Assembly (NCBI GenBank): GCA_046760905.1
Contig: JBHIFB010000001.1
Location: 38,064-102,063, forward strand
From: Candidatus Glassbacteria bacterium
Lineage (GTDB): Bacteria > Gemmatimonadota > CAZMKB01
DNA: 64,000 nt
Direction of reading: 5' to 3'
Part shown: positions 1 to 64,000 of the stretch, piece by piece
Layout: every line of letters starts with the position of its first letter
Numbering within the stretch: the stretch's first letter is position 1
The notes under the pieces: model-generated
Seen by the model: the letters and a program-made list of their open reading frames with translations, nothing else
The model's database searches: none
What the model was told of the DNA's origin: nothing
Position numbers and translations under genes: made by a program

Positions 1-1610
1 TCCTCACTCCTTCCACCTCCTGCAAAAACCAGAGCGGGAAGGTATCATTATCTCCGTTGGTGAAAATCACTCCATAGGGCTCAGCGGATATCAGGATATC
101 ATAGGCGTAATCCCAAGCTATATAATTCTCAGACTTGTCACTCTCGAAGTAGTTCAGTTTCGAAGGCAGAAAAGCCAGCAGGAATACGAAAGCTGAGAGA
201 CTATAAAATATGACTTTCGACTCGCCGGCACCTGTCATGAACTTTCTCAGAGCATTTACGATGTAGGCAAGTCCAATGCCAACCCACAAGCCGAAGAAAA
301 CGAAGGATACCTCGAAGAAGTAGTCTCTCTCTCGCACTTCATGCATGTCCTGATTGGGAAATTCGGTGAGGGCCTGCGTGTGACCGAGCTTGAAGTTAAG
401 ATAGAACACGAGTCCAACGCTAGTCGCCATGTAAATGGTAAAGAAGTACCAGAAACTGTCACGATCTAACCTTGAGTGGGCGTAGATCCCTAATACACCG
501 ACCAGGATATATAGAAAGGTGACATAGATATGACCGTATTGCTGAAAGAAGTATATAAAATAGAGAGGGAGCTGATATTCGAAAAAATCGACTGTTCTGG
601 GGAAAGGAGGTCTCGTCCCGTACTGCTTCCTGAGAAGTACGTTCCAGAAGGCATTCCAGGTAATCGGGTCTGCTTCATTGATGCTCGGATCGAGAACGGC
701 CCGGATCGGCAGATAGAGGTGCACTGATAGTCCAAGTGCAAAGAATGCCAGAAGGAAGCCGAATACTTTGAGCGATTTCAATCGATTCATCCAGTACACA
801 GCGACAATTAACAGGATGAATGAGAAGACAAACGGAGGCCACTTGATGACGTCAGTGAATAGCAGTGAAAAGTTTTCAAGAAACTTCCCCATCCCGAACT
901 TGTCCAGATCGATTCCAGTGAACAGGAGAAGTATCAGCGAAATTAGGCCTAACACGAGGGAAAGGTAATACTTGAACTCGGTCCCCTTCGTAGAGGTCAG
1001 GAAGAAAAGGAGAAGCCCGGGTCCGGCGAGCAGTGCCATCAGGTGATTACCGACTGAAAGTCCGGCAATATAAGCCATGAGGAGAAGGATGACCTTCTCT
1101 TCATTAGTTCCCCTCCTCTCTCTCCATTGGAAGGCCAGAAGTGTCAGGATAGCAATCATGAGCAAGGCTATCGAGTATACCTCCGTTTCGACCGCATTAC
1201 CCCACACTGTGATGGCGGTCGATGATACGATACTGGCAGCGAATGCCCCGCCGTAAACTATCCACCTTACCGATCCGTTTTCCTTACCCAGTGGCAGTCT
1301 CCACAGCACCTTAGCAACGGCCACGAATAACAGCAGTGCAGCTATGGAGGTACTTACAGCGGAAAGAAGGTTCAATTTATACGGTACCGTGAACGGGAAC
1401 GGGATGAGAGACCATACCTTTCCGATAAGGACGAACAGGGGTGTCCCGGGCGGATGAGGTATTCCGAGTATGTGGGAGGTCGATATGAACTCACCGGCAT
1501 CCCAGAAAGTCACTGTAGGAGCGAGGGTGGTGATATACAGGCCAAGAACGTATGCGAAAACTGCAGCACACATAATCCAGAACAATCTGTCATGATGCAA
1601 CTCTATTTCT
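1..1610 (-). CDS. DUF2723/TMEM260-like polytopic membrane protein (putative GT-C type glycosyltransferase), 5' part only; the gene runs off the left edge
   Basis: Hand translation of the reverse complement from the ATG at 1610-1608 gives MGKNNGKEIELHHDRLFWIMCAAVFAYVLGLYITTLAPTVTFWDAGEFISTSHILGIPHPPGTPLF..., which has the FWDAGE/GIPHPPG motifs typical of DUF2723. Highly hydrophobic throughout. It is absent from the ORF track because no stop codon lies inside the window. Confidence 0.5.
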
Positions 1611-1616
1611 TTCCCG

Positions 1617-2384
1617 TTATTCTTCCCCATATGTGATGATCTCCGCTGTAATTTCCTTGAGTCTCTTTCGGAGGGTTTCGATGGATATGTTCCTTTCGAG
1701 GAATCCATCGTATGTTAGTGAGACCTGCTGCGTTTCCTCCGAGACCACAATCACGATTGCATCAGTTTGCTCGGATAGCCCTATGGCAGCTCTATGTCTC
1801 GTTCCAAGCTCCTTGTCATACACCGGCTGCTCTGTCAGAGGCAATATGCAGCCGGCCGCTTTCACGATATACTGTCCTATAATAACCGCCCCATCATGAA
1901 GCGGGCTCTTCTGCGTGAATATGGTAGAGATGAGCTCTGCGCTGACAGCTGCCTCGAGTTTTGTCCCTGTTTCGACATATGATTTCAAACCCGTTTGCCT
2001 CTCGAGCACTATAAGCGCTCCGGATTTCTGGGCTATTAGTTTTTCGACGGCTTTTATCACTTCCTCGAGTACCTTATGTTCCTGTGTCTTCATGAAAAAC
2101 CTGAAGAATCTGGACCTGCCCAGCTCCGCGAGCCCTCGGCGCAATTCCGGTTGGAAAACAATGATAAAGCCAAGGACCCACACCGCCTCCAGCGTCGAAA
2201 TCATAAGACTTAATGCATTCAGGTGGAACCATTGAGCAAGAATCGAACATATAAGAAGCAGAAGAAGTCCCAAAAGCATCTGAGTCGCTCTTGTGCCTCG
2301 GATGACAAGCAAAATCCTGTAAATGATGTAGAAAACAATTGCTATATCCAGGAAATCCGTTATGCTGGGTTTGAGAAAGGTCAT
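1617..2384 (-). CDS. cdaA: diadenylate cyclase CdaA (c-di-AMP synthase)
   Basis: Three N-terminal transmembrane helices followed by a DAC domain carrying the DGA motif (LHDGAVII) and the RHR motif (GTRHRAAIGLSE). Its start overlaps the folP stop. Confidence 0.85.
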   Translation of the reverse strand: MTFLKPSITDFLDIAIVFYIIYRILLVIRGTRATQMLLGLLLLLICSILAQWFHLNALSLMISTLEAVWVLGFIIVFQPELRRGLAELGRSRFFRFFMKTQEHKVLEEVIKAVEKLIAQKSGALIVLERQTGLKSYVETGTKLEAAVSAELISTIFTQKSPLHDGAVIIGQYIVKAAGCILPLTEQPVYDKELGTRHRAAIGLSEQTDAIVIVVSEETQQVSLTYDGFLERNISIETLRKRLKEITAEIITYGEE

Positions 2385-3241
2385 GTCGGTTTATGAGACT
2401 CCTCCATTATCACCTTAGCCACCTCGACGGCTCTTTTAACCTCCTTCACGTCGTGAACCCTGAGTATGCTTGCCCCTCTCACCATAGATAGAACACTCGC
2501 CGCGATAGTACCTTCGAGTCTCTCTTCGACGGGCAGGTTGAGTATCTTTCCAATGTAGGATTTTCTGGATACCCCCACAAGTATAGGTCTTTCCATGATG
2601 GATAGTTCAGCTAGCCGATTTATGAGAATGCAGCTCTGAAGATAGTCCTTCGCAAATCCAATCCCTGGGTCGAATACTATCCTCTCAAGTTCGATACCTT
2701 TTCCGAGCGCGATCTGTGCTGATTCTTCGAGCTCAGCCCTCACATCGGCTACGAGGTTCCGGTAGTTGGTCAAGCTCTGCATCGTCTTTGAATTTCCTCT
2801 CATATGCATTATCACCAAACCGGCTTTGTGCCTCGCCACCACACCGGCCATCTCGCTGTCTCGCTTTAAGCCGCTGATGTCATTCACTATCTCGGCACCG
2901 AGGTTCAATGCCACATCTGCTACATCGGCTTTATACGTGTCCACCGATATCGGAACTGGAAAATCATCGCCCATCCCCTCGAGCACAGGATTGATCCTGG
3001 AAAGCTCGATTTCAGCAGGGATGGGGTCGGCATCGGGTCTCGTCGATTCAGCTCCTACGTCAATGATATCAGCTCCTTGGTTCACCATTTCCAGGGCTCT
3101 ATCGAGAGCAGCGTCCACGGAAGTGAACTTACCCCCATCAGAGAAGGAGTCAGGAGTTAGATTCAACACTCCCATTATAAGCACTCGACCGGAAAGTGAA
3201 ATCTTTCCTTTCGATGTTAGCCACGTGTCTCTATTATTCAA
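2381..3241 (-). CDS. folP: dihydropteroate synthase
   Basis: Pterin-binding DHPS fold recognisable in the translation ([14 protein letters not shown] ... [12 protein letters not shown]). Lies in the conserved ftsH-folP gene order. Confidence 0.85.
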
Positions 3242-5286
3242 TCCTCTCCCTCCGAACGACGATCCTCCTCCTTGGGCGTCTGACTCGGCTCCGGATTTTC
3301 ACCCATCCCTGTCCGAACTTCCGCCTGTACACTCTTCTCCTCATCGACAGGCTGCTTTGCGAGCTCTTCTCCTTTTATGATCTTCGCAATCTCCTCCCCG
3401 TCGAGAATCTCTCTTTCAAGCAACGCACTTGCCATTGCGTGCAGTTTGTCGATATTCTCCTTTAGTAGATTCAGGGCAGTGATATATGCATCCTCGACAA
3501 TGCCCTTCACCTCGGAATCTATCAGCTTTGCCGTCTCTTCACTGTAGTCCCGCGGTTGAGATATTTCCCTGCCGAGGAATATGGTCTCCTCCTTCTTTCC
3601 GAAGGTGATGTGTCCCAGCTTATCACTCATGCCCCAGTTCGATACCATCCTCCTCGCCAGCTCCGTCGCCCTATCCAGATCGTTCCCGGCGCCGGTAGTC
3701 GGGTCTCCTAGTACCAGCTCCTCCGCAGCTCTACCTCCGAGAAGCGCGGTCAGGTTGTTCTCACACCAGGTCTTCGAATATATTCGTCTGTCATCCAGCG
3801 GCAGAAAATGCGTTACTCCCAGCGCCTGCCCTCTCGGTATTATTGTAACCTTGTGGACAGGATCAGCACCGGGTGTCAGCACCCTGACGAGCGCGTGGCC
3901 GGATTCGTGATACGCTATCGCCTTTTTCTCCTCCTCGGATATGACGAGGCTCTTTCTTTCAGCTCCCATCATCACCTTGTCTTTAGCACTCTCAAAATCC
4001 TCCATGTCAACCTTGTCTTTATTCCTCCTGGCTGCCAGAAGGGCCGCCTCGTTAACTATGTTAGCAAGGTCCGCACCCGAGAGCCCCGGTGTAGCCTTCG
4101 CAAGTACTTCGAGGTTGACATCGTCATTGAGTGGGATATTCCTTGTATGAACCTTCAGTATGCCTTCCCTGCCTCTCACATCCGGGCTATCAACCACTAT
4201 CTGTCGGTCGAACCTCCCGGGCCTTAGAAGGGCAGGATCGAGTACATCCGGCCGGTTTGTGGCCGCAAGGAGTATAACACCTTCCTTCGATTCGAATCCA
4301 TCCATCTCGACGAGCAGCTGATTGAGTGTCTGCTCTCGCTCATCGTGACCACCACCTAATCCTGCACCCCTGTGTCTGCCGACGGCATCTATTTCATCAA
4401 TGAAGATTATACATGGTGCATGGGCCTTTCCCTGCTCGAAGAGATCCCTCACTCTCGATGCGCCGACTCCAACGAACATCTCTACAAAATCAGAACCGCT
4501 CATGCTGAAGAATGGAACGCCTGCCTCGCCTGCAACTGCCTTGGCAAGAAGGGTCTTCCCGGTGCCGGGCGATCCAAGGAGCAGTGCTCCTTTTGGAATC
4601 CTCCCGCCTAGTCTCTGGAATCTCCGTGGATCCTTTAGAAACTCAATTATCTCTTCGAGTTCTTCCTTTGCTTCATTACAACCAGCGACATCCTCGAAGG
4701 TGACTTTGGGAGTGTCTCCCGTAAGCAGTCTTGCCTTGCTCTTCCCGAAGGAAAAAGCCTTGCTCCCACCCCCCTGGACCTGCCTCAAGAAGAAGATCCA
4801 CAAACCTAGCAGGAAAATCCAGGGGAGCCAGCTCAAAAGCTGAAGCCACCACTTGACCTTTGGCGGGTGAGAGGAGATTGGGGAAACACCGTGTTCCTCG
4901 AGCTCCTTAACGAGGGAAGGATCCTCGAATGGGAGGTAGGTTTTGAAGTTTCTGTATTCACGCAACTTCCCCTTGATCGTGATGCTGCTCTGCTCCTTCA
5001 GCTCGCCTGTAATCTCCTTTTCGACGATCGTCACCGACTCGACGTTGCCTGAGGTCATCTCCCTCCTGAAGTCAGAGTAACTTATTTCGGCGAATTCACT
5101 CTCACGCATAGAGAGAAAGTTGTATATTGTGAGGGGCAAAAGGAGAATCAGGATCCAGAAAGCCAGTGTCTTGGAAACCGTAGAAACCTTCTTTGGACCA
5201 CTGGGGATGGGCGGCTTCTTCCTGGGCGGTCTGCGAGCCGGTCTCCGTGGAGACGATTTCTTCTTCCCCTCGTCCTTCTCGACCAT
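3238..5286 (-). CDS. ftsH: ATP-dependent zinc metalloprotease FtsH
   Basis: AAA+ Walker A motif GPPGTGKT, second region of homology, and the zinc-binding HEXXH motif (HESGHAL). Two N-terminal transmembrane segments. Confidence 0.95.
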
Positions 5287-5309
5287 TTTGAAACAACCTC
5301 TCTTTCAGT

Positions 5310-5897
5310 TCAGATACTCAAACCTCTAAGGATCCCTACAAATGGTAGGTTCCTGTAATTACCATCGTAATCAAGTCCATAGCCAACGACATATACATCA
5401 GGTATACGGAATCCGATGTATTTTAGTTCCCTGCAAGTGCAGGAATCATTCCTCTTCTGGAGCAGGGCGCACAGCTCGAGGGTGGCTGGATTTCGCGCAC
5501 TCAGGATATCCGTGAGTCGACTCAGCGTCAGGCCCGTATCAACGATGTCCTCGACCAGAAGAACGTGACGACCAGTGACGTCTATGCCAATGTCATGCGT
5601 AACCACAACATTACCTGTACTGCTTGCCGATGAATAACTTTCTACCGTCATGAAATCCATCGTAATCGGAATATGAATGGTCCTTATGAGGTCTGCCAGA
5701 AACACAAAACTCCCCTTGAGGACACCCACGACGATGGGACTCTGGTTCTCATAATCGAGAGAAATCTCCTCCCCGAGCTCCCTCACCCGGCTCCTGAGAG
5801 ATTCCTCATGTATAAGGACTTTTTCTATCTCCCCACCCATATTCATATCGACTGGGTCTGTTATCTCGACAGGCTCGGAACCTCTACTCGGCGTCAC
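5310..5897 (-). CDS. hpt: hypoxanthine phosphoribosyltransferase
   Basis: PRPP-binding motif VLLVEDIVDTGLTL. Conserved tilS-hpt-ftsH synteny. The true start may instead be the internal Met at 5846. Confidence 0.85.
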   Translation of the reverse strand: MTPSRGSEPVEITDPVDMNMGGEIEKVLIHEESLRSRVRELGEEISLDYENQSPIVVGVLKGSFVFLADLIRTIHIPITMDFMTVESYSSASSTGNVVVTHDIGIDVTGRHVLLVEDIVDTGLTLSRLTDILSARNPATLELCALLQKRNDSCTCRELKYIGFRIPDVYVVGYGLDYDGNYRNLPFVGILRGLSI

Positions 5898-5898
5898 T

Positions 5899-7329
5899 TC
5901 AATCCTCCTTTTGAATCTCTATCACGAGGGTATGCTGTGTGGCAGGTTCAACAGCTGCATGGGAAGAACGTCTTACACCGACAACCCACAGGATTCTATC
6001 AGCGTCCGTGAGAATGGGGACACTCTCACGCTTGTACCGAGGAACTTTTGCTTCCTGAAGGAGGTCACTAACCTTCTTAGTCCCAGTGAAGCCGAATGGA
6101 TTGATTCTATCTCCCTTCGTCCAGCTGCGAAGCTTGAGCGGAAAGAAGAGTTTTTCACGATCGAAATAGCCGAGATGCCTCCCTCCCCCCACTTGCACAT
6201 TCTCCACAATAGTTGCCCAATCGACCACATCCTGCTGCCTTACAGTGACCCTGTAAAGGCTTTTTCCTATCGATAATATTGTATCCAATCCCGGCTCAAG
6301 GAGGACTGAAACAGGGCGTGGCTCAGAGGCAGCTTCCCTGCTATTAGTGAGGGAGACAGTGTCGAAGTTTTTACAAGCGGTTATCCCACCTGGAAGCTGC
6401 ACTACCTTACCGCTTTGAGCTCTTTCACAAAAACGGGTGAAAATGTCGCTCGCTTTTCTCGGAAGTTCCTTCCCAGAACCGCTAATTTTCTTGTAAGAAT
6501 AGCGAAGCAGTTCTCTTCTCAAGAAATAATGATAATCTCTCCATTTTTTTAAATCAAGGCTTATTTCTTTTTCATCCGAAAACAGGAGGGAGCTTTCGTA
6601 CAATTCTCTCACCGTCGATTCAAGATATTCAACAACCTCGCTCACGGAGCCGGCGAGAGAGAGAATGTTTTCCGCTAAATGTTCCTTTTGATCCTTGGTG
6701 ATTGAGGATAGAAGATCGTTCCTTATAAAATTCCTGAGATTGTCAGAGAGACTGTTCGTAGGATCCTCACGATATTCTATTCCATGGAATTGAGCGTATT
6801 CGAGTATCTCAAGCTTTCTGAGCACAAGAAACGGCCGAATCAATCCTCTGTCATCTACTGCCTTTATGCCGGCAAGCCCCCTCAGACCGGTCCCCCTCAT
6901 AAGCCTCATAAGGATTGTCTCAACCTGGTCGTCCGCGTGATGGGCGGTGGCTATCTTTCGAGCGCCGGTTCTCTGTTTCAGGCGGAAAAGAAACCGGTAC
7001 CTCAGAATACGAGCCGCCTCTTCCAGGCCCAACCCACCCTGCCTCATGTAATCCTGCACATCCCCTTTACCAGAACTGAAGGGCAGTCCTCTCTTCGTTG
7101 CCTCTCTCTTCACAAGTTCACCGTCGAGAGCACCTTCATCACCTCTCAAGAGATGATCAAAATGTGCAATGTGGAGATGGAAACCTGCCTTAGCCGAAAA
7201 CTTCGAAAGCATGTCCATCAACACCATTGAATCGACCCCTCCTGAAATGGCACACAGGACCAGCTCCGATCCTCCGATCAATCTGTTCTCCTCAATGAAC
7301 GTCCAGACCTTATTCAGCGCCCCATACAT
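5899..7329 (-). CDS. tilS: tRNA(Ile)-lysidine synthetase
   Basis: N-terminal PP-loop ATPase motif SGGVDSMVL, about 470 aa. Sits immediately upstream of hpt-ftsH as in many bacteria. Confidence 0.85.
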   Translation of the reverse strand: MYGALNKVWTFIEENRLIGGSELVLCAISGGVDSMVLMDMLSKFSAKAGFHLHIAHFDHLLRGDEGALDGELVKREATKRGLPFSSGKGDVQDYMRQGGLGLEEAARILRYRFLFRLKQRTGARKIATAHHADDQVETILMRLMRGTGLRGLAGIKAVDDRGLIRPFLVLRKLEILEYAQFHGIEYREDPTNSLSDNLRNFIRNDLLSSITKDQKEHLAENILSLAGSVSEVVEYLESTVRELYESSLLFSDEKEISLDLKKWRDYHYFLRRELLRYSYKKISGSGKELPRKASDIFTRFCERAQSGKVVQLPGGITACKNFDTVSLTNSREAASEPRPVSVLLEPGLDTILSIGKSLYRVTVRQQDVVDWATIVENVQVGGGRHLGYFDREKLFFPLKLRSWTKGDRINPFGFTGTKKVSDLLQEAKVPRYKRESVPILTDADRILWVVGVRRSSHAAVEPATQHTLVIEIQKED

Positions 7330-7455
7330 CCTTATCGATTTCTCCTGGAGTTTAATCCCGGCTACTACCCCTTGAAATTACACGACACATACTCCCCCAT
7401 AATACAAATTAATTTTACTTTGTAGAAGTTGCAAGGGAGGGGCTCCGCATACTAC

Positions 7456-7484
7456 AAGAGCCCTTCCCGATGAGAAGGGCTCTT
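7456..7484. terminator. perfect 11-bp stem-loop (AAGAGCCCTTC-N7-GAAGGGCTCTT) just downstream of the tRNA; possible terminator or processing hairpin
   Basis: Inverted repeat read directly from the sequence. No strong U-tract follows on either strand. Confidence 0.25.
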
Positions 7485-7491
7485 TAAACCA

Positions 7492-7565
7492 TAGCGGTGC
7501 AGGGACTCGAACCCCGAACACGAGGATTATGATTCCTCTGCTCTAACCAATTGAGCTACACCGCC
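7492..7565 (-). tRNA. tRNA-Met (anticodon CAU, elongator-type); the 3' CCA is not encoded
   Basis: The reverse complement folds as a cloverleaf: acceptor stem GGCGGTG/CACCGCT with a G1-U72 wobble pair, D-stem GCTC/GAGC, anticodon stem GAGGA/TCCTC with loop AUCAUAA, T-loop TTCGAGT. It lacks the initiator hallmarks (1-72 mismatch, three consecutive G-C pairs in the anticodon stem). Confidence 0.8.
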
Positions 7566-7675
7566 AGTAAGCAAGCTTTTAGTGCGTTTAAGACGCTTCG
7601 ATAGGCATACCACCCTGCGTTTCGTTAAGAATTTACGGAACTATTCGATTTCTGTCAAGAAGATGTCATACCTCG

Positions 7676-7704
7676 TTGACAAGGTTTGGCTGAGGAGCTA
7701 AATT
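7676..7704 (+). promoter_or_regulatory. sigma70-like promoter TTGACA-N17-TAAATT for the rubrerythrin-like gene
   Basis: Consensus -35 hexamer with 17-nt spacing. Embedded in the 13-mer CCTCGTTGACAAG that also occurs at the radical SAM promoter. Confidence 0.4.
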
Positions 7705-7752
7705 GTATCAAGTAAGGTGACCATCGATTGTGAAAGAATCAAGGAGGAACGG

Positions 7753-8217
7753 ATGTCCCAACCTGTACGGGAGAAAGAGGATCTCATCAAGCTTGCGATA
7801 GAGCGGGAAATACGAGCTTACGATTTTTTTAATGACGCCGTTGACAGAATGAGTTATAAGGGCACAAAGGAGATGTTGAGGGCCCTGGCGATGGAAGAGC
7901 AGAGACACAGGGAAATGCTCGAGAGAGCCCTCAAGGAAGAAGTTGTCGAGCATATAGGAACCGATCCATCACCTATGGATTTCAAGATCGGTGATGCCTT
8001 GCTTGTGCCTGAACTCACGCAGGAGAGCACCCCGCAAGATCTGATGATCGTGGCAATGAAGTTGGAGGAGGCATCAGTCGCATTCTATCAGGCCATACTG
8101 CCACATTTCAGAGGTTCTGGCTTCGAGGACCTCATCAGTAGGCTCGTGAGAGAGGAACAGAAACACAAGGAGCGTCTTGAAAAAGAGTATGACGACCATT
8201 TTCTCTCTGAAATGTAG
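7753..8217 (+). CDS. rubrerythrin/ferritin-like di-iron domain protein
   Basis: Strong RBS AGGAGG 7 nt upstream of the ATG at 7753. Ferritin-like EEQRH and EEQKHKERLE helices (ExxH-type di-iron ligand pattern). Confidence 0.65.
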   Translation: MSQPVREKEDLIKLAIEREIRAYDFFNDAVDRMSYKGTKEMLRALAMEEQRHREMLERALKEEVVEHIGTDPSPMDFKIGDALLVPELTQESTPQDLMIVAMKLEEASVAFYQAILPHFRGSGFEDLISRLVREEQKHKERLEKEYDDHFLSEM

Positions 8218-8235
8218 AGATGCCGGCAGGTCTTA

Positions 8236-8853
8236 TCACTTGCTGCGGTCGAAGTCGTATTTGAGGAAGAGGAGGCCTTCCTTCCCATCATCAATTTCCC
8301 CCATCACTTCGAAACCTCGCTTGAGGTAGAAGTCGACTGCCCTTGTCCAGGATTTTTTCACACTCACTTTAAATCTAGGGCAACCAGCTTCCCGGAGAAT
8401 CCTCATCACCTCTTCCATCAATATGGTCCCGGTTCCCATTCCTCTACAGTCTTCGCGAGTTATCAGCGTAAGCAGTTCCGCCTTCGTCTCGCCTGAAAAA
8501 GAAGCCGGGTAACGGGCGGCTCTCACCACATTCTTGAGGATTCGGGGAGTTCGAAAGGATGCTCTGAGCACTTCGATTGCCATCGCCCAGCCTCTTCTCT
8601 TCAATATCTCGAAGAAGAATTTTCCACCATCCATAACGACCGTGGCAAATCCAAGCGTTTCATCACCTTTTTGAAATAATATCGTCCTCCCCCAGCGGGC
8701 ACCTATCATACCCTCGTAGGCAGCGAGGAGGAACTTTTCACCAAATGCGCTTATAATGGATGGTCCGAAATACTTGAGATGCAATGATGCAAGGTAAGCG
8801 CAATCTTCTTCCCGGATATCGGTAATGTGATACCCATGCCCTCTCTTATCCAT
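8236..8853 (-). CDS. GNAT family N-acetyltransferase
   Basis: GNAT acetyl-CoA binding core (RGMGTGTILMEEV...). Its start overlaps the stop of the upstream radical SAM gene by 8 nt, indicating an operon. Confidence 0.75.
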   Translation of the reverse strand: MDKRGHGYHITDIREEDCAYLASLHLKYFGPSIISAFGEKFLLAAYEGMIGARWGRTILFQKGDETLGFATVVMDGGKFFFEILKRRGWAMAIEVLRASFRTPRILKNVVRAARYPASFSGETKAELLTLITREDCRGMGTGTILMEEVMRILREAGCPRFKVSVKKSWTRAVDFYLKRGFEVMGEIDDGKEGLLFLKYDFDRSK

Positions 8854-10381
8854 GTACTCGTCCCAGCAGGTTCATATAAACTCGCTTCATCTTGGTCTTC
8901 AGTATCCTCTGCGACTTGGTCTCCTGAACCTGGGAGAATAGGCTCTTGAGTGTGCTGAACAGTTTGCGAGGATGGAAGAAGTAGCTCGTCATGAAAAAGA
9001 ACAGGTAAGCAAAAAGTCTCAATCTTGTGAGTTGACCATCGGTGATATGTTCAGACCATGAGACGGCTTTGAACAGATCATCGGTGGCAAGATCTCTGAA
9101 GAACTCATCGTTGAGTTCGAGTTGTCCCGAGCTGTACAGTTCCTGGAATAGCCGGCTACCGGGAAGAGGCACAAAAGTTGAAATGGCGATCTCATCAAGC
9201 CCCATCCTGGCAAGCTTGAGCATATAATTCACCGTCTCTTTCGCTTCCTCATACCTCTCACCCGGCATACCTATGAGGAAGAAGCCACATGTGGATATAT
9301 CGAGTTCATCAGACCACTTCACCGCCCGTTCGATTACGGAGAGATCCAGTTCTTTATCCACGAGGTTTAATACCCTGGATGAACCGCTCTCCGGAGCGTA
9401 TGTGATGTTGGTACAGCCGGACCTCTTCATCATCGAAAGGAGCTCCAGGCTGAGCTGCTCCGATCTGGTACCGTTGGGGATCTGCCATGTGAAATTCATC
9501 CCTCTCTCCTCTATCCCTTCGCAGAATCTAATCAGCCACTTCCTGTCACTCCCGATGGTAAGGTCTTCAAAATGTATGTCTGTTATGTCGTAGTTCTTTT
9601 GAAGTAATTGGATCTCATCCAGCACATTCTCCGGGCTCCTTGTTCTCCAGCGCGGCAGCCAGTGGCCAGGTGCGGTGCAGAAGGTGCACTTATGAGGACA
9701 ACCCCTTGTTGCCACTATCGGTGCAGTTCTTCCCCTTGATGCCCCGTGGAATTCCCTCGCCTGGATATAGTTCTCAAATGGTATCTTATCATACATCGGA
9801 AACGGCAGACTATCGAGATCCTCGACGAGATTCCATCGCGGATTGATCATCACCTCATTTCCATTCCTGTATGCGAGGCCGTTTATGGACTTCGGGTCCT
9901 CGCCGGATCCAACCCTTCTCGCAACCTCGAGAAGTATCATTTCACCCTCGCCGAGACCCACGTAATCCACCTCGAAGTGGGAGAGGGTATGCTCGGGCAT
10001 CGACGATGGAGTGACGCCCCCAAATATAATTGGGACATCCCCCCGTTCTCTCTTAATCATCGATACAAGATCTCCTGTCGGAGGATATGTACATCCGAAC
10101 AAGTTGGAAACAGCGATCAAACTAGCTTCAGCGGGTATCCGTTCCACTATCTCCTCCGGTTTCAGCCCTCTCAGACCAAATATCCCGTGCTGGTAAGTCT
10201 GGTCGATGGCTTCACCGAGACCGTCGATCACCGTCACCTGGTGGCCGTTTTCCTCAAGCACAGCGGCGAGATAACACACTCCGATGGGAGGTACTGAGGC
10301 TGTTGCAATAATGCTTTCGTGGTATGCATGGAAGACATTTATAATAGTTACCGGAATTCCCACATTGACCTCATGGGGCAT
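8846..10381 (-). CDS. B12-binding domain radical SAM protein (class B)
   Basis: N-terminal cobalamin-binding Rossmann-like region followed by the radical SAM CxxxCxxC motif (RGCPHKCTFCTAP). 511 aa. Confidence 0.85.
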   Translation of the reverse strand: MPHEVNVGIPVTIINVFHAYHESIIATASVPPIGVCYLAAVLEENGHQVTVIDGLGEAIDQTYQHGIFGLRGLKPEEIVERIPAEASLIAVSNLFGCTYPPTGDLVSMIKRERGDVPIIFGGVTPSSMPEHTLSHFEVDYVGLGEGEMILLEVARRVGSGEDPKSINGLAYRNGNEVMINPRWNLVEDLDSLPFPMYDKIPFENYIQAREFHGASRGRTAPIVATRGCPHKCTFCTAPGHWLPRWRTRSPENVLDEIQLLQKNYDITDIHFEDLTIGSDRKWLIRFCEGIEERGMNFTWQIPNGTRSEQLSLELLSMMKRSGCTNITYAPESGSSRVLNLVDKELDLSVIERAVKWSDELDISTCGFFLIGMPGERYEEAKETVNYMLKLARMGLDEIAISTFVPLPGSRLFQELYSSGQLELNDEFFRDLATDDLFKAVSWSEHITDGQLTRLRLFAYLFFFMTSYFFHPRKLFSTLKSLFSQVQETKSQRILKTKMKRVYMNLLGRVHG

Positions 10382-10402
10382 AGGTATCTGATTATTACAT
10401 AT

Positions 10403-10431
10403 ATTCTACCAGAAAATATCTAGCTTGTCAA
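10403..10431 (-). promoter_or_regulatory. sigma70-like promoter TTGACA-N17-TAGAAT (on the minus strand) for the rSAM-GNAT operon
   Basis: Consensus -35 and near-consensus -10 about 20 nt upstream of the ATG at 10381. Shares the 13-mer CCTCGTTGACAAG with the 7671-7683 promoter. Confidence 0.4.
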
Positions 10432-10603
10432 CGAGGCTCCTGGAGACCTTTCCAGCTCCATCATTTGTTTTATGAAAAACTTGTTTTAACAGAATAAGGA
10501 AACGTTTTCTGGAATAAAATGGGTAAATATGTAGCTTAATTTAAGAAAATTTCGGAAAATTTTAACATTATTGTATACTCATCAAATATATTTAAATTTA
10601 TCC

Positions 10604-10632
10604 TTGACAAACGGGAAAAAATGTGATAAAAA
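10604..10632 (+). promoter_or_regulatory. candidate promoter TTGACA-N17-TAAAAA upstream of the XRE-family regulator
   Basis: A -35 consensus hexamer in an AT-rich 300-nt intergenic region, with a TG dinucleotide in the extended -10 position. The -10 itself is weak. Confidence 0.3.
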
Positions 10633-10678
10633 TAATAAGGTATTTCACCCCAAACAAACGTAAGGGAGGTAATATAAA

Positions 10679-11362
10679 ATGCTGAAGGACATTCTCAAGA
10701 GCCGGATGCGTGAGCTTGGGCTCAACTACGCGAAATTGGCGAAGCTCGCAGGCATCTCTGATGTTTATGTCGGGAAAATCATCTCAGGCAGCAGAGTTCC
10801 CTCGGCACGGATTCTCAAAGCACTGTCTGAAGCCCTTGACCTGGATTACAATCTACTGAGAATCGAGGCATACAAGCAGAAGGCGCCTAAGGGGATAAAT
10901 GTCGTCTTTTCAAATGATGAGAGCCTCTCGGAAATAAAGATCAAGGACGCGGGCTTAAAGAATATTCCTGTGTTGACACCAGAGTCATGGGATAACGCCA
11001 GGGACATTCAGTACATGATCAAATCGCTCGACTCGATTGAGACGATCGAACCGAGTTTTTCCGACGATCCTCAGGCTTTCTGGGTCATGGTTCCCGAGAG
11101 TTCCAAAGGGAACGGGATGATAGGTGGTCGCATAGGCGCAGGGGATTATCTGCTTATAGAGCCAAACAAAGAGCCATCGAACGGAAACTACGTGCTCACG
11201 CTCGGCGAGCACAAGGTGGGGATTTCCATTTTCTACGAAACAGAGAAAGGCAAGTTCTACGTTCCCATCAATGCAATGGGAAATCCGCCAGACTACTTCT
11301 CAGGAAAGGAGCTCGGCTACACTCATTACAGGATAAGCCGAATTCTGACGAAGTTTCATTAA
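10679..11362 (+). CDS. XRE-family HTH transcriptional regulator with C-terminal LexA/CI-type S24 peptidase-like domain; the catalytic Ser appears to be replaced
   Basis: Strong RBS AGGGAGG. N-terminal HTH (LAKLAGISDVYVGKIISG). C-terminal KGNGMIGG...GDYLLIEP resembles the S24 GDSM...GDLV(V/L)V core, but reads GNGM. Confidence 0.7.
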   Translation: MLKDILKSRMRELGLNYAKLAKLAGISDVYVGKIISGSRVPSARILKALSEALDLDYNLLRIEAYKQKAPKGINVVFSNDESLSEIKIKDAGLKNIPVLTPESWDNARDIQYMIKSLDSIETIEPSFSDDPQAFWVMVPESSKGNGMIGGRIGAGDYLLIEPNKEPSNGNYVLTLGEHKVGISIFYETEKGKFYVPINAMGNPPDYFSGKELGYTHYRISRILTKFH

Positions 11363-11437
11363 AAGACAAACCGAAACTCTGCCAGAACGGATCGTACTGT
11401 CTCATACTCGCTTGAGAAACTCAATCCATATTTAAGA

Positions 11438-12022
11438 TCAGATAGTCAGTACAATATCCGCCTTGAACTCGTTCAGCACCGCTTTCCCCAGAAGTGGGCC
11501 TGAGCCGCTCTGAGTCTCGAACCTGAGTTTCGCGGCATACTGGAATTTCTTTTTCTCGAAAAGCCCCTTCAACCTCTCATCTGCCGTAATCGTCAATCCG
11601 CCGTTAGTGGTGTGCTGAGGCCTGAGCTCTATCTTCTCGCTGAATATCCCCGGGACCGAAAACGGATCTTCACCAACCTCGCTGAAATAAACGATGTATT
11701 GTAGATTGGCCCAACCGCTCTCATTGATCATATCGTATCCGACGAAAAGATTCACCGACTCGATCGATTTCACGTCCCCGATTTCATCAGTGATGTCAAT
11801 GGTCTTTGCGGGGCTCTCGATCTCAGTCACTCCGCCATCGCCGGGGATCTGAGGATCCTCGCCATATACGAGCTCCTTCTGGGACGGGTCGAGATAATTG
11901 ATGAGGTTGAACTGCAACTCTATAACCGTATCTCCGATCGTCTCGCCGACATCGAACAGGTTGGACTTGCACGATGAAAAACAGAGGAGAATCACGCATG
12001 TAGCCGTAATGTACTTCGCCAT
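11438..12022 (-). CDS. hypothetical lipoprotein
   Basis: Signal peptide ending in a Cys-containing lipobox-like motif (LLCFSSC). No recognisable catalytic motif. Confidence 0.5.
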   Translation of the reverse strand: MAKYITATCVILLCFSSCKSNLFDVGETIGDTVIELQFNLINYLDPSQKELVYGEDPQIPGDGGVTEIESPAKTIDITDEIGDVKSIESVNLFVGYDMINESGWANLQYIVYFSEVGEDPFSVPGIFSEKIELRPQHTTNGGLTITADERLKGLFEKKKFQYAAKLRFETQSGSGPLLGKAVLNEFKADIVLTI

Positions 12023-12244
12023 GAGTTACATCCCTCCTTTCAAATTTTTCAATTTGCCTCCTTGTGAATCAGCAATAAATATGCCTGTATGTAAAAACGA
12101 TTTGTGTATCTTTCAATACGCTGATACGCTTACTGCGTAATGGGATAGGAGTGAGGATCTTGGCAGGTGAGTGCAAGAATCCTGACATATCTTTGAAAAT
12201 AATGCGGACACTATGAATCTTTTCCAGAATGTGAATTTGTGAGA

Positions 12245-13036
12245 TCAGTCGAAAGGGGGTCGTATGCGGAAGTCTTTGATTTCGTGTATGGGAAGCTGGA
12301 GAAGCAGGGGGCTTTTCTGAGGATCGAGCCAACCCAGGAGGCGAAGGAGATCCGGCCTGGAAAGAGCAGTACAACCTGCAGTGGGCATCTTTGCCGACTT
12401 CCAGATGTGAATGAAAATAGCGCTGCCCTTGCCCTTCACAACCGGATCCGAATTGTGTTTGATGACGATACCGAGCGAATATAAGCCGTCGGGTCTCAAC
12501 ATCCTTTCAAAAGATCTCCACCGGGCTGACGGGTCCTTTCCTGACTCCAGTCTTACCCATCTGTTGTAATCTTCAGACAAAGGATCATCGACGAAGTAGT
12601 CATCTTTAGTTATGCTTCTGTAAGGCATTCTTGTCCCCTCCGGGGGCAGCGAGTCATATCCAAAAGCAGTTTGAAATTCGAATGCGCCGGCCGGAGAACG
12701 CCCATCGCCCTCTGTCTTAAGAGGCCCTTCTTTCGCATCCCAGGGAATCCCGCACCCCCAACCCATACCATTTCTACCGACAACAACATCCATGCAAGTT
12801 CCACTCTCACGCCAGCCTCCTTCCACTCTTTCGAAGAGCCTCATCGTCCCGGAGTCCGCTTCCCATCCGTCAGTGGTCACGAGGACTACCTGATCCACCC
12901 CATCAGGAACATTTACTTCTTTCAGGCTGCGCTCCAGGCTGCTCACACAGGAGAGAGCTGAGAGTGGGACTATTGGATAAAGAAGAAATGCAAGGGTATG
13001 CCTAAGACTTTTGAGCGCCATGTGTCCACGTTTCAT
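12245..13036 (-). CDS. L,D-transpeptidase (YkuD family)
   Basis: Catalytic motif HIW...PTAGCTALS (the His ... Ser/Thr-x-G-C signature). Signal peptide; start assigned to the internal Met (MKRGHM...). The longest ORF would abut the tRNA. Confidence 0.75.
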   Translation of the reverse strand: MKRGHMALKSLRHTLAFLLYPIVPLSALSCVSSLERSLKEVNVPDGVDQVVLVTTDGWEADSGTMRLFERVEGGWRESGTCMDVVVGRNGMGWGCGIPWDAKEGPLKTEGDGRSPAGAFEFQTAFGYDSLPPEGTRMPYRSITKDDYFVDDPLSEDYNRWVRLESGKDPSARWRSFERMLRPDGLYSLGIVIKHNSDPVVKGKGSAIFIHIWKSAKMPTAGCTALSRPDLLRLLGWLDPQKSPLLLQLPIHEIKDFRIRPPFD

Positions 13037-13095
13037 GGTTGGTGACCATATCCCCCGATGGAAACAAAAAATCCCGGAACTCCACATGGCCCCGG

Positions 13096-13172
<77 letters not shown>

Positions 13173-13221
13173 CCACCCCGCGATTTAATAAAATATATTA
13201 TGATGATTTTCTCATGTCAAG

Positions 13222-13605
13222 TCAATCACTGCCCGTTTTCGGTCCGCGTTTTTTATCGAACTCCGGCCCCTCCCTGGCAGTCACAACCTCACCCGCTGTT
13301 TCACCCTCATTGGCAGGCCCATCTACGATAATCGCCTTGAACAGCTTCTCACCAGGTTTCACCATACCGGCTTTCTCCCTGGCTAGCCTCTCCAGTTCAA
13401 AGGGATCGTCTCCCACCCTCTTCTCTTCTAGAAGAAGGCTGTCTTTCTCATGCTCCATCTCCGCGAGCGTTTTCTTGAGATCCTCCTTCTCGAGGTAAAG
13501 AGATCCTACATTTGTGAGGCTGTAGTCTCCAATCAATGCTATGTGCGCGACGACGGCAATTATCGCGATGAGCACGATCCTCGTGAAGAGCTTACGTCCT
13601 CTCAT
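13222..13605 (-). CDS. ftsB: FtsB/DivIC-like septum formation initiator
   Basis: Short N-terminal transmembrane helix followed by a coiled-coil (LYLEKEDLKKTLAEMEHEKDSL). Start chosen at the Met 4 nt downstream of the eno stop; eno-ftsB is a common gene order. Confidence 0.55.
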   Translation of the reverse strand: MRGRKLFTRIVLIAIIAVVAHIALIGDYSLTNVGSLYLEKEDLKKTLAEMEHEKDSLLLEEKRVGDDPFELERLAREKAGMVKPGEKLFKAIIVDGPANEGETAGEVVTAREGPEFDKKRGPKTGSD

Positions 13606-13609
13606 CCGG

Positions 13610-15922
<2,313 letters not shown>

Positions 15923-15945
<23 letters not shown>

Positions 15946-17575
15946 TCCAGTGAAACCTGGTCACGCCTCCCGGTGATGCGAACCATACGTAGTCACCATC
16001 GATCATTATATCGGTTACAGGTGCCTCGATCAAGCTGAAGTTGCCTGGATGATAGCTCACCCATGCACCGAGTTCCATATTGTATCTCTCAACTCCGGTA
16101 TCCGTTCCGACCCACACGTTAAAGCTGTCGACGACGACCGAACGTAGAGCCAAACCTGTCACAGGTCCAGGGAAAGGATCTTTCAGCAGCGTCCCCTCCT
16201 TTACGTCCAATAGATATAGGCCTCTATCTGTGGCCAAATAGAGATCCCCCCTCCAATAGGAAAGAGCCCGGATGCCAATGACTGCGCTACCACCGAAGGG
16301 TCCATGAGTGAGCATAATCGAACCATCCTCCAGGATCGAGAATAGACCCCTTCCCGTTCCTATCCAGATCCTTTCCCCTCCCCCGACCAGCTCGTGCACC
16401 TCAGCAGTTGAAGAAACGCTTGATATCTTAGTCACCGATAGAGAATCAACGTCAAGCTTCGCGAGACCACCCCTTGTGCCGATCCACAACACACTGCCAC
16501 TCTTTTCGAGACTCAACACGGAATCATCAGGAAGACCATTTCTCCTCGTGAATTTCTTCCAGGTTTCCTTCTTCAGGTCAAGACGCGCCAGTCCCGTACT
16601 CGTCGCAATCCAGAGACAATCTCCGGCCACTTCGATATCGCTGATCACACCACCCCTGAGCTGAGGTGTGTACTCCTTCTCGTAGTACTTCCACTCGTTC
16701 GCTTTTCTCGACAGACGGGTGATACCGCCGTGTTGAAGATCGAAGACATCTCCCCCGGCAAACCATATGTAATCTTCGTCTCCCGCCAGAGCGGTAACGG
16801 ACTTTGAAGCTAGTCCATATCGATATCTCTTCCAGAAATGTGAGAGCTTTGAAACACTGTATAGATTACCGCCCCACGTGCCAACCCACACCATGCCCCA
16901 ATCGTCTTCGACTACCGCCGTTATCGGGTAGCTCCGCAAGTTTTCATCCGGGTCTGTCCGCGAGTTCAGAAAAGGGTACCTATCAGATCCGAAGAGTCCG
17001 GCGTCTATAGGGCCCCTTTTTTTTACCTTATCCCCCTCAGGGACGCTCCCTTGCGGAATCCTCTCCATGTGGTCGATGCCCTTTCTGAATCTGCCCCACG
17101 AACCCGAACTCTTCACATACACGTAATTGCTAAACTCACCGGCTCCGATTACGATCTCCTGAATTTCACCGCCGGCGAACCCACCCGCTTTCCCAAGCAC
17201 ACGCCATGACTTCAAATCTATATTGTACACGGCGAGACCGGACCTGGTGCCGCACCACAGTTCTCCGCGTTCGGGATCATAGGCGACAACCAGAACCTCC
17301 CTGTGAGGGAGGCCGTCACTCACTGTGAGTGGTGTCTCCCACACATGCTGAACATAATTGTACCTTTCAATACCTCCGGATGTCGCTATGTAAAGTATTC
17401 TGTGATCCATATCCAGAGAGTTGACAAATCTGAAGTCCGTGAGAGAAACCCAGTCGCCTTCCCTGTATATCGTGCTGAGGTACTCTGAGTGAAGAGGCTG
17501 TGTCCGGGCCAGTAGCATTAGAACCATGGAAACAGCGGGAACCAGGATAGAGCATGTCCTATTCAATGTCTTCAT
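15923..17575 (-). CDS. beta-propeller protein with two-component-regulator-propeller (Reg_prop) type repeats, secreted
   Basis: Repeated YVWFASPGG/IWIGTxxGL-like blades. Signal peptide after the internal Met (MKTLNRTCSILVPAVSMVLMLL); that start clears the upstream nnr stop. Confidence 0.65.
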
Positions 17576-19133
17576 CCTCGATATCGAGATCACCGGCCAG
17601 CACAAAGGGCAGCAGATCGAGCACATCGGTGGCCGTGAGCCCCATCTCCCCTCTCTCTGCCATCGCCTCATCCCCGGCGAGGCCATGGAAGTATGATGCC
17701 GCCACTGCCGATTGGAATGGGCTTTGTCCCTGAGCGATCAGTGAGGACACGGCGCCTGTCAGCACGTCGCCGGTGCCTCCGGAAGCCAGCCCGGCGTTTC
17801 CTGTGCTGTTTATGCATGTGAAACCGTCGGGATGCGATATGACCGTAGGAGCGCCTTTAAGGAGTAGTATGACTCCCCATTCCTCGGCCCAGCGACTGGC
17901 ATACTCGATCCTATCACTGTTTATATCAGCCGGTGCCTCTCCTATGAGCCTTCCGAGTTCTCCCGGATGGGGTGTGATGACCGTCGGCCATCTTCTCTTT
18001 GCAAGAATACCGGGGTCGTCTGAAATTGCATTGATACCGTCTGCATCGAGAACGATGGGTCGATTGACGCGTTTGAGGAGTTCTACCACGAGTTCTTTTG
18101 TTTCCGGGTGTTGGGAAAGGCCCGGTCCGATAGCGACACAGCTCGCATTTTCAGCCAATTCGAGAGATTTTCCCAAGGCTTTGATCGAGAGTGATCTCGA
18201 TTCGGTTTCTGGAAGGGGTTTCGTGATGACCTCGGTGAGCTTCGCCTCCAGGATATCGTTCAGGGACTGTGGAACTCCCAGATGCACGAGACCCGCACCG
18301 CAGAGAAGTGCGGCCTGGCCCGCAAGAGCTGCAGCACCAGTGAAACCTACCGAGCCGGAGATTATAAGGACGGTCCCGCAAGTGCCCTTATGGGCATCGG
18401 GTGGTCTTTCCGGAAGGAAATAATGTGCGTCCTCCCATTCCACGACGGCTGCCGATATAGATGACTCATCGATGACCTTCTTCGGTATTCCTATGTCGAC
18501 GATCGAGAGCTGTCCGCAGTATTCTCTCCCGGGGAAAAGGAAATGTCCTCTTTTAGGCAGACCAAAGGTGACCGTGAGATCTGCACGGAAAGCATCTCCC
18601 ATGAGAGATCCCCTATCCATCTCCACCCCTGTAGGGGCATCGACTGCCACCTTGAAAACTTCTATATTGTTGACCATTGATACTATCCTGAGAAGCTGGT
18701 CGGGAAGCTTTCCCTTCGCACCGGTTCCGAGCATCGCATCTATAACGACATCCGTCTCCTGCAAAGCCCGTCTGAAAGCAGAAAACGATCCGCTGCCGGA
18801 AACGCTTTTGATCTTTATATCCAGCTTCTTCGCGAGATCGAGCTGTATCTTCGCATCCCCCTTCACATCCTTCTCTTCACTCGTGAGATACACTTTCACC
18901 ATCGCTCCGAGGCTATCGAGATACCTGGCCACTACCAAACCATCCCCGCCGTTGTTGCCTCGGCCACACACAATCACAACTCTTAAGCCATTCAGATCGT
19001 CGAAGACATCCAGTAGCTCTTCCACCACCCCTCTGCCTGCGTTCTCCATCAGAACGAGGCCCGGGATACCAACACCCTTTATCGTCTCCGAATCAAGGTT
19101 CCTCATCTCCTCGACTTTCGCTACTCGTATCAT
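17559..19133 (-). CDS. nnr: bifunctional NAD(P)H-hydrate repair enzyme Nnr (epimerase/dehydratase)
   Basis: YjeF N-terminal domain (GRGNNGGDGLV) fused to a C-terminal carbohydrate-kinase-like dehydratase domain (GTGDVLTG). Alternative start at 19172. Confidence 0.85.
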   Translation of the reverse strand: MIRVAKVEEMRNLDSETIKGVGIPGLVLMENAGRGVVEELLDVFDDLNGLRVVIVCGRGNNGGDGLVVARYLDSLGAMVKVYLTSEEKDVKGDAKIQLDLAKKLDIKIKSVSGSGSFSAFRRALQETDVVIDAMLGTGAKGKLPDQLLRIVSMVNNIEVFKVAVDAPTGVEMDRGSLMGDAFRADLTVTFGLPKRGHFLFPGREYCGQLSIVDIGIPKKVIDESSISAAVVEWEDAHYFLPERPPDAHKGTCGTVLIISGSVGFTGAAALAGQAALLCGAGLVHLGVPQSLNDILEAKLTEVITKPLPETESRSLSIKALGKSLELAENASCVAIGPGLSQHPETKELVVELLKRVNRPIVLDADGINAISDDPGILAKRRWPTVITPHPGELGRLIGEAPADINSDRIEYASRWAEEWGVILLLKGAPTVISHPDGFTCINSTGNAGLASGGTGDVLTGAVSSLIAQGQSPFQSAVAASYFHGLAGDEAMAERGEMGLTATDVLDLLPFVLAGDLDIEDEDIE

Positions 19134-19836
19134 GATACTCCCTTCCGTCAGGTTGATTGCCTTCGATCTCATCTATTACAGTGAGCAGCTCGACAATATC
19201 ATCTATCTCGTAATCCGCGCCCGACTCAAAAATTCCGAATGTGTCGCCATACTTCGCAAACACAGTCTTTATACCAACCTTCGATGCTCCCACGATATCT
19301 CTTTCGGGCCAATCCCCTACCATCAGCGCTTCGGGCGGTGATATACCGAGCATTGCAAGTGCCTTCTCAAAAGGATCTGGGGCGGGTTTAAGATGGCCCG
19401 TGTCCTCGAAAGTGAGGACATAATCGAAGAAATGGTGAATGTTGAGGGAACACAACCTGAGCCAGGCTTCCTTTCTCGGCGCATCAGAGATGACGGCGAG
19501 CTTTTTGCCCCTTTTTACTATTTCGACCAGAGTCAGCCTCACGTGGGGATAAAGAACGAGAGAGGCTTCCCTGGCCTTCCTGTAAGCCACAATACCGGCT
19601 GAAAGGATCTTGAAATCGATAGTGCCATACGATTCGATCAGAAATTGATCAAACACATTCTGATATTCGATTCCTTCCCTGTCATATATCTCGTATATTT
19701 TTCTTGTTGCCTCCCCTCTATCCATAGATAATCCTGCGTCTATCATTCCCTCAACCGCGGCTTTCACAGCCTCTTCTTTCATCTTAACGAAATCCACAAG
19801 TGTATTGTCTAGATCGAAAATAACCGCTTTGATCAT
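19093..19836 (-). CDS. HAD-superfamily hydrolase (subfamily IA-like)
   Basis: Motif I FDLDNTL at the N-terminus and a motif IV GD near the C-terminus. Confidence 0.75.
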   Translation of the reverse strand: MIKAVIFDLDNTLVDFVKMKEEAVKAAVEGMIDAGLSMDRGEATRKIYEIYDREGIEYQNVFDQFLIESYGTIDFKILSAGIVAYRKAREASLVLYPHVRLTLVEIVKRGKKLAVISDAPRKEAWLRLCSLNIHHFFDYVLTFEDTGHLKPAPDPFEKALAMLGISPPEALMVGDWPERDIVGASKVGIKTVFAKYGDTFGIFESGADYEIDDIVELLTVIDEIEGNQPDGREYHDTSSESRGDEEP

Positions 19837-19885
19837 AAAAAATCCCCTCCTCAGGTTGATCGTTCTGCAGAGGGGGGAAGCTCTC

Positions 19886-20701
19886 CTACTTGATCAGAAT
19901 CCCAGCATAGCCCACTACATAGCTTGTGTCACCACTCACATCGGCTGAATCCGAGTAATCGACCAGATTCGCAACCGTGGCACCGAGCATCTTGGCAGCC
20001 ACCAGCATAGTCGCGACCGGAGCCTTGCCGCACATGGTGATGCCTTCCTCCCTCGTGACGTTGAGGAGACCCTCCGGATCGAGGTCTTCCACCCGCTTTA
20101 TGGCAATGCCATCGAGTTTCCTTGCAACATTCCTCGGCTGGTAATGAGTCATGTCCGAGCTCGCTATGATAAGCACCTCTTCGCCCGATTCCTTGATGAC
20201 GCCGGCTAATGCTTCTCCTATAGTGCGAGCAATATCGAACTCATCATAGCTCGTCACAAGTGGAACAATCTTGATGTCCTGTCTCAGCACCTGTAGGAAA
20301 GGAAGCTGTACCTCGAGGGAATGCTCGTACTCATGAGCTTCCCTGTCCTCACCGATCAGCTCACATTTCGACTTACAACCTTCGGCGATCATTTCCTCGA
20401 TCTCCACCTCACCCATGGGTGTCATGAATGTCCCTCTCGATACGATGCCGGCACCTCCGAAAGTTCTCCCCCTGCCAGTGTGGTTGGGGGCAAGTATGAG
20501 AGCAACCTGGGGAATTTCAACTTGTGAATATACCGCTCCTGCAGTTCGACCCGAATAGATGTAGCCCGCATGCGGGGCGATGAGCCCTATCGCCTTTTCA
20601 ACCGCGGCCACGGGGATCACGAAGCTCTCGATCATCCTCTGGAGTTCGCGTTGCGATTTTGGGTAGAAAGCTCCGCTCACAGCAGGATATCGTTTATACA
20701 T
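19886..20701 (-). CDS. MEMO1-family protein (AmmeMemoRadiSam system protein B-like)
   Basis: N-terminus RYPAVSGAFYP...APHAGYIYSG is typical of Memo/AmmeMemoRadiSam B. 271 aa. Confidence 0.8.
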   Translation of the reverse strand: MYKRYPAVSGAFYPKSQRELQRMIESFVIPVAAVEKAIGLIAPHAGYIYSGRTAGAVYSQVEIPQVALILAPNHTGRGRTFGGAGIVSRGTFMTPMGEVEIEEMIAEGCKSKCELIGEDREAHEYEHSLEVQLPFLQVLRQDIKIVPLVTSYDEFDIARTIGEALAGVIKESGEEVLIIASSDMTHYQPRNVARKLDGIAIKRVEDLDPEGLLNVTREEGITMCGKAPVATMLVAAKMLGATVANLVDYSDSADVSGDTSYVVGYAGILIK

Positions 20702-20793
20702 TTTTCATGACGCTGGTGTTGGAGATCCAGGGGCGTGGGTGGAACCTTGTCCTTCTCCTCGGAAGATATTGTACCCCCAACAAAGTGCAGATA

Positions 20794-21063
20794 TTACTTG
20801 AAGGATTGACCTATAGCCCTTCCGATGCTGATTTCCCCGTTGTCTATACGGAGATTAAATCCACATTCGGGCTGGCTGCATACCCACGCCTTATAGGTAA
20901 TTGGGGCACCATCCCTACCATAATCACTCAACGGTATAAGGAACCCCTGATCACACTTCTGGCACTTCGGAAATCCCTGTTCGATCATAACGTTCACCCC
21001 CCATCCCTCGAGTAGTTCTGGTTCCACCCAACTTCTCTTGCCCACCCTTTTCGGTGACAGCAA
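20794..21063 (-). CDS. small zinc-ribbon protein (CxxC-N24-CxxxxC), unknown function
   Basis: 89 aa with PKCQKCDQG ... WVCSQPECGF. Immediately downstream of the Mut7-C gene on the same strand. Confidence 0.4.
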   Translation of the reverse strand: MLSPKRVGKRSWVEPELLEGWGVNVMIEQGFPKCQKCDQGFLIPLSDYGRDGAPITYKAWVCSQPECGFNLRIDNGEISIGRAIGQSFK

Positions 21064-21134
21064 ATAAAACGCGTCACCATCTTCTATTTAATATTAAATC
21101 CGGGACATGGCGACGTCAACAAGAAAAAAACCCT

Positions 21135-21596
21135 TCACTCAGGAAGCTGAAAAGTCTCCTGCAATCTTTTCCTCATCCTCGTCACGTGTGTCCCGGACCA
21201 GTAAATTTTATCACACCCGCTGCATCTGTAAAAACGTGATTGAGTTGTGTATACATATCTTGGAACCTCATCCACAACATCCTCTTTGAACGTTTCCACT
21301 ATCTCGTGATTGCAGCTCACACATCTCGACAGGAAAGATTCGCCCGTTTGAATGTGGAGTTTATCTTTCAATTCCCTCAATTGTGCAAGCACTTCGTTCG
21401 AATTCACAAGTAGCGAGCGTTTGACTCTGTATTTTGTTAGAAGCTCCCTATCCCGGGTTAGAAGATATCGATTCTCGAGATCTGCTATCCTTGCGAGTTC
21501 CTCATCTCGGTAACTATTAGAATACAGAGTATCATAGCCCAGGATCCGCAACCATTTCGCAAGCTTACCAAGCATCACATCGACTACGAATCTCAA
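21135..21596 (-). CDS. Mut7-C RNase domain protein (PIN-like nuclease with C-terminal zinc ribbon)
   Basis: N-terminus FVVDVMLGKLAKWLRILGYDT is characteristic of the Mut7-C PIN-like fold. C-terminus has CVSCNHEI...CSGCDKIYW. Confidence 0.7.
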   Translation of the reverse strand: MRFVVDVMLGKLAKWLRILGYDTLYSNSYRDEELARIADLENRYLLTRDRELLTKYRVKRSLLVNSNEVLAQLRELKDKLHIQTGESFLSRCVSCNHEIVETFKEDVVDEVPRYVYTTQSRFYRCSGCDKIYWSGTHVTRMRKRLQETFQLPE

Positions 21597-21657
21597 TTTC
21601 CACCCATCTCTTCTATACGGCCATTGCCCTCTCTATCACCGCGTATTCAGAAACCGG

Positions 21658-22098
21658 TCAGTATACTGAGAGAAGATAAAGATGCCACGAAATCACCAGC
21701 ATGTAAGCAATTATAAGGATTAGAATGATCTCTTTCACAAAGGGAAAGTTCTTGTGAATACACAGGAAGAGCACACCAAGGCATGTTATTGCATACTTCA
21801 CATAGAAAAATTCGTTTAAACCCAGCTTAAGGAGAAAATTCATCGTTGGATTTATCTCTCTCGCCCCCCTCTCAACCTGGTGGAGTGTCAACAGGGCATC
21901 CATAATTGATAGGAAGATGAGGAAAAAGGAGGCAATGAATATCTTCGTACCATAAACATCAACGTAGAATCCCGGTTTCCAGTCCTGTGCCCTTCTGGGT
22001 CTCCTCCGCCGTCCCTTCAACAAATACTTCAATGAAGGCCACTTCTGCACCTTCCTCCTGTCCGTGCCCGACCTTTTTTCCCTATGAACTGCTTGCAT
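21658..22098 (-). CDS. hypothetical small membrane protein with an Arg-rich N-terminus
   Basis: A basic N-terminal stretch (RRKVQKW...RRRRPRR) followed by three hydrophobic helices. No motif recognised. Confidence 0.35.
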   Translation of the reverse strand: MQAVHREKRSGTDRRKVQKWPSLKYLLKGRRRRPRRAQDWKPGFYVDVYGTKIFIASFFLIFLSIMDALLTLHQVERGAREINPTMNFLLKLGLNEFFYVKYAITCLGVLFLCIHKNFPFVKEIILILIIAYMLVISWHLYLLSVY

Positions 22099-22172
22099 CC
22101 TTTCCGATACCGGGTTCCCATGAAATAGGGACAGCTCCCTTTCAACTGAAGGGGACCGTGCCCGTTTCTATT

Positions 22173-22532
22173 CTATGTGCGTTTGGTCACAATTTTATTG
22201 CCTTCTCCGAGGACTATTATGGAAGGGTGGAAATTTCTTGCTTTCTCGGGCTCCATCGATGCGAAGGCAAAGACAATTATCCTGTCGCCAACCTTACCGA
22301 GGTGAGCGGTGGCCCCATTCAGGACGACGGCCCCGCTGTTTTTGCTGGCTCTTATGACGTATGTCTCGAAACGATTTCCGTTTGCTAGGTTGCTCACGAG
22401 GACCTTCTCGTATTCGAGGATTCCAGCTTCATCCATGAGGGCCCCGTCTATCGTTAGGCTGCCCTCGTATTCCAGTTCAACGCCGGTTACCATCGCATTA
22501 TGGATCTTCGCCCTGCAAACCGAAACGAGCAT
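22173..22532 (-). CDS. panD: aspartate 1-decarboxylase
   Basis: Pyruvoyl-dependent PanD: Gly-Ser cleavage site in YEGSLTIDG; core FETYVI and AAHLGKVGDRIIV. Confidence 0.85.
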   Translation of the reverse strand: MLVSVCRAKIHNAMVTGVELEYEGSLTIDGALMDEAGILEYEKVLVSNLANGNRFETYVIRASKNSGAVVLNGATAHLGKVGDRIIVFAFASMEPEKARNFHPSIIVLGEGNKIVTKRT

Positions 22533-22603
22533 CTCACTTATCCCTCATTCCACTACTAACATTACCGAAAATATAGAACTCGCAGTTATCCGGGGCAAGA
22601 CTG

Positions 22604-23896
22604 TTATGTTTTCAGCTCTTTTTTCCTTGCCGCAGGGAATAGAATATTATTCAGGATCAACCGGTATCCCGGTGAATTCTTATGAACCTCAAGTCTTGTT
22701 GGAGGATCGCCTATCGCATGCTGCTTGTCCTCGGGATCATGGCCACCGAGATATGTGAAGGTTCCCCTGCCGGCGTTTCCATGCACATATTTCACCCACG
22801 GCTTACCCTCCTCGAATGCCATCACCGTGACGGCGGGGTTGAGGGTTTCCCTCGTGAAACTCGTTGTCAGGCCGTAGAAATCCTCTATATAGTTGACATG
22901 ATTCTGAGTGAGCATCGTCGGGACCGGATCGTATTTAGCCGAGAACTCGAAAAGCTTGAAGAAGCCCAGGGGCTTCCTCCCGGGTGTGTTGACGTGATGA
23001 CCGTCTATACTGGAGAAGGCATTGATCGATGCATCAGCCACGAGGGTGAAGTGACTGAATGCAAGGGTCTTTGAAAAATCAAGCTTTGATTGAGCATTCG
23101 GATCAATTGGCGTTCCGTCGACCTCCGCTGCTACAATGTCGACTCCCTGAGCGGCAAGGGCTATCTCGAAGGTCTCCGGAGCGGAGCACATCGCGAAGAG
23201 GAAGCCACCGTCGAGGACATACTGCTTTATCCTCACACTCACTGCCGCTTTCATATCTGCAACTGTGGCAAAGCCCAATTCGCTCGCCATGCGGGTGTTC
23301 ACCTCCACATCCTCCTTGAACCAGGCAGCCTGCCCGTAATGAATATAGAACCTGTTAAATTGCCCGGTGAAATCTTCGTGGTGAAGGTGAAGCCAGTCAT
23401 ATGAAGACAGTTTTCCCTGGAGGACTTCCCGGTCCCACACAGTCTCGTATGGAATATCTGCATAGGTGAGTGCCAGAGTAACTGCATCATCCCACGGCTC
23501 CCTGTTAGGCGGAGTGTAGATCGCTACAGAGGGTGCCTTCTCGAGGAGGATGATATCCATATTGTTCTCATCTATCACCCCGTTCATTTCCGCTTCAAAA
23601 GCGGTGGTCAACAGCTCGTAATATACGCCTCTGATCTTGGCCTCCTTCCTGAGAAGTTCCCTATCAAGAAGCAGAAATGACCCTCCCCTGTAGTTGAGGA
23701 GCCACTCCACATCCCAGCCCATCTCAAGGCTTTTATAAGCCAATCCATAGGCTTTGAGATGGTCCGTCTGGGTGAGGTCCATAGGTATGAGTATCTTCGC
23801 GCCTAGGCTAGCCGGCAGGAGCACAAGCATGGCTACAGTCGTTTTCACAAGGGGGGATTCGTAGATCCGGTTCTTCTTCCAACATCTCAATCCCAT
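22604..23896 (-). CDS. hypothetical secreted protein, last gene of a three-gene operon
   Basis: Signal peptide (MLVLLPASLGA). 430 aa with no recognised catalytic motif. Its start overlaps the stop of the TPR gene. Confidence 0.45.
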   Translation of the reverse strand: MGLRCWKKNRIYESPLVKTTVAMLVLLPASLGAKILIPMDLTQTDHLKAYGLAYKSLEMGWDVEWLLNYRGGSFLLLDRELLRKEAKIRGVYYELLTTAFEAEMNGVIDENNMDIILLEKAPSVAIYTPPNREPWDDAVTLALTYADIPYETVWDREVLQGKLSSYDWLHLHHEDFTGQFNRFYIHYGQAAWFKEDVEVNTRMASELGFATVADMKAAVSVRIKQYVLDGGFLFAMCSAPETFEIALAAQGVDIVAAEVDGTPIDPNAQSKLDFSKTLAFSHFTLVADASINAFSSIDGHHVNTPGRKPLGFFKLFEFSAKYDPVPTMLTQNHVNYIEDFYGLTTSFTRETLNPAVTVMAFEEGKPWVKYVHGNAGRGTFTYLGGHDPEDKQHAIGDPPTRLEVHKNSPGYRLILNNILFPAARKKELKT

Positions 23897-25710
23897 GGCC
23901 TATCCCCTATCTTCGCAAGAAGGTGCCTCGCTTCCTCGGTCTCGATCACTGCCCCGTATTCGAGTATCAACCTCTCGAACGTCTCCCTTGCAGCTTTCCA
24001 ATCACCGAGTAGTGAGTATTGCATCTTTCCCACCTCCATAAGTGCTCTTGCCGCCACATACTCTTGGTGTGCATGTTCGGACAGGTCTTCAAAGATGGCG
24101 AGGGCCTCGCTTTCATCACCCCAGCTTTTGAGTGAGGCCGCTAGAATCAGCATTATTTCGTCCTTGAGGATCTTATCCTTCGCCGATGCCACCGATTTGG
24201 CGTATGCATCCCTCGCTATGGTTTTCTCGGCGCGACGCTCGGCATACTTTGCCGTCCCGAGCAGTCTCAGAGCTTTGGCCTCCTCGCTTCCAAAGCGCTT
24301 ATCGAGCCTGAGTATTTCGAGGGCCTCGCTCGTTTCCTCGAAGGATGGGGCCGATTCTGCAAGATTCCTGTAGTATCGCATTGCATCTTCGAGGTTCCCT
24401 CTGTAGAAGTGTACGTTTCCAAGCTCGAAAATGATCTCCTCCCTTATCTTACCTTTTGCCTGGCTCTCCTCAAGAAGCAGTAGCTCCGTGACCGCACTCT
24501 CAAGGTCTCCGGCGGCGATCATCGCCCGAGACACTTTGAGGCTCAGCATTGCCGTGTGTTGGGGCGGTACGCCGATCTCGTCCAATTTCCTGTACCAGTT
24601 GAGAGCCTGGGAAGGCTCCTTTCGGAAGTATAGATACAGGTCACCGATTGATTCGTAACATTTTATTCTGTTTGCCTGCGACAGGTTCTCGGTAACCATG
24701 GATTCAAAAAGAAAAAGCGCCTCCTCACCACGACCCATCTCCTTCAGCTCGCTGGCGAGCTGGATCTTGACATCCGTCCTGGCGCTCGCTGAGAACCCTA
24801 TCGCCTCATCGAGTGCGCGCTCTGTGATTTCAAAAAGACCCTGCCTTACCGATAGACGTGCCAATCTTATAAGCTCTTTTAAACCCTCGTTGGGATCTCT
24901 CCCTTCACTACAGTTTGTAATTAGCGATAGTGCCCTCTCGTACTTACCACAGGCAATCTCGAGGTCGATTAGCAGTGGAAGAACCCAGCCACAAGGCTCC
25001 TTAGATTCGGCTTCCCTCACTAGCTTCAAAATCTGGCTGGTATCCCTGCTCGCCTTGCCGGCTTCCAGTAGCCGCCTCTGTACGTATGTGACGCTCTTCG
25101 GGTGCGTTTTCAAAAACTGCAGGAATTCCTCTGTCGATGAGGCATAATCGCCGGTTAAGAGGAGGAGTTCCGCCATCTCTCTCTGAAAGAGATCCTCCTT
25201 TTTCAAATTCCTTCTTCCCTGCCTCAACACACGGACCGCCTGCTCCCTGAGGCCGTTCGACCTGTACAGCGTGCTCAGGTTCCGGTACAGCTCAGTCATC
25301 TCAGGCCATCTTCTTAACGATTCTGTTCCAACCGCGAGACACTCCGCCACGTTTCCGGATTTATAGAGCGATTCTATGTACTGCTTGGCTACGAGCTGGT
25401 TTTCAGGATACTGTGAAAACCTTCCGCGGAGGATCTCCCTGTAGCGATCGAGCTGTCCGGCTCTCTTCGCTGTTCGAGAAAGGCCCCGCAGGGCCTGGGC
25501 AGCACAGGGATTCTCCTCCTCATACCTCATGTATAACTCGAAGGCACGCTCGTAATCCTTAGCTCTTTCATAATATAAGGCCCTATTGATGTCTGCCTGG
25601 GACTCACTCTCCTGCTCAAGGGAACCTGCGATAACAGAGGAGCTCGCGATAAGCAAGAGGACGATCCATCCAATGGAATCGCGATTCTGACGGCGAAAAT
25701 TCATTCCCAT
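23887..25710 (-). CDS. tetratricopeptide-repeat protein, secreted
   Basis: Signal peptide followed by many TPR-like helical repeats (AxxxYxxA patterns). Abuts the giant upstream gene (stop/start overlap). Confidence 0.7.
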   Translation of the reverse strand: MGMNFRRQNRDSIGWIVLLLIASSSVIAGSLEQESESQADINRALYYERAKDYERAFELYMRYEEENPCAAQALRGLSRTAKRAGQLDRYREILRGRFSQYPENQLVAKQYIESLYKSGNVAECLAVGTESLRRWPEMTELYRNLSTLYRSNGLREQAVRVLRQGRRNLKKEDLFQREMAELLLLTGDYASSTEEFLQFLKTHPKSVTYVQRRLLEAGKASRDTSQILKLVREAESKEPCGWVLPLLIDLEIACGKYERALSLITNCSEGRDPNEGLKELIRLARLSVRQGLFEITERALDEAIGFSASARTDVKIQLASELKEMGRGEEALFLFESMVTENLSQANRIKCYESIGDLYLYFRKEPSQALNWYRKLDEIGVPPQHTAMLSLKVSRAMIAAGDLESAVTELLLLEESQAKGKIREEIIFELGNVHFYRGNLEDAMRYYRNLAESAPSFEETSEALEILRLDKRFGSEEAKALRLLGTAKYAERRAEKTIARDAYAKSVASAKDKILKDEIMLILAASLKSWGDESEALAIFEDLSEHAHQEYVAARALMEVGKMQYSLLGDWKAARETFERLILEYGAVIETEEARHLLAKIGDRPWD

Positions 25711-28700
25711 TAGCGTACTCCGGCCTGCCTCTCTGTGATTTTTGTCGAGATCATCTCCCGGAGGTATTCGAAGACGAGATTCCGATATCTTTTTGGATAT
25801 GTACCCTTCCAGGATTCCATGAGTTCGATAAGAGATTTTCCAGCGGAGCCCTCCAGCGCATCCTTCTCCATACTACCTGGAGGATTGCCGACTATGAGAT
25901 CCCCCGGCTCCGCCCTTCTCTTTCTCGAATAATCCCTCTCCTGTATCGATTTCTGGGCATCGAGCAGCCTCGACAGAATCCTCTTCTGCCTATTGAGGAT
26001 ATCTGGGCTCACTTTATGAGACTCCATTTCCCGGGCGATCTCTTCTGTATCGCGAGAAAGCTCCCTCAGTTTTCCCAGGATGTTACGGCTGCCTGCTGTG
26101 GCATCACTGAGTCTTTCCAAGCCCTCGGAAATGGCCCTCTGCTGGGCTGCGAGTTGGACCAGTAGCGCCCTCTCCTTCTCGGTGAGTTTAATCAGGCCGG
26201 ATCCGGGTAAAGGCATGAGAAGATCCTGGGTGCCCTGGTTGAGCCCGGCCTGCATCTGGGCAAGCTGTGCCATCTCGCGGAAGGCCTCCTCCAGCCCGAT
26301 TCCGCTAGAAGAGCACTGGAGGGACTCTAAATCCTTTAAGAGACCAACGGCGGTCTGGTTTATATGAGAGAGACTCTCCCCTGCAAGCTTCGCCACTTCA
26401 CGGGGGGTACTCTCACCACGGTTCAGCATGACCGCCGCCTCATGACTCTTTGCAATTGACATCCCGAGGCTTATAATGACATCGGGACCGATGAAGAAGG
26501 AGTTCTGCGCTGCTTCATCAAGGTACTGGGCAATGAGCTGAAGCCCGGCCAGCAGTTCCTGCTGGGCTAGGATCTCCTTGCCCACATCAGGGCCGAACCG
26601 GTTCCCATGTTCTTCCACGTGCCGTATGATCAGTTCCTGCTTTCTTGAGAGTGTCACGAGATCAGACAGCGCCCTCGCGATAGCATCCTCCGTTTGCTCT
26701 TTCCATGTGCTCCTCAGCTTGTTCAGGAGTCCGGCAATCGATTTCTCAAGCGTCTTCAGCTTCTCGGTGGCCTGTTGACCGCTTTGGGTTGCAGAGCCCT
26801 TCAAGCCGCCCTGCATCGCCATCATCGCTTCACGCATGGTCTCTGTTGCTTCTCCTTCAGCCGATTCGACGATTTCATCCATTTCATGATCCGCCTCGGT
26901 TTCCCCGAGCGTTTCCATCTGCTCAGCGGCTTTTTCCATCTCATCAGCCAGGGCGCTCAGCTCGTCTGCGATCCGCTTCTGCCTATCGGCGAGCTGATTC
27001 ATCTCACCTCGATCGGCAAACTCCAGCTTTTCGACAACCTCGGCCTGCTTCTCCCCAAGCTTTTCGAGGCCCGTCCTGATTGCCTCGAGTCTCTGCTCGA
27101 GCTCAAGCCTTTTCAGGGCTGTCAGAGTTCTGTCAAGGTTGGCGGCAAGCTGTTCCTGGTTGAGCCTGAAATTTCTCATCGCCTGCTCGAGGAGCGATGG
27201 AGGAACGGACTCCATCGCCTCATGAATCCGGTCGATAGCGTCTCTCATCTCCGGTGTTGCTAATTTCTCAAGCAGATCCCTGACTTCCATCATTTTCTCG
27301 AGGACCTCGTTGGAGAAGAGCTCTTCATCCTCGCCACCGATAGAATTCTCTATCATGGTACAAACATCCTTTATCTCTTCAAGTAGCTCCTCTCCTCTCT
27401 CGGCTACATCTTCAATTTCTCTTTGCTTCTCCCAGTCTACATCTTCCGCCCCTCTCAACTTCTTCTCGAGCTCTCCTGAAAGCTCCGACAGCCTTCTCGC
27501 TTCAGCAAGAATCTCCTCGACACCGCTACTTATCTCTTTCTCTCCTTCCAACCGATGACGCAGATACTCTGCCATAGTGGGAAACTTCACAAGATATGTT
27601 TTGCTTCTTCCGGCCTTAGGTCCACTCACGGCATCGTTATCGACGGCCTCGACACAATAGTAGAACACATCTCCCGCTTGTGCTTGGAGCTCTGAAAGAT
27701 TCCAGAGAAAGCTTGCCTGAAAGATCTTCTCAGAGCCTTTTAGCCTCTCGATCGCAAGCCGCCGGATGCTGCCTTTTCCATTCTCTTCATTCCAGCATAC
27801 GAGGTCAGCACTCTTCAATCCATAATCATCTTCTGCCCTAACGACGAGGGGCAGCCTTAGATCCTTAGGCACCATGACATCCTGTCCAGGCACAAGGACT
27901 TGCACGGATGGGGCACGATCCTCCATCACGAGAATCTCCCTGGCGAGCGAATCACCGCCGGCATTTCCGGCGGAATCGATGAGCTTCAGCTTGAAGCGTT
28001 TCGTCTCTGTGGCTTCGAATGATGCTTTAAAGAATCTTCCTTCTTCAACCGTGGCAGGTATCACTCCCCGTTCGTCCTCAATCCAGGCACTGTCAAGCAT
28101 ATTGTTCGATGACCCCATGAGTTCCACTAATGTTCCCAGCAGTACACTCAGCCCGCCTCCCTGATCCTGCACCTCACTGTCGGCCAGGCCTGAATATTCG
28201 GGATGACGGAGCTTATACTTCAGCCAGGTGACAGACGGCAGGTCGATGACGTCTATGCTGTATTCGCTGCTTTTCCTCCGGTCGAGCTGTAGATAGTAGC
28301 TGCACTCCGAATGAAGGGGACTCAAAAGCGCGAAGTAATGGGCCTCTCCTTCCGGAGTCATAGGTAATGAATTCCACTTCCCGGTACCGACACGAAAGTG
28401 GATGATCGGAAAAGGCTTCCTGACCACAGGCACGAATATATTATCATCGACTGCGACCCTGATCAGAGGTGTTTCGCCCCTTAGAACAGAAGTGTCGCCA
28501 GGTGAGACCTCAAAATACCAGACATTCTCATCAGCCATGGATTGAACGGGATGGATGAACTCATGCAGCGCAAGATCACTTTCCCTCCCATACTTGTAGA
28601 ACAGGGTGTACCACAGCCCGCATGATGTGATGAAAACAAGCAGAAGAATGAAGACTGCCGTGCGCTTCCCCGAACCTGTGGCTCGATAAATCTCTTCACG

Positions 28701-29120
28701 AGGACGACCGGATAGCGCCTGCCACACCTTCTGCCCGGCCAGCCTCTTCAGGTGAATTGAGAAAGGTCTTTTCGGATTTCCCTCGATCTCCTGGAGGTCG
28801 AGTACCGGTAGAAGAGACCCTTCCAGAGCCTCGACGGAGCGATCCAATTCCCTCGCGAGGGTTTCCGGGAACACCTTCCCTGCCAGGGGGAGGATGATTT
28901 GATGGATCAGGATGGTTATCATGACGGATAAGACACCAATCAAAAGGACAAACCTAATGACAGCGTCGATTCCGAAGAGCACATGGCCAAGCAGGGACAG
29001 GAAAAGCATGGAAGATGAGGCTGTTATGAGAAGGAGTCCGCCGCGTATCAATCGTTCGGACTTTCTCTTCACCAGGAGTTGATTGAGCAGCCGTCTTATT
29101 TGAAACTGGAATTGGTCCAT
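25710..29120 (-). CDS. giant (1136 aa) membrane-anchored protein with a Glu-rich coiled-coil central region
   Basis: N-terminal transmembrane helices, a roughly 450-aa extracytoplasmic region, then a very long acidic coiled-coil segment and a C-terminal domain. Uninterrupted ORF. Confidence 0.6.
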   Translation of the reverse strand: MDQFQFQIRRLLNQLLVKRKSERLIRGGLLLITASSSMLFLSLLGHVLFGIDAVIRFVLLIGVLSVMITILIHQIILPLAGKVFPETLARELDRSVEALEGSLLPVLDLQEIEGNPKRPFSIHLKRLAGQKVWQALSGRPREEIYRATGSGKRTAVFILLLVFITSCGLWYTLFYKYGRESDLALHEFIHPVQSMADENVWYFEVSPGDTSVLRGETPLIRVAVDDNIFVPVVRKPFPIIHFRVGTGKWNSLPMTPEGEAHYFALLSPLHSECSYYLQLDRRKSSEYSIDVIDLPSVTWLKYKLRHPEYSGLADSEVQDQGGGLSVLLGTLVELMGSSNNMLDSAWIEDERGVIPATVEEGRFFKASFEATETKRFKLKLIDSAGNAGGDSLAREILVMEDRAPSVQVLVPGQDVMVPKDLRLPLVVRAEDDYGLKSADLVCWNEENGKGSIRRLAIERLKGSEKIFQASFLWNLSELQAQAGDVFYYCVEAVDNDAVSGPKAGRSKTYLVKFPTMAEYLRHRLEGEKEISSGVEEILAEARRLSELSGELEKKLRGAEDVDWEKQREIEDVAERGEELLEEIKDVCTMIENSIGGEDEELFSNEVLEKMMEVRDLLEKLATPEMRDAIDRIHEAMESVPPSLLEQAMRNFRLNQEQLAANLDRTLTALKRLELEQRLEAIRTGLEKLGEKQAEVVEKLEFADRGEMNQLADRQKRIADELSALADEMEKAAEQMETLGETEADHEMDEIVESAEGEATETMREAMMAMQGGLKGSATQSGQQATEKLKTLEKSIAGLLNKLRSTWKEQTEDAIARALSDLVTLSRKQELIIRHVEEHGNRFGPDVGKEILAQQELLAGLQLIAQYLDEAAQNSFFIGPDVIISLGMSIAKSHEAAVMLNRGESTPREVAKLAGESLSHINQTAVGLLKDLESLQCSSSGIGLEEAFREMAQLAQMQAGLNQGTQDLLMPLPGSGLIKLTEKERALLVQLAAQQRAISEGLERLSDATAGSRNILGKLRELSRDTEEIAREMESHKVSPDILNRQKRILSRLLDAQKSIQERDYSRKRRAEPGDLIVGNPPGSMEKDALEGSAGKSLIELMESWKGTYPKRYRNLVFEYLREMISTKITERQAGVR

Positions 29121-29126
29121 TTCTCC

Positions 29127-30011
29127 TCACCCACCCGAAGTGGATTCGCTGTCTTTACCCTCTCCTGCTGGACCCTTGAGAAACCGTTTCACAGTCTCGT
29201 AGGCACGGTTTCTCCTCAGCCCAGAACGCCCTACCAGCCAGGAGACTCCTTCCTTCAAGGTCGCCGGCGGTGGCTTATAAAGAGCTTCCAGCAGAAGATC
29301 GGCCTCCCAGGCATCTTCACCCTCCTGCCTCCGGGCCCCCTCGATGAGGAGGACGAACTCTCCGAGGAGCACCTTTCCCCTTTCAGAGATTACCCTTGCT
29401 AACTCCGATAGTTTCCCCCTCAGAACCTCCTCGTTCATTTTAGTCACTTCCCTCACGATGGCGCCACGCCTGTCACCCAGAACATCGATCATTTCTCTGA
29501 CTGCATCAGGAAGTATGCGGGGGGAAACGTACAAGATAAGAGTAGCCCTCACCCCTTTCACATCTGTTAGCAGCACCCTGCGCTGGCCCTTCTTCTTTGG
29601 GAGGAAGCCGACGAAGATGAACCGATCCGTTGGGAGTCCAGATACAACGAGAGATGCGAGAATGGCCGATGAACCTGGTATCGGAATCACCTCGATACCC
29701 TTATCAATTGCTGCTCGCACGAGAAAGAAACCGGGATCTGAGATGGCAGGAGTGCCGCGGTCTGAAACAAGCGCGCACTCTTCTCCCGAGTGGAGACGTT
29801 TTAATATCTGTGGTGTCCTCTTTTCCTTGTTGTGCTCATGGTAGCTTAGGCACCTTGTAGTTATTCCATAACGGGTGAGCAGTTTCCTGGTTTCCCTGGT
29901 GTCCTCACAGGCTATGAAATCGACTTCCGTCAGGACTTCGATGGCTCTCAGGGTGATGTCCTTAAGGTTTCCGATCGGTGTACTAACGACGTAGAGCTTA
30001 CCCATACGCAT
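29127..30011 (-). CDS. rsmI: 16S rRNA (cytidine1402-2'-O)-methyltransferase
   Basis: Tetrapyrrole-methylase fold; N-terminus LYVVSTPIGNLKDITLRAIEVL...FIACEDTR is typical of RsmI. Confidence 0.85.
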   Translation of the reverse strand: MRMGKLYVVSTPIGNLKDITLRAIEVLTEVDFIACEDTRETRKLLTRYGITTRCLSYHEHNKEKRTPQILKRLHSGEECALVSDRGTPAISDPGFFLVRAAIDKGIEVIPIPGSSAILASLVVSGLPTDRFIFVGFLPKKKGQRRVLLTDVKGVRATLILYVSPRILPDAVREMIDVLGDRRGAIVREVTKMNEEVLRGKLSELARVISERGKVLLGEFVLLIEGARRQEGEDAWEADLLLEALYKPPPATLKEGVSWLVGRSGLRRNRAYETVKRFLKGPAGEGKDSESTSGG

Positions 30012-30109
30012 AGCCCCTTACCAGTCACAGGAAAAACATCCTCAGTCAAACACTGATTCAAGGGCCGTTCACTTTTAAAACTTATATAAGGCTACTTGAT
30101 TCTCTAGCC

Positions 30110-30439
30110 TCACTCTCGATATACGACAGCAGTTCCGCTGGCACTGACCATTAGCATGTTCCCAGCCCCGCCTATCCCTATCGTTTCATAGTCCAGATCC
30201 ACCGCGACAACGGCATTGCCACCGAGTGCGCTCGCCTGTTCTGTCATCTCCTCGATCGCCACCTCCTTAGCCTTACGGAGCTCCTTCTCATAGGCTGCCG
30301 ACCTCCCCCCGACTATGTCACGGATCCCGGCGAAGAAATCCTTGAAGATGTTCGCCCCGAGTATGGCCTCTCCGCTCACAAGTCCCAGATACTTCTCTAT
30401 CTTTTTCCCCTCGATCGTAGGAGTGGTCAATATAAGCAT
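30110..30439 (-). CDS. YbjQ/UPF0145 family protein
   Basis: The whole ~110-aa protein matches the YbjQ-type fold ([22 protein letters not shown] ... [13 protein letters not shown]). Confidence 0.7.
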
Positions 30440-30623
30440 CGTTTCCTCTCCTTTCATGCGAGTAGAGGATTCCTCTCCTACTTTAGAATATACAACAATC
30501 TGTCATCGATGAGAAGGGATAAGACCCACATCTTGTCACCTTTTATAATCGCAGTGCTCATTTCGTGAGCCGTTCTGATCGGGCGACTGACATCACGAGC
30601 GTGTGGGTATGTCAAACCTGATC

Positions 30624-31472
30624 CTACAGCGGATAAACGAAGATGTGGAGTGGATTTCCAAGCTCCGCCTTTTCGAAAACGGCGACGCCCTTCGAAACAG
30701 GGACCAGGCGTGGTTTTCCCCTCCCCACACATACGGCGCTGAGCGGATGGGAAACCTCCTTCCCATCGAAGTTCAGCTGCATGCACAAGGCGAAGTCCTC
30801 ATCGACATAAACCTGAGCACTCTGGATCGGGAAGCCGGGAATAGGTTCAAATTCAAAGAGCTCTTCCTCTTCCCTGTTTATCCCGACACGGGAAGTAATT
30901 TCGAGAAGCGGAAGGAAGAGCTTAACGGAAGCATTCAAAAAGAGACCGGGATCATATTTACCAATGAGGGCAATCCCGTTAGAGTTAGTGAGGAACTTCC
31001 CTTCGAGGTTGGTTACCTGTAGTGGGGTATATTGCATAGGGTACTGTTGCCCGATGCGGATGACGGCGAAGACATCCCCGGTATCACCGGAGAGCAGGAA
31101 AGAGCCCTTGATTTTTTCATCCGGCGACGATAGGGAAGAGAGTATCTGGAATGCATCCCCGGAATTTTCTGATGGGAGCTGTTTAAGCGAGTCAGGCTCC
31201 AGATTAACGATATACTCGGAGAAAAGCCTCGGAAAGGGTGCAGGCATGCCCGGCAGGACACCTTTTTTCTTCAGGTTTTTGCTCCCACGCAGATAGAAAG
31301 AGGCCAGAGCCTGATAAAGCTCATTACAGGTGAAACAGCATTCGAGATGTGAAAGGATCTCGGCCTCTTTCGATTCGGGCAGATTTTTCATCACGAACTT
31401 CTCGAGTTCGCTCTCGAGCGGGCATTCGCTTATTATCCTGTCCTTATCGTTTTTTCCACTTCCGTCTTTCAC
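30624..31472 (-). CDS. putative anti-sigma factor-like zinc-finger (zf-HC2) protein, cytoplasmic
   Basis: N-terminal CPLESELEKFV...HLECCFTCNELY matches the HxxxCxxC anti-sigma (ZAS) motif. No transmembrane segment, and no ECF sigma gene adjacent. Confidence 0.45.
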   Translation of the reverse strand: MKDGSGKNDKDRIISECPLESELEKFVMKNLPESKEAEILSHLECCFTCNELYQALASFYLRGSKNLKKKGVLPGMPAPFPRLFSEYIVNLEPDSLKQLPSENSGDAFQILSSLSSPDEKIKGSFLLSGDTGDVFAVIRIGQQYPMQYTPLQVTNLEGKFLTNSNGIALIGKYDPGLFLNASVKLFLPLLEITSRVGINREEEELFEFEPIPGFPIQSAQVYVDEDFALCMQLNFDGKEVSHPLSAVCVGRGKPRLVPVSKGVAVFEKAELGNPLHIFVYPL

Positions 31473-31565
31473 TTATAAAAAACTCCTCCCAACGGCCGGC
31501 TTCCCCTCCCCCTGTAGCTGCTCAGAATCAGACGGACATATCCCTGTAATGGTTGAACCCGCCGA

Positions 31566-31594
31566 TTGACAAACACGGGGGGAATCGTTAAAAT
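31566..31594 (+). promoter_or_regulatory. sigma70-like promoter TTGACA-N17-TAAAAT for rpsT
   Basis: Consensus -35 hexamer and good -10, about 45 nt upstream of the GTG start. Confidence 0.45.
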
Positions 31595-31641
31595 AGTTTA
31601 GTGGTTTTTATGAATATCCATGATAAAAGGAGGCAAATAAG

Positions 31642-31902
31642 GTGCCAAACATAAAATCAGCCTTGAAAAGAATGAAAACAAGCAGACAATCGAGGCTTGA
31701 GAACTCACAGAAGAGATCCAGGCTCAGGAATGCAATCAAGAAGGTGAGAAATGCCGAAACCCTTGAGGAAGCAAAAAAGAGCCTCACTCATGCTGTGTCG
31801 CTACTCGATAAATACTCAGGCGATGGAATCCTGCATTCGAGGACCGCTGCCAGGTACAAAAGCCGACTCATGAGACACATCAAAAATATGGAGGAGAGTT
31901 GA
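31642..31902 (+). CDS. rpsT: 30S ribosomal protein S20
   Basis: GTG start 8 nt downstream of AAGGAGG. N-terminus PNIKSALKRMK...SRLRNAIK is classic S20. Confidence 0.9.
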   Translation: MPNIKSALKRMKTSRQSRLENSQKRSRLRNAIKKVRNAETLEEAKKSLTHAVSLLDKYSGDGILHSRTAARYKSRLMRHIKNMEES

Positions 31903-31917
31903 GAGAGGATTATGAGT

Positions 31918-32565
31918 TCACTTCCCTCCCGAGCCCTTCTCGAAACTCCTGAGGATAGCGATCTCCTTCTTTCCAATATGAACTATCTCACCAAGTCTTT
32001 CAGCGAAGAACTGGACCCTTGCCGTATTTTCGAGATCCTCCATCCTCATATACGCATGCTCAACGTCGGTGCCGTGCGTGATGGCTCCATGGTTGGAGAG
32101 AACCAGTGCGTTCGCTTCCCTGACTTCTTCGAATACACGGTCTGCGAGATCCCTGGAACCGGGCATCATGAATGGTACGATGCCTACTTTTCCAACAGAG
32201 ACGACGAACTCGGGCAGGATATCGCAGGACGGCACGCGTCCCACCACAGAAAAGGCAGATATGTATGGAGCGTGAGCGTGGACGACGGATCGAGCATCCT
32301 CCCTGCTTCGATAGACAGCAAGATGGAAAGGCAGCTCGAGAGATGGCTCATGGCTTCCGTCCAATTTAACACCGTCTCTATCCACTTCCACGATATCGTT
32401 TGGTTCGAGGAAACCGATGCAGGAAGATGAGGGAGTGATGAGGATATTATCACGATCCGTGAGTGCGCTCACGTTACCGTTTCTGGATGGTGCGTACCCC
32501 CTCTCATACATAAGCCTGCAGAATTCCACTATTCGATTGCGGATATCGGAATCATCTCTCTTCAT
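31918..32565 (-). CDS. class II aldolase/adducin-family protein (fuculose-phosphate aldolase / MTRu-1-P dehydratase-like)
   Basis: YERGYAPSRNGNVSA...VVHAHAPY carries the metal-binding His motifs of class II aldolases. Confidence 0.8.
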   Translation of the reverse strand: MKRDDSDIRNRIVEFCRLMYERGYAPSRNGNVSALTDRDNILITPSSSCIGFLEPNDIVEVDRDGVKLDGSHEPSLELPFHLAVYRSREDARSVVHAHAPYISAFSVVGRVPSCDILPEFVVSVGKVGIVPFMMPGSRDLADRVFEEVREANALVLSNHGAITHGTDVEHAYMRMEDLENTARVQFFAERLGEIVHIGKKEIAILRSFEKGSGGK

Positions 32566-32657
32566 GACTCAGCCTCCACCATCTTGTATGTCAGATAATT
32601 GGAAGAATTTTAACGGAGAATTTAATTTATCAGCTTGCCGAAGAGGAGTCAATTGAC

Positions 32658-33497
32658 ATGATCAGAACTTACGGTATCATAGGATTCATCGTGATAGTGG
32701 CAGCGGAGCTTCTCCTGTACTATGACGTTAGACCAGTACCACTGTTTTTTACACCCATTGTGTGGTGGGGGTACATCCTGTTTGCCGACAGCCTGGTTTT
32801 CAGGATGAGAGGTAGCTCACTTATCACCTCATACCCCAGAACCTTTCTTTGTATGCTCCCCATCTCGATTGGCTGCTGGCTTATATTCGAACTATACAAC
32901 CTGCACCTTGCAAACTGGGAGTATGTGAACCTGGCGGAATCATTCAAGGTGCGGGTGCTGGGTTACGTGCTGGCCTTCTCCACAATTTTCCCCGGGATCT
33001 ATGAGACGGCACACCTGATCCAGGCGCTATTCTTCCCGGACGGTCTTGCCGGGAGGAGAGTTTCCTTCTCCCATGGAATGAGGACCATGCTAATCGTGAT
33101 CGGGGCTGTTTTCATGATCACGCCGCTCCTCGTCCCCAAAGAGGTATCAAGCTATCTGTTCGCACTCGTCTGGATAGGCTTCATTCCTCTCCTGGATCCA
33201 ATCAACAGAAAGCTCGGAGCACCCTCAATAACAGCCCAGCTTGAGAACGGTGACTGGGAGACGTTTCTCTCATTCGCCCTGTCCGGCATAGTCTGTGGTT
33301 TCCTCTGGGAATTCTGGAACTACTGGGCACTGGCCAGATGGGTATATCACGTCCCGTTCTGGTCGAGTGTAAAGATCTTCGAAATGCCCGTGCCCGGTTT
33401 CCTGGGTTTCATTCCTTTCGCGCTGGAATGTTACGTGATGTTCAATCTATGTGCATCAGTCTTAGGCATTCAATACGTCCATTTCCCCAGGAGATAG
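32658..33497 (+). CDS. hypothetical polytopic membrane protein
   Basis: About eight predicted hydrophobic helices. No recognisable family motif. Confidence 0.45.
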   Translation: MIRTYGIIGFIVIVAAELLLYYDVRPVPLFFTPIVWWGYILFADSLVFRMRGSSLITSYPRTFLCMLPISIGCWLIFELYNLHLANWEYVNLAESFKVRVLGYVLAFSTIFPGIYETAHLIQALFFPDGLAGRRVSFSHGMRTMLIVIGAVFMITPLLVPKEVSSYLFALVWIGFIPLLDPINRKLGAPSITAQLENGDWETFLSFALSGIVCGFLWEFWNYWALARWVYHVPFWSSVKIFEMPVPGFLGFIPFALECYVMFNLCASVLGIQYVHFPRR

Positions 33498-33586
33498 AAT
33501 GTCAATAGCTCACAGGTGGGATGATCAGGGAAGCGTCCATTATCCAAAAGCCTTGCATTCGGAGCTGGATTTCAGGGTCCAGAGTC

Positions 33587-34453
33587 CTAGCGCGAGTCGT
33601 GGGAGCATTTGGGAACCCATCTTGGTCTGGCAGGAAGTGGAAAGCCAAGCAGATGCTGTGACAGGAGCACGGGCCTCTCGATCTGAGGGAAATGACCGCA
33701 GCGATCGATGATGAGCAGCTTGGCGCCATACTGATCAGATAGTGAGCGAAGAACCTTCCCGTCGCAGAGAGGATCATCCCTACCGGCTACAAACAGGATG
33801 GGCATTGAAGCGCCTCTCATTCCCGAGATCTGGCCAGCAAATTCATCTTCGATGAGGCACGACAGACGAAGAAGGCCTTCCCTTTTTTCATCGTCATCCA
33901 GAGGCTCGAGAATCCTCCCGATCATTTTCTCGTCAAGGGAATCAGGTTCATATACTAGCTCGCGGAAGATTTTCCGAATCCCATCCGGGTTCACTTTCAG
34001 CCGGAAGAAGGTTCCGAGCGCCGGAGATAAAACAGGCTTCAACCAGGGAAGATTCTCCTTCTTTCCCAGAAATGGTGAAAGGAGCACTAGACCAGCTACA
34101 GTGAGTGATGGACTGGCATTCATAACGGGATGGCAGCTGAAGGAGTGGGCGATAATGAGCGGATTTGACATGCCCATTTTGCGGATAAACTCCAGGATGA
34201 GATTCGAGAGGTGATCCATGGAAAATGTTTCAGGCACTTTCTGGGAAAAACCGTGGCCCGGTAAATCGGGGGCCATGTAACTGAACGAACCTGCAAGCCT
34301 ATCCATAAGAGGCAGCCAGATGGCTGAATATGTGCCGAGGCCGTGCATAAGGAGGAGTTCGTGTCCCGTACCTCCACAGAGATAGCTCATCGTCACTCCC
34401 TCTACCTTCACTTCCTCCCTTCTTGGTTTGATTTCGTTTTCCACGGAATTCAC
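33587..34453 (-). CDS. alpha/beta-fold hydrolase
   Basis: HGLG oxyanion-hole region (LLMHGLGT) and a nucleophile elbow variant (IIAHSFSC). Distal gene of the acyl-CoA operon. Confidence 0.65.
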   Translation of the reverse strand: MNSVENEIKPRREEVKVEGVTMSYLCGGTGHELLLMHGLGTYSAIWLPLMDRLAGSFSYMAPDLPGHGFSQKVPETFSMDHLSNLILEFIRKMGMSNPLIIAHSFSCHPVMNASPSLTVAGLVLLSPFLGKKENLPWLKPVLSPALGTFFRLKVNPDGIRKIFRELVYEPDSLDEKMIGRILEPLDDDEKREGLLRLSCLIEDEFAGQISGMRGASMPILFVAGRDDPLCDGKVLRSLSDQYGAKLLIIDRCGHFPQIERPVLLSQHLLGFPLPARPRWVPKCSHDSR

Positions 34454-34479
34454 ACCAGTTCGTTATCGTAGATACGTTG

Positions 34480-35037
34480 CTACTCTTTGACCGCCTTCAG
34501 ATCGACAAGGGGGGCTCCTGCATCCACCACCTCGCCCTCTTTCACAAGTACCTTCCTGACGATGGAATCATAGGGGGCTCTGATCTCGTTTTCCATCTTC
34601 ATTGCTTCTACGATGACCAGACTAGTACCCTTCTTGACTTCATCACCCGCTTTGACCTTCACTTTTATCACGTTGCCCGGCATCGGAGAGGATAGCTTAT
34701 CACGTGCGGTATCTTGAGACAGCCCGGTCGCTTCCTCCGCTTCATCTATCATCTCGAAGAGGTAGTGTTCGCCTTCTATCGTAACACTCCTGCTGCTCCC
34801 GACTCTGTTTATCAAGGCGATAAATGATTTCCCCTCTATTATTATTGAGAGCTCGTGTTCGGATATCCAATGGTAGTCGACACGGCTTGACCTACCGTCG
34901 ATGGTAATGAACAGACCTTCTTTGCCCTCGCTTATGTCCAGATCGTACCTTTTACCATCGAGTCTGAAGGATGTAGTCACTCTCTTCCTCCACTGCTTTT
35001 CTCCGCACCCTCGGGAGAACTGCCCAGGATCCTCCAT
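34480..35037 (-). CDS. biotin carboxyl carrier (BT-BCCP) segment of an acyl-CoA carboxylase alpha subunit
   Basis: C-terminal biotinylation motif EAMKMENEI. The N-terminal 100 aa resemble the BT linker domain. It overlaps the biotin carboxylase ORF by 61 nt in another frame. Confidence 0.75.
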   Translation of the reverse strand: MEDPGQFSRGCGEKQWRKRVTTSFRLDGKRYDLDISEGKEGLFITIDGRSSRVDYHWISEHELSIIIEGKSFIALINRVGSSRSVTIEGEHYLFEMIDEAEEATGLSQDTARDKLSSPMPGNVIKVKVKAGDEVKKGTSLVIVEAMKMENEIRAPYDSIVRKVLVKEGEVVDAGAPLVDLKAVKE

Positions 35038-36539
35038 CCGTTAAATCTTTCCCACGGGCTCTGATAGACCGGGGGGTGTGATTCACCCCTTGCCTTTGAA
35101 CGTTCATCTCTTTTCTGATCGATCGCCGCTGCGATAAGGGCCTCTCTCAGATGCAACCTCCTGGCTTTCGTCTCCTTCCAGGAAGGAAGGAAACGCGGTA
35201 TTGTCTCGGTTGTAGTAAGGCCCTTGGCGAAATCGGGATCATCCATGAGATCGGTGAGAAAATCTATAGTCGTCTTTATCCCGAGCACTCTGTACTCGAG
35301 GAGTGCTCTCTTCATCCTCTTCCTGGCCGTCTCCCGGTCCTGCCCCCAAACGATCACCTTTGAGAGTATAGGGTCATAGTACATGGGAACATCACAGCCG
35401 CTATACATGCCTGAATCGACCCTCACCCCGATGCCTTCCGGTTCCCTGAGGAAGCCGACCTTTCCAAACGACGGCAGGAAGTCGTTTTCAGGATCTTCCG
35501 CGTAGATGCGACACTCGATAACATGCCCGTGGGGCGTTAGGTCCTCCTGACTCAGGTCGAGCGGGAGGCCTGCTGAAATCTTTATCTGCTCCTTCACAAG
35601 GTCAACACCCGCAATGAGCTCGGTAACCGGATGTTCGACCTGAAGCCTGGTGTTTACCTCAAGAAAATAGAAGCGTCCCTCTCCATCGACTAGAAACTCC
35701 ACCGTTCCAGCGTTTCTGTATCCGACGGCCCTGACCACATCGACCGCCGCCCTGGCCATCTCCCTCCGTTTTTCTTCATTCAATGCTGCAGAAGGCGATT
35801 CCTCAACGATCTTCTGGTGCCTGCGCTGAATAGAGCACTCCCTCTCAAAGAGGTGTACTATATTCCCGTAGTGATCGGCCAGAATCTGAAACTCGATGTG
35901 CCTCGGTTCCTGGATATACTTTTCCAGATATACGCTCGAGTCGCCGAACGCAAAATCAGCCTCCCTCATTGCACCTTCGAAAGCTTCTTTCAACGCCTCC
36001 CCATCCTGGATGACTCGCATCCCCTTCCCGCCCCCGCCGGAAGCCGCTTTTATCATGACCGGGAATCCTATCTTCTCCGCCTCCTCAAGCAGCGTGCTTG
36101 ATTTGACAGCCTCCCCCACCATGCCCGGAATGATGGGTATGCCGGCCTCAGTGACCTTCTCTCTCGATTTGAGTTTGTTCCCGAGGAATCGTATCTCCTC
36201 ATGGCCGGGTCCGATGAATGTGATGCCGGCATCGGTACACTTTTTCGCGAAATCCGGATTTTCTGCGAGGAATCCATATCCAGGGTGGATCGCCTCGACA
36301 CCTGAGGTCCTGGCTGCCCTGATGATGGCTGTATGGTCCAGGTAGCTCCTAGTCGGTTCGGGCGGGCCTATGCAGACCGCTTCATCAGCCATCTGGACAT
36401 GTAGCGCTTTCCTGTCGACCTCGGAATATATCGCAACGCTCCCTATGCCCATATCCCGAAGCGTTCTAATCAAACGGACTGCGATCTCGCCCCTGTTCGC
36501 TATGAGTATCTTACCGAACACCTTGCAAACCTCATTCAT
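34977..36539 (-). CDS. biotin carboxylase (acyl-CoA carboxylase alpha, BC domain)
   Basis: ILIANRGEIAVR and the ATP-grasp motifs. The SPWERFNGWR tail normally continues into the BT-BCCP domain. Confidence 0.9.
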   Translation of the reverse strand: MNEVCKVFGKILIANRGEIAVRLIRTLRDMGIGSVAIYSEVDRKALHVQMADEAVCIGPPEPTRSYLDHTAIIRAARTSGVEAIHPGYGFLAENPDFAKKCTDAGITFIGPGHEEIRFLGNKLKSREKVTEAGIPIIPGMVGEAVKSSTLLEEAEKIGFPVMIKAASGGGGKGMRVIQDGEALKEAFEGAMREADFAFGDSSVYLEKYIQEPRHIEFQILADHYGNIVHLFERECSIQRRHQKIVEESPSAALNEEKRREMARAAVDVVRAVGYRNAGTVEFLVDGEGRFYFLEVNTRLQVEHPVTELIAGVDLVKEQIKISAGLPLDLSQEDLTPHGHVIECRIYAEDPENDFLPSFGKVGFLREPEGIGVRVDSGMYSGCDVPMYYDPILSKVIVWGQDRETARKRMKRALLEYRVLGIKTTIDFLTDLMDDPDFAKGLTTTETIPRFLPSWKETKARRLHLREALIAAAIDQKRDERSKARGESHPPVYQSPWERFNGWRILGSSPEGAEKSSGGRE

Positions 36540-37329
36540 CGGACTGCCAGGAAGGCTTTCTCTTCTCGAGGTAGGCCCTGAGCCCTTCCTGACCCTCGGG
36601 CGACACCCTCATCTCGGCGATAAGCCTGGCGGTGTACTCCTTCGCAACCTCGAGAGAGCTGCCTGTTACGCTCTCGATGAGCTTTTTGCTCGCGGTCACC
36701 GCGCCCGGCGCGCCTTTTTCTATTCTTTCCACATACTCAGTGACGACCTCATCCAGCTCGTCGCCTGTCACGATACAGTTCACGAGTCCTATTTCATGCG
36801 CACGGGAAGTACTTATCTTCTCACCCGTAAGGAAAAGTTGCCTCGTCACACCCTCACCGACCTTCTTCAGCACGTATGGTGCAATGCAGGAGGGTACCAC
36901 GCCGATCCTAACCTCGCTGAAGGCAAAGAATGCATCCTCCACGGACACCGCTATGTCGCAGGCTGCAACGAAGCCGATCCCTCCCCCCATCGCGGGTCCA
37001 TTCACCATCGCGATAGTGGGAAGAGGGTGCGAGTACAGCTCATAGAGGCAGTGAGCGAGCTCCTCGGCTTCCCTGAGGTTCTCCTCCAGGCTCAGATCCA
37101 TGCTCTTCTTCATCCAGGAGATGTCTGCACCGGCACAGAAGCAGGTCCCTTCACCGGTGAGGATTATCACCCTGTAGTTTTTTTCACGACGAAGATTTGC
37201 CAGCGCGTCGCGGAGTTCCACTAGCATTTCGAGGTCGAAGGCGTTCCTGACCTCCTGCCTGGCGAAAGAGATCAATGCTGCCCTGCCGTGAGGCTTGATG
37301 GTTATCTTCCTGTATCCATCCTGCTTCAA
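36532..37329 (-). CDS. enoyl-CoA hydratase (methylglutaconyl-CoA hydratase-like, LiuC-type)
   Basis: Crotonase fold (ITGEGTCFCAGADI...). Start proposed at the TTG 4 nt after AGAGGAGG, which avoids overlap with the upstream carboxyltransferase; the longest ORF reaches 37407. Confidence 0.8.
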   Translation of the reverse strand: MKQDGYRKITIKPHGRAALISFARQEVRNAFDLEMLVELRDALANLRREKNYRVIILTGEGTCFCAGADISWMKKSMDLSLEENLREAEELAHCLYELYSHPLPTIAMVNGPAMGGGIGFVAACDIAVSVEDAFFAFSEVRIGVVPSCIAPYVLKKVGEGVTRQLFLTGEKISTSRAHEIGLVNCIVTGDELDEVVTEYVERIEKGAPGAVTASKKLIESVTGSSLEVAKEYTARLIAEMRVSPEGQEGLRAYLEKRKPSWQSDE

Positions 37330-37342
37330 GCAACCTCCTCTG

Positions 37343-38950
37343 CTACATACGGAACACGCCGTAGGCCTGATCCGGGATAGGTGCATTGAGCGACATGGAG
37401 ATTCCAAGCGCGAGAGCTTCCCTTGTCTTCAAAGGATCTATTATGCCATCATCCCAGATGCGAGCCGATGCGTAGTACGGGTTCCCCTCGTCCTCATACT
37501 TCTTCAGCGTCGGTGCTTTGAACTCCTCCTGCTCCTCAGGGGTCATGCTCTTTCCTTCCTTCCGGAGCTGCTCCAGTTTGACAGTCAGTAGCACGTTTGC
37601 CGCCTGTTCGCCTCCCATTACCGAGATCCTCGCATTGGGCCACATCCAGAGCAATCTCGCGCCGTAGGCACGGCCGCACATTCCGTAGTTACCAGCACCA
37701 TAAGATCCACCTATGATGAGTGTGAACTTCGGCACCCTGGCGTTCGCCACAGCATGAACCAGTTTCGCACCGTCTTTGGCGATGCCACCGTGCTCATACT
37801 GCTTGCCAACGATGAAGCCGGTTATGTTCTGGAGGAATATGATCGGGATTTTCCTTATCGTACACAGTTCAACGAAGTGTGCCCCTTTGAGGGCGCTCTC
37901 GCTGAACAGTACGCCGTTGTTGGCCAGTATTCCGACCGGGTAACCTTCTATGTAGGCGAAACCGCAAACGAGGGTTGTGCCATACAGCTCCTTGAATTCG
38001 TGGAATCTGCTGCCGTCAACCAAACGGGCGATTATCTCCCTCATGTCGAACTGCCGCCTCAGGTCCTTAGGTATGATGCCGTATATCTCTTCGGGATCGT
38101 AATATGGTTCTTCCGGTTCCCTCACATCGAGTCTACTTTTCTCTTCCTTCGGAACGTTCTCTATGATGTTCCTTGCCAGTTCAATGGCATGCTCATCATC
38201 GATTGCATAATGGTCACTCACTCCCGAAATTCTGCAGTGCACATCGGCGCCTCCCAACTCCTCGGCGGTCACATCAACGCCTGTCGCCGCCTTCACAAGA
38301 GGCGGACCACCGATATATATCGTCCCCTGTTGTTTAACGATGATCGTCTCGTCACTCATCGCAGGAACGTATGCACCTCCGGCTGTGCAGAAACCAAGCA
38401 CCACGCTGACCTGGGCGATGCCCATCGATGACATCACGGCCTGGTTGAAGAAAATGCGACCGAAGTGAGCCTTGTCCGGGAAAACACCCGCCTGAAGCGG
38501 CAAGAAGACACCGCCCGAATCGACGAGGTAGACGCACGGAAGGCGGTTCTCCATTGCTATCTCCTGAGCCCTGAGGTGCTTCTTTATAGTCATCGGGAAA
38601 TACGTTCCGCCTTTGACTGTCGCATCGTTTGCGACGATCATCACCTCACGCCCGTGAATCCTCCCTATCCCTGTCACTATGCCTGCCGAAGGTGCTTCGC
38701 CACCGTACATGCCATAGGCTGCGAATGGAGAGAGCTCAAGGAAAGGGCTTCTCTTATCGATGAGCAGGCTGATACATTCCCGCGCCGTCAGCTTCCCTCG
38801 TTCCTTGTGCTTCTTGTGTGCCTTGGAAGGTCCCCCTTTCTTGATCTTCTCATACCTTTTGCCCAGTTCCTCGACGAGGGCTGTCATCGATTCCTTGTTA
38901 TCCTTGAAGTCCTGGCTGGTTGTGTCAATTCTGGAATTGATCCTGTACAT
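37343..38950 (-). CDS. methylcrotonoyl-CoA carboxylase beta subunit-type carboxyltransferase
   Basis: 535-aa two-domain carboxyltransferase of MCCB/PCCB type ([12 protein letters not shown] ... [15 protein letters not shown]). Confidence 0.9.
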
Positions 38951-39130
38951 TTTCTTCCTTCCGGATCCTGTTTAAGAGACCAGTTTTTTCCCTTGAAGGA
39001 GAGAGCGGTTTCTGATGCGCGAAAGGTATCGCGAAGGCCCCTGGCCTGGAGAACATGTGAAAACAATGCATCGACCGGCATCCGCTCATGAATCGGTCGC
39101 AGGTGTCAGACGACATGAGAAGCGTGGAGC

Positions 39131-39523
39131 TCACTCCACCACTGCTTTGTGTCCATAACAGAGGATGCCTTCGTCCCCATCTTTCTGTATCATTCTAAAC
39201 TCGAGCTTCACAGGCATCCCGATCTTCAGCTCATCAGATTCTACATCGGCTATGCCTACTGTAAGCCTCACGCCCTCTTCAGTCTCGACTATCCCTACGG
39301 CGTAAGGAGTATCATCTCTGAACTGTGGGGGCGGTACGTGGATAACAGTGTAAGTCAGGAGCTTTCCTCTGTTTGAAAGATTCTTAGTCTCGAATTCTCT
39401 GTTTTTACACTCCGGGCAAATCGCTCTGGGCGGATAAGCAATAAATCCGCATTTTGTGCACAGCGCCGCCTGGAGCCTGTATCTCTGGGGAGTCTCCCTC
39501 CAGTATCTCTGAGCGGTACTCAT
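39131..39523 (-). CDS. DUF35 Zn-ribbon/OB-fold protein (partner of the thiolase/HMG-CoA synthase complex)
   Basis: [20 protein letters not shown] zinc ribbon followed by an OB fold. Overlaps the thiolase stop by 4 nt. Confidence 0.8.
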
Positions 39524-40677
39524 GCCACCTCCAGTATGTGAATGACACTGCTTCCTCCGGTTCCACCCATATTCTGCGCGAGCGCCACCTTCGCACCTTC
39601 AACTTGTCTTCCGTCGGCTTCTCCCCTAAGCTGCTTTACGAGTTCCACCAATTGAGCACACCCTGTCGCACCGACCGGGTGCCCCTTGGACTTGAGTCCC
39701 CCGCTCATGTTTACCGGTATTTTACCACCCATGTCCGTGAGGCCGGATTCCGCCGCCTGGCCTCCTTTGCCCTTCTCAACGAAACCTAGATCCTCTATGA
39801 CGCATATCTCGGCTATTGTGAAGCAGTCGTGCACCTCAGCAATATCTATTTCGCCTGGTATCTTCCCGGCCATCTTGTAAGCTTTCTCTGCCGCTTTCAC
39901 GGTGGAATCTATTACAGTGATGTCCTTCCTACTATGCAGCGCCATAGAATCCGTAGCATTCGTGGAGGCGATGATCTTCACAGCCGGCTTTCTCGACAGC
40001 TTCTTCGCCATATCGAGAGGACACATCAGAACCGCAGCAGCACCATCAGTGATCGGTGAGCAATGCAAGATCCTGAGTGGATCGGCTACCATCGTCGAAC
40101 TCATGACTCCCTCTAGGGTGACCTCAAAAGGATATTGACCAAGCGGATTCTTAGCACCATGCTTGTGATTTTTAACAGCGACATGGGCGAGTTGTTCCAG
40201 TGTCGTACCGTATCTTTCCATGTGAGCGCGTGCTATCATGGCGTAAAGACCGGGGAAGGTCGCCCCGTTGTATACCTCGTACTCCTGATCGGCTGCCGTT
40301 GCCAGTGCGAACGTGGCCCCGGCTCCCGATACATCGGTCATCTTCTCGACACCGGTCGCGAGCACGATGTCGCTCATACCCGATGCAACTTCGGTATACG
40401 CCATCTTCGCGCTGAGGCCCCCCGATGCACAGGCCGATTCGACTCTCGCGCAAGGCGACGGACACGCCCCGAGGTAATCGGCCAGCAGGGAGGACAGATG
40501 TTCCTGTTCAACAAAAAGTCCGCTGGACATCGATCCCACATAGATCGAATCAACGTGATCCACACCGGCATCATCTATCGCAAGGAGAGCCGCTTCGACC
40601 CAGATATCCCTGAGAGACTTATCCCACAGCTCACCCCACTTGTTCATCCCGACTCCTATTATCGCAACGTCCCTCAT
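39520..40677 (-). CDS. thiolase (acetyl-CoA C-acetyltransferase, archaeal/SCP-x-like type)
   Basis: N-terminus [13 protein letters not shown] is typical of DUF35-associated thiolases. Catalytic Cys region present. 385 aa. Confidence 0.85.
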
Positions 40678-40687
40678 TCGACTCCTC

Positions 40688-41734
40688 CTACCTCTTGAGC
40701 TTTATCTTTCCTCTGAATTTTGCATACCTGCCGTAATCGATGTACTTCTTCTGTCCATCGAGCATGGTTCTTGTTTTTACTGCGCGATCTCTCACCTCCA
40801 GGAGCCTGTCTGTCGCCCTGAATACGAAGGCATCGGATCCGGCACCGGAGCCATATGAGACCATGAGGATTGTGTGTCCCGGATCTGCGATGTCTAAGAC
40901 TGCCGTGAGGCCCATGGGTGATGAGCCGGAGTACGTATTCCCCAATACGGGGCAGAGCCAGCCCGGTTCTATTTTCTCTCTAGGAATGCCCAGAAGCTTC
41001 CCGGCCCGCATCGGGAACTTCCCGTTAGGCTGATGAAAGATGGCCCAGTCGATTTCATCGGCTGAGAGGCCGCTCCTTTTCAGGATCCCTTTCGCGGCTC
41101 CGAGCGTGTGCTTGAAGTATGCAGGCTCTCCTGTGAACCTGCCCGCGTGACTCGGATAGAACTGGTACTCCCTCCGCCAGAAATCCGGGGTGTCCGTCAT
41201 GAAGGAATAGGTGGCCTCGACCGTGGCGAGCGGCTTTTCCTTTCCGAATATGAATGCGGCCGCCCCTGCGGCGGTTGAATACTCGAGGGCATCGCCCGGT
41301 GCACCCTGAGATGTGTCGGCACCGACTGCGAGCCCGTATTCAATCGCACCGCTTTCAACGAGGCCAATCGCAACGAACATTCCCTCGGAACCCGCCTTGC
41401 AGGCAAACTCGAAATCTGCGCAATGGACGTCGGGTGTGGCGCCGATTGCCTCGGCGAGAACTGTTCCGCTCGGTTTCACCGCATACGGGTGTGATTCTGA
41501 ACCCACATAGACGGCCCCAATTTTCGAAGGATCTATTCCAGCCCGTGCGAGCGCGTTCCTGCTTGCTTCGACTGACATGGTGATCGTGTCCTGATCAGGA
41601 GCAGGTACGGATTTTTCAGTGAGCATCAAACCTTTTTTGTAACTCTCGGCATTCGCTCCCCATACCTTCGCTATCTCCTCCACTTTTATTCGATGCCGCG
41701 GTATGTAGGCACCGTATCCCACTATACCGACCAT
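40688..41734 (-). CDS. hydroxymethylglutaryl-CoA synthase (archaeal-type HMGCS)
   Basis: [26 protein letters not shown]...[12 protein letters not shown] closely follows archaeal HMGCS. Start placed at the conserved MVGIVGYG; the ORF extends to 41770. Confidence 0.85.
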
Positions 41735-41865
41735 AGAAGAACCTCCGTCTCTCAATTCCACTAAGAACATTTAAAAATCAGTAGTTAAATATAGCACCGG
41801 CCAGAGAAGCTGTCAATTTACATGCTCAACGTGGATTACTATACTTGCTTAGTGGTCGCGTTCGC

Positions 41866-42000
41866 AATTACGGTAACATATTATCACTCTGGGAAGCGAC
41901 CTTGCGCGAGCTTCCGAAAAGGGCCCTGGGGGGCGCGAGCCCCTGTGGAAGTGCTGCGTTTCCTTCCCAGAAACGTTACCGTAATTATGAAACGCAGCAC
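41866..42000. repeat. two interleaved perfect 12-bp inverted repeats in a divergent intergenic region
   Basis: AATTACGGTAAC (41866-41877) pairs with GTTACCGTAATT (41975-41986). GTGCTGCGTTTC (41951-41962) pairs with GAAACGCAGCAC (41989-42000). The order is A..B..A'..B'. Confidence 0.55.
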
Positions 42001-42030
42001 TTAGGAGAACATACCTGCAGGGAGTGAAGG

Positions 42031-43506
42031 ATGAAACAGATTTTCTATTTCACAATTATGATTTTCAATGTCATCTTTGTCCTTCCCGGTCAACTGACGG
42101 ATGGAAGGTTCCAGGGAGAAATTGGGAAACAGGAGCTGATAAGGCAACAGAATCCAGGGAGCAGAGCAATTATCAATTATGCGGGTAACAGGCCTCAATA
42201 CACTCCGGGTGCTCGTATTAAGGGTGGGACAGGTTCGAGTGGTATAGAGAAAGACGAATTTGGTGGATTGAAAATCTCAAAGTTTGAGGCGACGGGATTT
42301 TTCCGGCTAGAGAAATTAGATGGAAGGTGGTTTCTAGTGACACCTCAGGGCCATCCCTTTTATATAGTTGCTATAGATGGTGTAACACCATGGTATAAGG
42401 ACTACAAGAATACATCCTTTGAAACGAGATATAAGAAGAGATTCATATTATGGGCCAATATCGCCGTTGATAGAATCAGTTGGTTGGGGTTTAATACATT
42501 AGCGCATAAAACCGCCGAACAATGCATAGAGCAAATGGTAAACGGTAACGTCTGGAAAATCCCGTTCACAGTATTGGTGCCATTTGTGGAGAAGAAGACT
42601 TTTCCTGATGTTTTTTCTGAAGATTTTAGAAACCTAGTAGACCGTAAAGCGAAAGAATATTGTGAGCCATTGAAGGAGGAGTCCTATCTCGTGGGATATT
42701 TTCTCGGTAATGAACTCGATCTTAACCTTTACCGCCGTGGAGAAATAGACTGGCGAACCAGGTGGGTGAGGGCTCTTCTGAGTCAGGAACCTGACACACC
42801 GGCCAGAAGACAGTTTGCAGCTCTGCTTGAGAAAAAATTCCATACTATCGATGAACTCACCGAGGAGTTCGGTGAATTAAAACCGCGCTTTAGCTCCTTT
42901 GATGAGATAGGATTCAATCAAATATGGCCTGCTTTCAAGAAGGGGATCCCGCAAGCTGTTGAAATCGTGAAAGCCTACAATGCTCAAATAGCCGAAAGGT
43001 TCTACAAGCTGACCAGTGAAGCAATAAAAAGATATGATGGTAATCATCTCATCCTGGGATCGAGGTTTGCCAACGACGCAGAGATAGAAGTGTTGAACTC
43101 GACCAGAGATTATACCGATGTCGTCTCCTTTAACAAATATCCTTTAAAAGGACGGTTGCCGGTCTCTCTCTATGAGAAGATGTATGGCAATACAGAGAAG
43201 CCTCTATTTCACACAGAGTTTTCATATCTCGAAGAGGGCAGGGATGGGAATTATCCACCCGCACCGGACCAGGAGACCCGTGGGCTGTATTATACTAAGT
43301 TGGTGAGGGCAATGGTTGAAGTCGATGAAGTAGTGGGGTACGGTTGGCATGAGATGTTCGATCCAAAATATGGATCGAATTTCGGCCTTTTCGATGTACA
43401 TGATGAATTATACTATGATGCGGCGAAGCATATAATGGAGGCAAATCGACTTGTTGAGAGAAGATTCGCTGAGATAATTGCAAAGAAGATCAATGGGAGG
43501 AAGTGA
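42031..43506 (+). CDS. putative clan GH-A (TIM-barrel) glycoside hydrolase, secreted
   Basis: Signal peptide. Candidate acid/base motif LGNELD and nucleophile motif HTEFSY with appropriate spacing for GH-A enzymes. Confidence 0.45.
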   Translation: MKQIFYFTIMIFNVIFVLPGQLTDGRFQGEIGKQELIRQQNPGSRAIINYAGNRPQYTPGARIKGGTGSSGIEKDEFGGLKISKFEATGFFRLEKLDGRWFLVTPQGHPFYIVAIDGVTPWYKDYKNTSFETRYKKRFILWANIAVDRISWLGFNTLAHKTAEQCIEQMVNGNVWKIPFTVLVPFVEKKTFPDVFSEDFRNLVDRKAKEYCEPLKEESYLVGYFLGNELDLNLYRRGEIDWRTRWVRALLSQEPDTPARRQFAALLEKKFHTIDELTEEFGELKPRFSSFDEIGFNQIWPAFKKGIPQAVEIVKAYNAQIAERFYKLTSEAIKRYDGNHLILGSRFANDAEIEVLNSTRDYTDVVSFNKYPLKGRLPVSLYEKMYGNTEKPLFHTEFSYLEEGRDGNYPPAPDQETRGLYYTKLVRAMVEVDEVVGYGWHEMFDPKYGSNFGLFDVHDELYYDAAKHIMEANRLVERRFAEIIAKKINGRK

Positions 43507-43614
43507 TGTCACATGATGCCTGAGGAATACCTGAACCGGCTCAGTTGACAAGCCCTCTCGTTCATGCTATCATCATATCACCTTCCGCGACATCCTGTGA
43601 TAAGGAAGAACTTC

Positions 43615-45042
43615 ATGAAACCGTGCTTTTACATCATGCGGGCGACCAGGTGGATGCGGTTGTGTTCCATCCTGATAATGATTTCGCTCATTTATTGTGC
43701 CGGGCGGAAGAAGCCCCCAAACGTGGTCCTAATAATGGTCGATACCTTGAGAGCGGATCACCTGTCATGTTTGGGGTCGAAAGAGCTGCTAACACCAAAC
43801 ATTGATTCCATCGCAGAAGAGGGATTCCTGTTCACGAATGTCCACGCGACAGCACCAACCACACTCGCTTCGACGAGCTCACTCATGACATCTCTTTATC
43901 CAAGAATGCATGGAGCAGCATGCAATGGCCTCCAGCTTCACAGTTCTCTCCGTACTCTGCCTGAAGAATTAAGGAGCAAAGGTTATACAACCGCTGCGTT
44001 CGTTTCATCTTTTGCTCTCCACTCGAGCACGGGGATCGACCAGGGTTTTACCTACTTCGATGAAGCATTCGACAAGACATTTGGCAGTCCCGAAATTCAG
44101 AGAAGAGCAGGTGATGTCAATAGTGCAATCTACGGCTGGTTATCAAGGAGACCTTCTGAGCCCTTCTTCCTATTCGTGCACTACTTCGACCCGCATCCTC
44201 CGTATACACCACCCCCACTGTTCCGTGGGACTGGAAGCGAGGACACTGGAACAGAGATCACCGGATCATGGGAAGATCTGGTCGAGCTCAAATACTATCT
44301 GAGCGAGGGAGGAGAAGTGGACGCCCGGCTCGAGCGAATGCACCGTCTTTACATGGGAGAAGTGAAATATACAGACCATGAAATAGGAAAACTGATGGAC
44401 ATGCTCGAAGAGAGTGGCTTCCTTGAGAACTCACTTATAGTCTTCACGGCTGATCATGGAGAGACATTTTGGGAGCATATGGAGATGGGTGAATACCTGG
44501 ATCACGGATACATGGTGTATGAGACGACGACACACATTCCCCTTATCATAAAATGGTCGGGGAAGGTGCCAGAAGGTGTGAGTGATATGATGGCGAGCAA
44601 CATCGATATCGCCCCAACCATTATAGATCTGCTCGGATTTACCGTACCGAAAGGTTTTGCAGGAAGAAGCCTCGTGAGAGTAATGGAGGGACGGATGACA
44701 GAGGATGTGCCGGTATTTTCCGAAGCCACTAAGCCACACGGCGAAATAGAGTTGGAAACTGCTTTCAAGAACGACCGAAAAGCGAAATGTGTTTATATGG
44801 GCGGCTGGAAATTCATATGGGTACCGCACCTAAATGACCAAGAAGAACTGTACAACCTCACCCTGGACCGATCGGAGTTGAGAAACCTTCTAAAGGAGAG
44901 TGTGCACTCAGATAAGGTAAAGGCTATGAGATGGGCACTACGACAGTGGACACTGGAGGTTTCCAAAGTTGCGCTAGGTCGAAGCTATGAAATGGATGAA
45001 GAGACGCGGGAGAAACTCAAGACGCTCGGCTATGTTCAGTGA
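43615..45042 (+). CDS. sulfatase-like hydrolase/transferase (alkaline phosphatase superfamily), membrane-anchored
   Basis: VVLIMVDTLRADHLSCLG metal-binding N-terminal motif, one N-terminal transmembrane helix. No CxPxR formylglycine motif was seen. RBS AAGGA before the ATG at 43615. Confidence 0.7.
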   Translation: MKPCFYIMRATRWMRLCSILIMISLIYCAGRKKPPNVVLIMVDTLRADHLSCLGSKELLTPNIDSIAEEGFLFTNVHATAPTTLASTSSLMTSLYPRMHGAACNGLQLHSSLRTLPEELRSKGYTTAAFVSSFALHSSTGIDQGFTYFDEAFDKTFGSPEIQRRAGDVNSAIYGWLSRRPSEPFFLFVHYFDPHPPYTPPPLFRGTGSEDTGTEITGSWEDLVELKYYLSEGGEVDARLERMHRLYMGEVKYTDHEIGKLMDMLEESGFLENSLIVFTADHGETFWEHMEMGEYLDHGYMVYETTTHIPLIIKWSGKVPEGVSDMMASNIDIAPTIIDLLGFTVPKGFAGRSLVRVMEGRMTEDVPVFSEATKPHGEIELETAFKNDRKAKCVYMGGWKFIWVPHLNDQEELYNLTLDRSELRNLLKESVHSDKVKAMRWALRQWTLEVSKVALGRSYEMDEETREKLKTLGYVQ

Positions 45043-45259
45043 GGCATTGATAAATACGTTGAGAATAGTGATGCAGTGACCTCCCTAATAGGAATCTCAG
45101 GTGAACTCATACACACCGCTCGAGTAGTAGAAGAAATCCGTATAAACCTCTTCTGATCTGCCCCCCCGGATGGACCTGTGTGTCCTGTAAGGGAAATTCA
45201 ACCGGTGGGCTCTGCCTTTGAAGGCTGTCCTTGAGGGAGAGTGGTAGGAATTCAGCAGT

Positions 45260-45309
45260 GAAAATTGAGTTGTCATTCGACAGGCAACTTTTCTATTATA
45301 TTTTTTAAG
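45260..45309. terminator. imperfect hairpin plus T-tract between convergent genes (candidate bidirectional terminator)
   Basis: GAAAATTGAGTTGTC...GACAGGCAACTTTTC followed by TTTTCTATTATATTTTTT. It overlaps the 3' end of the minus-strand gene. Confidence 0.25.
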
Positions 45310-46799
45310 ATCGATTCATCTATTCGTACCATACGGTATATTCCGCCACGTTTCGGCTTCTCATCAATCGATTCGGGTTTCTTGAAGTCGGGATTGTAGA
45401 AACTCCACACAACCTGTCCATCAGTCGTTACTTCGAATACACGACCTTTGTTTGTTTCTGTAATCAATACGTTCCCATTTCCTAATTTCTGGCAGCCTCC
45501 TCTGGATTTCGAGAAAAAGGAGTTCGATGGATTCCCTTTATATGTCCAAACAATGCTCTTTTGCTCCGGGTCCACCTCGACGATTCGAGAAAAGCGTCTT
45601 TCTGCGCCATTGTCAAAGACAATGATATTTCCGTTTGGAAGAACAGAGGGTTGATGAGGTTTGTCAAGATCCTTCATTCCCCAACTCCATACAACCTCTT
45701 CTATATCGGGATCGATTACCGCTATTAGATTCAGTTCCCTGATGCATATTAGCATATCCCCCTGCTTCCAAAACCCTTTCCGGGCTGTTTCAATGACTTC
45801 TATTGTGTTCGAATGAAGAACATCTGCCGGGCTCAAATGTAATATTGCAATCTTGATCGCATCATCCTCTCTGGAATTACCGCTGACTATTTCCCTGTAC
45901 AGTTTTTTGTGCAGTTTAAACAGCTTCCTCAATTTTTGTTTCCGCCCTTTTCTCAACCTGCCCTTAACGAATGTCAACATGTTCCTCAGGGATTTAATAA
46001 GCGATTTTTCCGGCTTCTCTTCTTGTAGATCTACATCATTCTCTGGAAAGTTTTTTTGGATGATTTTCCACAGTTCTCTTTCTAATTCTTCGTTCTTTTT
46101 CAAAACTTCAATAATTGATATGCGACGTTTTACTTTACCATCCTGCGATAGGATTACAATATGATTATCCAACACCTGAAGCTTTCGACCGGAATGGTTA
46201 ACAGTCACAGGCACATCGACTATCGTGTATATATCGCCATTTTCCGAGATAGAAATATCGTGATGAGCGGATATTTCGGCTTTCCATTTTACATTCGAAT
46301 ACCAATCCAATTTAAGCAGCATGTGGTGGGAGCCGATCACGAACAAATTGCCATTCTTATCCATCTCGATATGATTCCAGCCCTCGTAATGTCGTGGAGT
46401 CGCCTTGTCGAAACGTTCTATAACTTTCTGCTTGGCCGATCCCGCTTCATCTGAAGACCAGGTGTGGACAACCCGACCATCCATTGTTATCAAATGCGCT
46501 TCTGTTCGTGCCCTTGAATTGTAGAGGTTGAGGCCCTGATAAGATAATTCAGGGATATATTCGGTGACACCGGCACTTCCTGAATCCTTTTCGTCGACCG
46601 GGACCCAGTTGACATATCCAAGGTTTTCTAGCTCCTCAAGCTGATCCTCCGATAAACCGCTCTTTCTTTCAACCGCTGTGTCTTTCTTCTTTGTAATAGA
46701 TTCCTGCTTCTCACCGCAGGCCGCTGACAAGAGAGAGAATATTATGAGATTGGCGAGAACCAACCATTTACTTATGCCCGAAGAACTTATTTCTTCCAC
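45273..46799 (-). CDS. secreted/lipoprotein beta-propeller protein, arylsulfotransferase (ASST)-like
   Basis: Lipoprotein-type signal (LLSAAC). Repeated propeller-like blades (NGNLFVIGSHHMLLKLD, DHIVILSQDGKV). The family assignment is tentative. Confidence 0.4.
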   Translation of the reverse strand: MEEISSSGISKWLVLANLIIFSLLSAACGEKQESITKKKDTAVERKSGLSEDQLEELENLGYVNWVPVDEKDSGSAGVTEYIPELSYQGLNLYNSRARTEAHLITMDGRVVHTWSSDEAGSAKQKVIERFDKATPRHYEGWNHIEMDKNGNLFVIGSHHMLLKLDWYSNVKWKAEISAHHDISISENGDIYTIVDVPVTVNHSGRKLQVLDNHIVILSQDGKVKRRISIIEVLKKNEELERELWKIIQKNFPENDVDLQEEKPEKSLIKSLRNMLTFVKGRLRKGRKQKLRKLFKLHKKLYREIVSGNSREDDAIKIAILHLSPADVLHSNTIEVIETARKGFWKQGDMLICIRELNLIAVIDPDIEEVVWSWGMKDLDKPHQPSVLPNGNIIVFDNGAERRFSRIVEVDPEQKSIVWTYKGNPSNSFFSKSRGGCQKLGNGNVLITETNKGRVFEVTTDGQVVWSFYNPDFKKPESIDEKPKRGGIYRMVRIDESILKNIIEKLPVE

Positions 46800-47293
46800 T
46801 CAGCTATCCTTCCACATCGCACTCATACTTCCACATAACCGGTAAGCTTTCTCCTGAAAAGTCAAACCTGATGGGAGTTCTCACCGGGATGAGTCCCGAT
46901 GCAGGGCCTTCTTTAATATGGGCGGTAAATCAATCTGCTATTATCAGACATAATTATACTGGATCAAGGGTAGCAAATCAACCGCAACGAATGGCGAGTA
47001 TCCTTATTTTCAAGGATCAGTGGGGCGTTCCTCTTGTGAGTCTGACGGATTGGGTATCGATAAACCGAAATCCCAGGCGAGGGGCACGCTGCTTTGATCA
47101 ACCAACCGTGATGTTATAGTGGGCGTTTAGTTGGAAGGGTGTGAATAACGACAGATTGAAGTTTATTTAAAAAGATTTATACTAATTATCATCTGTCTTT
47201 TGGTGAGGCGCTGGATATGATGGACATGATAATAAATGCTGGCAAAGGCCCAGGAGCCTCTAATGATATAGAATTGGAGGGAATCAAGCCTCG

Positions 47294-48271
47294 ATGAAAG
47301 TCCCAAAGATCATGGATATACCATACAAGTATGTGCGTAAACGCATCCCGCCAGGTCTTTATATCAAACTGCAATCCTCAATCGGGCGCAGAAAAGCATA
47401 TTATTCTTCAGATTATTATCTTAATATCGCCGCGAGATATGAGAAGAACATACCGATTCGTAACAAAACCATATTGGAAATCGGACCCGGTAACGAGATC
47501 GCTGTGGCTATATTGATGGTGCTTCTCGGTGCCAGAGAGGTATACCTTGTGGATAAGATAAGCGGTAATCCCTTTGCTTCACACGGAAGTAGCAACGATG
47601 AGGAATACGCCGAGAAATATTTGAGGATATTCCAGCAGAGCGAACAATTCCATGATCGAGAGCCGGCCGTCTCTCTCCCGGGGGATATTCTGGCAAAAAT
47701 TCATCAGATCGATTCGTTTTTCACCGCCCCTGAACTGCCTGAGTTAATGAGGGATGTAAAGGCGGATTGTATCGTCTCTAACTTCGTTCTCGAACATATC
47801 AATGATCTGGAAACAGTATTCATCAATATGAACCGGATACTGCGTGATGATGGTGTAATCTACCACCAGGTTGATCTGTCAGACCATACCTATCACGTAT
47901 TCACGAAGTACAAATCCACCATCCCATTGTTCACGGATAACATTCTGCTGCATCTTGAATACTCTGATAGTACCTGGTCGCTCCTGGACGATCACAAATG
48001 CATACCGATGAACAGGCGGACGCTACCATGCTACCTGGATCTGTGTGATAAATACGGATTCCGCGTGGATCGTTTAAAAACAACGCTTGTGGATAAAAGT
48101 TTCCACGTACACCGTGATGTTGTGAATTCGATCGCTCCCAGGTATCGAACGCCGGAGTTCCTGAATCTCTCATCCTTCGAGCTCAGGGCGGTTAGGGATA
48201 AACCTGGTAAAGATAGTCACGGAGCCTCTGCCGATGCTACGGTCAGTGAGGGGAAGGAAACGAATGTCTGA
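47294..48271 (+). CDS. class I SAM-dependent methyltransferase
   Basis: Motif I ILEIGPGNE and an acidic motif II (VYLVDK). Confidence 0.7.
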   Translation: MKVPKIMDIPYKYVRKRIPPGLYIKLQSSIGRRKAYYSSDYYLNIAARYEKNIPIRNKTILEIGPGNEIAVAILMVLLGAREVYLVDKISGNPFASHGSSNDEEYAEKYLRIFQQSEQFHDREPAVSLPGDILAKIHQIDSFFTAPELPELMRDVKADCIVSNFVLEHINDLETVFINMNRILRDDGVIYHQVDLSDHTYHVFTKYKSTIPLFTDNILLHLEYSDSTWSLLDDHKCIPMNRRTLPCYLDLCDKYGFRVDRLKTTLVDKSFHVHRDVVNSIAPRYRTPEFLNLSSFELRAVRDKPGKDSHGASADATVSEGKETNV

Positions 48272-48287
48272 TGCAATACAGAAATAT

Positions 48288-50195
48288 TTACCGGATGTAA
48301 CCGAGGGCCTTTAGCCTTTCTTTGATTTCGGCATCAGCATCCGAGGAAATCGCCACCGGTATCATCTTTTCTCCGGTCTCATACGTATCAATGTATCTTA
48401 CCGGATGTCTCTCCAGGAAACCTTCCTCGATCACCTCGGTGAGAGGGCGCCCATCCATATCGAGGGCGACCGGCAGTCCAAATAGTGTGAGTATTGTGGG
48501 AGTTATGTCGAATATGGAAGCGCCGCTCAAGCTCACTCCCCTTTTGATGTTCTCGCCTGCAAGTATTATGATTCCTTTGCGCCTGTGTTTACCCGAGTAG
48601 CTTGTACCGGCAAGGTCAAGTTCACTGCTCCCTTCCTCCTCCCAAGCACCGAACCCATGATCTGAGAGGATGAGGTAAGTGACATCGAGGGAATTAACGG
48701 CGATGTGCTTTCCCACGACATCATCAAGGAAAGAATAGTATTTCCGGATAATATCACCGAAAAGCCTTATATCCTCCTTTCTCACACCATCGAAATGGGT
48801 GGGATCCATGTACTTCCAGAACAAATGTGACGCGAAGTCGGGTCCCCAGAAGTAAGTGATATACAAAGAGGTCGGGTGATTTTCCAGCATGTAGACGCTC
48901 AATTCCGCCATGTAGTTATCTCTTTTGAAGTGACGCCTGAAGGAGTTGAAATTCTCTTTCACTCCGCTTGTGGCAATGATCGAGAAGATGCTGTCGCGTT
49001 CGAGGTCTTTCCATGGGCTGAGGAAAAGCGAGATGGCTTTCTCATCTGTGAAGAATGCATGCTTTGGATACTGTTTCAGTAAATCTGGTGGATATACCGA
49101 CATTTCCGTGGCCCACTGGATTCTGCTCGTGATTACATAACCCCTTTCGATTGGCTCAGCAGGCCACAAACTCCACAGGCCCACTACTCCCACATCGAGC
49201 CCTGACTTGCTTATAATTTCCCAGCTCCTTGTGCATTTTCTCACGGTGCTGGTCGTAGGAATCGTCTCAACCACGTTTTCAACGACTGGAAGTCTAAAAG
49301 GAAGAACAGACTTCATAAGAGGCAATCTCATGACCGCGAAATCGAAGATCCCATGCTTTTTCTCCTTCTTCCCGGTAAATATGGATTCCCATATCGCCGG
49401 GGTTCTCATACCCATCCCCGCACTATTCGTAAAAGCCTTAAGCGTGGAAACATTCGAGAGCAGAGGGCCATACGACCCATTATCCATCAGGAATTTTATA
49501 TTCGGGAGTTTTCCTCTTTCTATCATCCCATCCATGATGTCCCAGGTAGCACCGTCGAGACAGATGATCACGAGCCGGGAACCGGTTTCTTCACGCAGGA
49601 GGGTGGGAGGGGTCGACCCATCAGCGCTGCCGGGGCCACTTATTTGTGAAACGTAAAATGCAACGGCTGATAGAAGGAGAGGAGCACACAGGATGAGGAT
49701 GATATAACGGGCAGCTTGTTTCTTGTTCGATCTACTGAAGGCTCTCTTTATTTTCAGTGGGATGTCCTTTAACGAGATTCCTACGCCGAGGCATATCGCA
49801 CATAAGATAAAAAGCACAGGCAAAAACCACCGGCTCCTGAAGTCGAATGGTCTGTCAATGAGCATCCATAAGAGCATCAGAATCGATAAGAAGACGGGAA
49901 CCGAAAAAGCAATCGTATAGATGGCAAGAGGCTCGAGGAGTCTCCCTCTTCTTCTCAGGATTGAATCGATACCTGCGACAGGAAGCCAGAGTATTACGCC
50001 CAGGAGGGCGAGAGAGACAAGTGAGAGCAAAAGCACATACAGCTGTAGTATCAAAGTGTCGCGAAGCAGGACCGGCATGCCAACTATGAAGGACAAGCCA
50101 TAGAAAATAACAAGGGAATACGGAATACTGAATCCCAAACCGCAGAGGACAGAGCTTCTACAATATGTCGCCAAAGGGATCTTCGAATCATTCAT
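48288..50195 (-). CDS. membrane-anchored alkaline-phosphatase-superfamily enzyme (type I phosphodiesterase/nucleotide pyrophosphatase-like)
   Basis: About 190-aa polytopic N-terminus, then VIICLDGATWDIM metal-site motif and a C-terminal LSDHGF. 635 aa. Confidence 0.65.
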   Translation of the reverse strand: MNDSKIPLATYCRSSVLCGLGFSIPYSLVIFYGLSFIVGMPVLLRDTLILQLYVLLLSLVSLALLGVILWLPVAGIDSILRRRGRLLEPLAIYTIAFSVPVFLSILMLLWMLIDRPFDFRSRWFLPVLFILCAICLGVGISLKDIPLKIKRAFSRSNKKQAARYIILILCAPLLLSAVAFYVSQISGPGSADGSTPPTLLREETGSRLVIICLDGATWDIMDGMIERGKLPNIKFLMDNGSYGPLLSNVSTLKAFTNSAGMGMRTPAIWESIFTGKKEKKHGIFDFAVMRLPLMKSVLPFRLPVVENVVETIPTTSTVRKCTRSWEIISKSGLDVGVVGLWSLWPAEPIERGYVITSRIQWATEMSVYPPDLLKQYPKHAFFTDEKAISLFLSPWKDLERDSIFSIIATSGVKENFNSFRRHFKRDNYMAELSVYMLENHPTSLYITYFWGPDFASHLFWKYMDPTHFDGVRKEDIRLFGDIIRKYYSFLDDVVGKHIAVNSLDVTYLILSDHGFGAWEEEGSSELDLAGTSYSGKHRRKGIIILAGENIKRGVSLSGASIFDITPTILTLFGLPVALDMDGRPLTEVIEEGFLERHPVRYIDTYETGEKMIPVAISSDADAEIKERLKALGYIR

Positions 50196-51394
50196 AAATT
50201 CCCCATCCCCTTTATCGGTATACCACGAGTCTTAGCATATTCCTCGATAATCTCGACTGTCTTCCTCGCGCGCACATCCCAGGTGTTCGCCCTTGCTACC
50301 CTCAAGCGCTCCTCGATTTTATCCTCTCCCTCAGCAAGTGCCTTTTCCAGTGCTTCGATAAAATCCTCTGTCCCTTCACAGAGGTATAGAACGTTCTGAT
50401 AATCGGCAAGTGCCGGAATGTAAATTGACACCACGGCTTTCCCACCGGCAAGGTGCTCAAATGTTTTTGTCGGGAATGCGTATTTGCTCCAATCTCCCTG
50501 ACGGTAAGGCATATAACAGACATCAAGGCCTTTCGTGTATGCCGGTAATTCTGCGAGTGTCTTCTTCCCGAGAAAATGTACGTTACCGATACCTTTCACA
50601 TGGGAAGGTACTGGAGTGAAGTGAGGACCAATTAAAACCTGATGCCAGTGTGGTCTTCGCTTTGAAATTTCTAAAATAAGCTCCCAGTCCATTCGGAGAT
50701 TGTCGATGTTGCCGATGAAGCCTATACGGGGGTGGGGAATCGAGTCGAGATCCTCAGGAATCACTGCATCCGGGCTCAACGCTTGCTCGAAAAGTCCGGT
50801 ATCGACTCCCGGTGGAAAGAGATAGGTTCTTGGATGGATTTTGCTCTTCGCTTCGTAGAGCGTTTTCGTGGTCGTGAAAACTATGTCTGCTTTCTCTATG
50901 AATTCCCTCTCGAGACGGCTGAGTCCCAGTTTTCTCCTCTTCGGAATCACGAAAGCAGAAACCTCGTCATGGCAGCCATAAATGACTAACTTACTACCGA
51001 GTCGGGGCGAAGGGGAGATCATAAACGGTGCGTACACCCAGAGAATCGGTTCTTCGAATCCAATTTTCTGGAAGACCTTTCGTAACGACCGTTCTATCCT
51101 CTTCCTGTTGAACCTGTCGTTCGCCCCTAAGATCCCGTACTGGAGTAAAAGCGGTGGCGGAGTGTAAAGATACATGTTTTCGTCGATTGTTTGAATGCCG
51201 GCTCTCCAGTTCTTCCACTGCTTCTTGAGATTCGGGATAAGCGAAGGGTGGAGAAGGAACGTGGCTAGTGAGAATGGGGGGTCCACGAATAAGACTCTGT
51301 TCTCCCTCTTCAGTTTGTTCATCATGTGATGCATTAAAAGGGGTACGAAATCATACGTCACCCATGAAAGGCATACGATGTTCTCACCCTTCAT
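50192..51394 (-). CDS. glycosyltransferase (GT-B, family 1/4-like)
   Basis: GT-B C-terminal half with a conserved E...E-like region. Overlaps the downstream gene by 4 nt. Family assignment is moderate. Confidence 0.55.
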   Translation of the reverse strand: MKGENIVCLSWVTYDFVPLLMHHMMNKLKRENRVLFVDPPFSLATFLLHPSLIPNLKKQWKNWRAGIQTIDENMYLYTPPPLLLQYGILGANDRFNRKRIERSLRKVFQKIGFEEPILWVYAPFMISPSPRLGSKLVIYGCHDEVSAFVIPKRRKLGLSRLEREFIEKADIVFTTTKTLYEAKSKIHPRTYLFPPGVDTGLFEQALSPDAVIPEDLDSIPHPRIGFIGNIDNLRMDWELILEISKRRPHWHQVLIGPHFTPVPSHVKGIGNVHFLGKKTLAELPAYTKGLDVCYMPYRQGDWSKYAFPTKTFEHLAGGKAVVSIYIPALADYQNVLYLCEGTEDFIEALEKALAEGEDKIEERLRVARANTWDVRARKTVEIIEEYAKTRGIPIKGMGNL

Positions 51395-51571
51395 TTAAAT
51401 CTCCTCGATGTCAATTTCGCTAACTTCACGGAAAAGCTCAGCAATCATCAGAAGTCAAGTATATGAAAAATGAGCAATTATAGCAAGGACCGCAATCTCA
51501 TGCGATGTGCCTGATCCCTTCATGTTCATACATCCTGTCCAAATGAGGCATGATTCATACGGTTGGTGTTG

Positions 51572-51856
51572 CTATACTGGAAAGAAGAAAGCTCTTATAA
51601 GCAGGATGAGAAGGTATGCCCCTACGAAGCCCAGAACCAACAACACTATTGAATCCTGTAAGAAACCCTTATGTTCCTTTCTCAATTCCTCGATGAAATC
51701 GTACTTCTTATCGGGTGAGATCCATCTACCATTATAGAGAAGTTCACCTCTATCCTTTCTGACTTTATATTCGTCAAGGAGCATATCGACAAGCTTGCGC
51801 CGTATGTTCTTCTGGTATGCATCTCCCACACTGTCAGGCGTATTTCTGGGCATCAT
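51572..51856 (-). CDS. small C-terminally membrane-anchored hypothetical protein
   Basis: 94 aa with a charged N-terminus and a C-terminal transmembrane helix (IVLLVLGFVGAYLLILLI). Same strand as the locus. Confidence 0.3.
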   Translation of the reverse strand: MMPRNTPDSVGDAYQKNIRRKLVDMLLDEYKVRKDRGELLYNGRWISPDKKYDFIEELRKEHKGFLQDSIVLLVLGFVGAYLLILLIRAFFFPV

Positions 51857-51867
51857 CGAGAAGTCCT

Positions 51868-52101
51868 CTATGAAAAGATTTTCATGACGAGAAGCACTAT
51901 TAGTATTGAGATTATCCCGGTATATGTTCCAATCATCACCTCGAAGACCACCCTCAGAACAGGTATTCTCTTCAGGAATGGGGACTCCTCTTCCAGAATA
52001 AGATCCATCTCAGCGCTTCTCATCCTTGCGATGGCTTTACTGAGCCGTACCTTTTCTTCCATCAATATCCGGGATTTTTCTTCCCCTGGTAGTTCCTGCA
52101 T
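51868..52101 (-). CDS. small C-terminally membrane-anchored hypothetical protein
   Basis: 77 aa with a C-terminal transmembrane helix (GIISILIVLLVMKIF). Its start is 2 nt from the stop of the upstream Wzz-like gene. Confidence 0.3.
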   Translation of the reverse strand: MQELPGEEKSRILMEEKVRLSKAIARMRSAEMDLILEEESPFLKRIPVLRVVFEVMIGTYTGIISILIVLLVMKIFS

Positions 52102-52102
52102 C

Positions 52103-53494
52103 CTATTCTCCGAGGAATACCCCTCTTAGATCTTCGGCTGTCATCTCTTCCATCACCCTCTCTCTTCGCCGCGCTTCACGGCTCTCCCATATCAAGCACA
52201 TGAGGATGCCCACAAGCAGGGATAGAGTGAGTGAAACCAACAGGTTGATCGTGGTCTTAGGGTATGCGGGTGTCCTTCGCACCTTCGCTTCGTCTAAAAT
52301 AACGAACCTGGCCCCCTCCTGCTGCTCCTGGAATTTTATTTCCTCGAGCTTTAAAGCCAGAGAATTGTTCAAACGATTCAACATAAGTGATTCTCTCTTG
52401 AGCTTCACAAAGTCATACTGGATCTGGGTGAGATCTTGAAATCCATCTGCCAGATTTTCCACTGCCGTATCAAGAATGTCATTCTTTGAAAGTAGGACCT
52501 CCCTCTTTATTTGAAGATCTATATAGTCTTCCTTCAGCTTGCCAACGATTGGATTGATGGGTTCTGAATAACTATCGAAGATTTTCTCTATCTCTTTTTT
52601 CAGCATGTCTTGCGTCTCTTGTAATGCAGCTCTCAGGGCGATGATCTCGGGATGTTCTTCCGTATATGTCTGTTTTAGTTCAGCGATCCTGATTTCGAGG
52701 CTTGCCGCTTTTGCTCTGAGCTGCAGGACGACCTCATTCGTGCCTAGTGAATGCTCGATGGCATCAGCACCGGCGAGGTTCATTTGCTCGGTCAGTGCTT
52801 CCATCTTTACGCTGTTTTCAAGCATCAGCACTTGAGTGGTGAGTTTCTGAGTACGCAAGTTCGCATCGAGGTTAATGAGCTTCTCGATTTCCTTGTTCAC
52901 TGAAATTACTTCATGATCACCCAGGAAGTGCCTCAACGCCTCCTCTGTGGAATCCGTTCTTGCTCTAACTCGTTCGATTTGATCTTCTATGAAAGTCTTC
53001 AACCTGCCTGCTCCCGCACCTATAGTGGTCGTTGTCTCCAGGAAATGACTCGCAGACTTTGGATAAGTGTTTGCCACCCTTGAAGCGATTTCAGGATCGC
53101 TGTCCCGGACTTTGATCTTGAATATTCCCTCCTTGGACACATCCATGGTGGCGTTTGTCCTGATGGCCTCCGGAGTTCTCCCTGGGATTTCACTTGCAAC
53201 TTTTTCCGCAACTGTCCTTGACAGGAGAATCTGCAGTATGCCCTGTATCGTTACGTTGGATGATATCGGTATCGGGACCCGAGGCCTTACCAGCTCTCTC
53301 GTTTTTCCGGTCAATGCGACTTGCTGTGCCTGATACGTAGGCAGGTAGAAGGTGACCTGAGATTCATAATGCTTCGGGAGCAGGAGAGACAGGAGGAAGC
53401 TGACTGTGAGAGCGGATATCATGATCGCCCCGATCGTTCGCCTCCTACGTTTTATGACATCGATATAATCTGATGGGGTTTTAATTCCTTTCAT
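52103..53494 (-). CDS. polysaccharide co-polymerase (Wzz/GumC-type chain-length determinant), no kinase domain
   Basis: N-terminal transmembrane helix after a basic stretch, a long periplasmic coiled-coil, and a C-terminal transmembrane helix (LLVSLTLSLLVGILMCLI). Confidence 0.65.
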   Translation of the reverse strand: MKGIKTPSDYIDVIKRRRRTIGAIMISALTVSFLLSLLLPKHYESQVTFYLPTYQAQQVALTGKTRELVRPRVPIPISSNVTIQGILQILLSRTVAEKVASEIPGRTPEAIRTNATMDVSKEGIFKIKVRDSDPEIASRVANTYPKSASHFLETTTTIGAGAGRLKTFIEDQIERVRARTDSTEEALRHFLGDHEVISVNKEIEKLINLDANLRTQKLTTQVLMLENSVKMEALTEQMNLAGADAIEHSLGTNEVVLQLRAKAASLEIRIAELKQTYTEEHPEIIALRAALQETQDMLKKEIEKIFDSYSEPINPIVGKLKEDYIDLQIKREVLLSKNDILDTAVENLADGFQDLTQIQYDFVKLKRESLMLNRLNNSLALKLEEIKFQEQQEGARFVILDEAKVRRTPAYPKTTINLLVSLTLSLLVGILMCLIWESREARRRERVMEEMTAEDLRGVFLGE

Positions 53495-53768
53495 AAGATA
53501 TCTCCTGATGATAGGATCTCCCTAGTATAAAGATGGATTTTAGCCCGTATCACTGTATGCCTCTTTAAAATCGTATCAATTCAGATTTCAGTAAAATAAA
53601 GTTCGGACATGGATATTTGTTCCTCTGAAACAAAAAAAATAAATCATTTACAAAATTTAGCAATATTTGTGCCTCTTTTGTTTTTCAATGGTTCTTCCCA
53701 TGGATTTCCGTGGCATTTCAAATGGCAACGGCCAATCTCCATGCAATCGCAGGTTTGTGTAGAGTCAT

Positions 53769-55721
53769 TCAGCGTCTTACCCGTACGGTGGTTGAGTTGA
53801 ACATCGGGCCCTTTCCGAGCTTTTGATGTTCATCGGATGTTATGCTGTTCATCGGTTCGCCTCCGAGCGATATCAACTGGCGGGGAGACCAGAGAACGCC
53901 TTTGGGGACCTCCGGTGTCACTTTCACCCTCAGCCTGATGCTACCAAGGTCGTTTTGTACCGTTACTTCGTCACTTTCTTCTATCCCAAGACGGCTAGCA
54001 TCGGGAGGGCTCATCATGAGAAATGGGGGTATTGGTCCGTATTCCCCCCTGAATTGCGTATTGGTGTAATTCCGGCTGGCGGTATTGAGTAAGAAGAACT
54101 CGTCGGGTCCGGCTTTCAGGGGACGGTGCCTCGGCAGCGGCCCGAACCCCTGTCTCTGTGCCATCTCCGAATAGAATTCAAGCTTTCCGGATGGTGTCCT
54201 GTATCTTTCCGGTGGTTTTGGAACGAGGTGGAGATCTTTGCCCGCCTTCAAATCCTTTAAGGACCCGTCCTCGATTGCGCCATCGAGCGCCTTCTCGAGT
54301 GCCTTCAGAGGCTCCTCATACAGCCACTCATCATGAAGATTCAATCTCCTCGCCAGCTCCCTCATCACCCACACCTCATCCCTGCTATCTCCCAGGGGCT
54401 CGATCGCCTTCCGTGACAGGCGGATGTGACGGTGCGACCAGGGTATGACGAGATCGTCTTTCTCCAGAAAGGTAGGAGCGGGCAGTACAACATCAGCGTA
54501 GTCTGTTGTTTCCGTCCAATGCGTCTCATGAACAGCCGTGAAAATGTCTCCGGCTGAGAGCCTGTGCCGGAAGTCAGTCTGGTTCGGCAGGGTGAGGGCC
54601 GGGTTCATGCTGTATATGAAGAGGAACCTGAACTCTCCCTTACTCAAGGTTGTGCTCAAAGAGACCTGGCTGGTGATTTTCGACACCCCACCGGTTAGGG
54701 ATTGGCCGGTGAGGTACTCACTGTCGATGATGTACGCACGCCCGTTGGTGTATAGGAAACCACGGTACTGTCCTCTCAGGGCAGGGATTAAAGAAACCGC
54801 CCTCACGAGATCTGCCCCGTTGTAATTCTTTTGCAATCCGATCCCAATCAAAGTTGCGCTCTGGTTCGATTCCGCATAGGCCTTGCCTAGCTCACAGACT
54901 TTAGTCCATTCCAATCCTGTCTCCTCACAGATCCTTTCGGGTGACCATGAGAGGGCCTCTTCCCTTAGCTTTTCGAATCCGATCGTTTTCTCATTGATGA
55001 AGTCGAGATCGACATGGCCGTTCATGATAAGGTAACGATATACCCCCATCGCCAACGCCACATCACTCCCAGGTGCGGGGCGTATCCAGAGGTCTGCACC
55101 TTTCGCAGATTGACTCTGCCTGGGGTCGATCGTAATGATCACCGCACCGTTTTTCTTCCGCGCTTCGGTCGCAAGGGACCACAGGTGGGGTGAGCTCACA
55201 GGAGCATTAAACCCCCAGAAGATAATGGGATCAGCTATGTTGATTTCTTCGGGTTGGATTCCGTAGCTCTCACCATAGTGAAATGAGAGCCCAGCGTGGC
55301 CTGAAGTACTGCATATCGCATAGTCCGTTGATACTGCCCCGATAGCGTTCCAAAGCCTGTGAGGGAATAGCAGAGAAAACACTCCCTGGTTCCCGGCATA
55401 ATCCAAAAGCAGAACCGAATCGCTTCCATGCTCATCGATCGTCTCAACAAGCCTTCGGGCGATCATATCAAGCGCTTCAGTCCAGGTTGCTTTCCTGAAT
55501 CCTCTTCCGGGTTTTCCTCCCGTACGGACATGTGGATAGAGCACCCTGTCTTGGTAGACTCTGACAGCGTCCTTGTTTCCTCTCGGGCAGGTAAATCCCC
55601 GGGTTATGGGATTGGATGGGTCACCTTTTACCGATCTCACCTTCCCATCATCATCGACTGTGACTATCATGAAACAGGAATCGTAGCAATCCCTGGAACA
55701 CACTGTTCTTACCGTTCTCAT
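53769..55721 (-). CDS. molybdopterin (bis-MGD) oxidoreductase catalytic subunit, cytoplasmic, with N-terminal Fe-S Cys cluster
   Basis: N-terminus CSRDCYDSC...TCPRG and internal molybdopterin dinucleotide-binding regions. 650 aa. No twin-arginine signal. No partner subunits nearby. Confidence 0.8.
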   Translation of the reverse strand: MRTVRTVCSRDCYDSCFMIVTVDDDGKVRSVKGDPSNPITRGFTCPRGNKDAVRVYQDRVLYPHVRTGGKPGRGFRKATWTEALDMIARRLVETIDEHGSDSVLLLDYAGNQGVFSLLFPHRLWNAIGAVSTDYAICSTSGHAGLSFHYGESYGIQPEEINIADPIIFWGFNAPVSSPHLWSLATEARKKNGAVIITIDPRQSQSAKGADLWIRPAPGSDVALAMGVYRYLIMNGHVDLDFINEKTIGFEKLREEALSWSPERICEETGLEWTKVCELGKAYAESNQSATLIGIGLQKNYNGADLVRAVSLIPALRGQYRGFLYTNGRAYIIDSEYLTGQSLTGGVSKITSQVSLSTTLSKGEFRFLFIYSMNPALTLPNQTDFRHRLSAGDIFTAVHETHWTETTDYADVVLPAPTFLEKDDLVIPWSHRHIRLSRKAIEPLGDSRDEVWVMRELARRLNLHDEWLYEEPLKALEKALDGAIEDGSLKDLKAGKDLHLVPKPPERYRTPSGKLEFYSEMAQRQGFGPLPRHRPLKAGPDEFFLLNTASRNYTNTQFRGEYGPIPPFLMMSPPDASRLGIEESDEVTVQNDLGSIRLRVKVTPEVPKGVLWSPRQLISLGGEPMNSITSDEHQKLGKGPMFNSTTVRVRR

Positions 55722-56035
55722 AGAAATTCTCTAATTAAACCGATCCGATCCGCTAGATCCCCTTTAGACCGTCAAGATTTTCAGGACAACTCCCCCTTCC
55801 AGCTCCTAGGGAGAAGATCCCGGAAAAGTAACCAGAATCTTAATCACATCCGGAGCTATCTCGGTTAGCACAGCCTCCAGTGCGGGCGTAAGAATCGTTC
55901 TTCGCTTCGTCAAGTATCCCCATATATGTGAGGGTCATGGTTGTTGAAGGACCATTATGCGGAATATCGGCAATACACAGTTTTAAAGCAATAACGTAAT
56001 TGGGGAGAGTCTCGATATTCGGTTTACAGCGCTTA

Positions 56036-57019
56036 TCAAATCATCCTCTTTATATCACTCTTACTCTTCAATTTTTCAAGGAGGGCTTCCATCTTCTCGC
56101 TGGTCTGTCCTCTCTTCAAAGTTTGTTCGATCGATTCCTCGACCTCTTCAAAGCTAGAGTAGCCGGCTCCTTTTCTATCGTAGACTTTTATGATGTGATA
56201 ACCATAATTTGTCCGGACAACCCCGCTCACCTCTCCCACCTTCAATGCGAACGCCGCTTCCTCGAAGGGTTTCACCATTTTTCCGCGTGAAAAATATCCC
56301 AGGTCCCCACCCTTTACCGAGCTGGGACAATCGGAGTATTCCGTGGCCAGAGTTGAGAAATCTTCTCCGTTATTGATCCTTGCGAGCAAGTCATCTATTC
56401 GGTTCTTTTTGCTCTCAATAGAGTCGGGCGGTTCATCCTTGTCCACCTGAATCAGGATGTGTTTGGCCCCCACCTGCTCGTCGTGTTTGAACTCCTCTCT
56501 GTGTTCTTCGAAATACGCAGCTTTCTCTTCAGGAGTTACCTTGGTCTTATTCGTGATATTCTCCTCGATGTAGTTTGTTATAGCTACACTGCGGGAGACC
56601 TGGTGTCTTAATTTCTCTTCTGATAAGCCCTGTTTCGCCAAAGCTTCGTTGAATATCTCCTCACTCGGATACTGGCTCTTTATGTTCGCAAGTTCACGGG
56701 AAAGTTCATCCTCAGAAACTTCAAATCCCACTTTCTGGCTTTCCTGGTAGAGGAGCTCGGTCGATATCATCGTCTCGAGTATTTGATTTCGCAGCGAGTC
56801 CACTTTGGTAGAATCGAACTGCATGCCGAATGCCTTGTACCGTTCGATAAGGCCATCTAACGTAGTCTGAAGATCCTCCATGGGGATCACCGCCCCGTTG
56901 ACAATGGCGGCCGCTTCTATCCCCGCATCTTGCGACTTCGATGAACACCCTGTTATTTGAATGGCCGCCACCGGAAGGATCAATAACGACGCAAGCAACG
57001 ACACTCTCATCAATTTCAT
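56036..57019 (-). CDS. parvulin-type peptidyl-prolyl cis-trans isomerase (SurA/PrsA-like), lipoprotein
   Basis: Lipobox-like ITGCS. Parvulin domain FSTLATEYSDCPSSVKGGDLGYFSRG...YGYHIIKV. Confidence 0.8.
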   Translation of the reverse strand: MKLMRVSLLASLLILPVAAIQITGCSSKSQDAGIEAAAIVNGAVIPMEDLQTTLDGLIERYKAFGMQFDSTKVDSLRNQILETMISTELLYQESQKVGFEVSEDELSRELANIKSQYPSEEIFNEALAKQGLSEEKLRHQVSRSVAITNYIEENITNKTKVTPEEKAAYFEEHREEFKHDEQVGAKHILIQVDKDEPPDSIESKKNRIDDLLARINNGEDFSTLATEYSDCPSSVKGGDLGYFSRGKMVKPFEEAAFALKVGEVSGVVRTNYGYHIIKVYDRKGAGYSSFEEVEESIEQTLKRGQTSEKMEALLEKLKSKSDIKRMI

Positions 57020-57184
57020 TTGATCTCCTCCTGAGAATTATGATCCAAGGGAGCCGTCAATGTATGCAATCCACATCTCCCCCAGAGGAGGCGAGAGTCG
57101 GGAAAGGACATAATTGAAGACTTGTTATTTGACATGAATTTACACACTTGTCTGATGGAAGTCAATGTAGCCGATGGATGCCTT

Positions 57185-59338
57185 TCATCGTATGTATCCA
57201 AGAGCCCTCAGGTCCCGCAGCGTAGCTTCATTCAGATCGGGGAGAGATTCCTGATCAAGATCCTTCACTTCCACTGAATGTTTCCAATCCTCTATGGCTG
57301 TCAGCAGATTGTTTGATTTCTCTTTATCTGCCTCAATTAAGTTGTTGACTTCATCCGCATCCTTCAAAATATCATACATCTCATGTCTGTTGCTTTCGGA
57401 AAATATGAACTTGTAATTCTCCTCAATGAGTGAAGTGAGCCGTTCGTAGAAGCGGCCATTATACGTGTTTTTATAGTTCGGCCCCACGTAGTGTTCCGAT
57501 ATAATAGGATGCCGGATTTCCTGAATCAAAGCCCCGCCCTGCACACCGCCGGGGATCGGGATGTCGAGTATTTTCAATATAGTGGGCATGATATCGATCG
57601 TCTGGACAGGTTTATGGGTGTCAACATCCCAGTCGATGTTTCCAGGCGCGTGTATGATGTGCGGAACCCTGAGGACAGGTTCGTAGAGGCCGACACTGTG
57701 TCCGAAGAGTTTCTTCTCACCCAGGTATTCTCCGTGGTCGCTGGTTATAACTATGATACTCCGCTCATAGAGACCTTTGGACTTCAACCATACGAACAGC
57801 TCTCCCAGATTTTCATCCAGATATGCGATCTCGCCATCATACTGGGATTCCAGGTGATGTATCTGTTCTTCGGAAACTTCTTCATGGTTCTCACCGAACA
57901 GATGGATGTCTACATGGAATCTTTCTATCTTTCCGGGGAACATTCGTTGATATTCCGGGGGTGGGATATAGGGATCATGAGCATCCATATAGTTGATGAA
58001 CATGAAGAATGGTGTATCACTGTGGATGTTGATCCACCTGAACACCTTATCATTGATGTCTTTCGCTATCCTGAAGGGGGAAAGGTAAGGCCTAACACGA
58101 TTCTGGAGCAGGTTCGATTTCATGAGAATTGTATATGTCACCGGCTTGTACCTGAAGGGGGGACTGTTATAGAAGTAGTCGAAACCCTGATCGAGTCCGA
58201 ATATACCAGAAACACAAGTGTGATTGGATACTACCGCAGCGGTCCGATAGCCTTGCTCGTGAAGGACCTCTGCGAGCGTCACCTCCTCATTTCCCAGAGG
58301 GAAGCTGAAGAAAGGGTTTATGCGTTCATCCTTCAGGAGAGAATCACCGATGGCTTTGTGCGCTCCATGAGAGATGGAATATCTCCCGGTAAAGATCGAA
58401 GCGTGACCGGGGACTGTCCAGTTTGCAGTGGAGTAGCAGTTTTCGAATTTCATAGAAGACTGGCTGAAATCATCCAGCTGCGGACTCGTCTTGCGGTTAT
58501 AGCCATAGCAGGAGAGATGATCAGAGCGTACGGTATCTAATACGATAAGAATGACATTGGGGCGGTCTTTGCCCGGAAGTTTCCCGGGAACAGGGATCCT
58601 CCGGCTGCGGTGCTCGGCGAGGAACCAGTATGACGAAAATAGCAGAATGTAAAAAAGCATGTAACTGAAGAATATCTTGAGAGCGATGTATCTTGCTGAG
58701 CTTCGCCGGCTGAGAAACCTCTTCATGAGATCTGTGACCGGGAACGAAAGGAGAAAACAAGCGACGCTGGCTATAAACAAAGTAAAGATCTGGAATATGA
58801 CATGGCTGTAAACGACCTCGTATGGTTTCTGGTAATGTATGCTCAAAAGGGCGACACAGAATGTAGTGAGTAGAAGCCCAAATATCAGTTTCATCCTCGG
58901 CAGGTCCGGCCATCGTGTCTGCATGCGTGAGATGAGTGAGAACAGAAACAGGCAGAGAAGCGCCCACAGGCAATCAATCAGTATGCTTGGGGTTTCCGAT
59001 ATCCTGCGGCCGAACATGAACAGATAATTTATGATTATTCCGCCCTGGATTATAATGATTAATAAGGGGATGAGCAGAAGCATACAGGACTCTTTCCTGG
59101 AATCAGAAAGAAGTATTCTACCGAGACTCCCTACGATTGGGGACATGATCCACGACAGTGTCCCCAGTAATGCTCCCATTGATGCTGAAATCAAAGCGGT
59201 GAGAATAATGACATCGCAAAAATACTGATCGTTCACAAGAAGGGCGACAGTCGATTCGACGGCAAAGAGTACGAGGCCACATAAAACTCCGAAAAACATG
59301 CCCATAAATATGCCGGAATAATCTGATCGAGTCTTCAT
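57185..59338 (-). CDS. polytopic membrane sulfatase-like hydrolase/transferase (LtaS/OpgB-like architecture)
   Basis: About 250-aa multi-transmembrane N-terminus followed by PNVILIVLDTVRSDHLSCYGY and a C-terminal ITSDHGE. Confidence 0.75.
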   Translation of the reverse strand: MKTRSDYSGIFMGMFFGVLCGLVLFAVESTVALLVNDQYFCDVIILTALISASMGALLGTLSWIMSPIVGSLGRILLSDSRKESCMLLLIPLLIIIIQGGIIINYLFMFGRRISETPSILIDCLWALLCLFLFSLISRMQTRWPDLPRMKLIFGLLLTTFCVALLSIHYQKPYEVVYSHVIFQIFTLFIASVACFLLSFPVTDLMKRFLSRRSSARYIALKIFFSYMLFYILLFSSYWFLAEHRSRRIPVPGKLPGKDRPNVILIVLDTVRSDHLSCYGYNRKTSPQLDDFSQSSMKFENCYSTANWTVPGHASIFTGRYSISHGAHKAIGDSLLKDERINPFFSFPLGNEEVTLAEVLHEQGYRTAAVVSNHTCVSGIFGLDQGFDYFYNSPPFRYKPVTYTILMKSNLLQNRVRPYLSPFRIAKDINDKVFRWINIHSDTPFFMFINYMDAHDPYIPPPEYQRMFPGKIERFHVDIHLFGENHEEVSEEQIHHLESQYDGEIAYLDENLGELFVWLKSKGLYERSIIVITSDHGEYLGEKKLFGHSVGLYEPVLRVPHIIHAPGNIDWDVDTHKPVQTIDIMPTILKILDIPIPGGVQGGALIQEIRHPIISEHYVGPNYKNTYNGRFYERLTSLIEENYKFIFSESNRHEMYDILKDADEVNNLIEADKEKSNNLLTAIEDWKHSVEVKDLDQESLPDLNEATLRDLRALGYIR

Positions 59339-59793
59339 CGGGCCTTCTGTCCAAAAGTTCTTTCCAGCATGACAGGTAGAATGTTAAAGCCACAGTCTGT
59401 ACTTGTCAATTTATACCGGATGGGACTTATCAAAAAGAGCACGGGTAAGGCTAAAGTATCTATCAGCTTAGGAGGGATTTAAAATCGTGCTCTGGGCGTC
59501 AGGCAGATGAAATTATTACCTGTCAAGGAGGAAGTTTTTGACTTCCCTTAAATCGGGAGAGAGTAAGTTTCCTCGGGTTAGATGCCTCATGCCGGGGCAA
59601 GTCGTGGGAGTGGTAAATCCGGGGGGCTTTAGGCCGACAAATGAAAATTTCGGCACAGGAATTGCCATTTAAGATTGTGTTTGGAAAGAATGCTAAGATT
59701 AATCATAGGCTAAACTTGAAAAGACATGCGGTTTTTTTAACTTTTCATTGACTTGTGACTCTCTTGAAGGGAGTTATTAAGGGGAAGGTGAAG

Positions 59794-60558
59794 ATGGTTC
59801 ATTCGAGAATATTCCTATTTCACATTGCAGTTTGCGCTGTTCTGCTTACCTGTAAATGCGGGGGGAACCAGATCAATTCGCATCCATCTGATCCAACCGC
59901 AGTTTCAGGAAAATCCGCCCAGGATACGCTGATCGATCTGGAGGAGATGACATCCGAATACAAACTCGGATTCGGAGATCTCATCGAGATAAAGTTTTTC
60001 TACAATCCTGAACTCAATCAGGAACTCATAGTAAGGCCCGATGGGCGGATCACCCTGCCGAGGCTCGGTGATCTGTTCGTCGTAGGCCTTACACCTTCTG
60101 AAATAGATGAAATAATCACAGCGAAGTATTCCGAAATAATAAGAGATCCCGACATTACAGTTATTGTGAAATCCTTTGCGAGCCAGGTCGTATACGTCCT
60201 GGGAGAGGTAAACATGCCGGGAGGCTATGATCTTGTGGTGAACATGACTACCCTACAGTCGATAGCCCTTGCAGGTGGATTTACAAAGAATGCCAATCCG
60301 AAGAGCGTGATACTGATACGGTCAAAGGGCAAAGTTGCCGAAGCTGAACGGATAAACATGTCGAAGGTCATAGATTCGGGGAACCTAACTGGAGACCATG
60401 TGCTCAGACCCTTTGACGTGGTGTATGTACCGAACAGGTTTATCGACCGTGTGGACCTTTTCATGGAGAAGTATTTCGAGGGACTTCTTCCCCCATTCAA
60501 CCTTTATTTGAGAGGATATGATTCCGTCTATCCCAGGCGTTCGATAAGAGTACGATGA
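59794..60558 (+). CDS. polysaccharide export protein (Wza/KpsD family: Poly_export + SLBB)
   Basis: LGFGDLIEIKFFYNPELN...RPDGRITLP...LTPSEIDEII carries the Poly_export signature. ATG at 59794 after a GGGGAAGG RBS. Confidence 0.8.
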   Translation: MVHSRIFLFHIAVCAVLLTCKCGGNQINSHPSDPTAVSGKSAQDTLIDLEEMTSEYKLGFGDLIEIKFFYNPELNQELIVRPDGRITLPRLGDLFVVGLTPSEIDEIITAKYSEIIRDPDITVIVKSFASQVVYVLGEVNMPGGYDLVVNMTTLQSIALAGGFTKNANPKSVILIRSKGKVAEAERINMSKVIDSGNLTGDHVLRPFDVVYVPNRFIDRVDLFMEKYFEGLLPPFNLYLRGYDSVYPRRSIRVR

Positions 60559-60564
60559 GATGAG

Positions 60565-62031
60565 GTGACCCATATGCAAATGGAAGAATTCTCATTTAGC
60601 GAAGTCGTTGATATCCTGAAAAGAAACTCGAAATCAATCTACCGCTGGATCATTGGGATTACGATAGCCGGAGTGCTTGTGGCATATCTGTATCCACCGA
60701 CATACGAGGCATCTTCAAAGGTGATCGTGAAAAGGGCGGGTCAGAACATCAGCCTTTCCGATCAGGCTTATGATCCGAACAACGTAAGGGTCACCATGGA
60801 GGATCAGATAAACACTGAGATGGAAATAATTCGAAGCCGGCCCGTTCTCGAGAGGGTGGCTGAAAGACTCGAGCTACAGCCCGGTAAAACGGCAGAGGCA
60901 ACAAGCTCGTTTATCAGAACAGCAAAGGAAAAAGTCACTCAAGCATTCGGCGCAGTGTTGCGTTCTCTGGACCTGAGGCCGGAGGTTTCTGCGGTGGATG
61001 CCCTCTGTATAGAGCTTAACGACAACCTCACCCTCAATCCGATTCTCGACTCCTCAGTGATCGAGATAATCGCGTCTGCAGATTCGCCGGAGATAGCAGC
61101 TGCCCGTGCAAACTTGATCACTGAAGAGTATATGAAGTGGCATCTGGAAGTATACAGGGGTAAAGGTGCTTCTCAGTTTTACAATGAGCAGCTTGTTGAA
61201 ACGAAGGCGAAGCTTGAGAGGCTTGAGGATGAGCTTGCAAGCTACAAGGAGAAGGAGGGGCTTGTTTCCATAGAAGAGACTAAGGCGAACCTGCTCGAGC
61301 AGCTCTCATTACTGAACACATCATTCAGTGAACTCGAGAAAGAGATTATCAGTGAGGAATCGAATCTCAGGATCATAAAAGCACAGGTGAAAGCGGATGG
61401 GGACAGACTCATTCCAACCCTTGAAATAGGGGAGATACCCTGGATACAGGAAGCCAGGAACAACCTGATGGAACTCGAACTGAAAAGGAACGAATTGGAG
61501 CAGAAATACACGATGACCCATCGGGAGCTATTAAACCTCGAGGGAGAAATCAAGCTCACTCGTGATTTTATCAGAAGCGAGGTTCAGAAGGTGATTGAAT
61601 TGAAGGAGGTAGGCCTCAGGGGCCTTAAGACGGAGAGGAGTGCTCTTAAAAAGGTTATAGATGACATTCAGGCCCGGATCAACGAGCTGCCAAAAAAGGA
61701 GCTTATAATAAGAAGGTATGAGCGAGCCATAGACGATACAAAGGAGATATTCGGTAGCCTGTCCCTGAAGATGGAAGAATCCAATATTACAGAATCTTCC
61801 GACGAAAGAGTCGTGAACATAAAATTAATAAGCAAGGCGCATCCTCCCCCCGCCCCGGCCTTCCCCAACAAGATACTCACCATTTTCATTTCACCTTTTC
61901 TCGGTATGATATGCGGTATCACACTTGCTATTATAAAAGAGCTCGGGTCCAGGCGCTTGACCGAAGAGAAGGAAGGTGGAGAAGGGGTCGGTGTCCCGGT
62001 TGCTTCTGATCTTACCGAGCAGAGAAGCTGA
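60565..62031 (+). CDS. polysaccharide co-polymerase (Wzz/GumC-type), second copy
   Basis: N-terminal transmembrane helix (WIIGITIAGVLVAYL), long coiled-coil, and a C-terminal transmembrane helix (ILTIFISPFLGMICGITLAII). Confidence 0.65.
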   Translation: MTHMQMEEFSFSEVVDILKRNSKSIYRWIIGITIAGVLVAYLYPPTYEASSKVIVKRAGQNISLSDQAYDPNNVRVTMEDQINTEMEIIRSRPVLERVAERLELQPGKTAEATSSFIRTAKEKVTQAFGAVLRSLDLRPEVSAVDALCIELNDNLTLNPILDSSVIEIIASADSPEIAAARANLITEEYMKWHLEVYRGKGASQFYNEQLVETKAKLERLEDELASYKEKEGLVSIEETKANLLEQLSLLNTSFSELEKEIISEESNLRIIKAQVKADGDRLIPTLEIGEIPWIQEARNNLMELELKRNELEQKYTMTHRELLNLEGEIKLTRDFIRSEVQKVIELKEVGLRGLKTERSALKKVIDDIQARINELPKKELIIRRYERAIDDTKEIFGSLSLKMEESNITESSDERVVNIKLISKAHPPPAPAFPNKILTIFISPFLGMICGITLAIIKELGSRRLTEEKEGGEGVGVPVASDLTEQRS

Positions 62032-62075
62032 GTTTTTATACTCGAAGCAGAAGATGGAGATTTTCTCATCCTCAG

Positions 62076-63203
62076 GTGAAGAGAATGCATGACACCTGTG
62101 CAGTATATCAGACAAGTGGAACAGGCAACTTCGAGATTAAGAAGATGACGGAAGAGGACAAAAACGATGTCCTGGAGCTCGTGAAGTCGGTTTGGGGAGA
62201 GGATCTCACAAGGAGCAAGATGATCCAGTGGGAGTGGCTCTACGGGAGGAACCCGAATAATCCTCCCGAAGGTCCGAGAGCCATGATAGTGAGGGACGCC
62301 GGGAAGGTTGTCGGCCTGTTCAGATGTATCCCTGCACCTTTGAAGATCGGGAATCGATATTTCATGAACGACTGGAACGTGGATCTTATGATCCATCCTG
62401 ATTACAGAGGGAAGAGGCTCGCACTGGATCTTGCGCACGCTCTTCTCAGCGAGGGCGACGTGAATACGGGCCTTCCCCTCACAAACTCCCCCACTTACAG
62501 GATACTCACTAAACTGAATGGGCGGTTCATCGACGTGGCCCCATTCCATCAGATAATCCGGCCGATAAGGATGCACATATACGCCAAGTCAGTCCTAAAG
62601 CTACCCGGCATATATCATGTGTTCGCCGCAATGTTGAAACTCTACTATATCTTGATTGTTGACAGGAGGGGGCAGGAGCCGGATCGGACGCTAATTGTTG
62701 AGGAGATCGGCAGATTCGACAGCTCTTTCGAAGATTTCTGGGAGAAGGTACAGCAGGACTACCCTGTAATCATCAAGCGTGATCCACGGTATCTGAACTG
62801 GAAATTCATAGAGAGGCCAGACTGCAAATATACTGTTTTCAGGGCGGTGCGGGAGAGGGAGCTCGCAGGTTATGTGGTGGTGAGAAGCGATGAACGGTTC
62901 GGCGTCAGGACGGGTTTTATAGTTGACATCCTAACCCGGCGTGATGATGTGAGAGCGATCGATGCACTCCTCTCGAGAGCGATCCAGAAGCTGAGAGATG
63001 ACGGAGCAGACCAGATCAGCGCCCAGGCCTTCTTTGTCGCCACATTCAAACGATCGTTCAGAAGAGCGGGTTTTATCAAGAAGCCGAGCAGGAGAGTGAG
63101 GAGGATCGTGCTTACCATAAACAACGATTCAGTGCCTAGAGATGTGCTTATTAATCCCAAAAACTGGTTCATAACCCGAAACTATGCTCATCAGGAGATG
63201 TAG
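62076..63203 (+). CDS. GNAT-fold acetyltransferase (FemAB/Acetyltransf_6-like)
   Basis: GNAT core around HPDYRGKRLALDL. About 375 aa, a size typical of EPS-locus FemAB-like acyltransferases. Confidence 0.5.
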   Translation: MKRMHDTCAVYQTSGTGNFEIKKMTEEDKNDVLELVKSVWGEDLTRSKMIQWEWLYGRNPNNPPEGPRAMIVRDAGKVVGLFRCIPAPLKIGNRYFMNDWNVDLMIHPDYRGKRLALDLAHALLSEGDVNTGLPLTNSPTYRILTKLNGRFIDVAPFHQIIRPIRMHIYAKSVLKLPGIYHVFAAMLKLYYILIVDRRGQEPDRTLIVEEIGRFDSSFEDFWEKVQQDYPVIIKRDPRYLNWKFIERPDCKYTVFRAVRERELAGYVVVRSDERFGVRTGFIVDILTRRDDVRAIDALLSRAIQKLRDDGADQISAQAFFVATFKRSFRRAGFIKKPSRRVRRIVLTINNDSVPRDVLINPKNWFITRNYAHQEM

Positions 63204-63204
63204 A

Positions 63205-64000
63205 ATGAAACCAATTTATCTAATCTGCCTCTTGACCTGCTCGGCCCTCATGACGGTCTGCAGCGTTTCCAATACGACGAGCTCCACTTCTGGATCCGAA
63301 GGGGACCAGGGTGTAGCCCCACTGAAAGTGGAAGGAAGGTATATGATAAACGAGGAGGGAAAGAGGGTGTGGCTTGTTGGGTTTCAGGTGCCCTGGATAT
63401 TCCTTCGCGAAGGGAGGACGGTGGAGAAACACAGGGAATTCGTTCAAAAGATCGGGGAGCGGGTAACCGATTTCTACGATGCAGGATTCTCCAACTGGTT
63501 CACCGCTGAGGATGTGAAGCAAATAGCAGAGATGGGGGCAAACTGCATAAGGCTCACCACGGTCTTCTGGACCTATGAGGAAGAACCGTACAAATATTCG
63601 GATGCTTCTTTCAGAAGGCTCGATCGCGTCATCGAAGAATGTGGAAAGCGGGGAGTGTATGTTGTTCTCAGCTGCAACTCCGCTCCAGGCGGGCAGAATC
63701 CGGCGGGGCACGGGGGTGCTGGGGGAAGGAATGAGTACTGGATGGTGGATGAATACCAAAAGAGGTATGTCTCGATGTGGAAGGAGATCGCAGGGCATTA
63801 TAAAAATTCTACCGCCATTGCCGGTTACGACGTACTAAACGAACCAGCGCCTCCAGATGACGCATCGCTCGCCAGGGCATACCGCGACATCGTGAATGCG
63901 ATAAGATCCACTGGGGACAGACACATAATCTTTCTTCAATATCCCCTCAAGGCGGGTGCTGATGTGCCCATTATCGAGGGAGAGAACATCGCGTACTCAT
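63205..64000 (+). CDS. glycoside hydrolase family 5 (cellulase-like) lipoprotein; 3' end runs off the right edge
   Basis: Hand translation MKPIYLICLLTCSALMTVCS... includes ANCIRLT and the GH5 acid/base motif VLNEP. No stop codon inside the window. Confidence 0.65.
   Translation, partial: MKPIYLICLLTCSALMTVCSVSNTTSSTSGSEGDQGVAPLKVEGRYMINEEGKRVWLVGFQVPWIFLREGRTVEKHREFVQKIGERVTDFYDAGFSNWFTAEDVKQIAEMGANCIRLTTVFWTYEEEPYKYSDASFRRLDRVIEECGKRGVYVVLSCNSAPGGQNPAGHGGAGGRNEYWMVDEYQKRYVSMWKEIAGHYKNSTAIAGYDVLNEPAPPDDASLARAYRDIVNAIRSTGDRHIIFLQYPLKAGADVPIIEGENIAYS

Follow-up and report, generated by a model that had tools for sequence, protein, structure and literature searches.

The two inverted copies of CCTCGTTGACAAG that bracket a convergent gene cluster in this Glassbacteria DNA most likely belong to two separate canonical housekeeping promoters of the sigma-70 (RpoD) type, whose flanking bases match by chance. 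Each copy consists of a perfect TTGACA hexamer preceded by the five bases CCTCG and followed by the two bases AG, and each covers the −35 box of a promoter, one in front of a gene for an erythrin-like protein (P_rbr) and the other in front of an operon encoding a B12-binding radical SAM enzyme (rSAM) and a GNAT acetyltransferase (P_op). Both exact matches, first noted in a sequence-only reading of the same DNA, were found where that reading had placed them, and no further copy with 0 or 1 mismatch occurs in the window, the whole stretch of 64 kb that was analysed. The pair is not an assembly artefact, because both copies are also present in L001, a Logan assembly of this locus made independently. 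The features under discussion are as follows.

7491-7566, minus strand: tRNA-CAT gene
7630..7658, minus strand: divergent tRNA-CAT promoter, TTGACA-17-TAAATT, back to back with P_rbr
7671..7683, plus strand: first copy of the 13-mer
7676..7704, plus strand: P_rbr, with −35 TTGACA at 7676-7681, a 17-nt spacer and −10 TAAATT at 7699-7704
7753..8217, plus strand: erythrin-like ferritin-family di-iron protein, 154 aa
8236..8853, minus strand: GNAT acetyltransferase, 205 aa (Pfam Acetyltransf_1, 6.8e-11)
8846..10381, minus strand: class B (B12-binding) radical SAM enzyme (Pfam B12-binding and Radical_SAM)
10403..10431, minus strand: P_op, with −35 TTGACA at 10431-10426, a 17-nt spacer ending in TGG and −10 TAGAAT at 10408-10403
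10424..10436, minus strand: second copy of the 13-mer
10604..10633, plus strand: promoter of the regulator gene (P_xre), TTGACA, then AACGGGAAAAAATGTGA, then TAAAAA, without the CCTCG and AG flanks
10679..11362, plus strand: XRE regulator (Pfam HTH_3 and a marginal Peptidase_S24)
11438..12022, minus strand: 194-aa protein with no family match and, by our own reading, a lipoprotein-like N-terminus

The core elements of both sites are those of ordinary promoters. The −35 hexamer matches the consensus at six of six positions in each case, and the 17-nt spacers and good −10 elements that had been reported after each copy are confirmed by their positions. Compared with TATAAT, the −10 box of P_rbr (TAAATT) matches at four of six positions and that of P_op at five of six, the latter with a TG in front that makes an extended −10 element (TGnTAGAAT); P_op thus has 11 of 12 consensus matches. 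The −10 box of P_rbr ends 48 nt upstream of ATG 7753, which is preceded by a Shine-Dalgarno sequence (AAGGAGG, 7741-7747), and that of P_op ends about 39 nt upstream of GTG 10363, which has a GAGG and is probably the real start of the rSAM gene (the NCBI gene model is 505 aa). These sites, with TTGACA, a 17-nt spacer and TAAATT or TGnTAGAAT lying 40-50 nt upstream of starts with Shine-Dalgarno sequences, resemble sigma-70 (RpoD) promoters, including the extended −10 (TGn) subclass, with no essential difference, in a host that belongs to an uncultured Glassbacteria lineage. Glassbacteria have been placed as a class of Gemmatimonadota (PMC11596202). The same TTGACA-17 architecture is found at a second tRNA-CAT promoter, 13220(-), and at other intergenic sites of the window. 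To our knowledge, no promoters have been experimentally mapped in the Glassbacteria lineage.

Comparison with relatives separates the core from its flanks. Both orthologous promoters were retrieved from six other Glassbacteria genomes, with loci found by exact-protein look-ups. All 8 orthologous P_rbr loci, from 7 genomes, have TTGACA-17-TAAATT without variation; in the 10 orthologous P_op loci TTGACA-17-TAnAAT is likewise constant, the −10 box always reading TA(G/A/C)AAT. Apart from the hexamer, its 17-nt distance to the −10 box and the −10 box itself, no block of these intergenic regions is invariant. The view that P_rbr serves the erythrin-like gene and P_op the rSAM-GNAT genes is upheld to this extent: on the strength of the conserved cores, both are very probably real promoters. 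The flanks behave otherwise. Genome by genome, the five bases upstream of the hexamer are CCTCG, AGTGA, CGAGA, TTCAA, TCTAA, CGTGA and GATGT at P_rbr, and CCTCG, ATACG, GTGTG, GTTCA, TCAAG, GGACG, AGGCG and TGTCG at P_op; the CCTCG and AG flanks thus differ in each of the six other genomes, where these genes and core promoters are retained. Within each of these genomes, P_rbr and P_op have TTGACA and 0-2 contiguous bases in common, and no more. The match over these seven additional bases is most likely a coincidence, since none of the relatives that share the genes and promoters has retained it. One apparent parallel, a GTTCA(A)TTGACA likeness between P_rbr and P_op of L004 considered as a sign of within-genome co-evolution, was rejected, being out of register by 1 nt and absent in the other five genomes.

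Searches for more distant loci added no promoters to this comparison. The matches listed in a genome contig search with the rSAM alignment (at least 600) were all at most 37% identical and came from other phyla, and none of those distant homologues had GNAT, erythrin or XRE neighbours, which makes them useless for comparing promoters. A metagenome contig search with the rSAM protein returned no relatives, and the best match listed in one with the erythrin alignment had 39% identity, with no GNAT linkage among the matches listed.

How surprising the shared flanks are depends on how the pair is counted. Taken by itself, an exact repeat of 13 bases is ordinary: the window holds 123 such pairs, direct or inverted, where Markov-1 simulations gave about 88, and the two copies are within 5 kb of one another in 22 of the 123. 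Among its 990 pairs of TTGACA hexamers, two share at least seven flanking bases where 0.38 would be expected, the second being ATGTAAATTGACA at 41816(-)/50425(+). For at least seven identical flanking bases among the 9-12 credible promoters of the window, p is about 0.01-0.03; for this adjacent pair alone the value is about 4e-4, a figure that applies to a pair picked post hoc. It is chiefly this later selection that makes chance a plausible explanation. Allowing up to two mismatches, CCTCGTTGACAAG has seven occurrences in the window against 1.34 expected, a nominal enrichment, and the five relatives with two mismatches lack promoter features, four being located within ORFs and one having no −10 box. 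A scan of 1.27 Mb of related loci gave as further matches with 0-1 mismatch only coding or unrelated sites; one of these, GCTCGTTGACAAG in L002, falls within the coding part of the rSAM gene, over codons L-V-D-K, and is irrelevant. The chance expectation for the 13-mer is about 0.1 copies in 3-4 Mb.

The sequence-only reading had taken the identical flanks to suggest a common regulator or an alternative sigma factor or activator site. In its regulatory form, which we consider unlikely, the 13-mer would be a lineage-specific operator, bound over both −35 boxes in this genome only by a regulator that is possibly the adjacent XRE/S24-like protein, and leading, just as doubtfully, to co-repression or co-activation of the erythrin-like gene and the rSAM-GNAT operon. 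The exact identity of the two copies, their equal placement with respect to the −35 and −10 boxes of two neighbouring promoters, and the low per-pair chance value argue for such a role. An XRE-family gene does adjoin the module, as had been noted, and this divergent HTH regulator gene beside P_op is kept in 6 related loci. A repeat over the −35 box at two nearby promoters, next to a divergent HTH gene, is also what operators of LexA, CI and XRE-type regulators look like. Unlike those operators, however, the 13-mer is without dyad symmetry, conservation, a copy at the regulator's own promoter, or further copies. By inspection only TTG-A-CAA is palindromic, the best 12-nt dyad pairs at four of six positions, no direct-repeat structure is apparent beyond TTG-A-CAA, and a search of 7560-7760 for inverted or direct repeats gave none. 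P_xre reads ATCCTTGACAAAC, not CCTCGTTGACAAG, and the flanks are absent from the other TTGACA promoters of the window, both tRNA-CAT promoters included; related loci have no other promoter copies either. The spacing from P_rbr to the divergent tRNA promoter also varies (17, 37 and 13 nt). Across related loci the regulator retains 77-83% identity, with an HTH that hardly varies, so its operator should be conserved too; the flanks are not conserved in any of the six genomes. The evidence does not support the suggested common regulator and regulon.

The Peptidase_S24 match of the regulator is marginal, at 23.4 bits where 23.3 is the cut-off, and in a weak BLASTP alignment with E. coli LexA the serine of the LexA GMSM aligns with a GNGMIG motif that contains no Ser and is invariant in 5 orthologues. 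Around P_xre, the block TTGACAAACGGG..AAAATGTG is also present in L087, L090 and L004. A candidate XRE operator at this promoter, AACACATTTT-N16-AAAATGTGTT, forms a perfect repeat in L005 and L090 and was dropped, since neither the window nor L087 conserves its right arm.

It is extremely improbable that the flanks form part of an extended −35 element recognised by an alternative sigma factor or by a variant of sigma region 4 that requires bases outside the hexamer. The identical flanks alone speak for it, and they are not conserved. In their −35 and −10 boxes and in the spacing between them, both sites follow the housekeeping consensus and are of one type with the tRNA promoters at 7658(-) and 13220(-); they are therefore not alternative-sigma sites. 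The nearer of these two tRNA promoters shows the core type of P_rbr and P_op at an unrelated housekeeping gene, and its TTTCTGTCAA block is invariant in the orthologue alignment. Alternative sigma factors recognise other sequences, such as GAAC..CGTC for ECF factors, GG-N10-GC for sigma-54 and the distinct consensus of sigma-28, and features of these three classes are absent from the two sites. Nor is there a UP element, which would be an A/T-rich stretch between about −40 and −60: the shared CCTCG is rich in G+C and spans just 5 nt, and the sequences farther upstream of P_rbr and P_op are unrelated to each other.

That the two copies owe their identity to common descent and not to shared function, whether a promoter cassette was duplicated or gene conversion copied a short tract, is very unlikely, although inverted copies facing inward 2.7 kb apart have a geometry that would allow intramolecular exchange. 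The identity ends abruptly at 13 nt, with unrelated spacers and −10 boxes beyond it, and gene-conversion tracts are typically far longer than this. Moreover, each promoter has kept its own signature over seven genomes (TAAATT at P_rbr and TAnAAT at P_op, the latter preceded by TTTTCTG in most rSAM-bearing loci), which indicates that the two were already distinct before the lineages split. As a separate observation, the P_rbr flank of L171 reads TCGAGA-TTGACA, from which a 3-nt deletion could give TCG-TTGACA.

Two ordinary promoters with coincidental flanks thus remain our preferred explanation. According to this model, P_rbr (7676-7704, plus strand) would transcribe the erythrin-like gene and P_op (10431-10403, minus strand) the B12-rSAM-GNAT operon, with the RNA polymerase holoenzyme recognising TTGACA, the 17-nt spacer and TAAATT or TGnTAGAAT; the CCTCG upstream and the AG downstream of the hexamer would have no shared function. 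What was observed is the sequence elements, where they lie with respect to the genes, and how far relatives conserve them; the promoter function of both sites, and the lack of any factor reading the flanks, are inferred.

The enclosed genes are convergent and tightly packed, and the site and gene positions bear out the description of a 2.7-kb convergent module enclosed by the 13-mers. The rSAM stop and the GNAT start overlap by 8 nt, and 18 nt separate the GNAT stop from the erythrin stop, with no terminator found between the two convergent ends (fold z-scores of −0.28 and +0.67). Since the gene ends are this close without a terminator, it is a possibility, though an improbable one, that the equally strong convergent promoters P_rbr and P_op interfere with each other, which would make the two units mutually exclusive rather than co-expressed.

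The di-iron protein had been called rubrerythrin-like, which holds for its Pfam matches (Rubrerythrin, 2.3e-11, and Ferritin_2) but not for a rubredoxin-like Cys4 domain, which is absent: the protein contains no cysteine and matches only the ferritin-like domain. At 154 aa, with no Cys and no rubredoxin domain, it differs from rubrerythrin in the strict sense, an assignment made from sequence. Its four-helix-bundle Rubrerythrin/Ferritin_2 match and its E and two ExxH ligand positions, invariant in 5 orthologues, instead liken it to erythrin/sulerythrin-type di-iron proteins. The rSAM, with an N-terminal B12-binding domain followed by the radical SAM core, resembles class B cobalamin-dependent radical SAM enzymes (P- and C-methyltransferases, HpnJ, BchE), and its CxxxCxxC motif (C228, C232 and C235) lies in an invariant block. 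In NCBIfam it stays below the cut-off of every named family and every equivalog (best 198.6 bits against 575), and no solved structure matches better than E = 1.2e-16.

The grouping of these genes into a single rubrerythrin/GNAT/B12-rSAM module was overstated. Convergent genes are indeed bracketed by the two sites, but three related genomes have the erythrin and GNAT genes without the rSAM. The GNAT is found in all related loci (56-69% identity), while the 194-aa lipoprotein-like gene occurs only in genomes that also have the rSAM, and the three related genomes lack both. Judged by this comparison, the rSAM and its linked lipoprotein gene are an accessory insertion in a conserved XRE/GNAT/erythrin/tRNA-CAT/tilS neighbourhood.

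It is improbable that CCTCG..AG was recently recruited in this lineage as a putative regulator site over both −35 boxes, coupling the di-iron erythrin with the oxygen-sensitive B12-rSAM/GNAT operon. A genuine operator function of the flank would tie a di-iron protein and a cobalamin radical SAM enzyme of an uncultured lineage into one small regulon. What was observed favours two ordinary promoters, and the significance of the shared 13-mer is accordingly small. What the analysis contributes is a comparative footprint, which suggests that Glassbacteria use E. coli-like TTGACA-17-TAnAAT promoters, and, as a useful by-product, the accessory nature of the rSAM and its lipoprotein gene.

The 13-mer CCTCGTTGACAAG is found exactly at 7671-7683 (+) and 10424-10436 (-), where the sequence-only reading had placed it, with no further copies at 0 or 1 mismatch in the window, and the Logan assembly L001, which covers this locus independently, contains both copies. 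Each copy includes a perfect TTGACA followed, after a 17-nt spacer, by a -10-like hexamer, and the retention of TTGACA, the 17-nt spacing and the -10 boxes in orthologous loci supports the assignment of both sites as promoters. The architecture is that of two canonical sigma-70-type promoters placed face to face across a convergent gene pair: P_rbr (TTGACA at 7676-7681), ahead of an erythrin-like gene, and P_op (TTGACA at 10431-10426), ahead of an operon of a B12-binding radical SAM (rSAM) gene and a GNAT gene. Domain matches show the earlier gene calls to be correct in outline.

Promoter elements and genes of the locus
7699-7704 (+), -10 hexamer of P_rbr, TAAATT
10408-10403 (-), -10 hexamer of P_op, TAGAAT, with TGG just before it (extended -10)
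7753-8217 (+), Rubrerythrin/Ferritin_2 match
8236-8853 (-), GNAT
8846-10381 (-), B12-binding and Radical_SAM domains
10679-11362 (+), HTH_3 and a marginal Peptidase_S24 match (XRE regulator)

In the databases the nearest proteins carry the annotation Candidatus Glassbacteria, a class-level lineage within Gemmatimonadota (PMC11596202). The 'rubrerythrin' has an erythrin-like ferritin fold and conserved E/ExxH motifs, but lacks both a rubredoxin domain and any cysteine. The rSAM protein is a class B enzyme that scores under every NCBIfam equivalog threshold and has only distant relatives among solved structures. Translation probably starts at GTG 10363 (-), behind a GAGG, and not at ATG 10381, for which a Shine-Dalgarno sequence is missing. 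In the NCBI model the protein has 505 aa, and orthologues align from about the corresponding point.

A repeated 13-mer is by itself not unusual here. The window holds 123 exact 13-mer pairs, direct or inverted, where Markov-1 simulations give 88 on average, and 22 of the 123 lie less than 5 kb apart, including one (7780/9188) in the promoter-pair region itself. The same list contains a 14-nt perfect inverted repeat, GAAACGCAGCACTT (41949-41962, complement at 41989-42002, ~26 nt apart), in the intergenic region between ORFs 40688-41770 (-) and 42031-43506 (+). When contiguous identity beside TTGACA was scored over 45 sites (990 pairs), 0.38 pairs with at least 7 identical flank bases were expected and 2 observed. 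The second pair, ATGTAAATTGACA, has its TTGACA sites at 41816(-)/50425(+), unconnected with the erythrin-rSAM locus; its copies (41804-41816 (-) and 50418-50430 (+), computed from the hexamer positions) provide an internal control for the coincidence rate. When only the 9-12 sites resembling real promoters are considered, p is ~ 0.01-0.03, and for the adjacent P_rbr/P_op pair alone it is ~ 4e-4, with pair and flank length chosen after the data were seen. At up to 2 mismatches CCTCGTTGACAAG is nominally enriched (7 sites, both exact copies included, vs 1.34 expected); four of the five 2-mismatch relatives fall inside ORFs, and the intergenic fifth (59519-59531) has no -10 at 16-18 nt. The flanks, CCTCG on the 5' side of TTGACA and AG on the 3' side, are absent from the window's other TTGACA promoters, including both tRNA-CAT ones (7658(-) and 13220(-)), and are thus not a general promoter feature of the organism.

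The decisive evidence on the flanks is the comparison of orthologous promoters. Exact-protein look-up retrieved orthologous neighbourhoods from six other Glassbacteria genomes, namely L086, L171 (= L005, L090), L004, L087 (= L172), L088 (= L089) and L173, while L002/L003 supplied one extra rSAM operon promoter copy in a different genomic context. Protein identity to the window is 58-75% for erythrin, 56-69% for full-length GNAT matches, 72-79% for rSAM and 77-83% for the XRE regulator (10679-11362 (+)), the neighbourhood's most conserved protein. In every genome compared, P_rbr reads TTGACA-17-TAAATT and P_op reads TTGACA-17-TA(G/A/C)AAT.

Five nucleotides upstream of the -35 hexamer, one per genome
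P_rbr: CCTCG, AGTGA, CGAGA, TTCAA, TCTAA, CGTGA, GATGT
P_op: CCTCG, ATACG, GTGTG, GTTCA, TCAAG, GGACG, AGGCG, TGTCG

In none of the six other genomes do P_rbr and P_op have more in common than TTGACA and 0-2 contiguous bases, so identity over 7 flank bases occurs in the window's genome alone. CG is common ahead of the hexamer at P_op, and P_rbr usually has GA or AA there, which marks the window's erythrin flank as the derived state; we infer that a 3-nt deletion from the L171-like TCGAGATTGACA would yield it.

The identical flanks had been read as the mark of a common regulator or an alternative sigma/activator site, and of a regulon. None of these proposals is supported: the flanks are unconserved in the six other genomes, and the -35 and -10 boxes follow the housekeeping consensus and not the ECF, sigma-54 or sigma-28 types. 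The HTH of the adjacent XRE/S24-like protein is nearly invariant over five orthologues, so its operator should be conserved, yet the flanks are not. Neither dyad symmetry nor a direct repeat is present in the 13-mer, a search of 7560-7760 gave no repeats, and the CCTCG/AG flanks are missing from the promoter of the regulator gene itself, TTGACAAACGGG..AAAATGTG, which is conserved. The distance from the erythrin -35 to the back-to-back tRNA -35 varies (17, 37 and 13 nt), which argues against a fixed nucleoprotein architecture, and all other 13-mer matches in 1.27 Mb of fetched loci are coding or unrelated. We regard a lineage-specific operator at the 13-mers as quite improbable, and the flank identity of two ordinary promoters as probably due to chance.

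In a weak BLASTP alignment of the regulator to E. coli LexA, the serine of LexA GMSM aligns with a serine-less GNGMIG that is invariant in 5 orthologues. The S24-like domain probably does not cleave itself and would serve in dimerisation or as a sensor. In some relatives the XRE-rSAM spacer has grown to ~700 bp (L090 2427-3133, L171 2282-2990) and contains a second TTGACA-17-TATGAT promoter, with a called 90-aa ORF without family match in L090. In L086, the stretch of ~540 bp from the contig end to the rSAM promoter carries direct and inverted repeat copies (180-430), including a direct repeat of 52-nt spacing, and no regulator gene.

The conserved core of the neighbourhood comprises, in order, the XRE regulator, the convergent pair GNAT and erythrin, tRNA-CAT, tilS and hpt. 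The tRNA-CAT (7491-7566 (-)) has its own TTGACA-17-TAAATT promoter and adjoins tilS (tRNA-Ile lysidine synthetase, 5899-7329 (-)), as it does at the equivalent position in L086, L087, L088, L171, L172 and L173; its identity may be tRNA-Ile2, on which TilS acts, and not tRNA-Met. Another tRNA-CAT lies at 13106-13182. The B12-rSAM gene is accessory: in L087, L172 and L173, and probably in L088, GNAT directly follows the same promoter (TTGACA-17-TAGAAT in the first three) without rSAM. In rSAM-bearing loci a 194-aa lipoprotein-like gene (11438-12022) lies beyond the XRE gene. The rSAM and lipoprotein-like genes occur together in the window, its duplicate assembly L001, L004, L005, L090 and L171, and both are missing from L087, L172 and L173, a pattern by which the two could be functionally linked. 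Among the matches listed, the more distant rSAM or erythrin homologues, which come from other phyla, have no GNAT, erythrin or XRE genes linked to them.

The erythrin and GNAT stop codons lie 12-22 nt apart in every locus (8217-8236 in the window; L086, L004, L087, L088 and L090), with no terminator-like hairpin between them (fold z-scores -0.28 and +0.67). RNAs made from these two strong, convergent promoters should therefore have overlapping 3' ends, and antisense effects or transcriptional interference may result.

Follow-up and report, generated by a model that had tools for sequence, protein, structure and literature searches.

The myxobacterial Aib operon (aibR-aibA-aibB-aibC-mvaS, plus LiuC) places an HMG-CoA synthase in an operon with 3-methylglutaconyl-CoA and 3-methylcrotonyl-CoA chemistry, giving a lyase-free connection of acetyl-CoA with branched C5 acyl-CoA by means of a biotin-independent AibA/B decarboxylase, an AibC reductase and a bacterial-type MvaS. 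Archaeal-type acyl-CoA carboxylases, such as that of Metallosphaera, are built from separate AccC (about 510 aa), AccB (about 170 aa) and PccB proteins. In archaea, an HMG-CoA synthase (HMGCS), a thiolase and a DUF35 protein encoded by three adjacent genes form a complex (6ESQ; 2018, cited in PMC12960953), with catalytic and CoA-site motifs comprising an E-C-H-N tetrad together with CxS, GHx and HDxF. Methylcrotonyl-CoA carboxylase (MCC) genes surround a hydratase gene in the Pseudomonas Liu (leucine/isovalerate utilization) cluster liuABCDE and in a canonical anaerobic isovalerate cluster, that of Desulfococcus multivorans, where Mcc, Ech and HmgL are encoded together (PMC5109826). Additionally, the C-C cleaving bacterial systems BbsAB (benzoylsuccinyl-CoA thiolase, PDB 7PXP) and Ltp2-ChsH2 (a steroid side-chain aldolase, with ChsH2 as the DUF35 protein) pair a DUF35 protein with an SCP2-type thiolase fold.

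The locus analyzed here, within a 64,000-nucleotide stretch from an uncultured Candidatus Glassbacteria bacterium (the window), resembles each of these systems in part. It carries the three adjacent genes of the archaeal complex, although the trio is bacterial, shares an operon with MCC and hydratase genes, has no mevalonate genes nearby, and would in the proposed pathway carry flux in the opposite direction. It keeps the MCC-beta/hydratase/MCC-alpha order of the Liu and D. multivorans clusters, but with the HMGCS trio in the place of the HMG-CoA lyase, no isovaleryl-CoA dehydrogenase in the window, and MCC-alpha divided into a biotin carboxylase (BC) and a biotin carboxyl carrier protein (BCCP). 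The linkage of an HMGCS to lyase-free C5 chemistry recalls Aib, whereas the enzymes differ: here the biotin carboxylase is complete and ATP-dependent, and the HMGCS is archaeal-type, with thiolase and DUF35 partners. No paper on this operon was found in the literature, and it probably connects acetyl-CoA with leucine or isovalerate in an undescribed, lyase-free way.

Layout and gene identities

The initial annotation had proposed a collinear minus-strand run of seven genes (34480-41770) followed by an alpha/beta hydrolase, and both the open reading frames and their families were confirmed. The features are as follows, with the start calls for the hydratase and BCCP taken from L081, a contig that shares the gene order and encodes an identical thiolase.

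41788..41816, minus strand: sigma-70-like promoter candidate (TTGACA, 17 nt spacer, TATATT, extended -10 TG)
40688-41770, minus strand: archaeal-type HMG-CoA synthase (HMGCS); ORF 360 aa, likely start 41734 giving 348 aa
39520-40677, minus strand: archaeal/SCP2-type acetoacetyl-CoA thiolase, 385 aa
39131-39523, minus strand: DUF35 scaffold protein, Zn ribbon and OB fold, 130 aa; 4-nt overlap between its start and the thiolase stop
38951-39130, minus strand: DUF35-CT spacer, 180 nt; GGAAGGAAG, read directly from the sequence, is the ribosome-binding site directly 5' of the CT start
37343-38950, minus strand: MCC beta subunit, carboxyltransferase (CT), LiuB-like, 535 aa
36532-37407, minus strand: LiuC/AtuE-like enoyl-CoA hydratase (ECH), presumed 3-methylglutaconyl-CoA hydratase; ORF 291 aa, called start 37329 giving 265 aa
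34977-36539, minus strand: BC including the initial part of the BT domain, 520 aa; N-terminal half of a split MCC-alpha
34480-35037, minus strand: BCCP with a BT-matching N-terminal extension, C-terminal half of the split MCC-alpha; ORF 185 aa, called start 34980 giving 166 aa, with a 4-nt overlap of the BC stop
33587-34453, minus strand: alpha/beta hydrolase (Abhydrolase_6 and Abhydrolase_1 matches); ORF 288 aa, called start 34390 giving 267 aa

The promoter candidate lies 18-54 nt 5' of the two candidate HMGCS starts and is the top site in 33000-42300, matching 11 of 12 consensus positions (a consensus match only). The catalytic motifs are all intact.

The HMGCS scored 540 bits against the archaeal HMG-CoA synthase equivalog TIGR00748 (cutoff 353) and shares 63% identity, across 344 residues, with the M. 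thermolithotrophicus HMGCS in complex 6ESQ; a FabH-type ketosynthase identity was rejected, as the FabH models gave only 78-81 bits. Its E92/C124/H246/N278 tetrad is present, and its four motifs were found in 80/80 relatives. The thiolase matched PRK06064 (536 bits) and the 6ESQ thiolase chain (392 bits) and carries CxS, HDCF and GHP motifs, while the DUF35 protein combines zf-ChsH2 and OB_ChsH2_C domains (Pfam), a four-cysteine ribbon (C22xxC25...C36xxC39) and 42% end-to-end identity (113 bits) to the 6ESQ DUF35 chain. Every catalytic and CoA-site motif named for the archaeal complex (PMC12960953) was found in the trio, which sequence comparison identifies as orthologous to that structurally characterized complex. 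BbsAB and Ltp2-ChsH2 are far more distant homologs (BbsB 214 bits, BbsA 30 bits) that act on other substrates with no HMGCS partner.

The CT matched Carboxyl_trans (Pfam, 520 bits) and was assigned to the MCC-beta type, as initially proposed, with 768, 765 and 746 bits to the characterized subunits of P. aeruginosa, human (MCCC2) and Mtb (AccD1), respectively. Other carboxyltransferase types were rejected on their lower scores (geranyl-CoA carboxylase beta, 458 bits; the propionyl-CoA type, PCC-beta, about 250-300; GcdA, 172). The ECH matched ECH_1 (Pfam, 180 bits) but reached no NCBIfam trusted cutoff, the best match being PRK05674 (gamma-carboxygeranoyl-CoA hydratase; 248 bits, cutoff 426); 3-methylglutaconyl-CoA is its presumed substrate from the gene's position, flanked by CT and BC like liuC in liuB-liuC-liuD. 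The BC contains Biotin_carb_N, CPSase_L_D2 and Biotin_carb_C domains (Pfam) and aligns to residues 6-499 of PaMCC-alpha. The BCCP matched Biotin_lipoyl (74 bits) and contains the EAMKME biotinylation motif, with its residues 78-181 aligning to PaMCC-alpha 550-651 and residues 19-169 to PCC-alpha 510-669. Separate genes were found for BC (about 501 aa) in 43 loci and for BCCP in 39 loci, and MCC-alpha is truly split over two genes. The resulting three-protein architecture (BC, about 500-520 aa; BCCP, about 166-185 aa; CT, about 535 aa) matches that of archaeal-type carboxylases, but the CT is of the MCC-beta rather than the acetyl/propionyl-CoA type. Together, CT-ECH-BC(-BCCP) forms a canonical liuB-liuC-liuD block.

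Conservation across related loci

The suggested survey of gene neighborhoods covered 46 related loci that have 7 kb or more of DNA downstream, of which 32 retain the exact seven-gene order and 40 have MCC genes adjoining the trio. These loci carry the labels Zixibacteria, Eisenbacteria, Gemmatimonadota, Ignavibacteria, Aminicenantes/Acidobacteriota and Planctomycetes; additionally, one Latescibacteria contig has the operon, and an Ignavibacterium MAG (L041) contains at least the first six genes in order. The hydrolase that follows BCCP in the window was seen only in L081 and its 86%-identical relative L086 and in none of the clusters at the remaining 80 loci; being confined to close relatives, it is a lineage-specific appendage outside the conserved unit.

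The two halves could in principle be functionally unrelated operons that merely abut, a mevalonate-type trio next to a Liu-type carboxylase set, as might be suggested by the 180-nt DUF35-CT gap in the window, the unrelated genes that separate the two sets at a few loci, and the 6 of 46 loci in which the trio lacks adjoining MCC genes and which indicate that it can exist alone. This reading is very improbable and is largely refuted by the synteny, given the adjacency and order kept across several phyla. The same DUF35-CT junction measures 17-40 nt in several relatives, in which operon gene junctions go down to 0-40 nt, and a scan of the gap in the window revealed no minus-strand terminator-like site and no promoter site above 9/12 positions. 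The evolutionary distances of the halves are also correlated, the pairwise-distance correlation being 0.70 for HMGCS-CT and 0.68 for HMGCS-thiolase. Overall, the conserved order, the single strong promoter-like site, the terminator-free gap and the HMGCS-CT correlation considerably strengthen the initial view of one functional unit.

The reported lack of an HMG-CoA lyase, an HMG-CoA reductase and an isovaleryl-CoA dehydrogenase in the window was reproduced by Pfam searches of almost all ORFs of at least 150 aa, by motif scan and by tblastn. No lyase, reductase or mevalonate gene was found across the window and about 85 related loci, no GHMP kinase or IPK in those loci or the window, and no lyase match by motif scan and tblastn in the window or fetched loci (about 1.2 Mb total). 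A recurrent neighbor is a short-chain acyl-CoA dehydrogenase, which lies directly 5' of HMGCS or just past BCCP in about 10 loci, accompanied by ETF-alpha, an HdrA-like protein, MeaB, methylmalonyl-CoA mutase, an epimerase together with a second PCC-like carboxylase, and a thiolase II together with Hbd.

Direction of flux and its consequences

The initial annotation had offered two directions for the pathway, catabolic and anabolic, and the evidence leans toward the catabolic one, given the canonical liuB-liuC-liuD block, the retained ATP-dependent BC and the acyl-CoA dehydrogenase, ETF, PCC and methylmalonyl-CoA mutase neighbors. Our tentative reading, with a probability of roughly 0.45, is that of a Liu-type operon for leucine/isovalerate catabolism, with a reversed trio in the place of HMG-CoA lyase. 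The three-protein MCC (CT; BC with part of BT; the rest of BT with BCCP) would carboxylate 3-methylcrotonyl-CoA at the expense of ATP and bicarbonate, and the LiuC-like hydratase would convert 3-methylglutaconyl-CoA to HMG-CoA. The HMGCS active site, in reverse, would then convert HMG-CoA and CoA to acetoacetyl-CoA and acetyl-CoA, and the acetoacetyl-CoA would pass through the shared CoA-binding site of the predicted complex to the thiolase for exergonic cleavage to 2 acetyl-CoA.

The BC ATP-grasp motifs are intact in 45/45 relatives, which fits a carboxylase and not a decarboxylase. The empty lyase slot, the tight linkage of the two halves and the orthology of the trio to the archaeal complex also speak for this reading. 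With about -26 kJ/mol for thiolysis and about +25 to +30 kJ/mol for HMGCS reversal, the two coupled in the reverse direction would be near equilibrium. Other DUF35-thiolase systems (BbsAB, Ltp2-ChsH2) act degradatively, and citrate synthase, a chemically analogous 'irreversible' synthase, is reversed in vivo in Desulfurella and Thermosulfidibacter. Counting against this catabolic reading, HMGCS is held to be physiologically irreversible, and we know of no report of a catabolic HMGCS. The window lacks any acyl-CoA dehydrogenase, and the neighboring dehydrogenases of other loci score 308 bits with SCAD/Bcd as against 250 bits with isovaleryl-CoA dehydrogenase; the MCC-free trios and the sub-cutoff hydratase likewise count against it.

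A third reading, beyond the two directions initially offered, is HMG-CoA supply, in which the trio would run forward (3 acetyl-CoA to HMG-CoA) and MCC and hydratase would add a leucine-derived second input, the sink most likely being an HMG-CoA reductase encoded elsewhere that feeds the mevalonate pathway. Bacterial mevalonate genes are usually clustered, and the phyla carrying the operon are generally described with the MEP pathway; this, together with the absence of reductase, GHMP kinase and IPK genes noted above, makes such a role unlikely, and co-regulation alone would poorly explain a fixed-order linkage of de novo and salvage branches across phyla. In its favor are the close match of the HMGCS to an archaeal enzyme whose sole demonstrated role is HMG-CoA synthesis for mevalonate, the loci with the trio alone, and two precedents: trypanosomatids use leucine as an isoprenoid precursor via HMG-CoA (PMC5993337), and caprazamycin draws 3-methylglutaconyl-CoA from both an HMGCS and the Liu pathway (PMC9636800).

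The anabolic direction, an Aib-like route from acetyl-CoA to 3-methylcrotonyl-CoA/isovaleryl-CoA for iso-branched fatty-acid starters, or for leucine through reductive carboxylation, is quite improbable. The trio would make HMG-CoA, the hydratase would dehydrate it, and a reversed MCC would serve as an ATP-yielding decarboxylase; to our knowledge, there is no physiological case of a BC-type carboxylase reversed for ATP synthesis. The HMGCS of the aib operon is a precedent for the 3-methylglutaconyl-CoA linkage, and we estimate that every encoded reaction is near equilibrium, but the window has no AibA/B-type decarboxylase or AibC-type reductase, and the PCC, methylmalonyl-CoA mutase, epimerase, ETF and Hbd neighbors are catabolic. 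In Ignavibacterium album the biosynthetic ilv/leu genes are missing, and a 2-oxoisovalerate:ferredoxin oxidoreductase is present that might carboxylate acyl-CoAs (PMC3362086); the Ignavibacterium MAG L041 carries operon genes. The route would, however, supply leucine alone, as against described auxotrophies for all three branched-chain amino acids.

Under the favored reading, lyase-free catabolism with the trio in reverse, the net reaction would be HMG-CoA + 2 CoA to 3 acetyl-CoA + H2O, whereas the lyase route ends in 2 acetyl-CoA and one free acetate after CoA transfer. Because of this difference, the organisms would, if the reading is true, save one extra thioester (about one ATP) relative to the lyase route, and an acetoacetate-activating enzyme would be unnecessary.

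Gene content of the operon

ORF calling of the window gave eight consecutive ORFs on the minus strand at 33587-41770, and Pfam and NCBIfam profiles confirmed the gene assignments of the initial annotation. Where a start is listed below, it derives from the gene calls of L081, a Logan contig whose thiolase is identical and whose genes are arranged in the same way.

start 41734, minus strand, 348 aa: archaeal-type HMG-CoA synthase (HMGCS)
minus strand: thiolase, SCP2/archaeal type (PRK06064, 536 bits; 6ESQ thiolase chain, 392 bits)
minus strand: DUF35 protein, ChsH2-type zinc ribbon plus OB fold (zf-ChsH2 and OB_ChsH2_C domains)
minus strand, 535 aa: carboxyltransferase (CT)
start 37329, minus strand, 265 aa: hydratase (ECH) of the crotonase fold
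minus strand, 520 aa: biotin carboxylase (BC)
start 34980 (GTG, 4-nt overlap with the BC stop), minus strand, 166 aa: BCCP
start 34390, minus strand: alpha/beta hydrolase

The HMGCS, thiolase and DUF35 genes (hereafter the trio) are adjacent in the window, in the gene calls of L081, and in every related locus that extends beyond the HMGCS gene. The HMGCS scored 540 bits against TIGR00748, the archaeal equivalog (cutoff 353), versus only 78-81 bits for the FabH models among the NCBIfam profiles; together with the solved-structure matches, these scores rule out a FabH or PhlA type, including the FabH-type ketosynthase that the initial annotation had allowed for. Alignment to 6ESQ, the structure of the thiolase/HMGCS/DUF35 complex of Methanothermococcus thermolithotrophicus, gave 483 bits and 63% identity over 344 residues with two small gaps only, and placed the tetrad E92, C124, H246 and N278 (ORF numbering) on its counterparts; the HMGCS catalytic motifs were found in all 80 of 80 relatives. 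The thiolase carries C82-A-S, G332-H-P and H283-D-C-F (the shared CoA site), with HDxF and GHP conserved in 73 of 73 relatives, and the DUF35 protein has the four ribbon cysteines (CxxC...CxxC) and aligns end to end with 6esq_E (113 bits, 42% identity). The residues that define active archaeal complexes, including the E-C-H-N tetrad of HMGCS, have been described (PMC12960953), and every one of them is present in the window trio, which has all the sequence-level features of the archaeal complex. The trio is orthologous to 6ESQ and, by this orthology, would be expected to form a physical complex that channels acetoacetyl-CoA.

The CT is assigned by its bit scores to the methylcrotonyl-CoA carboxylase (MCC) type: it gave 768, 765 and 746 bits to the MCC-beta subunits of P. 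aeruginosa, human and M. tuberculosis, versus 458 bits to geranyl-CoA carboxylase (GCC), about 250-300 bits to propionyl-CoA carboxylases (PCC) and 172 bits to the glutaconyl-CoA decarboxylase GcdA. These scores rule out the PCC, GCC and glutaconyl-CoA decarboxylase types, the first of which had been named beforehand as an outcome that would count against an MCC. Among solved structures, the CT is matched best, at 776 bits, by PDB 9tps (chains A and G), which has the same length of 535 aa. This entry was deposited as 'propionyl CoA carboxylase beta subunit' and scores like MCC-beta, far above the other deposited PCC-beta chains; the deposited name may be generic.

The BC motifs GGGGKG and EVNTR and the BCCP biotin motif EAMKME are all present. 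In alignments to P. aeruginosa MCC-alpha, the BC covers residues 6-499 and the BCCP residues 550-651; the BCCP also matches the BT-plus-BCCP region of PCC-alpha. Whereas MCC has a single alpha chain with BC, BT and BCCP domains, the window and about 39 related loci encode BC and BCCP separately, similar to the three-protein layout of archaeal acyl-CoA carboxylases. The single alpha chain of an MCC is thus lacking, and the putative MCC, predicted to carboxylate 3-methylcrotonyl-CoA, is assigned through its beta subunit. By these alignments, BC and BCCP together represent an MCC-alpha split inside the BT region, a split that is judged real because the two genes are separate in those relatives. 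The BCCP protein is 166-185 aa long (gene call versus ORF) and the BC and BCCP ORFs overlap by 61 nt; a sequencing frameshift in a fused MCC-alpha, considered for this overlap, was ruled out by the separate genes in the relatives and by the L081 start with its 4-nt overlap. The three-protein layout (BC of about 500-520 aa, BCCP of about 166-185 aa with a BT-like N-terminus) was seen at 34480-36539 of the window and in the fetched loci L002-L080; L030, L032, L043 and L067 repeat it in a further carboxylase set that is PCC-like.

For the hydratase, the nearest models are of the LiuC/AtuE type, with scores below cutoff (PRK05674, AtuE-type, 248 vs 426 bits; PRK07468, 235 vs 350 bits), and among structures it matched AtuE at 131 bits and LiuC of M. 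xanthus at 99 bits. Its putative identity as a 3-methylglutaconyl-CoA hydratase rests on operon position, which is liuC-like between CT and BC. The alpha/beta hydrolase was ruled out as a conserved operon member, as it recurs only in the close relatives of the window.

Conservation and genomic surroundings

A scan of one genome per GTDB species detected at least 580 stretches with HMGCS relatives, from which the best 80 were fetched; the genomes with such stretches include the complete chromosomes OY969724.1, CP070742.1, CP070758.1, CP070750.1, CP070813.1 and OY969762.1. The eight window proteins were mapped onto these loci, and gene order was counted wherever HMGCS was followed by 7 kb or more of DNA, as was the case in 46 loci. 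The full order HMGCS-thiolase-DUF35-CT-hydratase-BC-BCCP was found in 32 loci, all of which share with the window the CT-ECH-BC-BCCP block in liuB-liuC-liuD order. Six loci keep this arrangement up to the hydratase or BC (where the locus ends or BCCP is below the detection threshold), two have MCC genes adjoining the trio but rearranged, and six contain the trio alone. The genomes of these loci are labelled as Zixibacteria, Eisenbacteria, Gemmatimonadota, Ignavibacteria, Aminicenantes/Acidobacteriota, Planctomycetales and one 'Cytophagia' MAG, and a Latescibacteria contig carries the operon in very compact form, with 0-29 nt at the gene junctions. The best HMGCS match was 84% identical and came from a Gemmatimonadota-labelled MAG (L001), with which no synteny of the window was found outside the operon. 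In the protein database, more than 8000 relatives were detected at E < 1e-30, the best 120 of which are 73-99% identical and all from uncultured bacteria.

Pairwise divergence of HMGCS and CT was correlated across 40 loci (Spearman 0.70, 0 of 500 permutations), similar to the correlation of HMGCS with its partner thiolase (0.68). This pattern is consistent with inheritance as one unit, and shared species phylogeny would give the same. The 180-nt spacer between DUF35 and CT in the window has neither a minus-strand terminator-like site nor a good promoter match, and the strongest promoter-like site of the region by consensus match lies just upstream of HMGCS. The proposal of the initial annotation that both halves form one operon was supported by the shared order under several phylum labels, by one strong promoter-like site upstream of HMGCS with no minus-strand terminator in the DUF35-CT gap, and by the correlated HMGCS and CT distances. 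Back-to-back promoter-like sites were noted at 41788-41845 (11/12 consensus positions on the minus strand, 10/12 on the plus strand), in the divergent region between HMGCS and a 491-aa gene at 42031-43506 (plus strand). This gene is one of three operon-flanking ORFs without a Pfam match, the others being at 30624-31472 (minus strand, 282 aa) and 32658-33497 (plus strand, 279 aa); L081 also carries the 279-aa ORF and the class II aldolase of 31918-32565.

Selfish-looking small genes lie between HMGCS and thiolase in L004, L005, L006, L008 and L011, and inside or just after the operon in L016, L022, L032, L043 and L048, with the operon order undisturbed in both sets. They are of two kinds, one resembling the '23S rRNA intervening sequence' four-helix bundle and the other a REP-associated tyrosine transposase. 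In L072, a BirA-like biotin-protein ligase with a GRGRLSRTW motif (2594-3376) is located between HMGCS and thiolase, beside a ThiE-like gene. Considered as missing pathway steps, the genes inserted within the operon in some loci were rejected: they encode ThiE, cupin, peptidase, TPR, transposase-like, four-helix-bundle and one BirA-like protein, and no lyase or reductase. Likewise, the genes following the trio-only loci were not mevalonate genes but release factor 2, NAD synthase, YggS and similar housekeeping genes.

Outside the operon, the window encodes housekeeping and envelope functions (FtsH, TilS, enolase, FtsB, CdaA, Wzz-type proteins, sulfatases, SurA), and no other acyl-CoA genes were found in it; the operon stands alone in its surroundings. 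Three consecutive large genes occupy 22604-29120 on the minus strand, encoding 1136 aa without a Pfam match, 607 aa with TPR repeats and 430 aa without a Pfam match. Two sulfatases and arylsulfotransferase-like and phosphodiesterase-family proteins (43564-46799, 48288-50195, 57185-59338) are interspersed with polysaccharide export genes (Wzz/GNVR, Poly_export), a mix that suggests sulfated-glycan metabolism. Additionally, there are two tRNA-Met (CAT) genes, separated by 5.5 kb, at 7491-7566 and 13106-13182 (minus strand), one of which may be a tRNA-Ile2 precursor because TilS is close by at 5899-7329.

Direction of flux and alternative explanations

HMG-CoA lyase was not detected in the window and about 85 loci (about 1.2 Mb), with no PRDGLQ motif and no tblastn match to a human HMGCL query, and Pfam scans of almost all window ORFs of 150 aa or more gave no HMGL-like domain. 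Over the same window and loci, motif and tblastn searches detected no class I or II HMG-CoA reductase, GHMP kinase or isopentenyl phosphate kinase, and no MEP enzymes were detected in all fetched DNA by the same means. These negatives are regarded as supportive and not as conclusive. Isovaleryl-CoA dehydrogenase (liuA) was also not found in the window, so that the lack of lyase, reductase and dehydrogenase reported initially was borne out by the Pfam, motif and tblastn scans.

A short-chain ACAD adjoins the operon in about 10 of the 80 loci: directly upstream of HMGCS (L015, L031, L033, L072), downstream of BCCP either immediately (L024) or one gene beyond (L073), or a few genes past BCCP after thiolase II and Hbd (L029, L041). 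It scored higher to SCAD (308 bits) than to IVD (250 bits) and is not a clear isovaleryl-CoA dehydrogenase. In L032 and L043, another carboxylase, which is PCC-like, is found upstream together with an epimerase, and several loci have a 3-hydroxyacyl-CoA dehydrogenase with thiolase II. Overall, the recurrent neighbours of the operon are catabolic. Upstream of HMGCS in L015, L031 and L033, the gene order is ETF-alpha, an HdrA2-like flavoprotein (below the cutoff of the HdrA2 model, at 867 bits), MeaB, both methylmalonyl-CoA mutase subunits (large, then small) and the short-chain ACAD; this set may transfer electrons in acyl-CoA oxidation.

The only metabolite common to both halves of the operon is HMG-CoA. 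The ordinary direction of the carboxylase half would be from 3-methylcrotonyl-CoA through 3-methylglutaconyl-CoA to HMG-CoA, because the canonical liuB-liuC-liuD block keeps its ATP-dependent BC. The Liu cluster has this order in common with the window operon, which lacks the liuE lyase. In characterised clusters a lyase gene comes next, as in the isovalerate-induced Mcc-Ech-HmgL cluster of Desulfococcus multivorans (PMC5109826), whereas in the window operon the trio fills that slot. The gene assignments, their motifs, the synteny and the lack of a lyase are direct observations; the shared HMG-CoA, the direction of the Liu-type half and the trio in the lyase slot together favour a lyase-free end of leucine/isovalerate catabolism, to which a probability of roughly 0.45 is assigned.

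For flux direction, complex formation and energetics, we infer that HMGCS would run backwards (HMG-CoA + CoA -> acetoacetyl-CoA + acetyl-CoA) and that the channelled acetoacetyl-CoA would be drawn onward by exergonic thiolysis. With textbook values of about -26 kJ/mol for thiolysis and about +25 to +30 kJ/mol for HMGCS reversal, the coupled reverse reaction would lie near equilibrium and become favourable when the acetyl-CoA/CoA ratio is low, and the trio route would conserve one thioester more than the lyase route. Citrate synthase runs in reverse in vivo, and DUF35-thiolase assemblies that act degradatively (BbsAB; Ltp2-ChsH2) were among the weaker PDB matches, providing a precedent for the ingredients.

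Supply of HMG-CoA to a mevalonate pathway encoded elsewhere would match the one role demonstrated for the trio and is in line with the existence of trio-only loci, yet mevalonate genes were never nearby in the window and about 85 loci and the fixed operon is poorly accounted for, making this explanation unlikely. Still more doubtful is an anabolic flow to 3-methylcrotonyl-CoA or isovaleryl-CoA with MCC reversed. It would require ATP to be made by a biotin carboxylase, for which we know of no physiological precedent, and the neighbours look catabolic. The comparable myxobacterial Aib pathway uses the AibA/B decarboxylase and AibC reductase in place of a biotin carboxylase system, and Pfam revealed no domains of the AibA/AibB CoA-transferase-like 3-methylglutaconyl-CoA decarboxylase or of AibC in the operon or window. 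In favour of the anabolic flow, Ignavibacterium album lacks ilv/leu genes and has a 2-oxoisovalerate:ferredoxin oxidoreductase (PMC3362086). Chance adjacency of two operons, raised initially as the possibility that they merely abut, is contradicted by the synteny and was set aside after the neighbourhood survey of related loci as highly improbable.

The lyase-free catabolic reading and its anabolic rival can be combined in a bidirectional, near-equilibrium module. The operon would then be a fully reversible, energy-conserving system (3 acetyl-CoA <-> 3-methylcrotonyl-CoA + CO2) in which the trio thiolytically cleaves HMG-CoA in place of a lyase, a tentative proposal that is plausible at somewhat less than even odds. 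The ATP spent by MCC would be regained as the extra acetyl-CoA thioester, and the same enzymes could run toward isovaleryl-CoA or leucine when needed. Such a module would be widespread in uncultured bacteria, given the more than 8000 close metagenome-protein relatives and the occurrence of the operon under at least six bacterial phylum labels.

Implications for uncultured bacteria

No description of the operon was found in the full-text literature outside subscription journals, and the genome papers of I. album, M. roseus and C. thermophilum contain no mention of mevalonate or HMG-CoA. We regard the operon as a leucine-pathway variant assembled from known enzyme families, and it occurs widely among uncultured phyla. 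Because both the complex and the three-protein MCC are soluble, of small size and easily expressed, the hypothesis is directly testable, and a reversible module from acetyl-CoA to branched C5 units would be of interest to metabolic engineers.

If the proposed mechanism is true, it would be the first instance of an HMG-CoA synthase in a catabolic role and would indicate that channeling of intermediates can render a nominally irreversible synthase reversible, in parallel to reversed citrate synthase. The extra thioester would shift the ATP balance of anaerobic leucine/isovalerate oxidation by about one ATP per substrate. Metabolic reconstructions take the lyase as the marker of leucine degradation and would therefore score the carriers, whose MAGs are labelled as Zixibacteria, Aminicenantes, Ignavibacteria, Eisenbacteria, Latescibacteria and Gemmatimonadota, as incomplete. 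If the trio truly replaces the lyase, many abundant uncultured bacteria would break down leucine and isovalerate by a route that is absent from pathway databases.

Follow-up and report, generated by a model that had tools for sequence, protein, structure and literature searches.

REPINs are doublets of REP units, each about 20-25 nt long, that form hairpins and are mobilised by RAYT transposases. MITEs are small intergenic elements with terminal inverted repeats (TIRs), direct repeats that fade with age, and transcripts that adopt stable stem-loops (PMC10969869; PMC2229807; PMC2649163). Those with which we compare the present locus, the Correia repeat-enclosed elements of Neisseria, ERIC, RUP and QMITE2 of Coxiella, are long hairpins that are co-transcribed with their neighbours (PMC2229807, PMC2649163, PMC10969869), and passive effects on the mRNA, through its stability and its processing, have been described for Correia elements and for other bacterial MITEs (PMC2229807, PMC2649163, PMC10969869).

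The locus described here lies in a 64-kb window (the whole stretch of DNA that was analysed) from a Candidatus Glassbacteria MAG, upstream of a gene that starts at 42031 and encodes a protein identical to NCBI MFQ6102728.1. Between the predicted promoter and the RBS of this gene is a palindrome of 160 bp, and the best explanation that we can offer for it, one to which we give an even chance, is that it is a MITE/REPIN-like dispersed or mobile palindromic repeat. Its position in the 5' UTR would then probably reflect co-option of such a repeat.

The original prediction had drawn attention to two interleaved perfect 12-bp inverted repeats at this locus, with arms 97 and 26 nt apart and in the order A, B, A', B', and had judged two such pairs so close together to be unlikely by chance. 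With the exception of one length, all of this stood. A (AATTACGGTAAC) and its complement A' (GTTACCGTAATT) were confirmed as a perfect 12-nt pair with 97 nt between the arms (Table 1), the spacer of B/B' is indeed 26 nt, and the order of the arms along the window was correctly given, but the GTGCTGCGTTTC/GAAACGCAGCAC 12-mers extend to a perfect pair of 14 nt, 100% complementary. A scan of the whole 64 kb that admitted perfect inverted repeats from 12 nt upwards and spacers up to 130 nt returned A/A' and B/B' alone, and the same scan gave a mean of 0.9 per window in second-order Markov simulations; two perfect pairs within 140 nt are thus far from chance. Each of the 12-mers occurs in the window at its own sites and, with one mismatch, at one unrelated site. 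A looser scan (at least 18 nt, within 250 nt) found a sole inverted repeat in the window, a 30-nt pair at the element. This imperfect outer pair had not been part of the original prediction, and neither had a nested perfect pair, TCTGGGAAG/CTTCCCAGA, which we refer to as P2.

Alignment of the left half of the region with the reverse complement of the right half was continuous from 41847 to 42005 and scored 46, against 17 +/- 3.5 for shuffles. The whole structure is therefore one imperfect palindrome of ~160 bp that can form a hairpin, and A/A' and B/B' are its best-kept parts. The palindrome is built from two inverted copies of a unit that contains a hairpin, set around an apical hairpin rich in GC, and along each arm the blocks run B-type, A, P2, B'-type. 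Perfect complementarity of the B-type and B'-type blocks persists in the right arm, where they constitute B:B', and has decayed in the left arm. The interleaving A, B, A', B' would follow from this build, as either arm of such a palindrome is a hairpin in its own right.

Conservation between the arms is uneven, A and P2 matching at 21/21 positions and the outer 16-18 nt at only ~60%. Over 30 nt the arms are 73% complementary without gaps, and with two 1-nt gaps the figure rises to ~25/31 positions (about 81%). P2 is present in the MFE fold of both strands, and GCGCGAGC of the apical hairpin recurs at 41904-41911. The GC content is 54% for the element and 60% for its interior, compared with 50% for the window, and the element is thus not AT-rich. 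It is also non-coding: no Pfam-bearing ORF overlaps it, and the translations of its three open frames, searched in concatenated form with spurious ORF calls on other copies in view, match nothing among 5.8 billion proteins, a search of low sensitivity.

Table 1. Coordinates in the 64-kb window of the palindrome and its parts, of the neighbouring expression signals and of the contig ends in three sequencing runs.
Feature	Positions	Strand	Remarks
HMGCS operon promoter, TTGACA-17-TATATT with upstream TG	41788-41816	-	11/12 consensus positions; outside the element
Sigma-70-like promoter, TTTACA-17-TATACT	41817-41845	+	10/12 consensus positions; -10 at 41840-41845; consensus match only
Whole element	41845-42004 (contig-break rule); 41848-42004 (inverted repeats)		160-bp non-coding imperfect palindrome
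Left TIR-like arm, CTTAGTGGTCGCGTTCGCAATTACGGTAAC	41848-41877		includes A
A arm, AATTACGGTAAC	41866-41877		complement of A'
P2 5' strand, TCTGGGAAG	41888-41896		perfect 9-nt pairing with CTTCCCAGA
Apical GC-rich hairpin, GGGGGC-GCGA-GCCCCU	41929-41944		GNRA-type loop GCGA at 41935-41938; in MFE folds
B arm, AAGTGCTGCGTTTC	41949-41962		5' strand of local 14-bp hairpin within the right arm
P2 3' strand, CTTCCCAGA	41963-41971		partner of TCTGGGAAG
Right TIR-like arm, GTTACCGTAATTATGAAACGCAGCACTTAG	41975-42004		includes A' and B'
A' arm, GTTACCGTAATT	41975-41986		complement of A
B' arm, GAAACGCAGCACTT	41989-42002		in the rod, imperfect pairing with 41849-41864, not with B
Shine-Dalgarno GGGAG (42020-42024) and ATG (42031-42033)	42020-42033	+	42031 gene; outside A:A' and B:B'
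Contig ends, SRR29324585	left contig end 41874; right contig start 41975
Contig ends, SRR29324586	left contig end 41874; right contig start 41949
Contig ends, SRR29324583	left contig end 41855; right contig start 42003

The 42031 gene encodes a secreted glycosidase-like protein of 491 aa without a Pfam domain, the relatives of which are labelled agarase or match GH42 weakly, and it is followed by a sulfatase gene. On the left a minus-strand operon encodes HMGCS-like, thiolase, DUF35 (a ChsH2-like OB-fold/zinc-ribbon protein), carboxyltransferase, enoyl-CoA hydratase and biotin carboxylase proteins. The HMGCS-like gene starts at 41734, not at 41770; its 348-aa product matches exactly in an independent assembly, and its closest relative (L008, 84% identity) starts at the same residue. 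With this start the intergenic region, put at 260 nt in the original prediction, measures 296 nt. Elsewhere in the window Rfam matched two tRNAs. Genes for a transposase, integrase, invertase, RAYT or recombinase, or for an adjacent transcription factor, were not found in the 64 kb.

Five promoter-like sites were found against 0.7 expected in shuffles, among them a predicted plus-strand promoter that stands back to back with the minus-strand HMGCS promoter. The TSS predicted from the former, near 41852, falls at the left end of the palindrome. With this predicted promoter just upstream, transcription would make the element a leader of the 42031 mRNA, in which it would supply the first ~150 nt of the 5' UTR.

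The evidence that told most about the palindrome came from Logan assemblies (k=31; PMC12424806), made independently, of three sequencing runs. All three runs carry sequence nearly identical to the window (99.9%), and no contig from any of them spans the element. In a simulation of a two-copy repeat, a unitig from unique sequence entered the repeat by exactly k-1 = 30 nt, and the left end at 41874 and the right start at 41975 lie at exactly this depth inward of 41845 and 42004, respectively. The ends that follow from this break rule differ from those of the inverted repeat by no more than 3 nt at the left boundary and by 0 nt at the right one. The right contig of SRR29324586 starts exactly 30 nt to the left of a SNP private to that run, 41979 C>T. 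Exact k-mer break positions can in this way expose the boundaries of a repeat without the rest of the genome.

Breaks of this kind are expected if the samples contain other sequences that have the same element interior with different flanks. Alternatively, a branch directly past the contig ends may represent variant interiors at one and the same locus. SRR29324583 departs from the 30-nt rule and, read the other way, implies an allele in which 41856-42002 is absent or replaced. Under either reading of the graphs the population would be multiple or polymorphic at the element, which is easier to reconcile with a repeat that is mobile or unstable than with a regulatory leader that is fixed.

Among the readings put forward originally, that of a MITE came closest, although the ~120 bp with A/A' as termini that it specified gave way to ~160 bp, with A/A' internal to 30-nt TIRs. 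At 160 bp and without coding capacity, the element is within the size range of MITEs (about 50-500 bp), and its 30-nt arms are terminal inverted repeats. Both ends carry CTTAG (or TTAG, or TTA), the left at 41848-41852 and the right at 42000-42004; these sites are part of the near-palindromic CTNAG termini, and TSD and TIR are therefore indistinguishable. The allele implied by SRR29324583, lacking 41856-42002, would carry no TSD. As to copy number, the k=31 contigs that stop 30 nt inside both ends (two runs) suggest that other copies, or alleles that lack the element, exist in the community; direct searches returned no second copy. No cognate IS was found: the 64 kb encode no transposase, and plasmid and phage collections yielded no similar DNA. 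Uneven conservation of the arms together with a perfect B:B' is the pattern that would be expected of selection on pairing, and this would count against a MITE.

If the palindrome is such a repeat, its consequences for the 42031 gene would be passive. Transcribed at the 5' end of the mRNA, it would fold during transcription to give a rod hairpin of about -65 kcal/mol, and this 5'-terminal stem-loop might alter mRNA stability or processing, or serve as a target for a double-strand-specific RNase; ligand sensing by the element would not be involved. A MITE-like origin would offer an initial view of small non-autonomous repeats among Glassbacteria, which are uncultured, and a concrete case of an element that supplies the whole 5' leader of a polysaccharide-degradation gene.

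Related loci and sequence collections were searched for the element. It was absent upstream of five homologues of the 42031 protein (62, 58, 56, 45 and 43% identity), which are in other contexts, and, by blastn-short, upstream of HMGCS in 80 related MAGs, including that of the 84% relative; the orthologous intergenic regions, to which the original prediction had looked for conservation, thus gave none among 5 + 80 loci. A single-sequence covariance model run over 737 kb of related loci from 90 sources recovered only the window and trivial palindromes. Further copies, the other test that had been suggested, were found neither within the 64-kb window nor in GTDB species representatives (exact A..A' pattern), JGI metagenomes, plasmids, phages or viral contigs. 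The B..B' pattern had three matches in the JGI metagenomes, all of them long perfect palindromes on unrelated contigs. One JGI match (L089), on a eukaryote-like contig with microsatellites, has 20 nt in common with the right arm and carries degenerate copies of a related motif; this similarity is probably fortuitous.

Given that the element would be transcribed, it is reasonable to ask whether it acts as RNA. We consider it unlikely, on balance, that it is an orphan two-state leader of the glycosidase-sulfatase operon, in which the A:A'+P2 rod would compete with B:B' and a ligand, a protein or the ribosome would tip the balance, with effects on mRNA stability or translation. A good predicted promoter lies directly upstream and places the whole element in the 5' UTR, the plus strand folds strongly (-72.9 kcal/mol, z -3.4), the apical hairpin has a GNRA (GCGA) loop, and a mini-ORF, MKRST-stop, overlies B'. 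Two perfect and mutually exclusive helices have, moreover, been kept while neighbouring segments of the palindrome diverged. The sole population SNP, 41979 C>T, preserves A:A' as a G-U pair on the plus strand at a loss of 2.6 kcal/mol, compared with 6.7 on the minus strand, although this single SNP is the extent of the variation evidence. It is also relevant that MITE hairpins could evolve into regulators of this kind (PMC10969869).

Folding nevertheless argued against a working switch. From the predicted start, the MFE structure is the rod, with A:A' and P2, at -69.1 kcal/mol, and the best fold forced to hold B:B' reaches -64.0 kcal/mol, 5.1 worse; A:A' has a predicted pair probability of 0.9995, and B:B' one of 4e-4. 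The rod is, in addition, predicted to form co-transcriptionally once A' emerges, ahead of the synthesis of B'. The topology had originally been described as pseudoknot-type or mutually exclusive, and of these the exclusive pairing holds. A simultaneous pseudoknot was rejected on both geometry and energy: B directly adjoins the P2 3' strand, B' begins 2 nt past A', and a closing B:B' pair would therefore bridge the entire stacked A:A'+P2. The opposite strand folds equally well (-72.0 kcal/mol, z -4.1), with G-U pairs near equal on the two strands (5/54 vs 6/55), and such symmetry would be expected as the typical mark of a DNA-level palindrome, not of an RNA selected on one strand.

No evident output for a switch was found either. 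The element has no intrinsic terminator-like site, and neither the Shine-Dalgarno sequence nor the AUG is occluded, both being outside A:A' and B:B' in all folds; switching would therefore have no evident readout. Rfam 15 gave no match to the element on either strand, at gathering thresholds or at E<=10, and no homologous structure was found upstream of relatives or, with the covariance model, in the 737 kb, so that the Rfam and folding comparison proposed at the outset came out negative. The suggestion of a structured leader or switch consequently survives in the trivial sense of a predicted 5' UTR position, with Rfam, conservation, terminator and occlusion of the Shine-Dalgarno sequence all against it. 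A more specific version, in which this would be an undescribed two-state Glassbacteria leader RNA controlling the secreted glycosidase/sulfatase operon, possibly a domesticated palindromic repeat with both helices kept by selection for switching, strikes us as very unlikely. Were it a conserved switch, for which shape alone speaks here, sulfated-glycan utilisation would gain a new regulatory RNA.

A palindrome of this size could also be the product of an inverted duplication specific to this locus, made by a replication template switch, in which case it would be unstable, non-mobile and functionless, and heterogeneous in the population as long palindromes rearrange. It is a single copy in all of the data searched, its perfect Watson-Crick blocks suggest a recent origin, and the assembly graphs branch inside it in 3/3 runs, a result that variant interiors at one locus could give as well. 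We nonetheless hold such a history to be distinctly unlikely, given that the contigs break exactly k-1 nt inside the ends in two runs and not at the positions of an inversion or a microhomology deletion. Deletion by microhomology or slippage, considered as the cause of the breaks, was rejected, as it predicted 42000 where 42003 was observed and the junctions are without microhomology. The uneven divergence of the arms also sits poorly with a very recent duplication.

It is highly improbable that A and A' are sites for proteins acting on DNA, whether operators (TTACNGTAA-type) looped by a regulator of the divergent promoters or recombination sites that bound an invertible segment. There is within each A site a TTAC-N-GTAA motif, a 4-1-4 palindrome, the A and A' centres are 109 bp apart (about 10.4 helical turns), and the sites are just downstream of the plus-strand promoter. 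Against operators, however, the 12/12 match is inverted and extends beyond the 9-bp palindrome, and similarity carries on through P2 and the outer arms; what is repeated is therefore the whole arm, not an operator. The original prediction had assigned such operators to the acyl-CoA operon, but the closest HMGCS relative keeps the TTGACA-17-TATATT promoter at the same distance, and a GGAGG RBS, without the element or its A/A' sites. The control region of that operon is therefore 41735-41816, outside the element, and with no regulator gene adjacent the assignment could not be maintained.

In favour of an invertible segment, inversion between A and A' would put the start of a right contig precisely at the inner border of A', and in one run this is where it is found. 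Such inversion, however, predicts a left break at 41877, where 41874 was observed twice, and leaves the start at 41949 unexplained, and it was rejected as the cause of the breaks. Both predicted promoters are outside the repeats, and hence outside the would-be invertible segment, and no regulator, invertase, integrase or other recombinase gene is in the window; the inverton was rejected on these grounds together. Also rejected were an integron attC site (CGGTAAC/GTTACCG match only the AAC/GTT of RYYYAAC...GTTRRRY, with no integrase or cassette array in the window) and a retron ncRNA, a dif/Xer site, a BglG-type RAT/terminator and a LexA-type box (TTAC-N3-GTAA), the core motifs, spacing or partner genes of which are absent.

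Set beside known systems, the element has some of the outward features of riboswitch and attenuator platforms, namely a predicted place in a 5' UTR, two strong helices barred from coexisting and a GNRA-capped hairpin. In contrast to these platforms, it shows no aptamer conservation (in Rfam or among homologues) and neither a terminator nor a helix that sequesters the Shine-Dalgarno sequence, its alternative fold is predicted to be essentially unpopulated, and its opposite strand is equally good.

The likeness to REPINs is one of architecture: two inverted hairpin units with a short spacer form a long hairpin as well as arm hairpins, by the same interleaving logic. The units, however, are about 55-65 nt and not about 20-25, they carry no conserved GTAG-type tetranucleotide, and the window has no RAYT gene.

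With Correia elements, ERIC, RUP and QMITE2 there is no sequence in common, and the right arm adds a perfect hairpin, B:B', that these lack. The element differs from bacterial MITEs in general in that no second copy, cognate IS or unambiguous TSD was found for it, and in not being AT-rich. What it does share with them is a length of about 100-200 bp, a non-coding and intergenic character, TIRs of 23-30 bp, an imperfect palindrome that runs its whole length, a very stable predicted stem-loop transcript, and a position between promoter and gene that would make it part of a 5' UTR.

All of the Logan k=31 contigs of near-identical sequence from three runs (L091/L096, L095, L097 and L001-L003; SRR29324583/85/86) terminate within the element, the approximately 160-bp non-coding imperfect palindrome upstream of the 42031 gene, at window positions 41855-42003. 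The contig ends at 41874/41975 and 41874/41949 agree with the k-1 rule if a repeat occupies 41845-42004, whereas those of SRR29324583 at 41855/42003 disagree with it, and would instead imply an allele that lacks 41856-42002.

A partial likeness to the element was found in L089 (JGI Ga0115006_10075787), a metagenome contig recovered in the B..B' pattern scan, which holds a perfect palindrome of 72 nt at positions 2496-2567. This palindrome has the 20-mer AATTATGAAACGCAGCACTT in common with the right arm of the element, and three degenerate copies of GCGTTTCAnnnTTnCACGCGGC also lie on the contig. The similarity is greater than the search pattern demanded. The contig itself is eukaryote-like and contains both microsatellites of the (CA)n type and tandem repeats of 10 nt.

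Over the whole 160 nt of the element, frames +1, +2 and -1, half of the six, contain no stop codon, and no protein relatives of these three were found. The five-codon mini-ORF on the B' arm (41989-42002, the 3' strand of the 14-nt B:B' pair) has no obvious Shine-Dalgarno sequence. Independent of the palindrome, a small hairpin of about -4.6 kcal/mol is predicted at 42010-42033, in which CAU (42010-42012) would pair with the AUG start codon of the 42031 gene, together with part of its Shine-Dalgarno region.

Features within and outside the element (window positions)
Feature	Position	Strand	Remarks
491-aa secreted protein	from 42031	plus	no Pfam domain; relatives annotated agarase, weak GH42
Sulfatase	43564-45042		
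Arylsulfotransferase-like gene	45273-46799	minus	convergent
Mini-ORF, five codons	41987-42004		ATG AAA CGC AGC ACT TAG (MKRST*); exactly on B' arm
ORF, 1136 aa	25710-29120	minus	large; no Pfam match
ORF, 430 aa	22604-23896	minus	large; no Pfam match

A sulfated-glycan cluster, made up of the genes for the 491-aa secreted protein, the sulfatase and the arylsulfotransferase-like product, is present at 42031-46799. The family of its 491-aa protein comprises 97 relatives, the majority of the matches having no Pfam domain and a few a weak GH42 (PF02449), and looks like an undescribed glycoside-hydrolase-like family. Elsewhere in the window, a TPR-repeat protein (23887-25710) adjoins the 1136-aa and 430-aa ORFs.

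Left of the element, on the minus strand, we place the start of the HMGCS-like ORF at the ATG at 41734 rather than the listed 41770, because an independent assembly holds an exact match to the resulting 348-aa product, and because the start, the GGAGG ribosome-binding site and a TTGACA-17-TATATT promoter are common to the window and L008, the closest relative. The minus-strand operon (34977-41734) fuses an archaeal-type HMGCS/thiolase/DUF35 trio with a carboxyltransferase, an enoyl-CoA hydratase and a biotin carboxylase, which suggests leucine/isovalerate or mevalonate-linked metabolism; in this combination of genes it bears a likeness to methylcrotonyl-CoA carboxylase.

Follow-up and report, generated by a model that had tools for sequence, protein, structure and literature searches.

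Do sulfatase-like and phosphodiesterase-like enzymes encoded among polysaccharide export genes decorate the exported glycan, or do they strip foreign ones? The question is raised by the last third of a 64 kb stretch of DNA (the window) from a metagenome-assembled genome of the uncultured Candidatus Glassbacteria (Gemmatimonadota). The original prediction described an exopolysaccharide (EPS) locus there, whose product would carry phospho-, sulfo- and/or methyl groups.

Gene content and extent of the locus

Positions 1-42 kb of the window hold housekeeping genes, with leucine/isovalerate catabolism immediately upstream of the locus, and at 42 kb the GC content drops from about 0.55 to about 0.45. 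Each of the predicted gene classes was found with Pfam and NCBIfam at or near its expected position, and their linkage is established. The locus is not contiguous, as had been supposed: a cytoplasmic molybdopterin oxidoreductase gene (53769-55721) with the GC content of the core (0.53) splits it, a SurA-like PPIase gene also sits inside, and the locus extends past the window end. We give an even chance to the view that 42-64 kb belongs to a locus that assembles and exports a cell-surface polysaccharide and includes extracytoplasmic tailoring enzymes.

The Wza exporter is a short OPX (Wza-type) outer-membrane lipoprotein of 267 aa (59755-60558, + strand; Poly_export 1.6e-21, SLBB_2 2e-12), whose gene is divergent from that of a 7-TM enzyme at 57185. 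Both polysaccharide co-polymerases (PCP) are Wzz + GNVR proteins with two TM helices and no kinase domain. One lies at 52103-53494 (- strand; TM segments at residues 21-39 and 418-436) and has NCBIfam pepcterm_ChnLen and EpsF matches under cut-off, and the other lies at 60565-62031 (+ strand; Wzz 2.2e-11, GNVR 1.1e-7) and has an EpsF match of 3.5e-37, also under cut-off. As in Wza-Wzc (OPX-PCP) systems, a Poly_export + SLBB lipoprotein thus adjoins a two-TM Wzz/GNVR protein, but here the OPX protein is short with one SLBB domain, and there are two PCP paralogues without tyrosine kinase. Because of its shortness and single SLBB domain, the OPX protein presumably has no outer-membrane helix barrel of the Wza type, and a separate porin would be required.

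The PPIase is a SurA/PrsA-like lipoprotein (Cys25; 56036-57019, - strand; Rotamase_3 2.7e-32, SurA_N_3 7.6e-20) with a weak EpsD-family match (2.4e-6, under cut-off); encoded downstream of the 7-TM enzyme, it may belong to the system. Glycosidase, acyltransferase and PPIase accessory genes are shared with Wzx/Wzy-dependent capsule/EPS loci and PEP-CTERM/EpsD-F loci, whereas every XrtA/Eps NCBIfam match here is under cut-off, the window has no exosortase, and searches of the whole 64 kb gave no Wzx, Wzy, phosphoglycosyltransferase, synthase or ABC transporter. Flanks without Wzx/Wzy-type partners had been named as evidence against the predicted locus; such partners are indeed missing upstream, but orthologous loci elsewhere do have them.

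The only glycosyltransferase (GT) in the 64 kb is a TuaH-like GT4 protein of 400 aa (50192-51394, - strand; Glyco_trans_1_4 3.6e-9; NCBIfam TuaH 7e-29, under cut-off), which answers to the predicted one, and its stop overlaps the start of gene 48288 by 4 bp. Two small genes on the - strand, overlooked originally and called independently in Logan contigs L001-L003, occupy the gap between the Wzz and GT4 genes. They encode proteins of 77 aa (51868-52101; no NCBIfam match) and 94 aa (51572-51856; no Pfam or NCBIfam match), each with a single C-terminal TM helix.

The expected SAM methyltransferase is a cytoplasmic class-I protein of 325 aa without signal peptide (47294-48271, + strand; Methyltransf_23 2.5e-12, Methyltransf_11 4e-6). 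The supposed FemAB-like acyltransferase (375 aa; 62076-63203, + strand) is a GNAT-fold protein instead: it matches only Acetyltransf_9 (4.5e-9), neither FemAB nor Acetyltransf_6, and has no NCBIfam or PDB sequence match. The predicted GH-A enzyme is present and is more exactly GH50 beta-agarase-like. This secreted protein of 491 aa (42031-43506, + strand) has an N-terminal hydrophobic signal and a Pfam GH42 match under cut-off, and phmmer aligns it with 4bq2 (1e-25), the catalytic domain of Saccharophagus beta-agarase Aga50D. The GH5 gene, which encodes a lipoprotein (63205-64000, + strand; PF00150 7.9e-18), is represented by its 5' part only and runs out of the window; a listed ORF on the opposite strand (63220-63798, -) is a mere shadow of it.

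Active sites of the three alkaline phosphatase (AP) superfamily enzymes

The two sulfatase-like genes proved to encode S1-sulfatase-fold proteins, one with seven TM helices and a periplasmic catalytic domain (57185-59338, - strand; PF00884 1.7e-47) and one exported (43564-45042, + strand; PF00884 1.5e-49). For the latter, the start at 43615 given originally is likelier, because it yields a signal peptide. The predicted phosphodiesterase-family gene encodes an NPP/PhnA-like enzyme with five TM helices and a periplasmic domain (48288-50195, - strand; PF01663 6.3e-15). All three had been taken as membrane-anchored, which is true of the two polytopic ones (7 and 5 N-terminal helices in AF2 models with pLDDT 83 and 81.5, respectively), while the 43564 enzyme has a signal peptide only, or a doubtful lipobox. 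In both TM enzymes the N-terminus and the even-numbered loops are positive, which puts the catalytic domains on the extracytoplasmic side of the membrane.

The absence of the CxPxR motif from the S1-like proteins was borne out by regex and by alignment to solved sulfatases (the 57185 enzyme to 7stt and 4upi, the 43564 enzyme to 7oz8 and 4upi). The overall fold is that of S1 formylglycine sulfatases and PMH (SpAS1 4upi, choline sulfatase 6g5z, RlPMH 2vqr), and SpAS1, choline sulfatase and PMH are the top Foldseek matches of the 57185 enzyme (E about 5e-19). The DHG metal motif, the His of the H-x-P-Y motif, the SGSH_C subdomain and the N-terminal D-x-x-R-x-D-x-L-x-x-Y-G segment of the SpAS/PMH group are shared as well. 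In contrast to these enzymes, one member here is fused to a 7-TM domain, and C/S-x-P-x-R is replaced in both, with Thr at the formylglycine position: T308 (T-V-P-G-H) in the 57185 enzyme and T100 (T-L-A-S-T) in the 43564 enzyme. Besides, Thr also stands in for the second metal-ligand Asp, and in the sulfate pocket His/Asn take the place of the conserved Arg/Lys. Formylglycine therefore cannot form, these proteins cannot be formylglycine sulfatases, and the threonine suggests that they are probably phosphoryl-transfer enzymes. Their site residues are D268-T269, T308-V-P-G-H312, H454, D534/H535 and H547 in the 57185 enzyme, and T100 as nucleophile with D60, H211 and D297/H298 in the 43564 enzyme.

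The 48288 enzyme keeps the NPP-type Thr nucleophile (T265) and a complete two-metal site with conserved ligands (D214, D453/H457, D512/H513, H537). Its profile matches PhnA (2.7e-13) and Xac NPP (5e-12) in the PDB with the Thr aligned, and its top Foldseek matches are ENPP1 and Xac NPP. It too is probably a phosphoryl-transfer enzyme, to judge from these residues.

Membrane-anchored AP enzymes that move a phospholipid headgroup to a glycan include BcsG (bioRxiv 10.64898/2026.09.23.753746) and OpgB/OpgE (PMC3818809). We compared the TM enzymes with BcsG (pEtN-cellulose), OpgB/OpgE (phosphoglycerol/pEtN on periplasmic glucans), GacH, EptA/EptC/MCR and LtaS. They have in common an N-terminal polytopic domain, an extracytoplasmic AP-fold domain that has a metal site and uses Thr/Ser as nucleophile, and genes that lie among those for glycan biosynthesis or are coupled to them. 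This layout, otherwise known from lipid-headgroup transferases, supports the transferase chemistry proposed originally. However, the catalytic domains here are nearest to S1 sulfatases/PMH and NPP/PhnA, the 7 and 5 TM helices are of unrelated sequence, and a C-terminal LGY motif is present; neither TM enzyme reached the curated cut-off of the LtaS, EptA, OpgB, CptA or MCR models (e.g. 45.7 bits against 561). With catalytic domains from other AP branches, it is thus the architecture that points to a lipid donor. Sulfatase activity of the formylglycine type is ruled out as predicted, and transfer rather than hydrolysis would be the chemistry suggested by the layout.

An ASST-like lipoprotein

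The predicted arylsulfotransferase-like gene encodes an ASST-like beta-propeller (45273-46799, - strand), above the Pfam cut-offs for PF14269 (1.1e-19; 71.5 bits against 27) and PF05935 (3.5e-11; 43.2 bits against 24.2), and the protein is probably a lipoprotein via Cys28. Residues H180, H329-x-N331, H382 and R405 are invariant in its family, whose profile matches 9kf6, a sulfotransferase (1e-9), and 3elq, the E. coli ASST (3e-3). H382 aligns at 3elq 435-436, that is, with the sulfohistidine His436 of E. coli ASST, and the H-x-N pair resembles His356/Asn358 (site residues of EcAST as described in PMC13426309); together with the further invariant H180, the His/His-x-Asn/His constellation is retained. 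Like the PAPS-independent arylsulfate sulfotransferases (3elq, Cpz4-type PF14269, 9kf6), the protein is extracytoplasmic, and Cpz4 sulfates sugar hydroxyls (PMC13426309). It differs from the ASST family in its very low sequence identity (profile E only 3e-3 to 3elq), the lipoprotein anchor, an N-terminal LGY motif, a lysine-rich insertion at about residues 245-320, and the position of its gene in a polysaccharide locus; no aryl-sulfate donor pathway is evident.

A motif common to the four tailoring enzymes

All four tailoring enzymes carry a previously undescribed motif, Φ-x-x-Φ-[KR]-x-L-G-Y-Φ. In both AP branches it stands at the C-terminal end of the protein, in the propeller on the N-terminal side. 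A six-frame scan gave 5 matches (0.46 expected), 4 of which are in these enzymes: LKTLGYV (45016-45036, +) at the LKTLGYVQ terminus of the 43564 enzyme, LKALGYI (48294-48314, -) at the LKALGYIR terminus of the 48288 enzyme, LRALGYI (57191-57211, -) at the LRALGYIR terminus of the 57185 enzyme, and LENLGYV (46611-46631, -) in the linker near the N-terminus of the ASST-like lipoprotein (LENLGYVNW, residues 57-65). The motif is kept in 80 of 120, 20 of 26 and 42 of 120 homologues of three families, the first count being C-terminal occurrences in homologues of the 7-TM S1-like enzyme and the last N-terminal ones in homologues of the ASST-like protein; it is found in 139 of 149 representatives of the NPP-like family. 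The anchored consensus is identical across all three families, and the motif is conserved over thousands of protein clusters. In the AF2 models of both TM enzymes it forms a short helix behind a linker with pLDDT below 50. Where it is internal, in fusion proteins, TPR arrays follow (10 of 10 proteins tested), and likewise in the related locus L004.

Related loci and alternative explanations

In L006, the gene for an orthologue of the 7-TM enzyme (45% identity) abuts or overlaps a Wzy_C gene, and the locus also encodes Wzx, Bac_transf, GT2, Acetyltransf_6 and another three AP enzymes. In L004, the orthologous gene is divergent from Poly_export, matching the arrangement in the window, and in two other Glassbacteria the overlap of GT4 with a TM-Phosphodiest gene ends an operon of four GT4 genes. 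On the other side, in a survey of 29 loci from many phyla, TM-fused S1-like genes most often have other AP genes as neighbours (Phosphodiest 20, Sulfatase 18 of 113) and glycan genes are not among the commonest, which is counter-evidence to an EPS link.

That clustering would suit a catabolic role, in which the exported AP enzymes, together with the ASST-like protein and both glycosidases, would serve nutrient acquisition by degrading or stripping phosphorylated or sulfated glycans or organophosphates from outside the cell, and the OPX/PCP genes lie nearby by chance or island mosaicism. GH50 comprises agarases and GH5 cellulases/mannanases, the 43564 enzyme has a signal peptide only and its gene begins 57 bp behind the GH50-like gene, NPP and PafA-type relatives are hydrolases, and in L091 a pair of ASST-like and sulfatase-like genes stands among unrelated genes, outside any EPS context. 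We nevertheless consider scavenging unlikely. Genes for SusC/D, a TonB receptor or a sugar transporter are missing from the window, as are Pho-regulon genes; desulfation is excluded by the loss of the formylglycine motif, a polytopic anchor is unusual in scavenging hydrolases, and relatives keep the translational coupling to GT4 or, in L006, adjoin Wzy/Wzx/Bac_transf. Glycosidases such as PslG, BcsZ and PelA are routine in EPS loci.

The scarcity of glycosyltransferases (one GT, no Wzy) would be explained if one or both TM enzymes were LtaS-like synthases that use lipid headgroups to build a poly(alditol/glycerol-phosphate) or phosphodiester-linked polymer for OPX/PCP export. The LtaS layout of N-terminal TM bundle, extracytoplasmic AP domain and Thr nucleophile is present, with weak LtaS-model matches (1.5e-9 and 5.7e-12), but these score far under cut-off (37-45 bits against 970), in fold the two enzymes come closest to S1 sulfatases and NPP rather than LtaS, and relatives in GT4/Wzx/Wzy-rich loci fit decoration of a sugar polymer better; such a synthase seems quite improbable. 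More improbable still are pseudoenzymes or YejM/PbgA-like sensors regulating envelope or EPS biogenesis, to which the lost sulfatase nucleophile and pocket residues and weak YejM-model matches (6.7e-9 and 4.4e-8) could point. T308, H312, D268, T269, D534, H535, H454 and H547 are fully or almost fully conserved among 21 homologues of 27-50% identity (family alignment A1, where L710, L713, G714 and Y715 of the LGY motif are invariant), and the family has more than 580 species representatives; the conserved replacement residues and metal ligands fit a remodelled rather than a decayed site.

Proposed model

The best reading, to which we attach about as much belief as doubt, would have an exported glycan decorated with phospho- and sulfo-groups in the periplasm. 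The interpretation first proposed is partly supported; transfer chemistry, the groups added and the glycan acceptor are suggested by analogy and context. In the cytoplasm, GT4 and GTs encoded elsewhere would assemble the glycan, to which the methyltransferase may add methyl and the GNAT protein acyl groups. The envelope-spanning export core would consist of the short OPX lipoprotein and the two PCP proteins, which have no kinase domain. In the periplasm, the 7-TM enzyme would work via covalent phospho-threonine at T308 with a mononuclear site (D268/D534/H535), and the 5-TM enzyme via T265 with its two-metal site, both moving a phospho-headgroup from a membrane lipid to a glycan hydroxyl by analogy with LtaS, OpgB, EptA and BcsG. 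The signal-peptide-only paralogue (T100) would more likely edit or remove such groups, the ASST-like lipoprotein with its sulfohistidine-type site may use an aryl-sulfate donor to sulfate the glycan, and the GH50-like and GH5 enzymes may trim or release chains. The LGY motif on its flexible linker, whose function we infer entirely, may be a docking or assembly tag that recruits all four tailoring enzymes to a common partner in the export machinery.

Organization of the polysaccharide locus

The first 42 kb of the window contain housekeeping genes, among them FtsH, TilS and enolase, and a cluster for leucine/isovalerate catabolism that ends at 41770; the GC content falls from about 0.55 to about 0.45 at 42 kb. 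For the region from 42 to 64 kb, it turned out that the gene inventory of the original prediction is right, with some corrections from Pfam, NCBIfam and sequence features. The region starts with a secreted GH50-like glycosidase (42031-43506, +; match to the beta-agarase 4bq2 at 1e-25) and an exported sulfatase-fold protein with PF00884 (g43564; 43564-45042, +), followed by a probable lipoprotein resembling arylsulfate sulfotransferases (ASST-like; 45273-46799, -; PF14269/PF05935) and a SAM methyltransferase (47294-48271, +; Pfam). A 5-TM Phosphodiest-domain protein with PF01663 (g48288; 48288-50195, -) shares a stop/start overlap with a GT4 gene (50192-51394, -; Pfam), the only glycosyltransferase in the window. 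Then come two single-TM proteins of 94 and 77 aa (51572-51856 and 51868-52101, both -), a Wzz/GNVR co-polymerase (52103-53494, -; Pfam), a SurA-like PPIase lipoprotein (56036-57019, -; Pfam) and a 7-TM sulfatase-fold protein with PF00884 (g57185; 57185-59338, -). Divergent from the last gene lies a short OPX (Wza-type) lipoprotein (59755-60558, +; PF02563 and SLBB_2), followed by a second Wzz/GNVR protein (60565-62031, +; Pfam), a GNAT (62076-63203, +; Acetyltransf_9/1) and a partial GH5 lipoprotein (63205-end, +), which continues past the window edge.

The OPX protein matches Poly_export with its PES motif (PF02563, 1.6e-21) and SLBB_2 (2e-12). It has 267 aa, with about 40 residues beyond its single SLBB, and its lipoprotein signal 'LLTCKC' follows a hydrophobic stretch. 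Both co-polymerase (PCP) paralogues contain a Wzz N-terminal domain, a GNVR segment and two flanking TM helices, and neither has a kinase domain, so they are not of the PCP-2a type. The GNAT had been described as a FemAB-like acyltransferase, which has to be withdrawn: it matches neither FemAB (PF02388) nor Acetyltransf_6 (PF13480), only Acetyltransf_9/1 at residues 20-126. Among the window ORFs of at least 150 aa, no Wzx, Wzy or initiating phosphoglycosyltransferase was found. A PEP-CTERM/XrtA system was also considered and rejected, since all related NCBIfam matches are under cut-off and no exosortase is in the window.

In both the 94-aa and the 77-aa protein, the N-terminal part is charged and a single TM helix lies at the C-terminus. 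Their genes are packed tightly downstream of the Wzz gene (gaps of 1 and 11 bp) and match no family, yet they are called in three independent Logan contigs; the proteins may be accessory subunits of the co-polymerase. Between the two halves of the locus, a molybdopterin oxidoreductase (53769-55721, -; 650 aa with Fe4S4, Molybdopterin and Molydop_binding domains) keeps a core-like GC content (0.53) amid low-GC genes. It is cytoplasmic and not an EPS gene, lacks Tat and signal sequences as well as adjoining partner subunits, and its top NCBIfam matches (Fdh-alpha, NasC) are far under cut-off. An ORF at 63220-63798 (-) was rejected as a gene, with no matches, odd composition and a position opposite the GH5 frame.

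Short Logan contigs (runs SRR29324583-86) match parts of the region, with the same genes called independently. Exact-protein look-ups with the GNAT, g57185, g48288, the ASST-like protein and P0001 led only to Logan contigs of 8-9 kb from the same organism, all within the window. Scanning metagenomes with the GH5 fragment returned only distant, short contigs. Rfam and ARAGORN over the whole window gave only two tRNA-Met (CAT) genes (7491-7566 and 13106-13182, both -), 5.5 kb apart and far upstream of the locus. In that upstream part, a B12-binding radical SAM gene (8846-10381, -) overlaps another GNAT gene (8236-8853, -), and at 22604-29120 (-) two proteins of 1136 and 430 aa, both without a Pfam match, lie on either side of a 607-aa TPR protein.

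Active sites of the sulfatase-fold proteins

The two sulfatase-fold proteins match PF00884 at 1.5e-49 and 1.7e-47. The predicted absence of a CxPxR formylglycine motif was borne out by phmmer alignment with solved S1 sulfatases, in which T308-V-P-G-H312 of g57185 and T100-L-A-S-T of g43564 occupy the C/S-x-P-x-R position. The DD metal pair is changed to D-T in both proteins (D268-T269 in g57185). Among 21 homologues of g57185 (27-50% identity), D268, T269, R271, D273, H312, H454, D534, H535 and H547 are invariant, and T308 is replaced only once, by Ser. The Lys/His/Lys sulfate-binding set of S1 sulfatases is not intact in g57185: judging from the motif context in sulfatases (GKWH; K..YEGG.RVP), we presume that N372 and H547 stand at its Lys positions.

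The AF2 model of g57185 (pLDDT 83) is nearest to SpAS1, choline sulfatase, PMH and carbohydrate sulfatases (Foldseek E about 5e-19), and the top 50 matches are S1 sulfatases or PMH throughout, LtaS and EptA not being the closest. Taken together, the aligned Thr, the D-T pair, the conserved residues and the Foldseek neighbours point to sulfatase-branch enzymes whose active site is rebuilt yet conserved and whose nucleophile is an alcohol. Such a nucleophile is, in the alkaline-phosphatase (AP) superfamily, the hallmark of phosphoryl-transfer enzymes (NPP, EptA, LtaS, PafA). The aligned active-site residues rule out ordinary formylglycine sulfatases, and we hold the conclusion that the S1-fold proteins are not sulfatases with much higher confidence than the full model of the locus.

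The S1-like form of the family has more than 580 species representatives. Thr-type enzymes with the conserved C-terminal end also occur in archaeal MAGs (L020, L034 and L062; Thermoproteales, Thermoprotei and Bathyarchaeia), indicating that these enzymes are not limited to diderm bacteria with OPX/PCP export. In a related locus (L091, 9780-11803), the neighbour of an ASST-like orthologue (42% identity) is a sulfatase-like gene broken into two ORFs. It reads W-T-V-P-G-V, with the His lost, and could be a copy that is decaying or has diverged.

NPP-like enzyme and membrane topology

For g48288, the PF01663 score is 56 bits against a cut-off of 23, and in the PDB a profile of its family finds PhnA (2.7e-13) and Xac NPP (5e-12), with the nucleophile Thr aligned. 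The NPP two-metal site is reproduced (D214, T265, D453/H457, D512/H513, H537), and the first Foldseek matches are ENPP1 and Xac NPP. An exhaustive HMMER search found 11,663 cluster representatives of this family at E ≤ 1e-3.

Three membrane-anchored AP enzymes had been proposed. A polytopic N-terminal domain is present in two of them, with seven helices in g57185 and five in g48288 (AF2 and hydropathy), but g43564 has a signal peptide only. The positive N-terminus and positive even-numbered loops of g57185 and g48288 indicate that the catalytic domains face the periplasm. This layout of a polytopic TM domain with an AP domain is known from BcsG (bioRxiv 10.64898/2026.09.23.753746), OpgB/E (PMC3818809), EptA and LtaS. 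As in the LtaS/EptA/OpgB/BcsG type, g57185 and g48288, unlike g43564, combine an N-terminal polytopic domain with an extracytoplasmic AP domain, and both have a Thr/Ser nucleophile with metal ligands (T308 with D268/D534/H535 in g57185; T265 with D214/D453/H457/D512/H513/H537 in g48288). However, the best scores to curated NCBIfam models are 45.7 bits against 561 for EptA, 37-45 against 970 for LtaS and 21.5 against 404 for CptA. Being short by an order of magnitude, they show a likeness of design and not of family, and together with the fold neighbours they rule out true LtaS/EptA family members.

ASST-like propeller

The ASST-like beta-propeller scores 71.5 bits against 27 for PF14269 and 43.2 against 24.2 for PF05935. 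Single-sequence PDB searches with the ASST-like and NPP-like proteins gave nothing significant, so profiles were needed. A 29-sequence ASST-like profile matches the solved 'sulfotransferase' 9kf6 at 1e-9 and E. coli ASST (3elq) weakly at 3e-3. The site of the E. coli enzyme consists of the catalytic His436 with His252, His356/Asn358 and Arg374 (PMC13426309). The family invariants H180, H329-x-N331, H382 and R405 appear to mirror His252, His356/Asn358, His436 and possibly an Arg, although conservation at the equivalent of Arg374 is not strict. By match coordinates H382 falls on 3elq 435-436, in a weak profile match (3e-3 and 0.09). A review (PMC13426309) notes that Cpz4, an enzyme of the ASST type, sulfates the hydroxyl group of a sugar and that most natural ASST substrates have yet to be identified. 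A sulfated EPS of Actinoplanes has been attributed to PAPS-type sulfotransferases and not to ASST. Residues from about 245 to 320 form a Lys/Arg-rich, probably helical insertion between propeller segments (…LRKGRKQKLRKLFKLHKKLYRE…), which caused spurious PPR-repeat matches in the PDB search.

A short motif shared by the putative tailoring enzymes

Each of the three AP proteins has L[KR][AT]LGY[IV][RQ] at its C-terminus, and the ASST-like protein carries LENLGYVNW shortly after its lipobox. Scanning all six frames of the window for L..LGY[IVLM] gives five matches, compared with a mean of 0.46 in the shuffled window. Four are in these proteins, and the fifth is in a non-coding frame and spans a stop codon. 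The motif is C-terminal in 80 of 120 g57185 homologues and 20 of 26 NPP-like homologues, and N-terminal in 42 of 120 ASST-like homologues. The anchored consensus (h-x-x-h-[KR]-x-L-G-Y-h, with h hydrophobic), preceded by acidic residues, is identical in the three families. Across 84 related loci (2814 ORFs), AP-family ORFs account for 86 of 106 occurrences, and 139 of the best 149 of the 11,663 NPP-like representatives have the motif.

In 22 of these best 149 the motif is internal, and TPR arrays start about 10 residues after it in all 10 tested; a sulfatase-TPR fusion in the related locus L004 follows the same pattern. The architecture of an AP domain, with or without TM helices, followed by LGY and TPRs (650-1350 aa) is widespread, being found in L004 (3776-5755), P0304, P0323, P0327, P0346 and other relatives, and we know of no characterised member. 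Besides, P0296 has two Phosphodiest domains before its TPRs. In the L091 sulfatase-like protein, the LGY tail is replaced by another C-terminal domain.

The AF2 models place the motif in a short helix that follows a low-confidence linker: in g57185 the linker residues 695-700 have pLDDT below 50 and the motif helix (704-712) about 60-70, and in g48288 a short motif helix (621-630) has pLDDT about 76. The motif sits on two branches of the AP superfamily as well as on a propeller unrelated to them, N- or C-terminally and on linkers; this distribution favours a putative modular interaction element over a part of one fold. A literature search for the motif strings returned nothing relevant and no description of it. 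The motif may be a new short linear docking tag on extracytoplasmic group-transfer enzymes. Its bearers would form a very large guild, so far uncharacterised, of S1-fold threonine 'sulfatase-likes', NPP-likes and ASST-like propellers, and the tag would recruit them to one shared scaffold at the envelope or the glycan-export machinery. The TPR arrays fused right after the motif suggest that the scaffold may be of TPR type; the 607-aa TPR protein at 22604-29120, 17 kb from the locus and with no link to it, is a conceivable partner in trans. On this view, many bacterial phyla and some archaea would share the guild as a modular system for tailoring in the periplasm, and the S1 enzymes with Thr for formylglycine would make up a new class of phosphotransferases that arose from the sulfatase branch. 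The joint reading of tag, scaffold, guild and new class is tentative, and we regard it as rather doubtful in its entirety.

Related loci and alternative explanations

Two related loci carry orthologues of g57185. L006 (45% identity) contains a GT2, a TM-Phosphodiest gene, Wzx, Acetyltransf_6, the 7-TM enzyme abutting a Wzy_C gene, another sulfatase-like gene, Bac_transf and another Phosphodiest gene, so that Wzx, Wzy and the initiating phosphoglycosyltransferase are all found there. L004 (50% identity) repeats the divergent pairing with Poly_export and contains GT9 and GT4, and two other Glassbacteria share an operon of Sulfatase, TM-Sulfatase, an amine-oxidase-like gene, four GT4 genes and TM-Phosphodiest. 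In Glassbacteria and relatives, the Thr-type sulfatase-like and NPP-like proteins are wired into glycan assembly genes. For the 84 related loci, phmmer with the window proteins was too insensitive for GT, OPX and PCP genes, and a Pfam census was used instead. It covered 29 loci of many phyla, with 113 genes neighbouring TM-fused S1-like genes. The commonest neighbours are other AP genes (Phosphodiest 20, Sulfatase 18), followed by PMT_2 (4), TPR (3) and methyltransferases (3), which counts against the generality of the glycan linkage. An ASST-like/sulfatase-like pair without any glycan context also occurs (L091).

We give even chances to the full model, in which 42-64 kb belongs to a surface-polysaccharide locus of the OPX/PCP type that the window holds only in part and that includes periplasmic tailoring enzymes; the label of an EPS-type export locus, taken alone, deserves much higher confidence. 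The exported AP, ASST-like and glycosidase enzymes could instead serve catabolism or scavenging; this reading draws on the GH50/GH5 pair, the soluble paralogue g43564 and the cross-phylum census, and seems unlikely. Less likely than catabolism are two further roles: the TM-anchored enzymes, for all their shared layout, are improbable as LtaS-like synthases, and that the sulfatase-like proteins are pseudoenzymes appears more improbable again.

Implications

As a type, the surface-polysaccharide locus is ordinary; it comes from Glassbacteria, an uncultured lineage that published work groups with Gemmatimonadota. The decoration of glycans by the AP superfamily is an already known kind of chemistry; the enzyme guild and its motif are the interesting part. 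The distinguishing features are that the enzymes stem from the sulfatase branch and the NPP branch, that Thr stands in place of formylglycine, and that the enzymes are TM-fused and carry the undescribed motif shared with ASST-like propellers. If the tailoring model is true, these enzymes would represent a second and a third evolutionary route to BcsG/OpgB-type chemistry.

Thousands of proteins from uncultured phyla are annotated as 'sulfatase' or 'arylsulfatase A-like', and a large subset of them cannot be sulfatases, because Thr replaces formylglycine in a remodelled but conserved pocket. Sulfatase counts in metagenomes are often taken as capacity for degrading sulfated glycans, and this reading would need correcting if the enzymes add phospho-substituents to exported polysaccharides. 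Such additions would also matter for the surface chemistry of bacteria that are abundant in sediments and soils. The LGY motif offers an experimental handle for finding partners and a simple sequence rule to recognise the guild.
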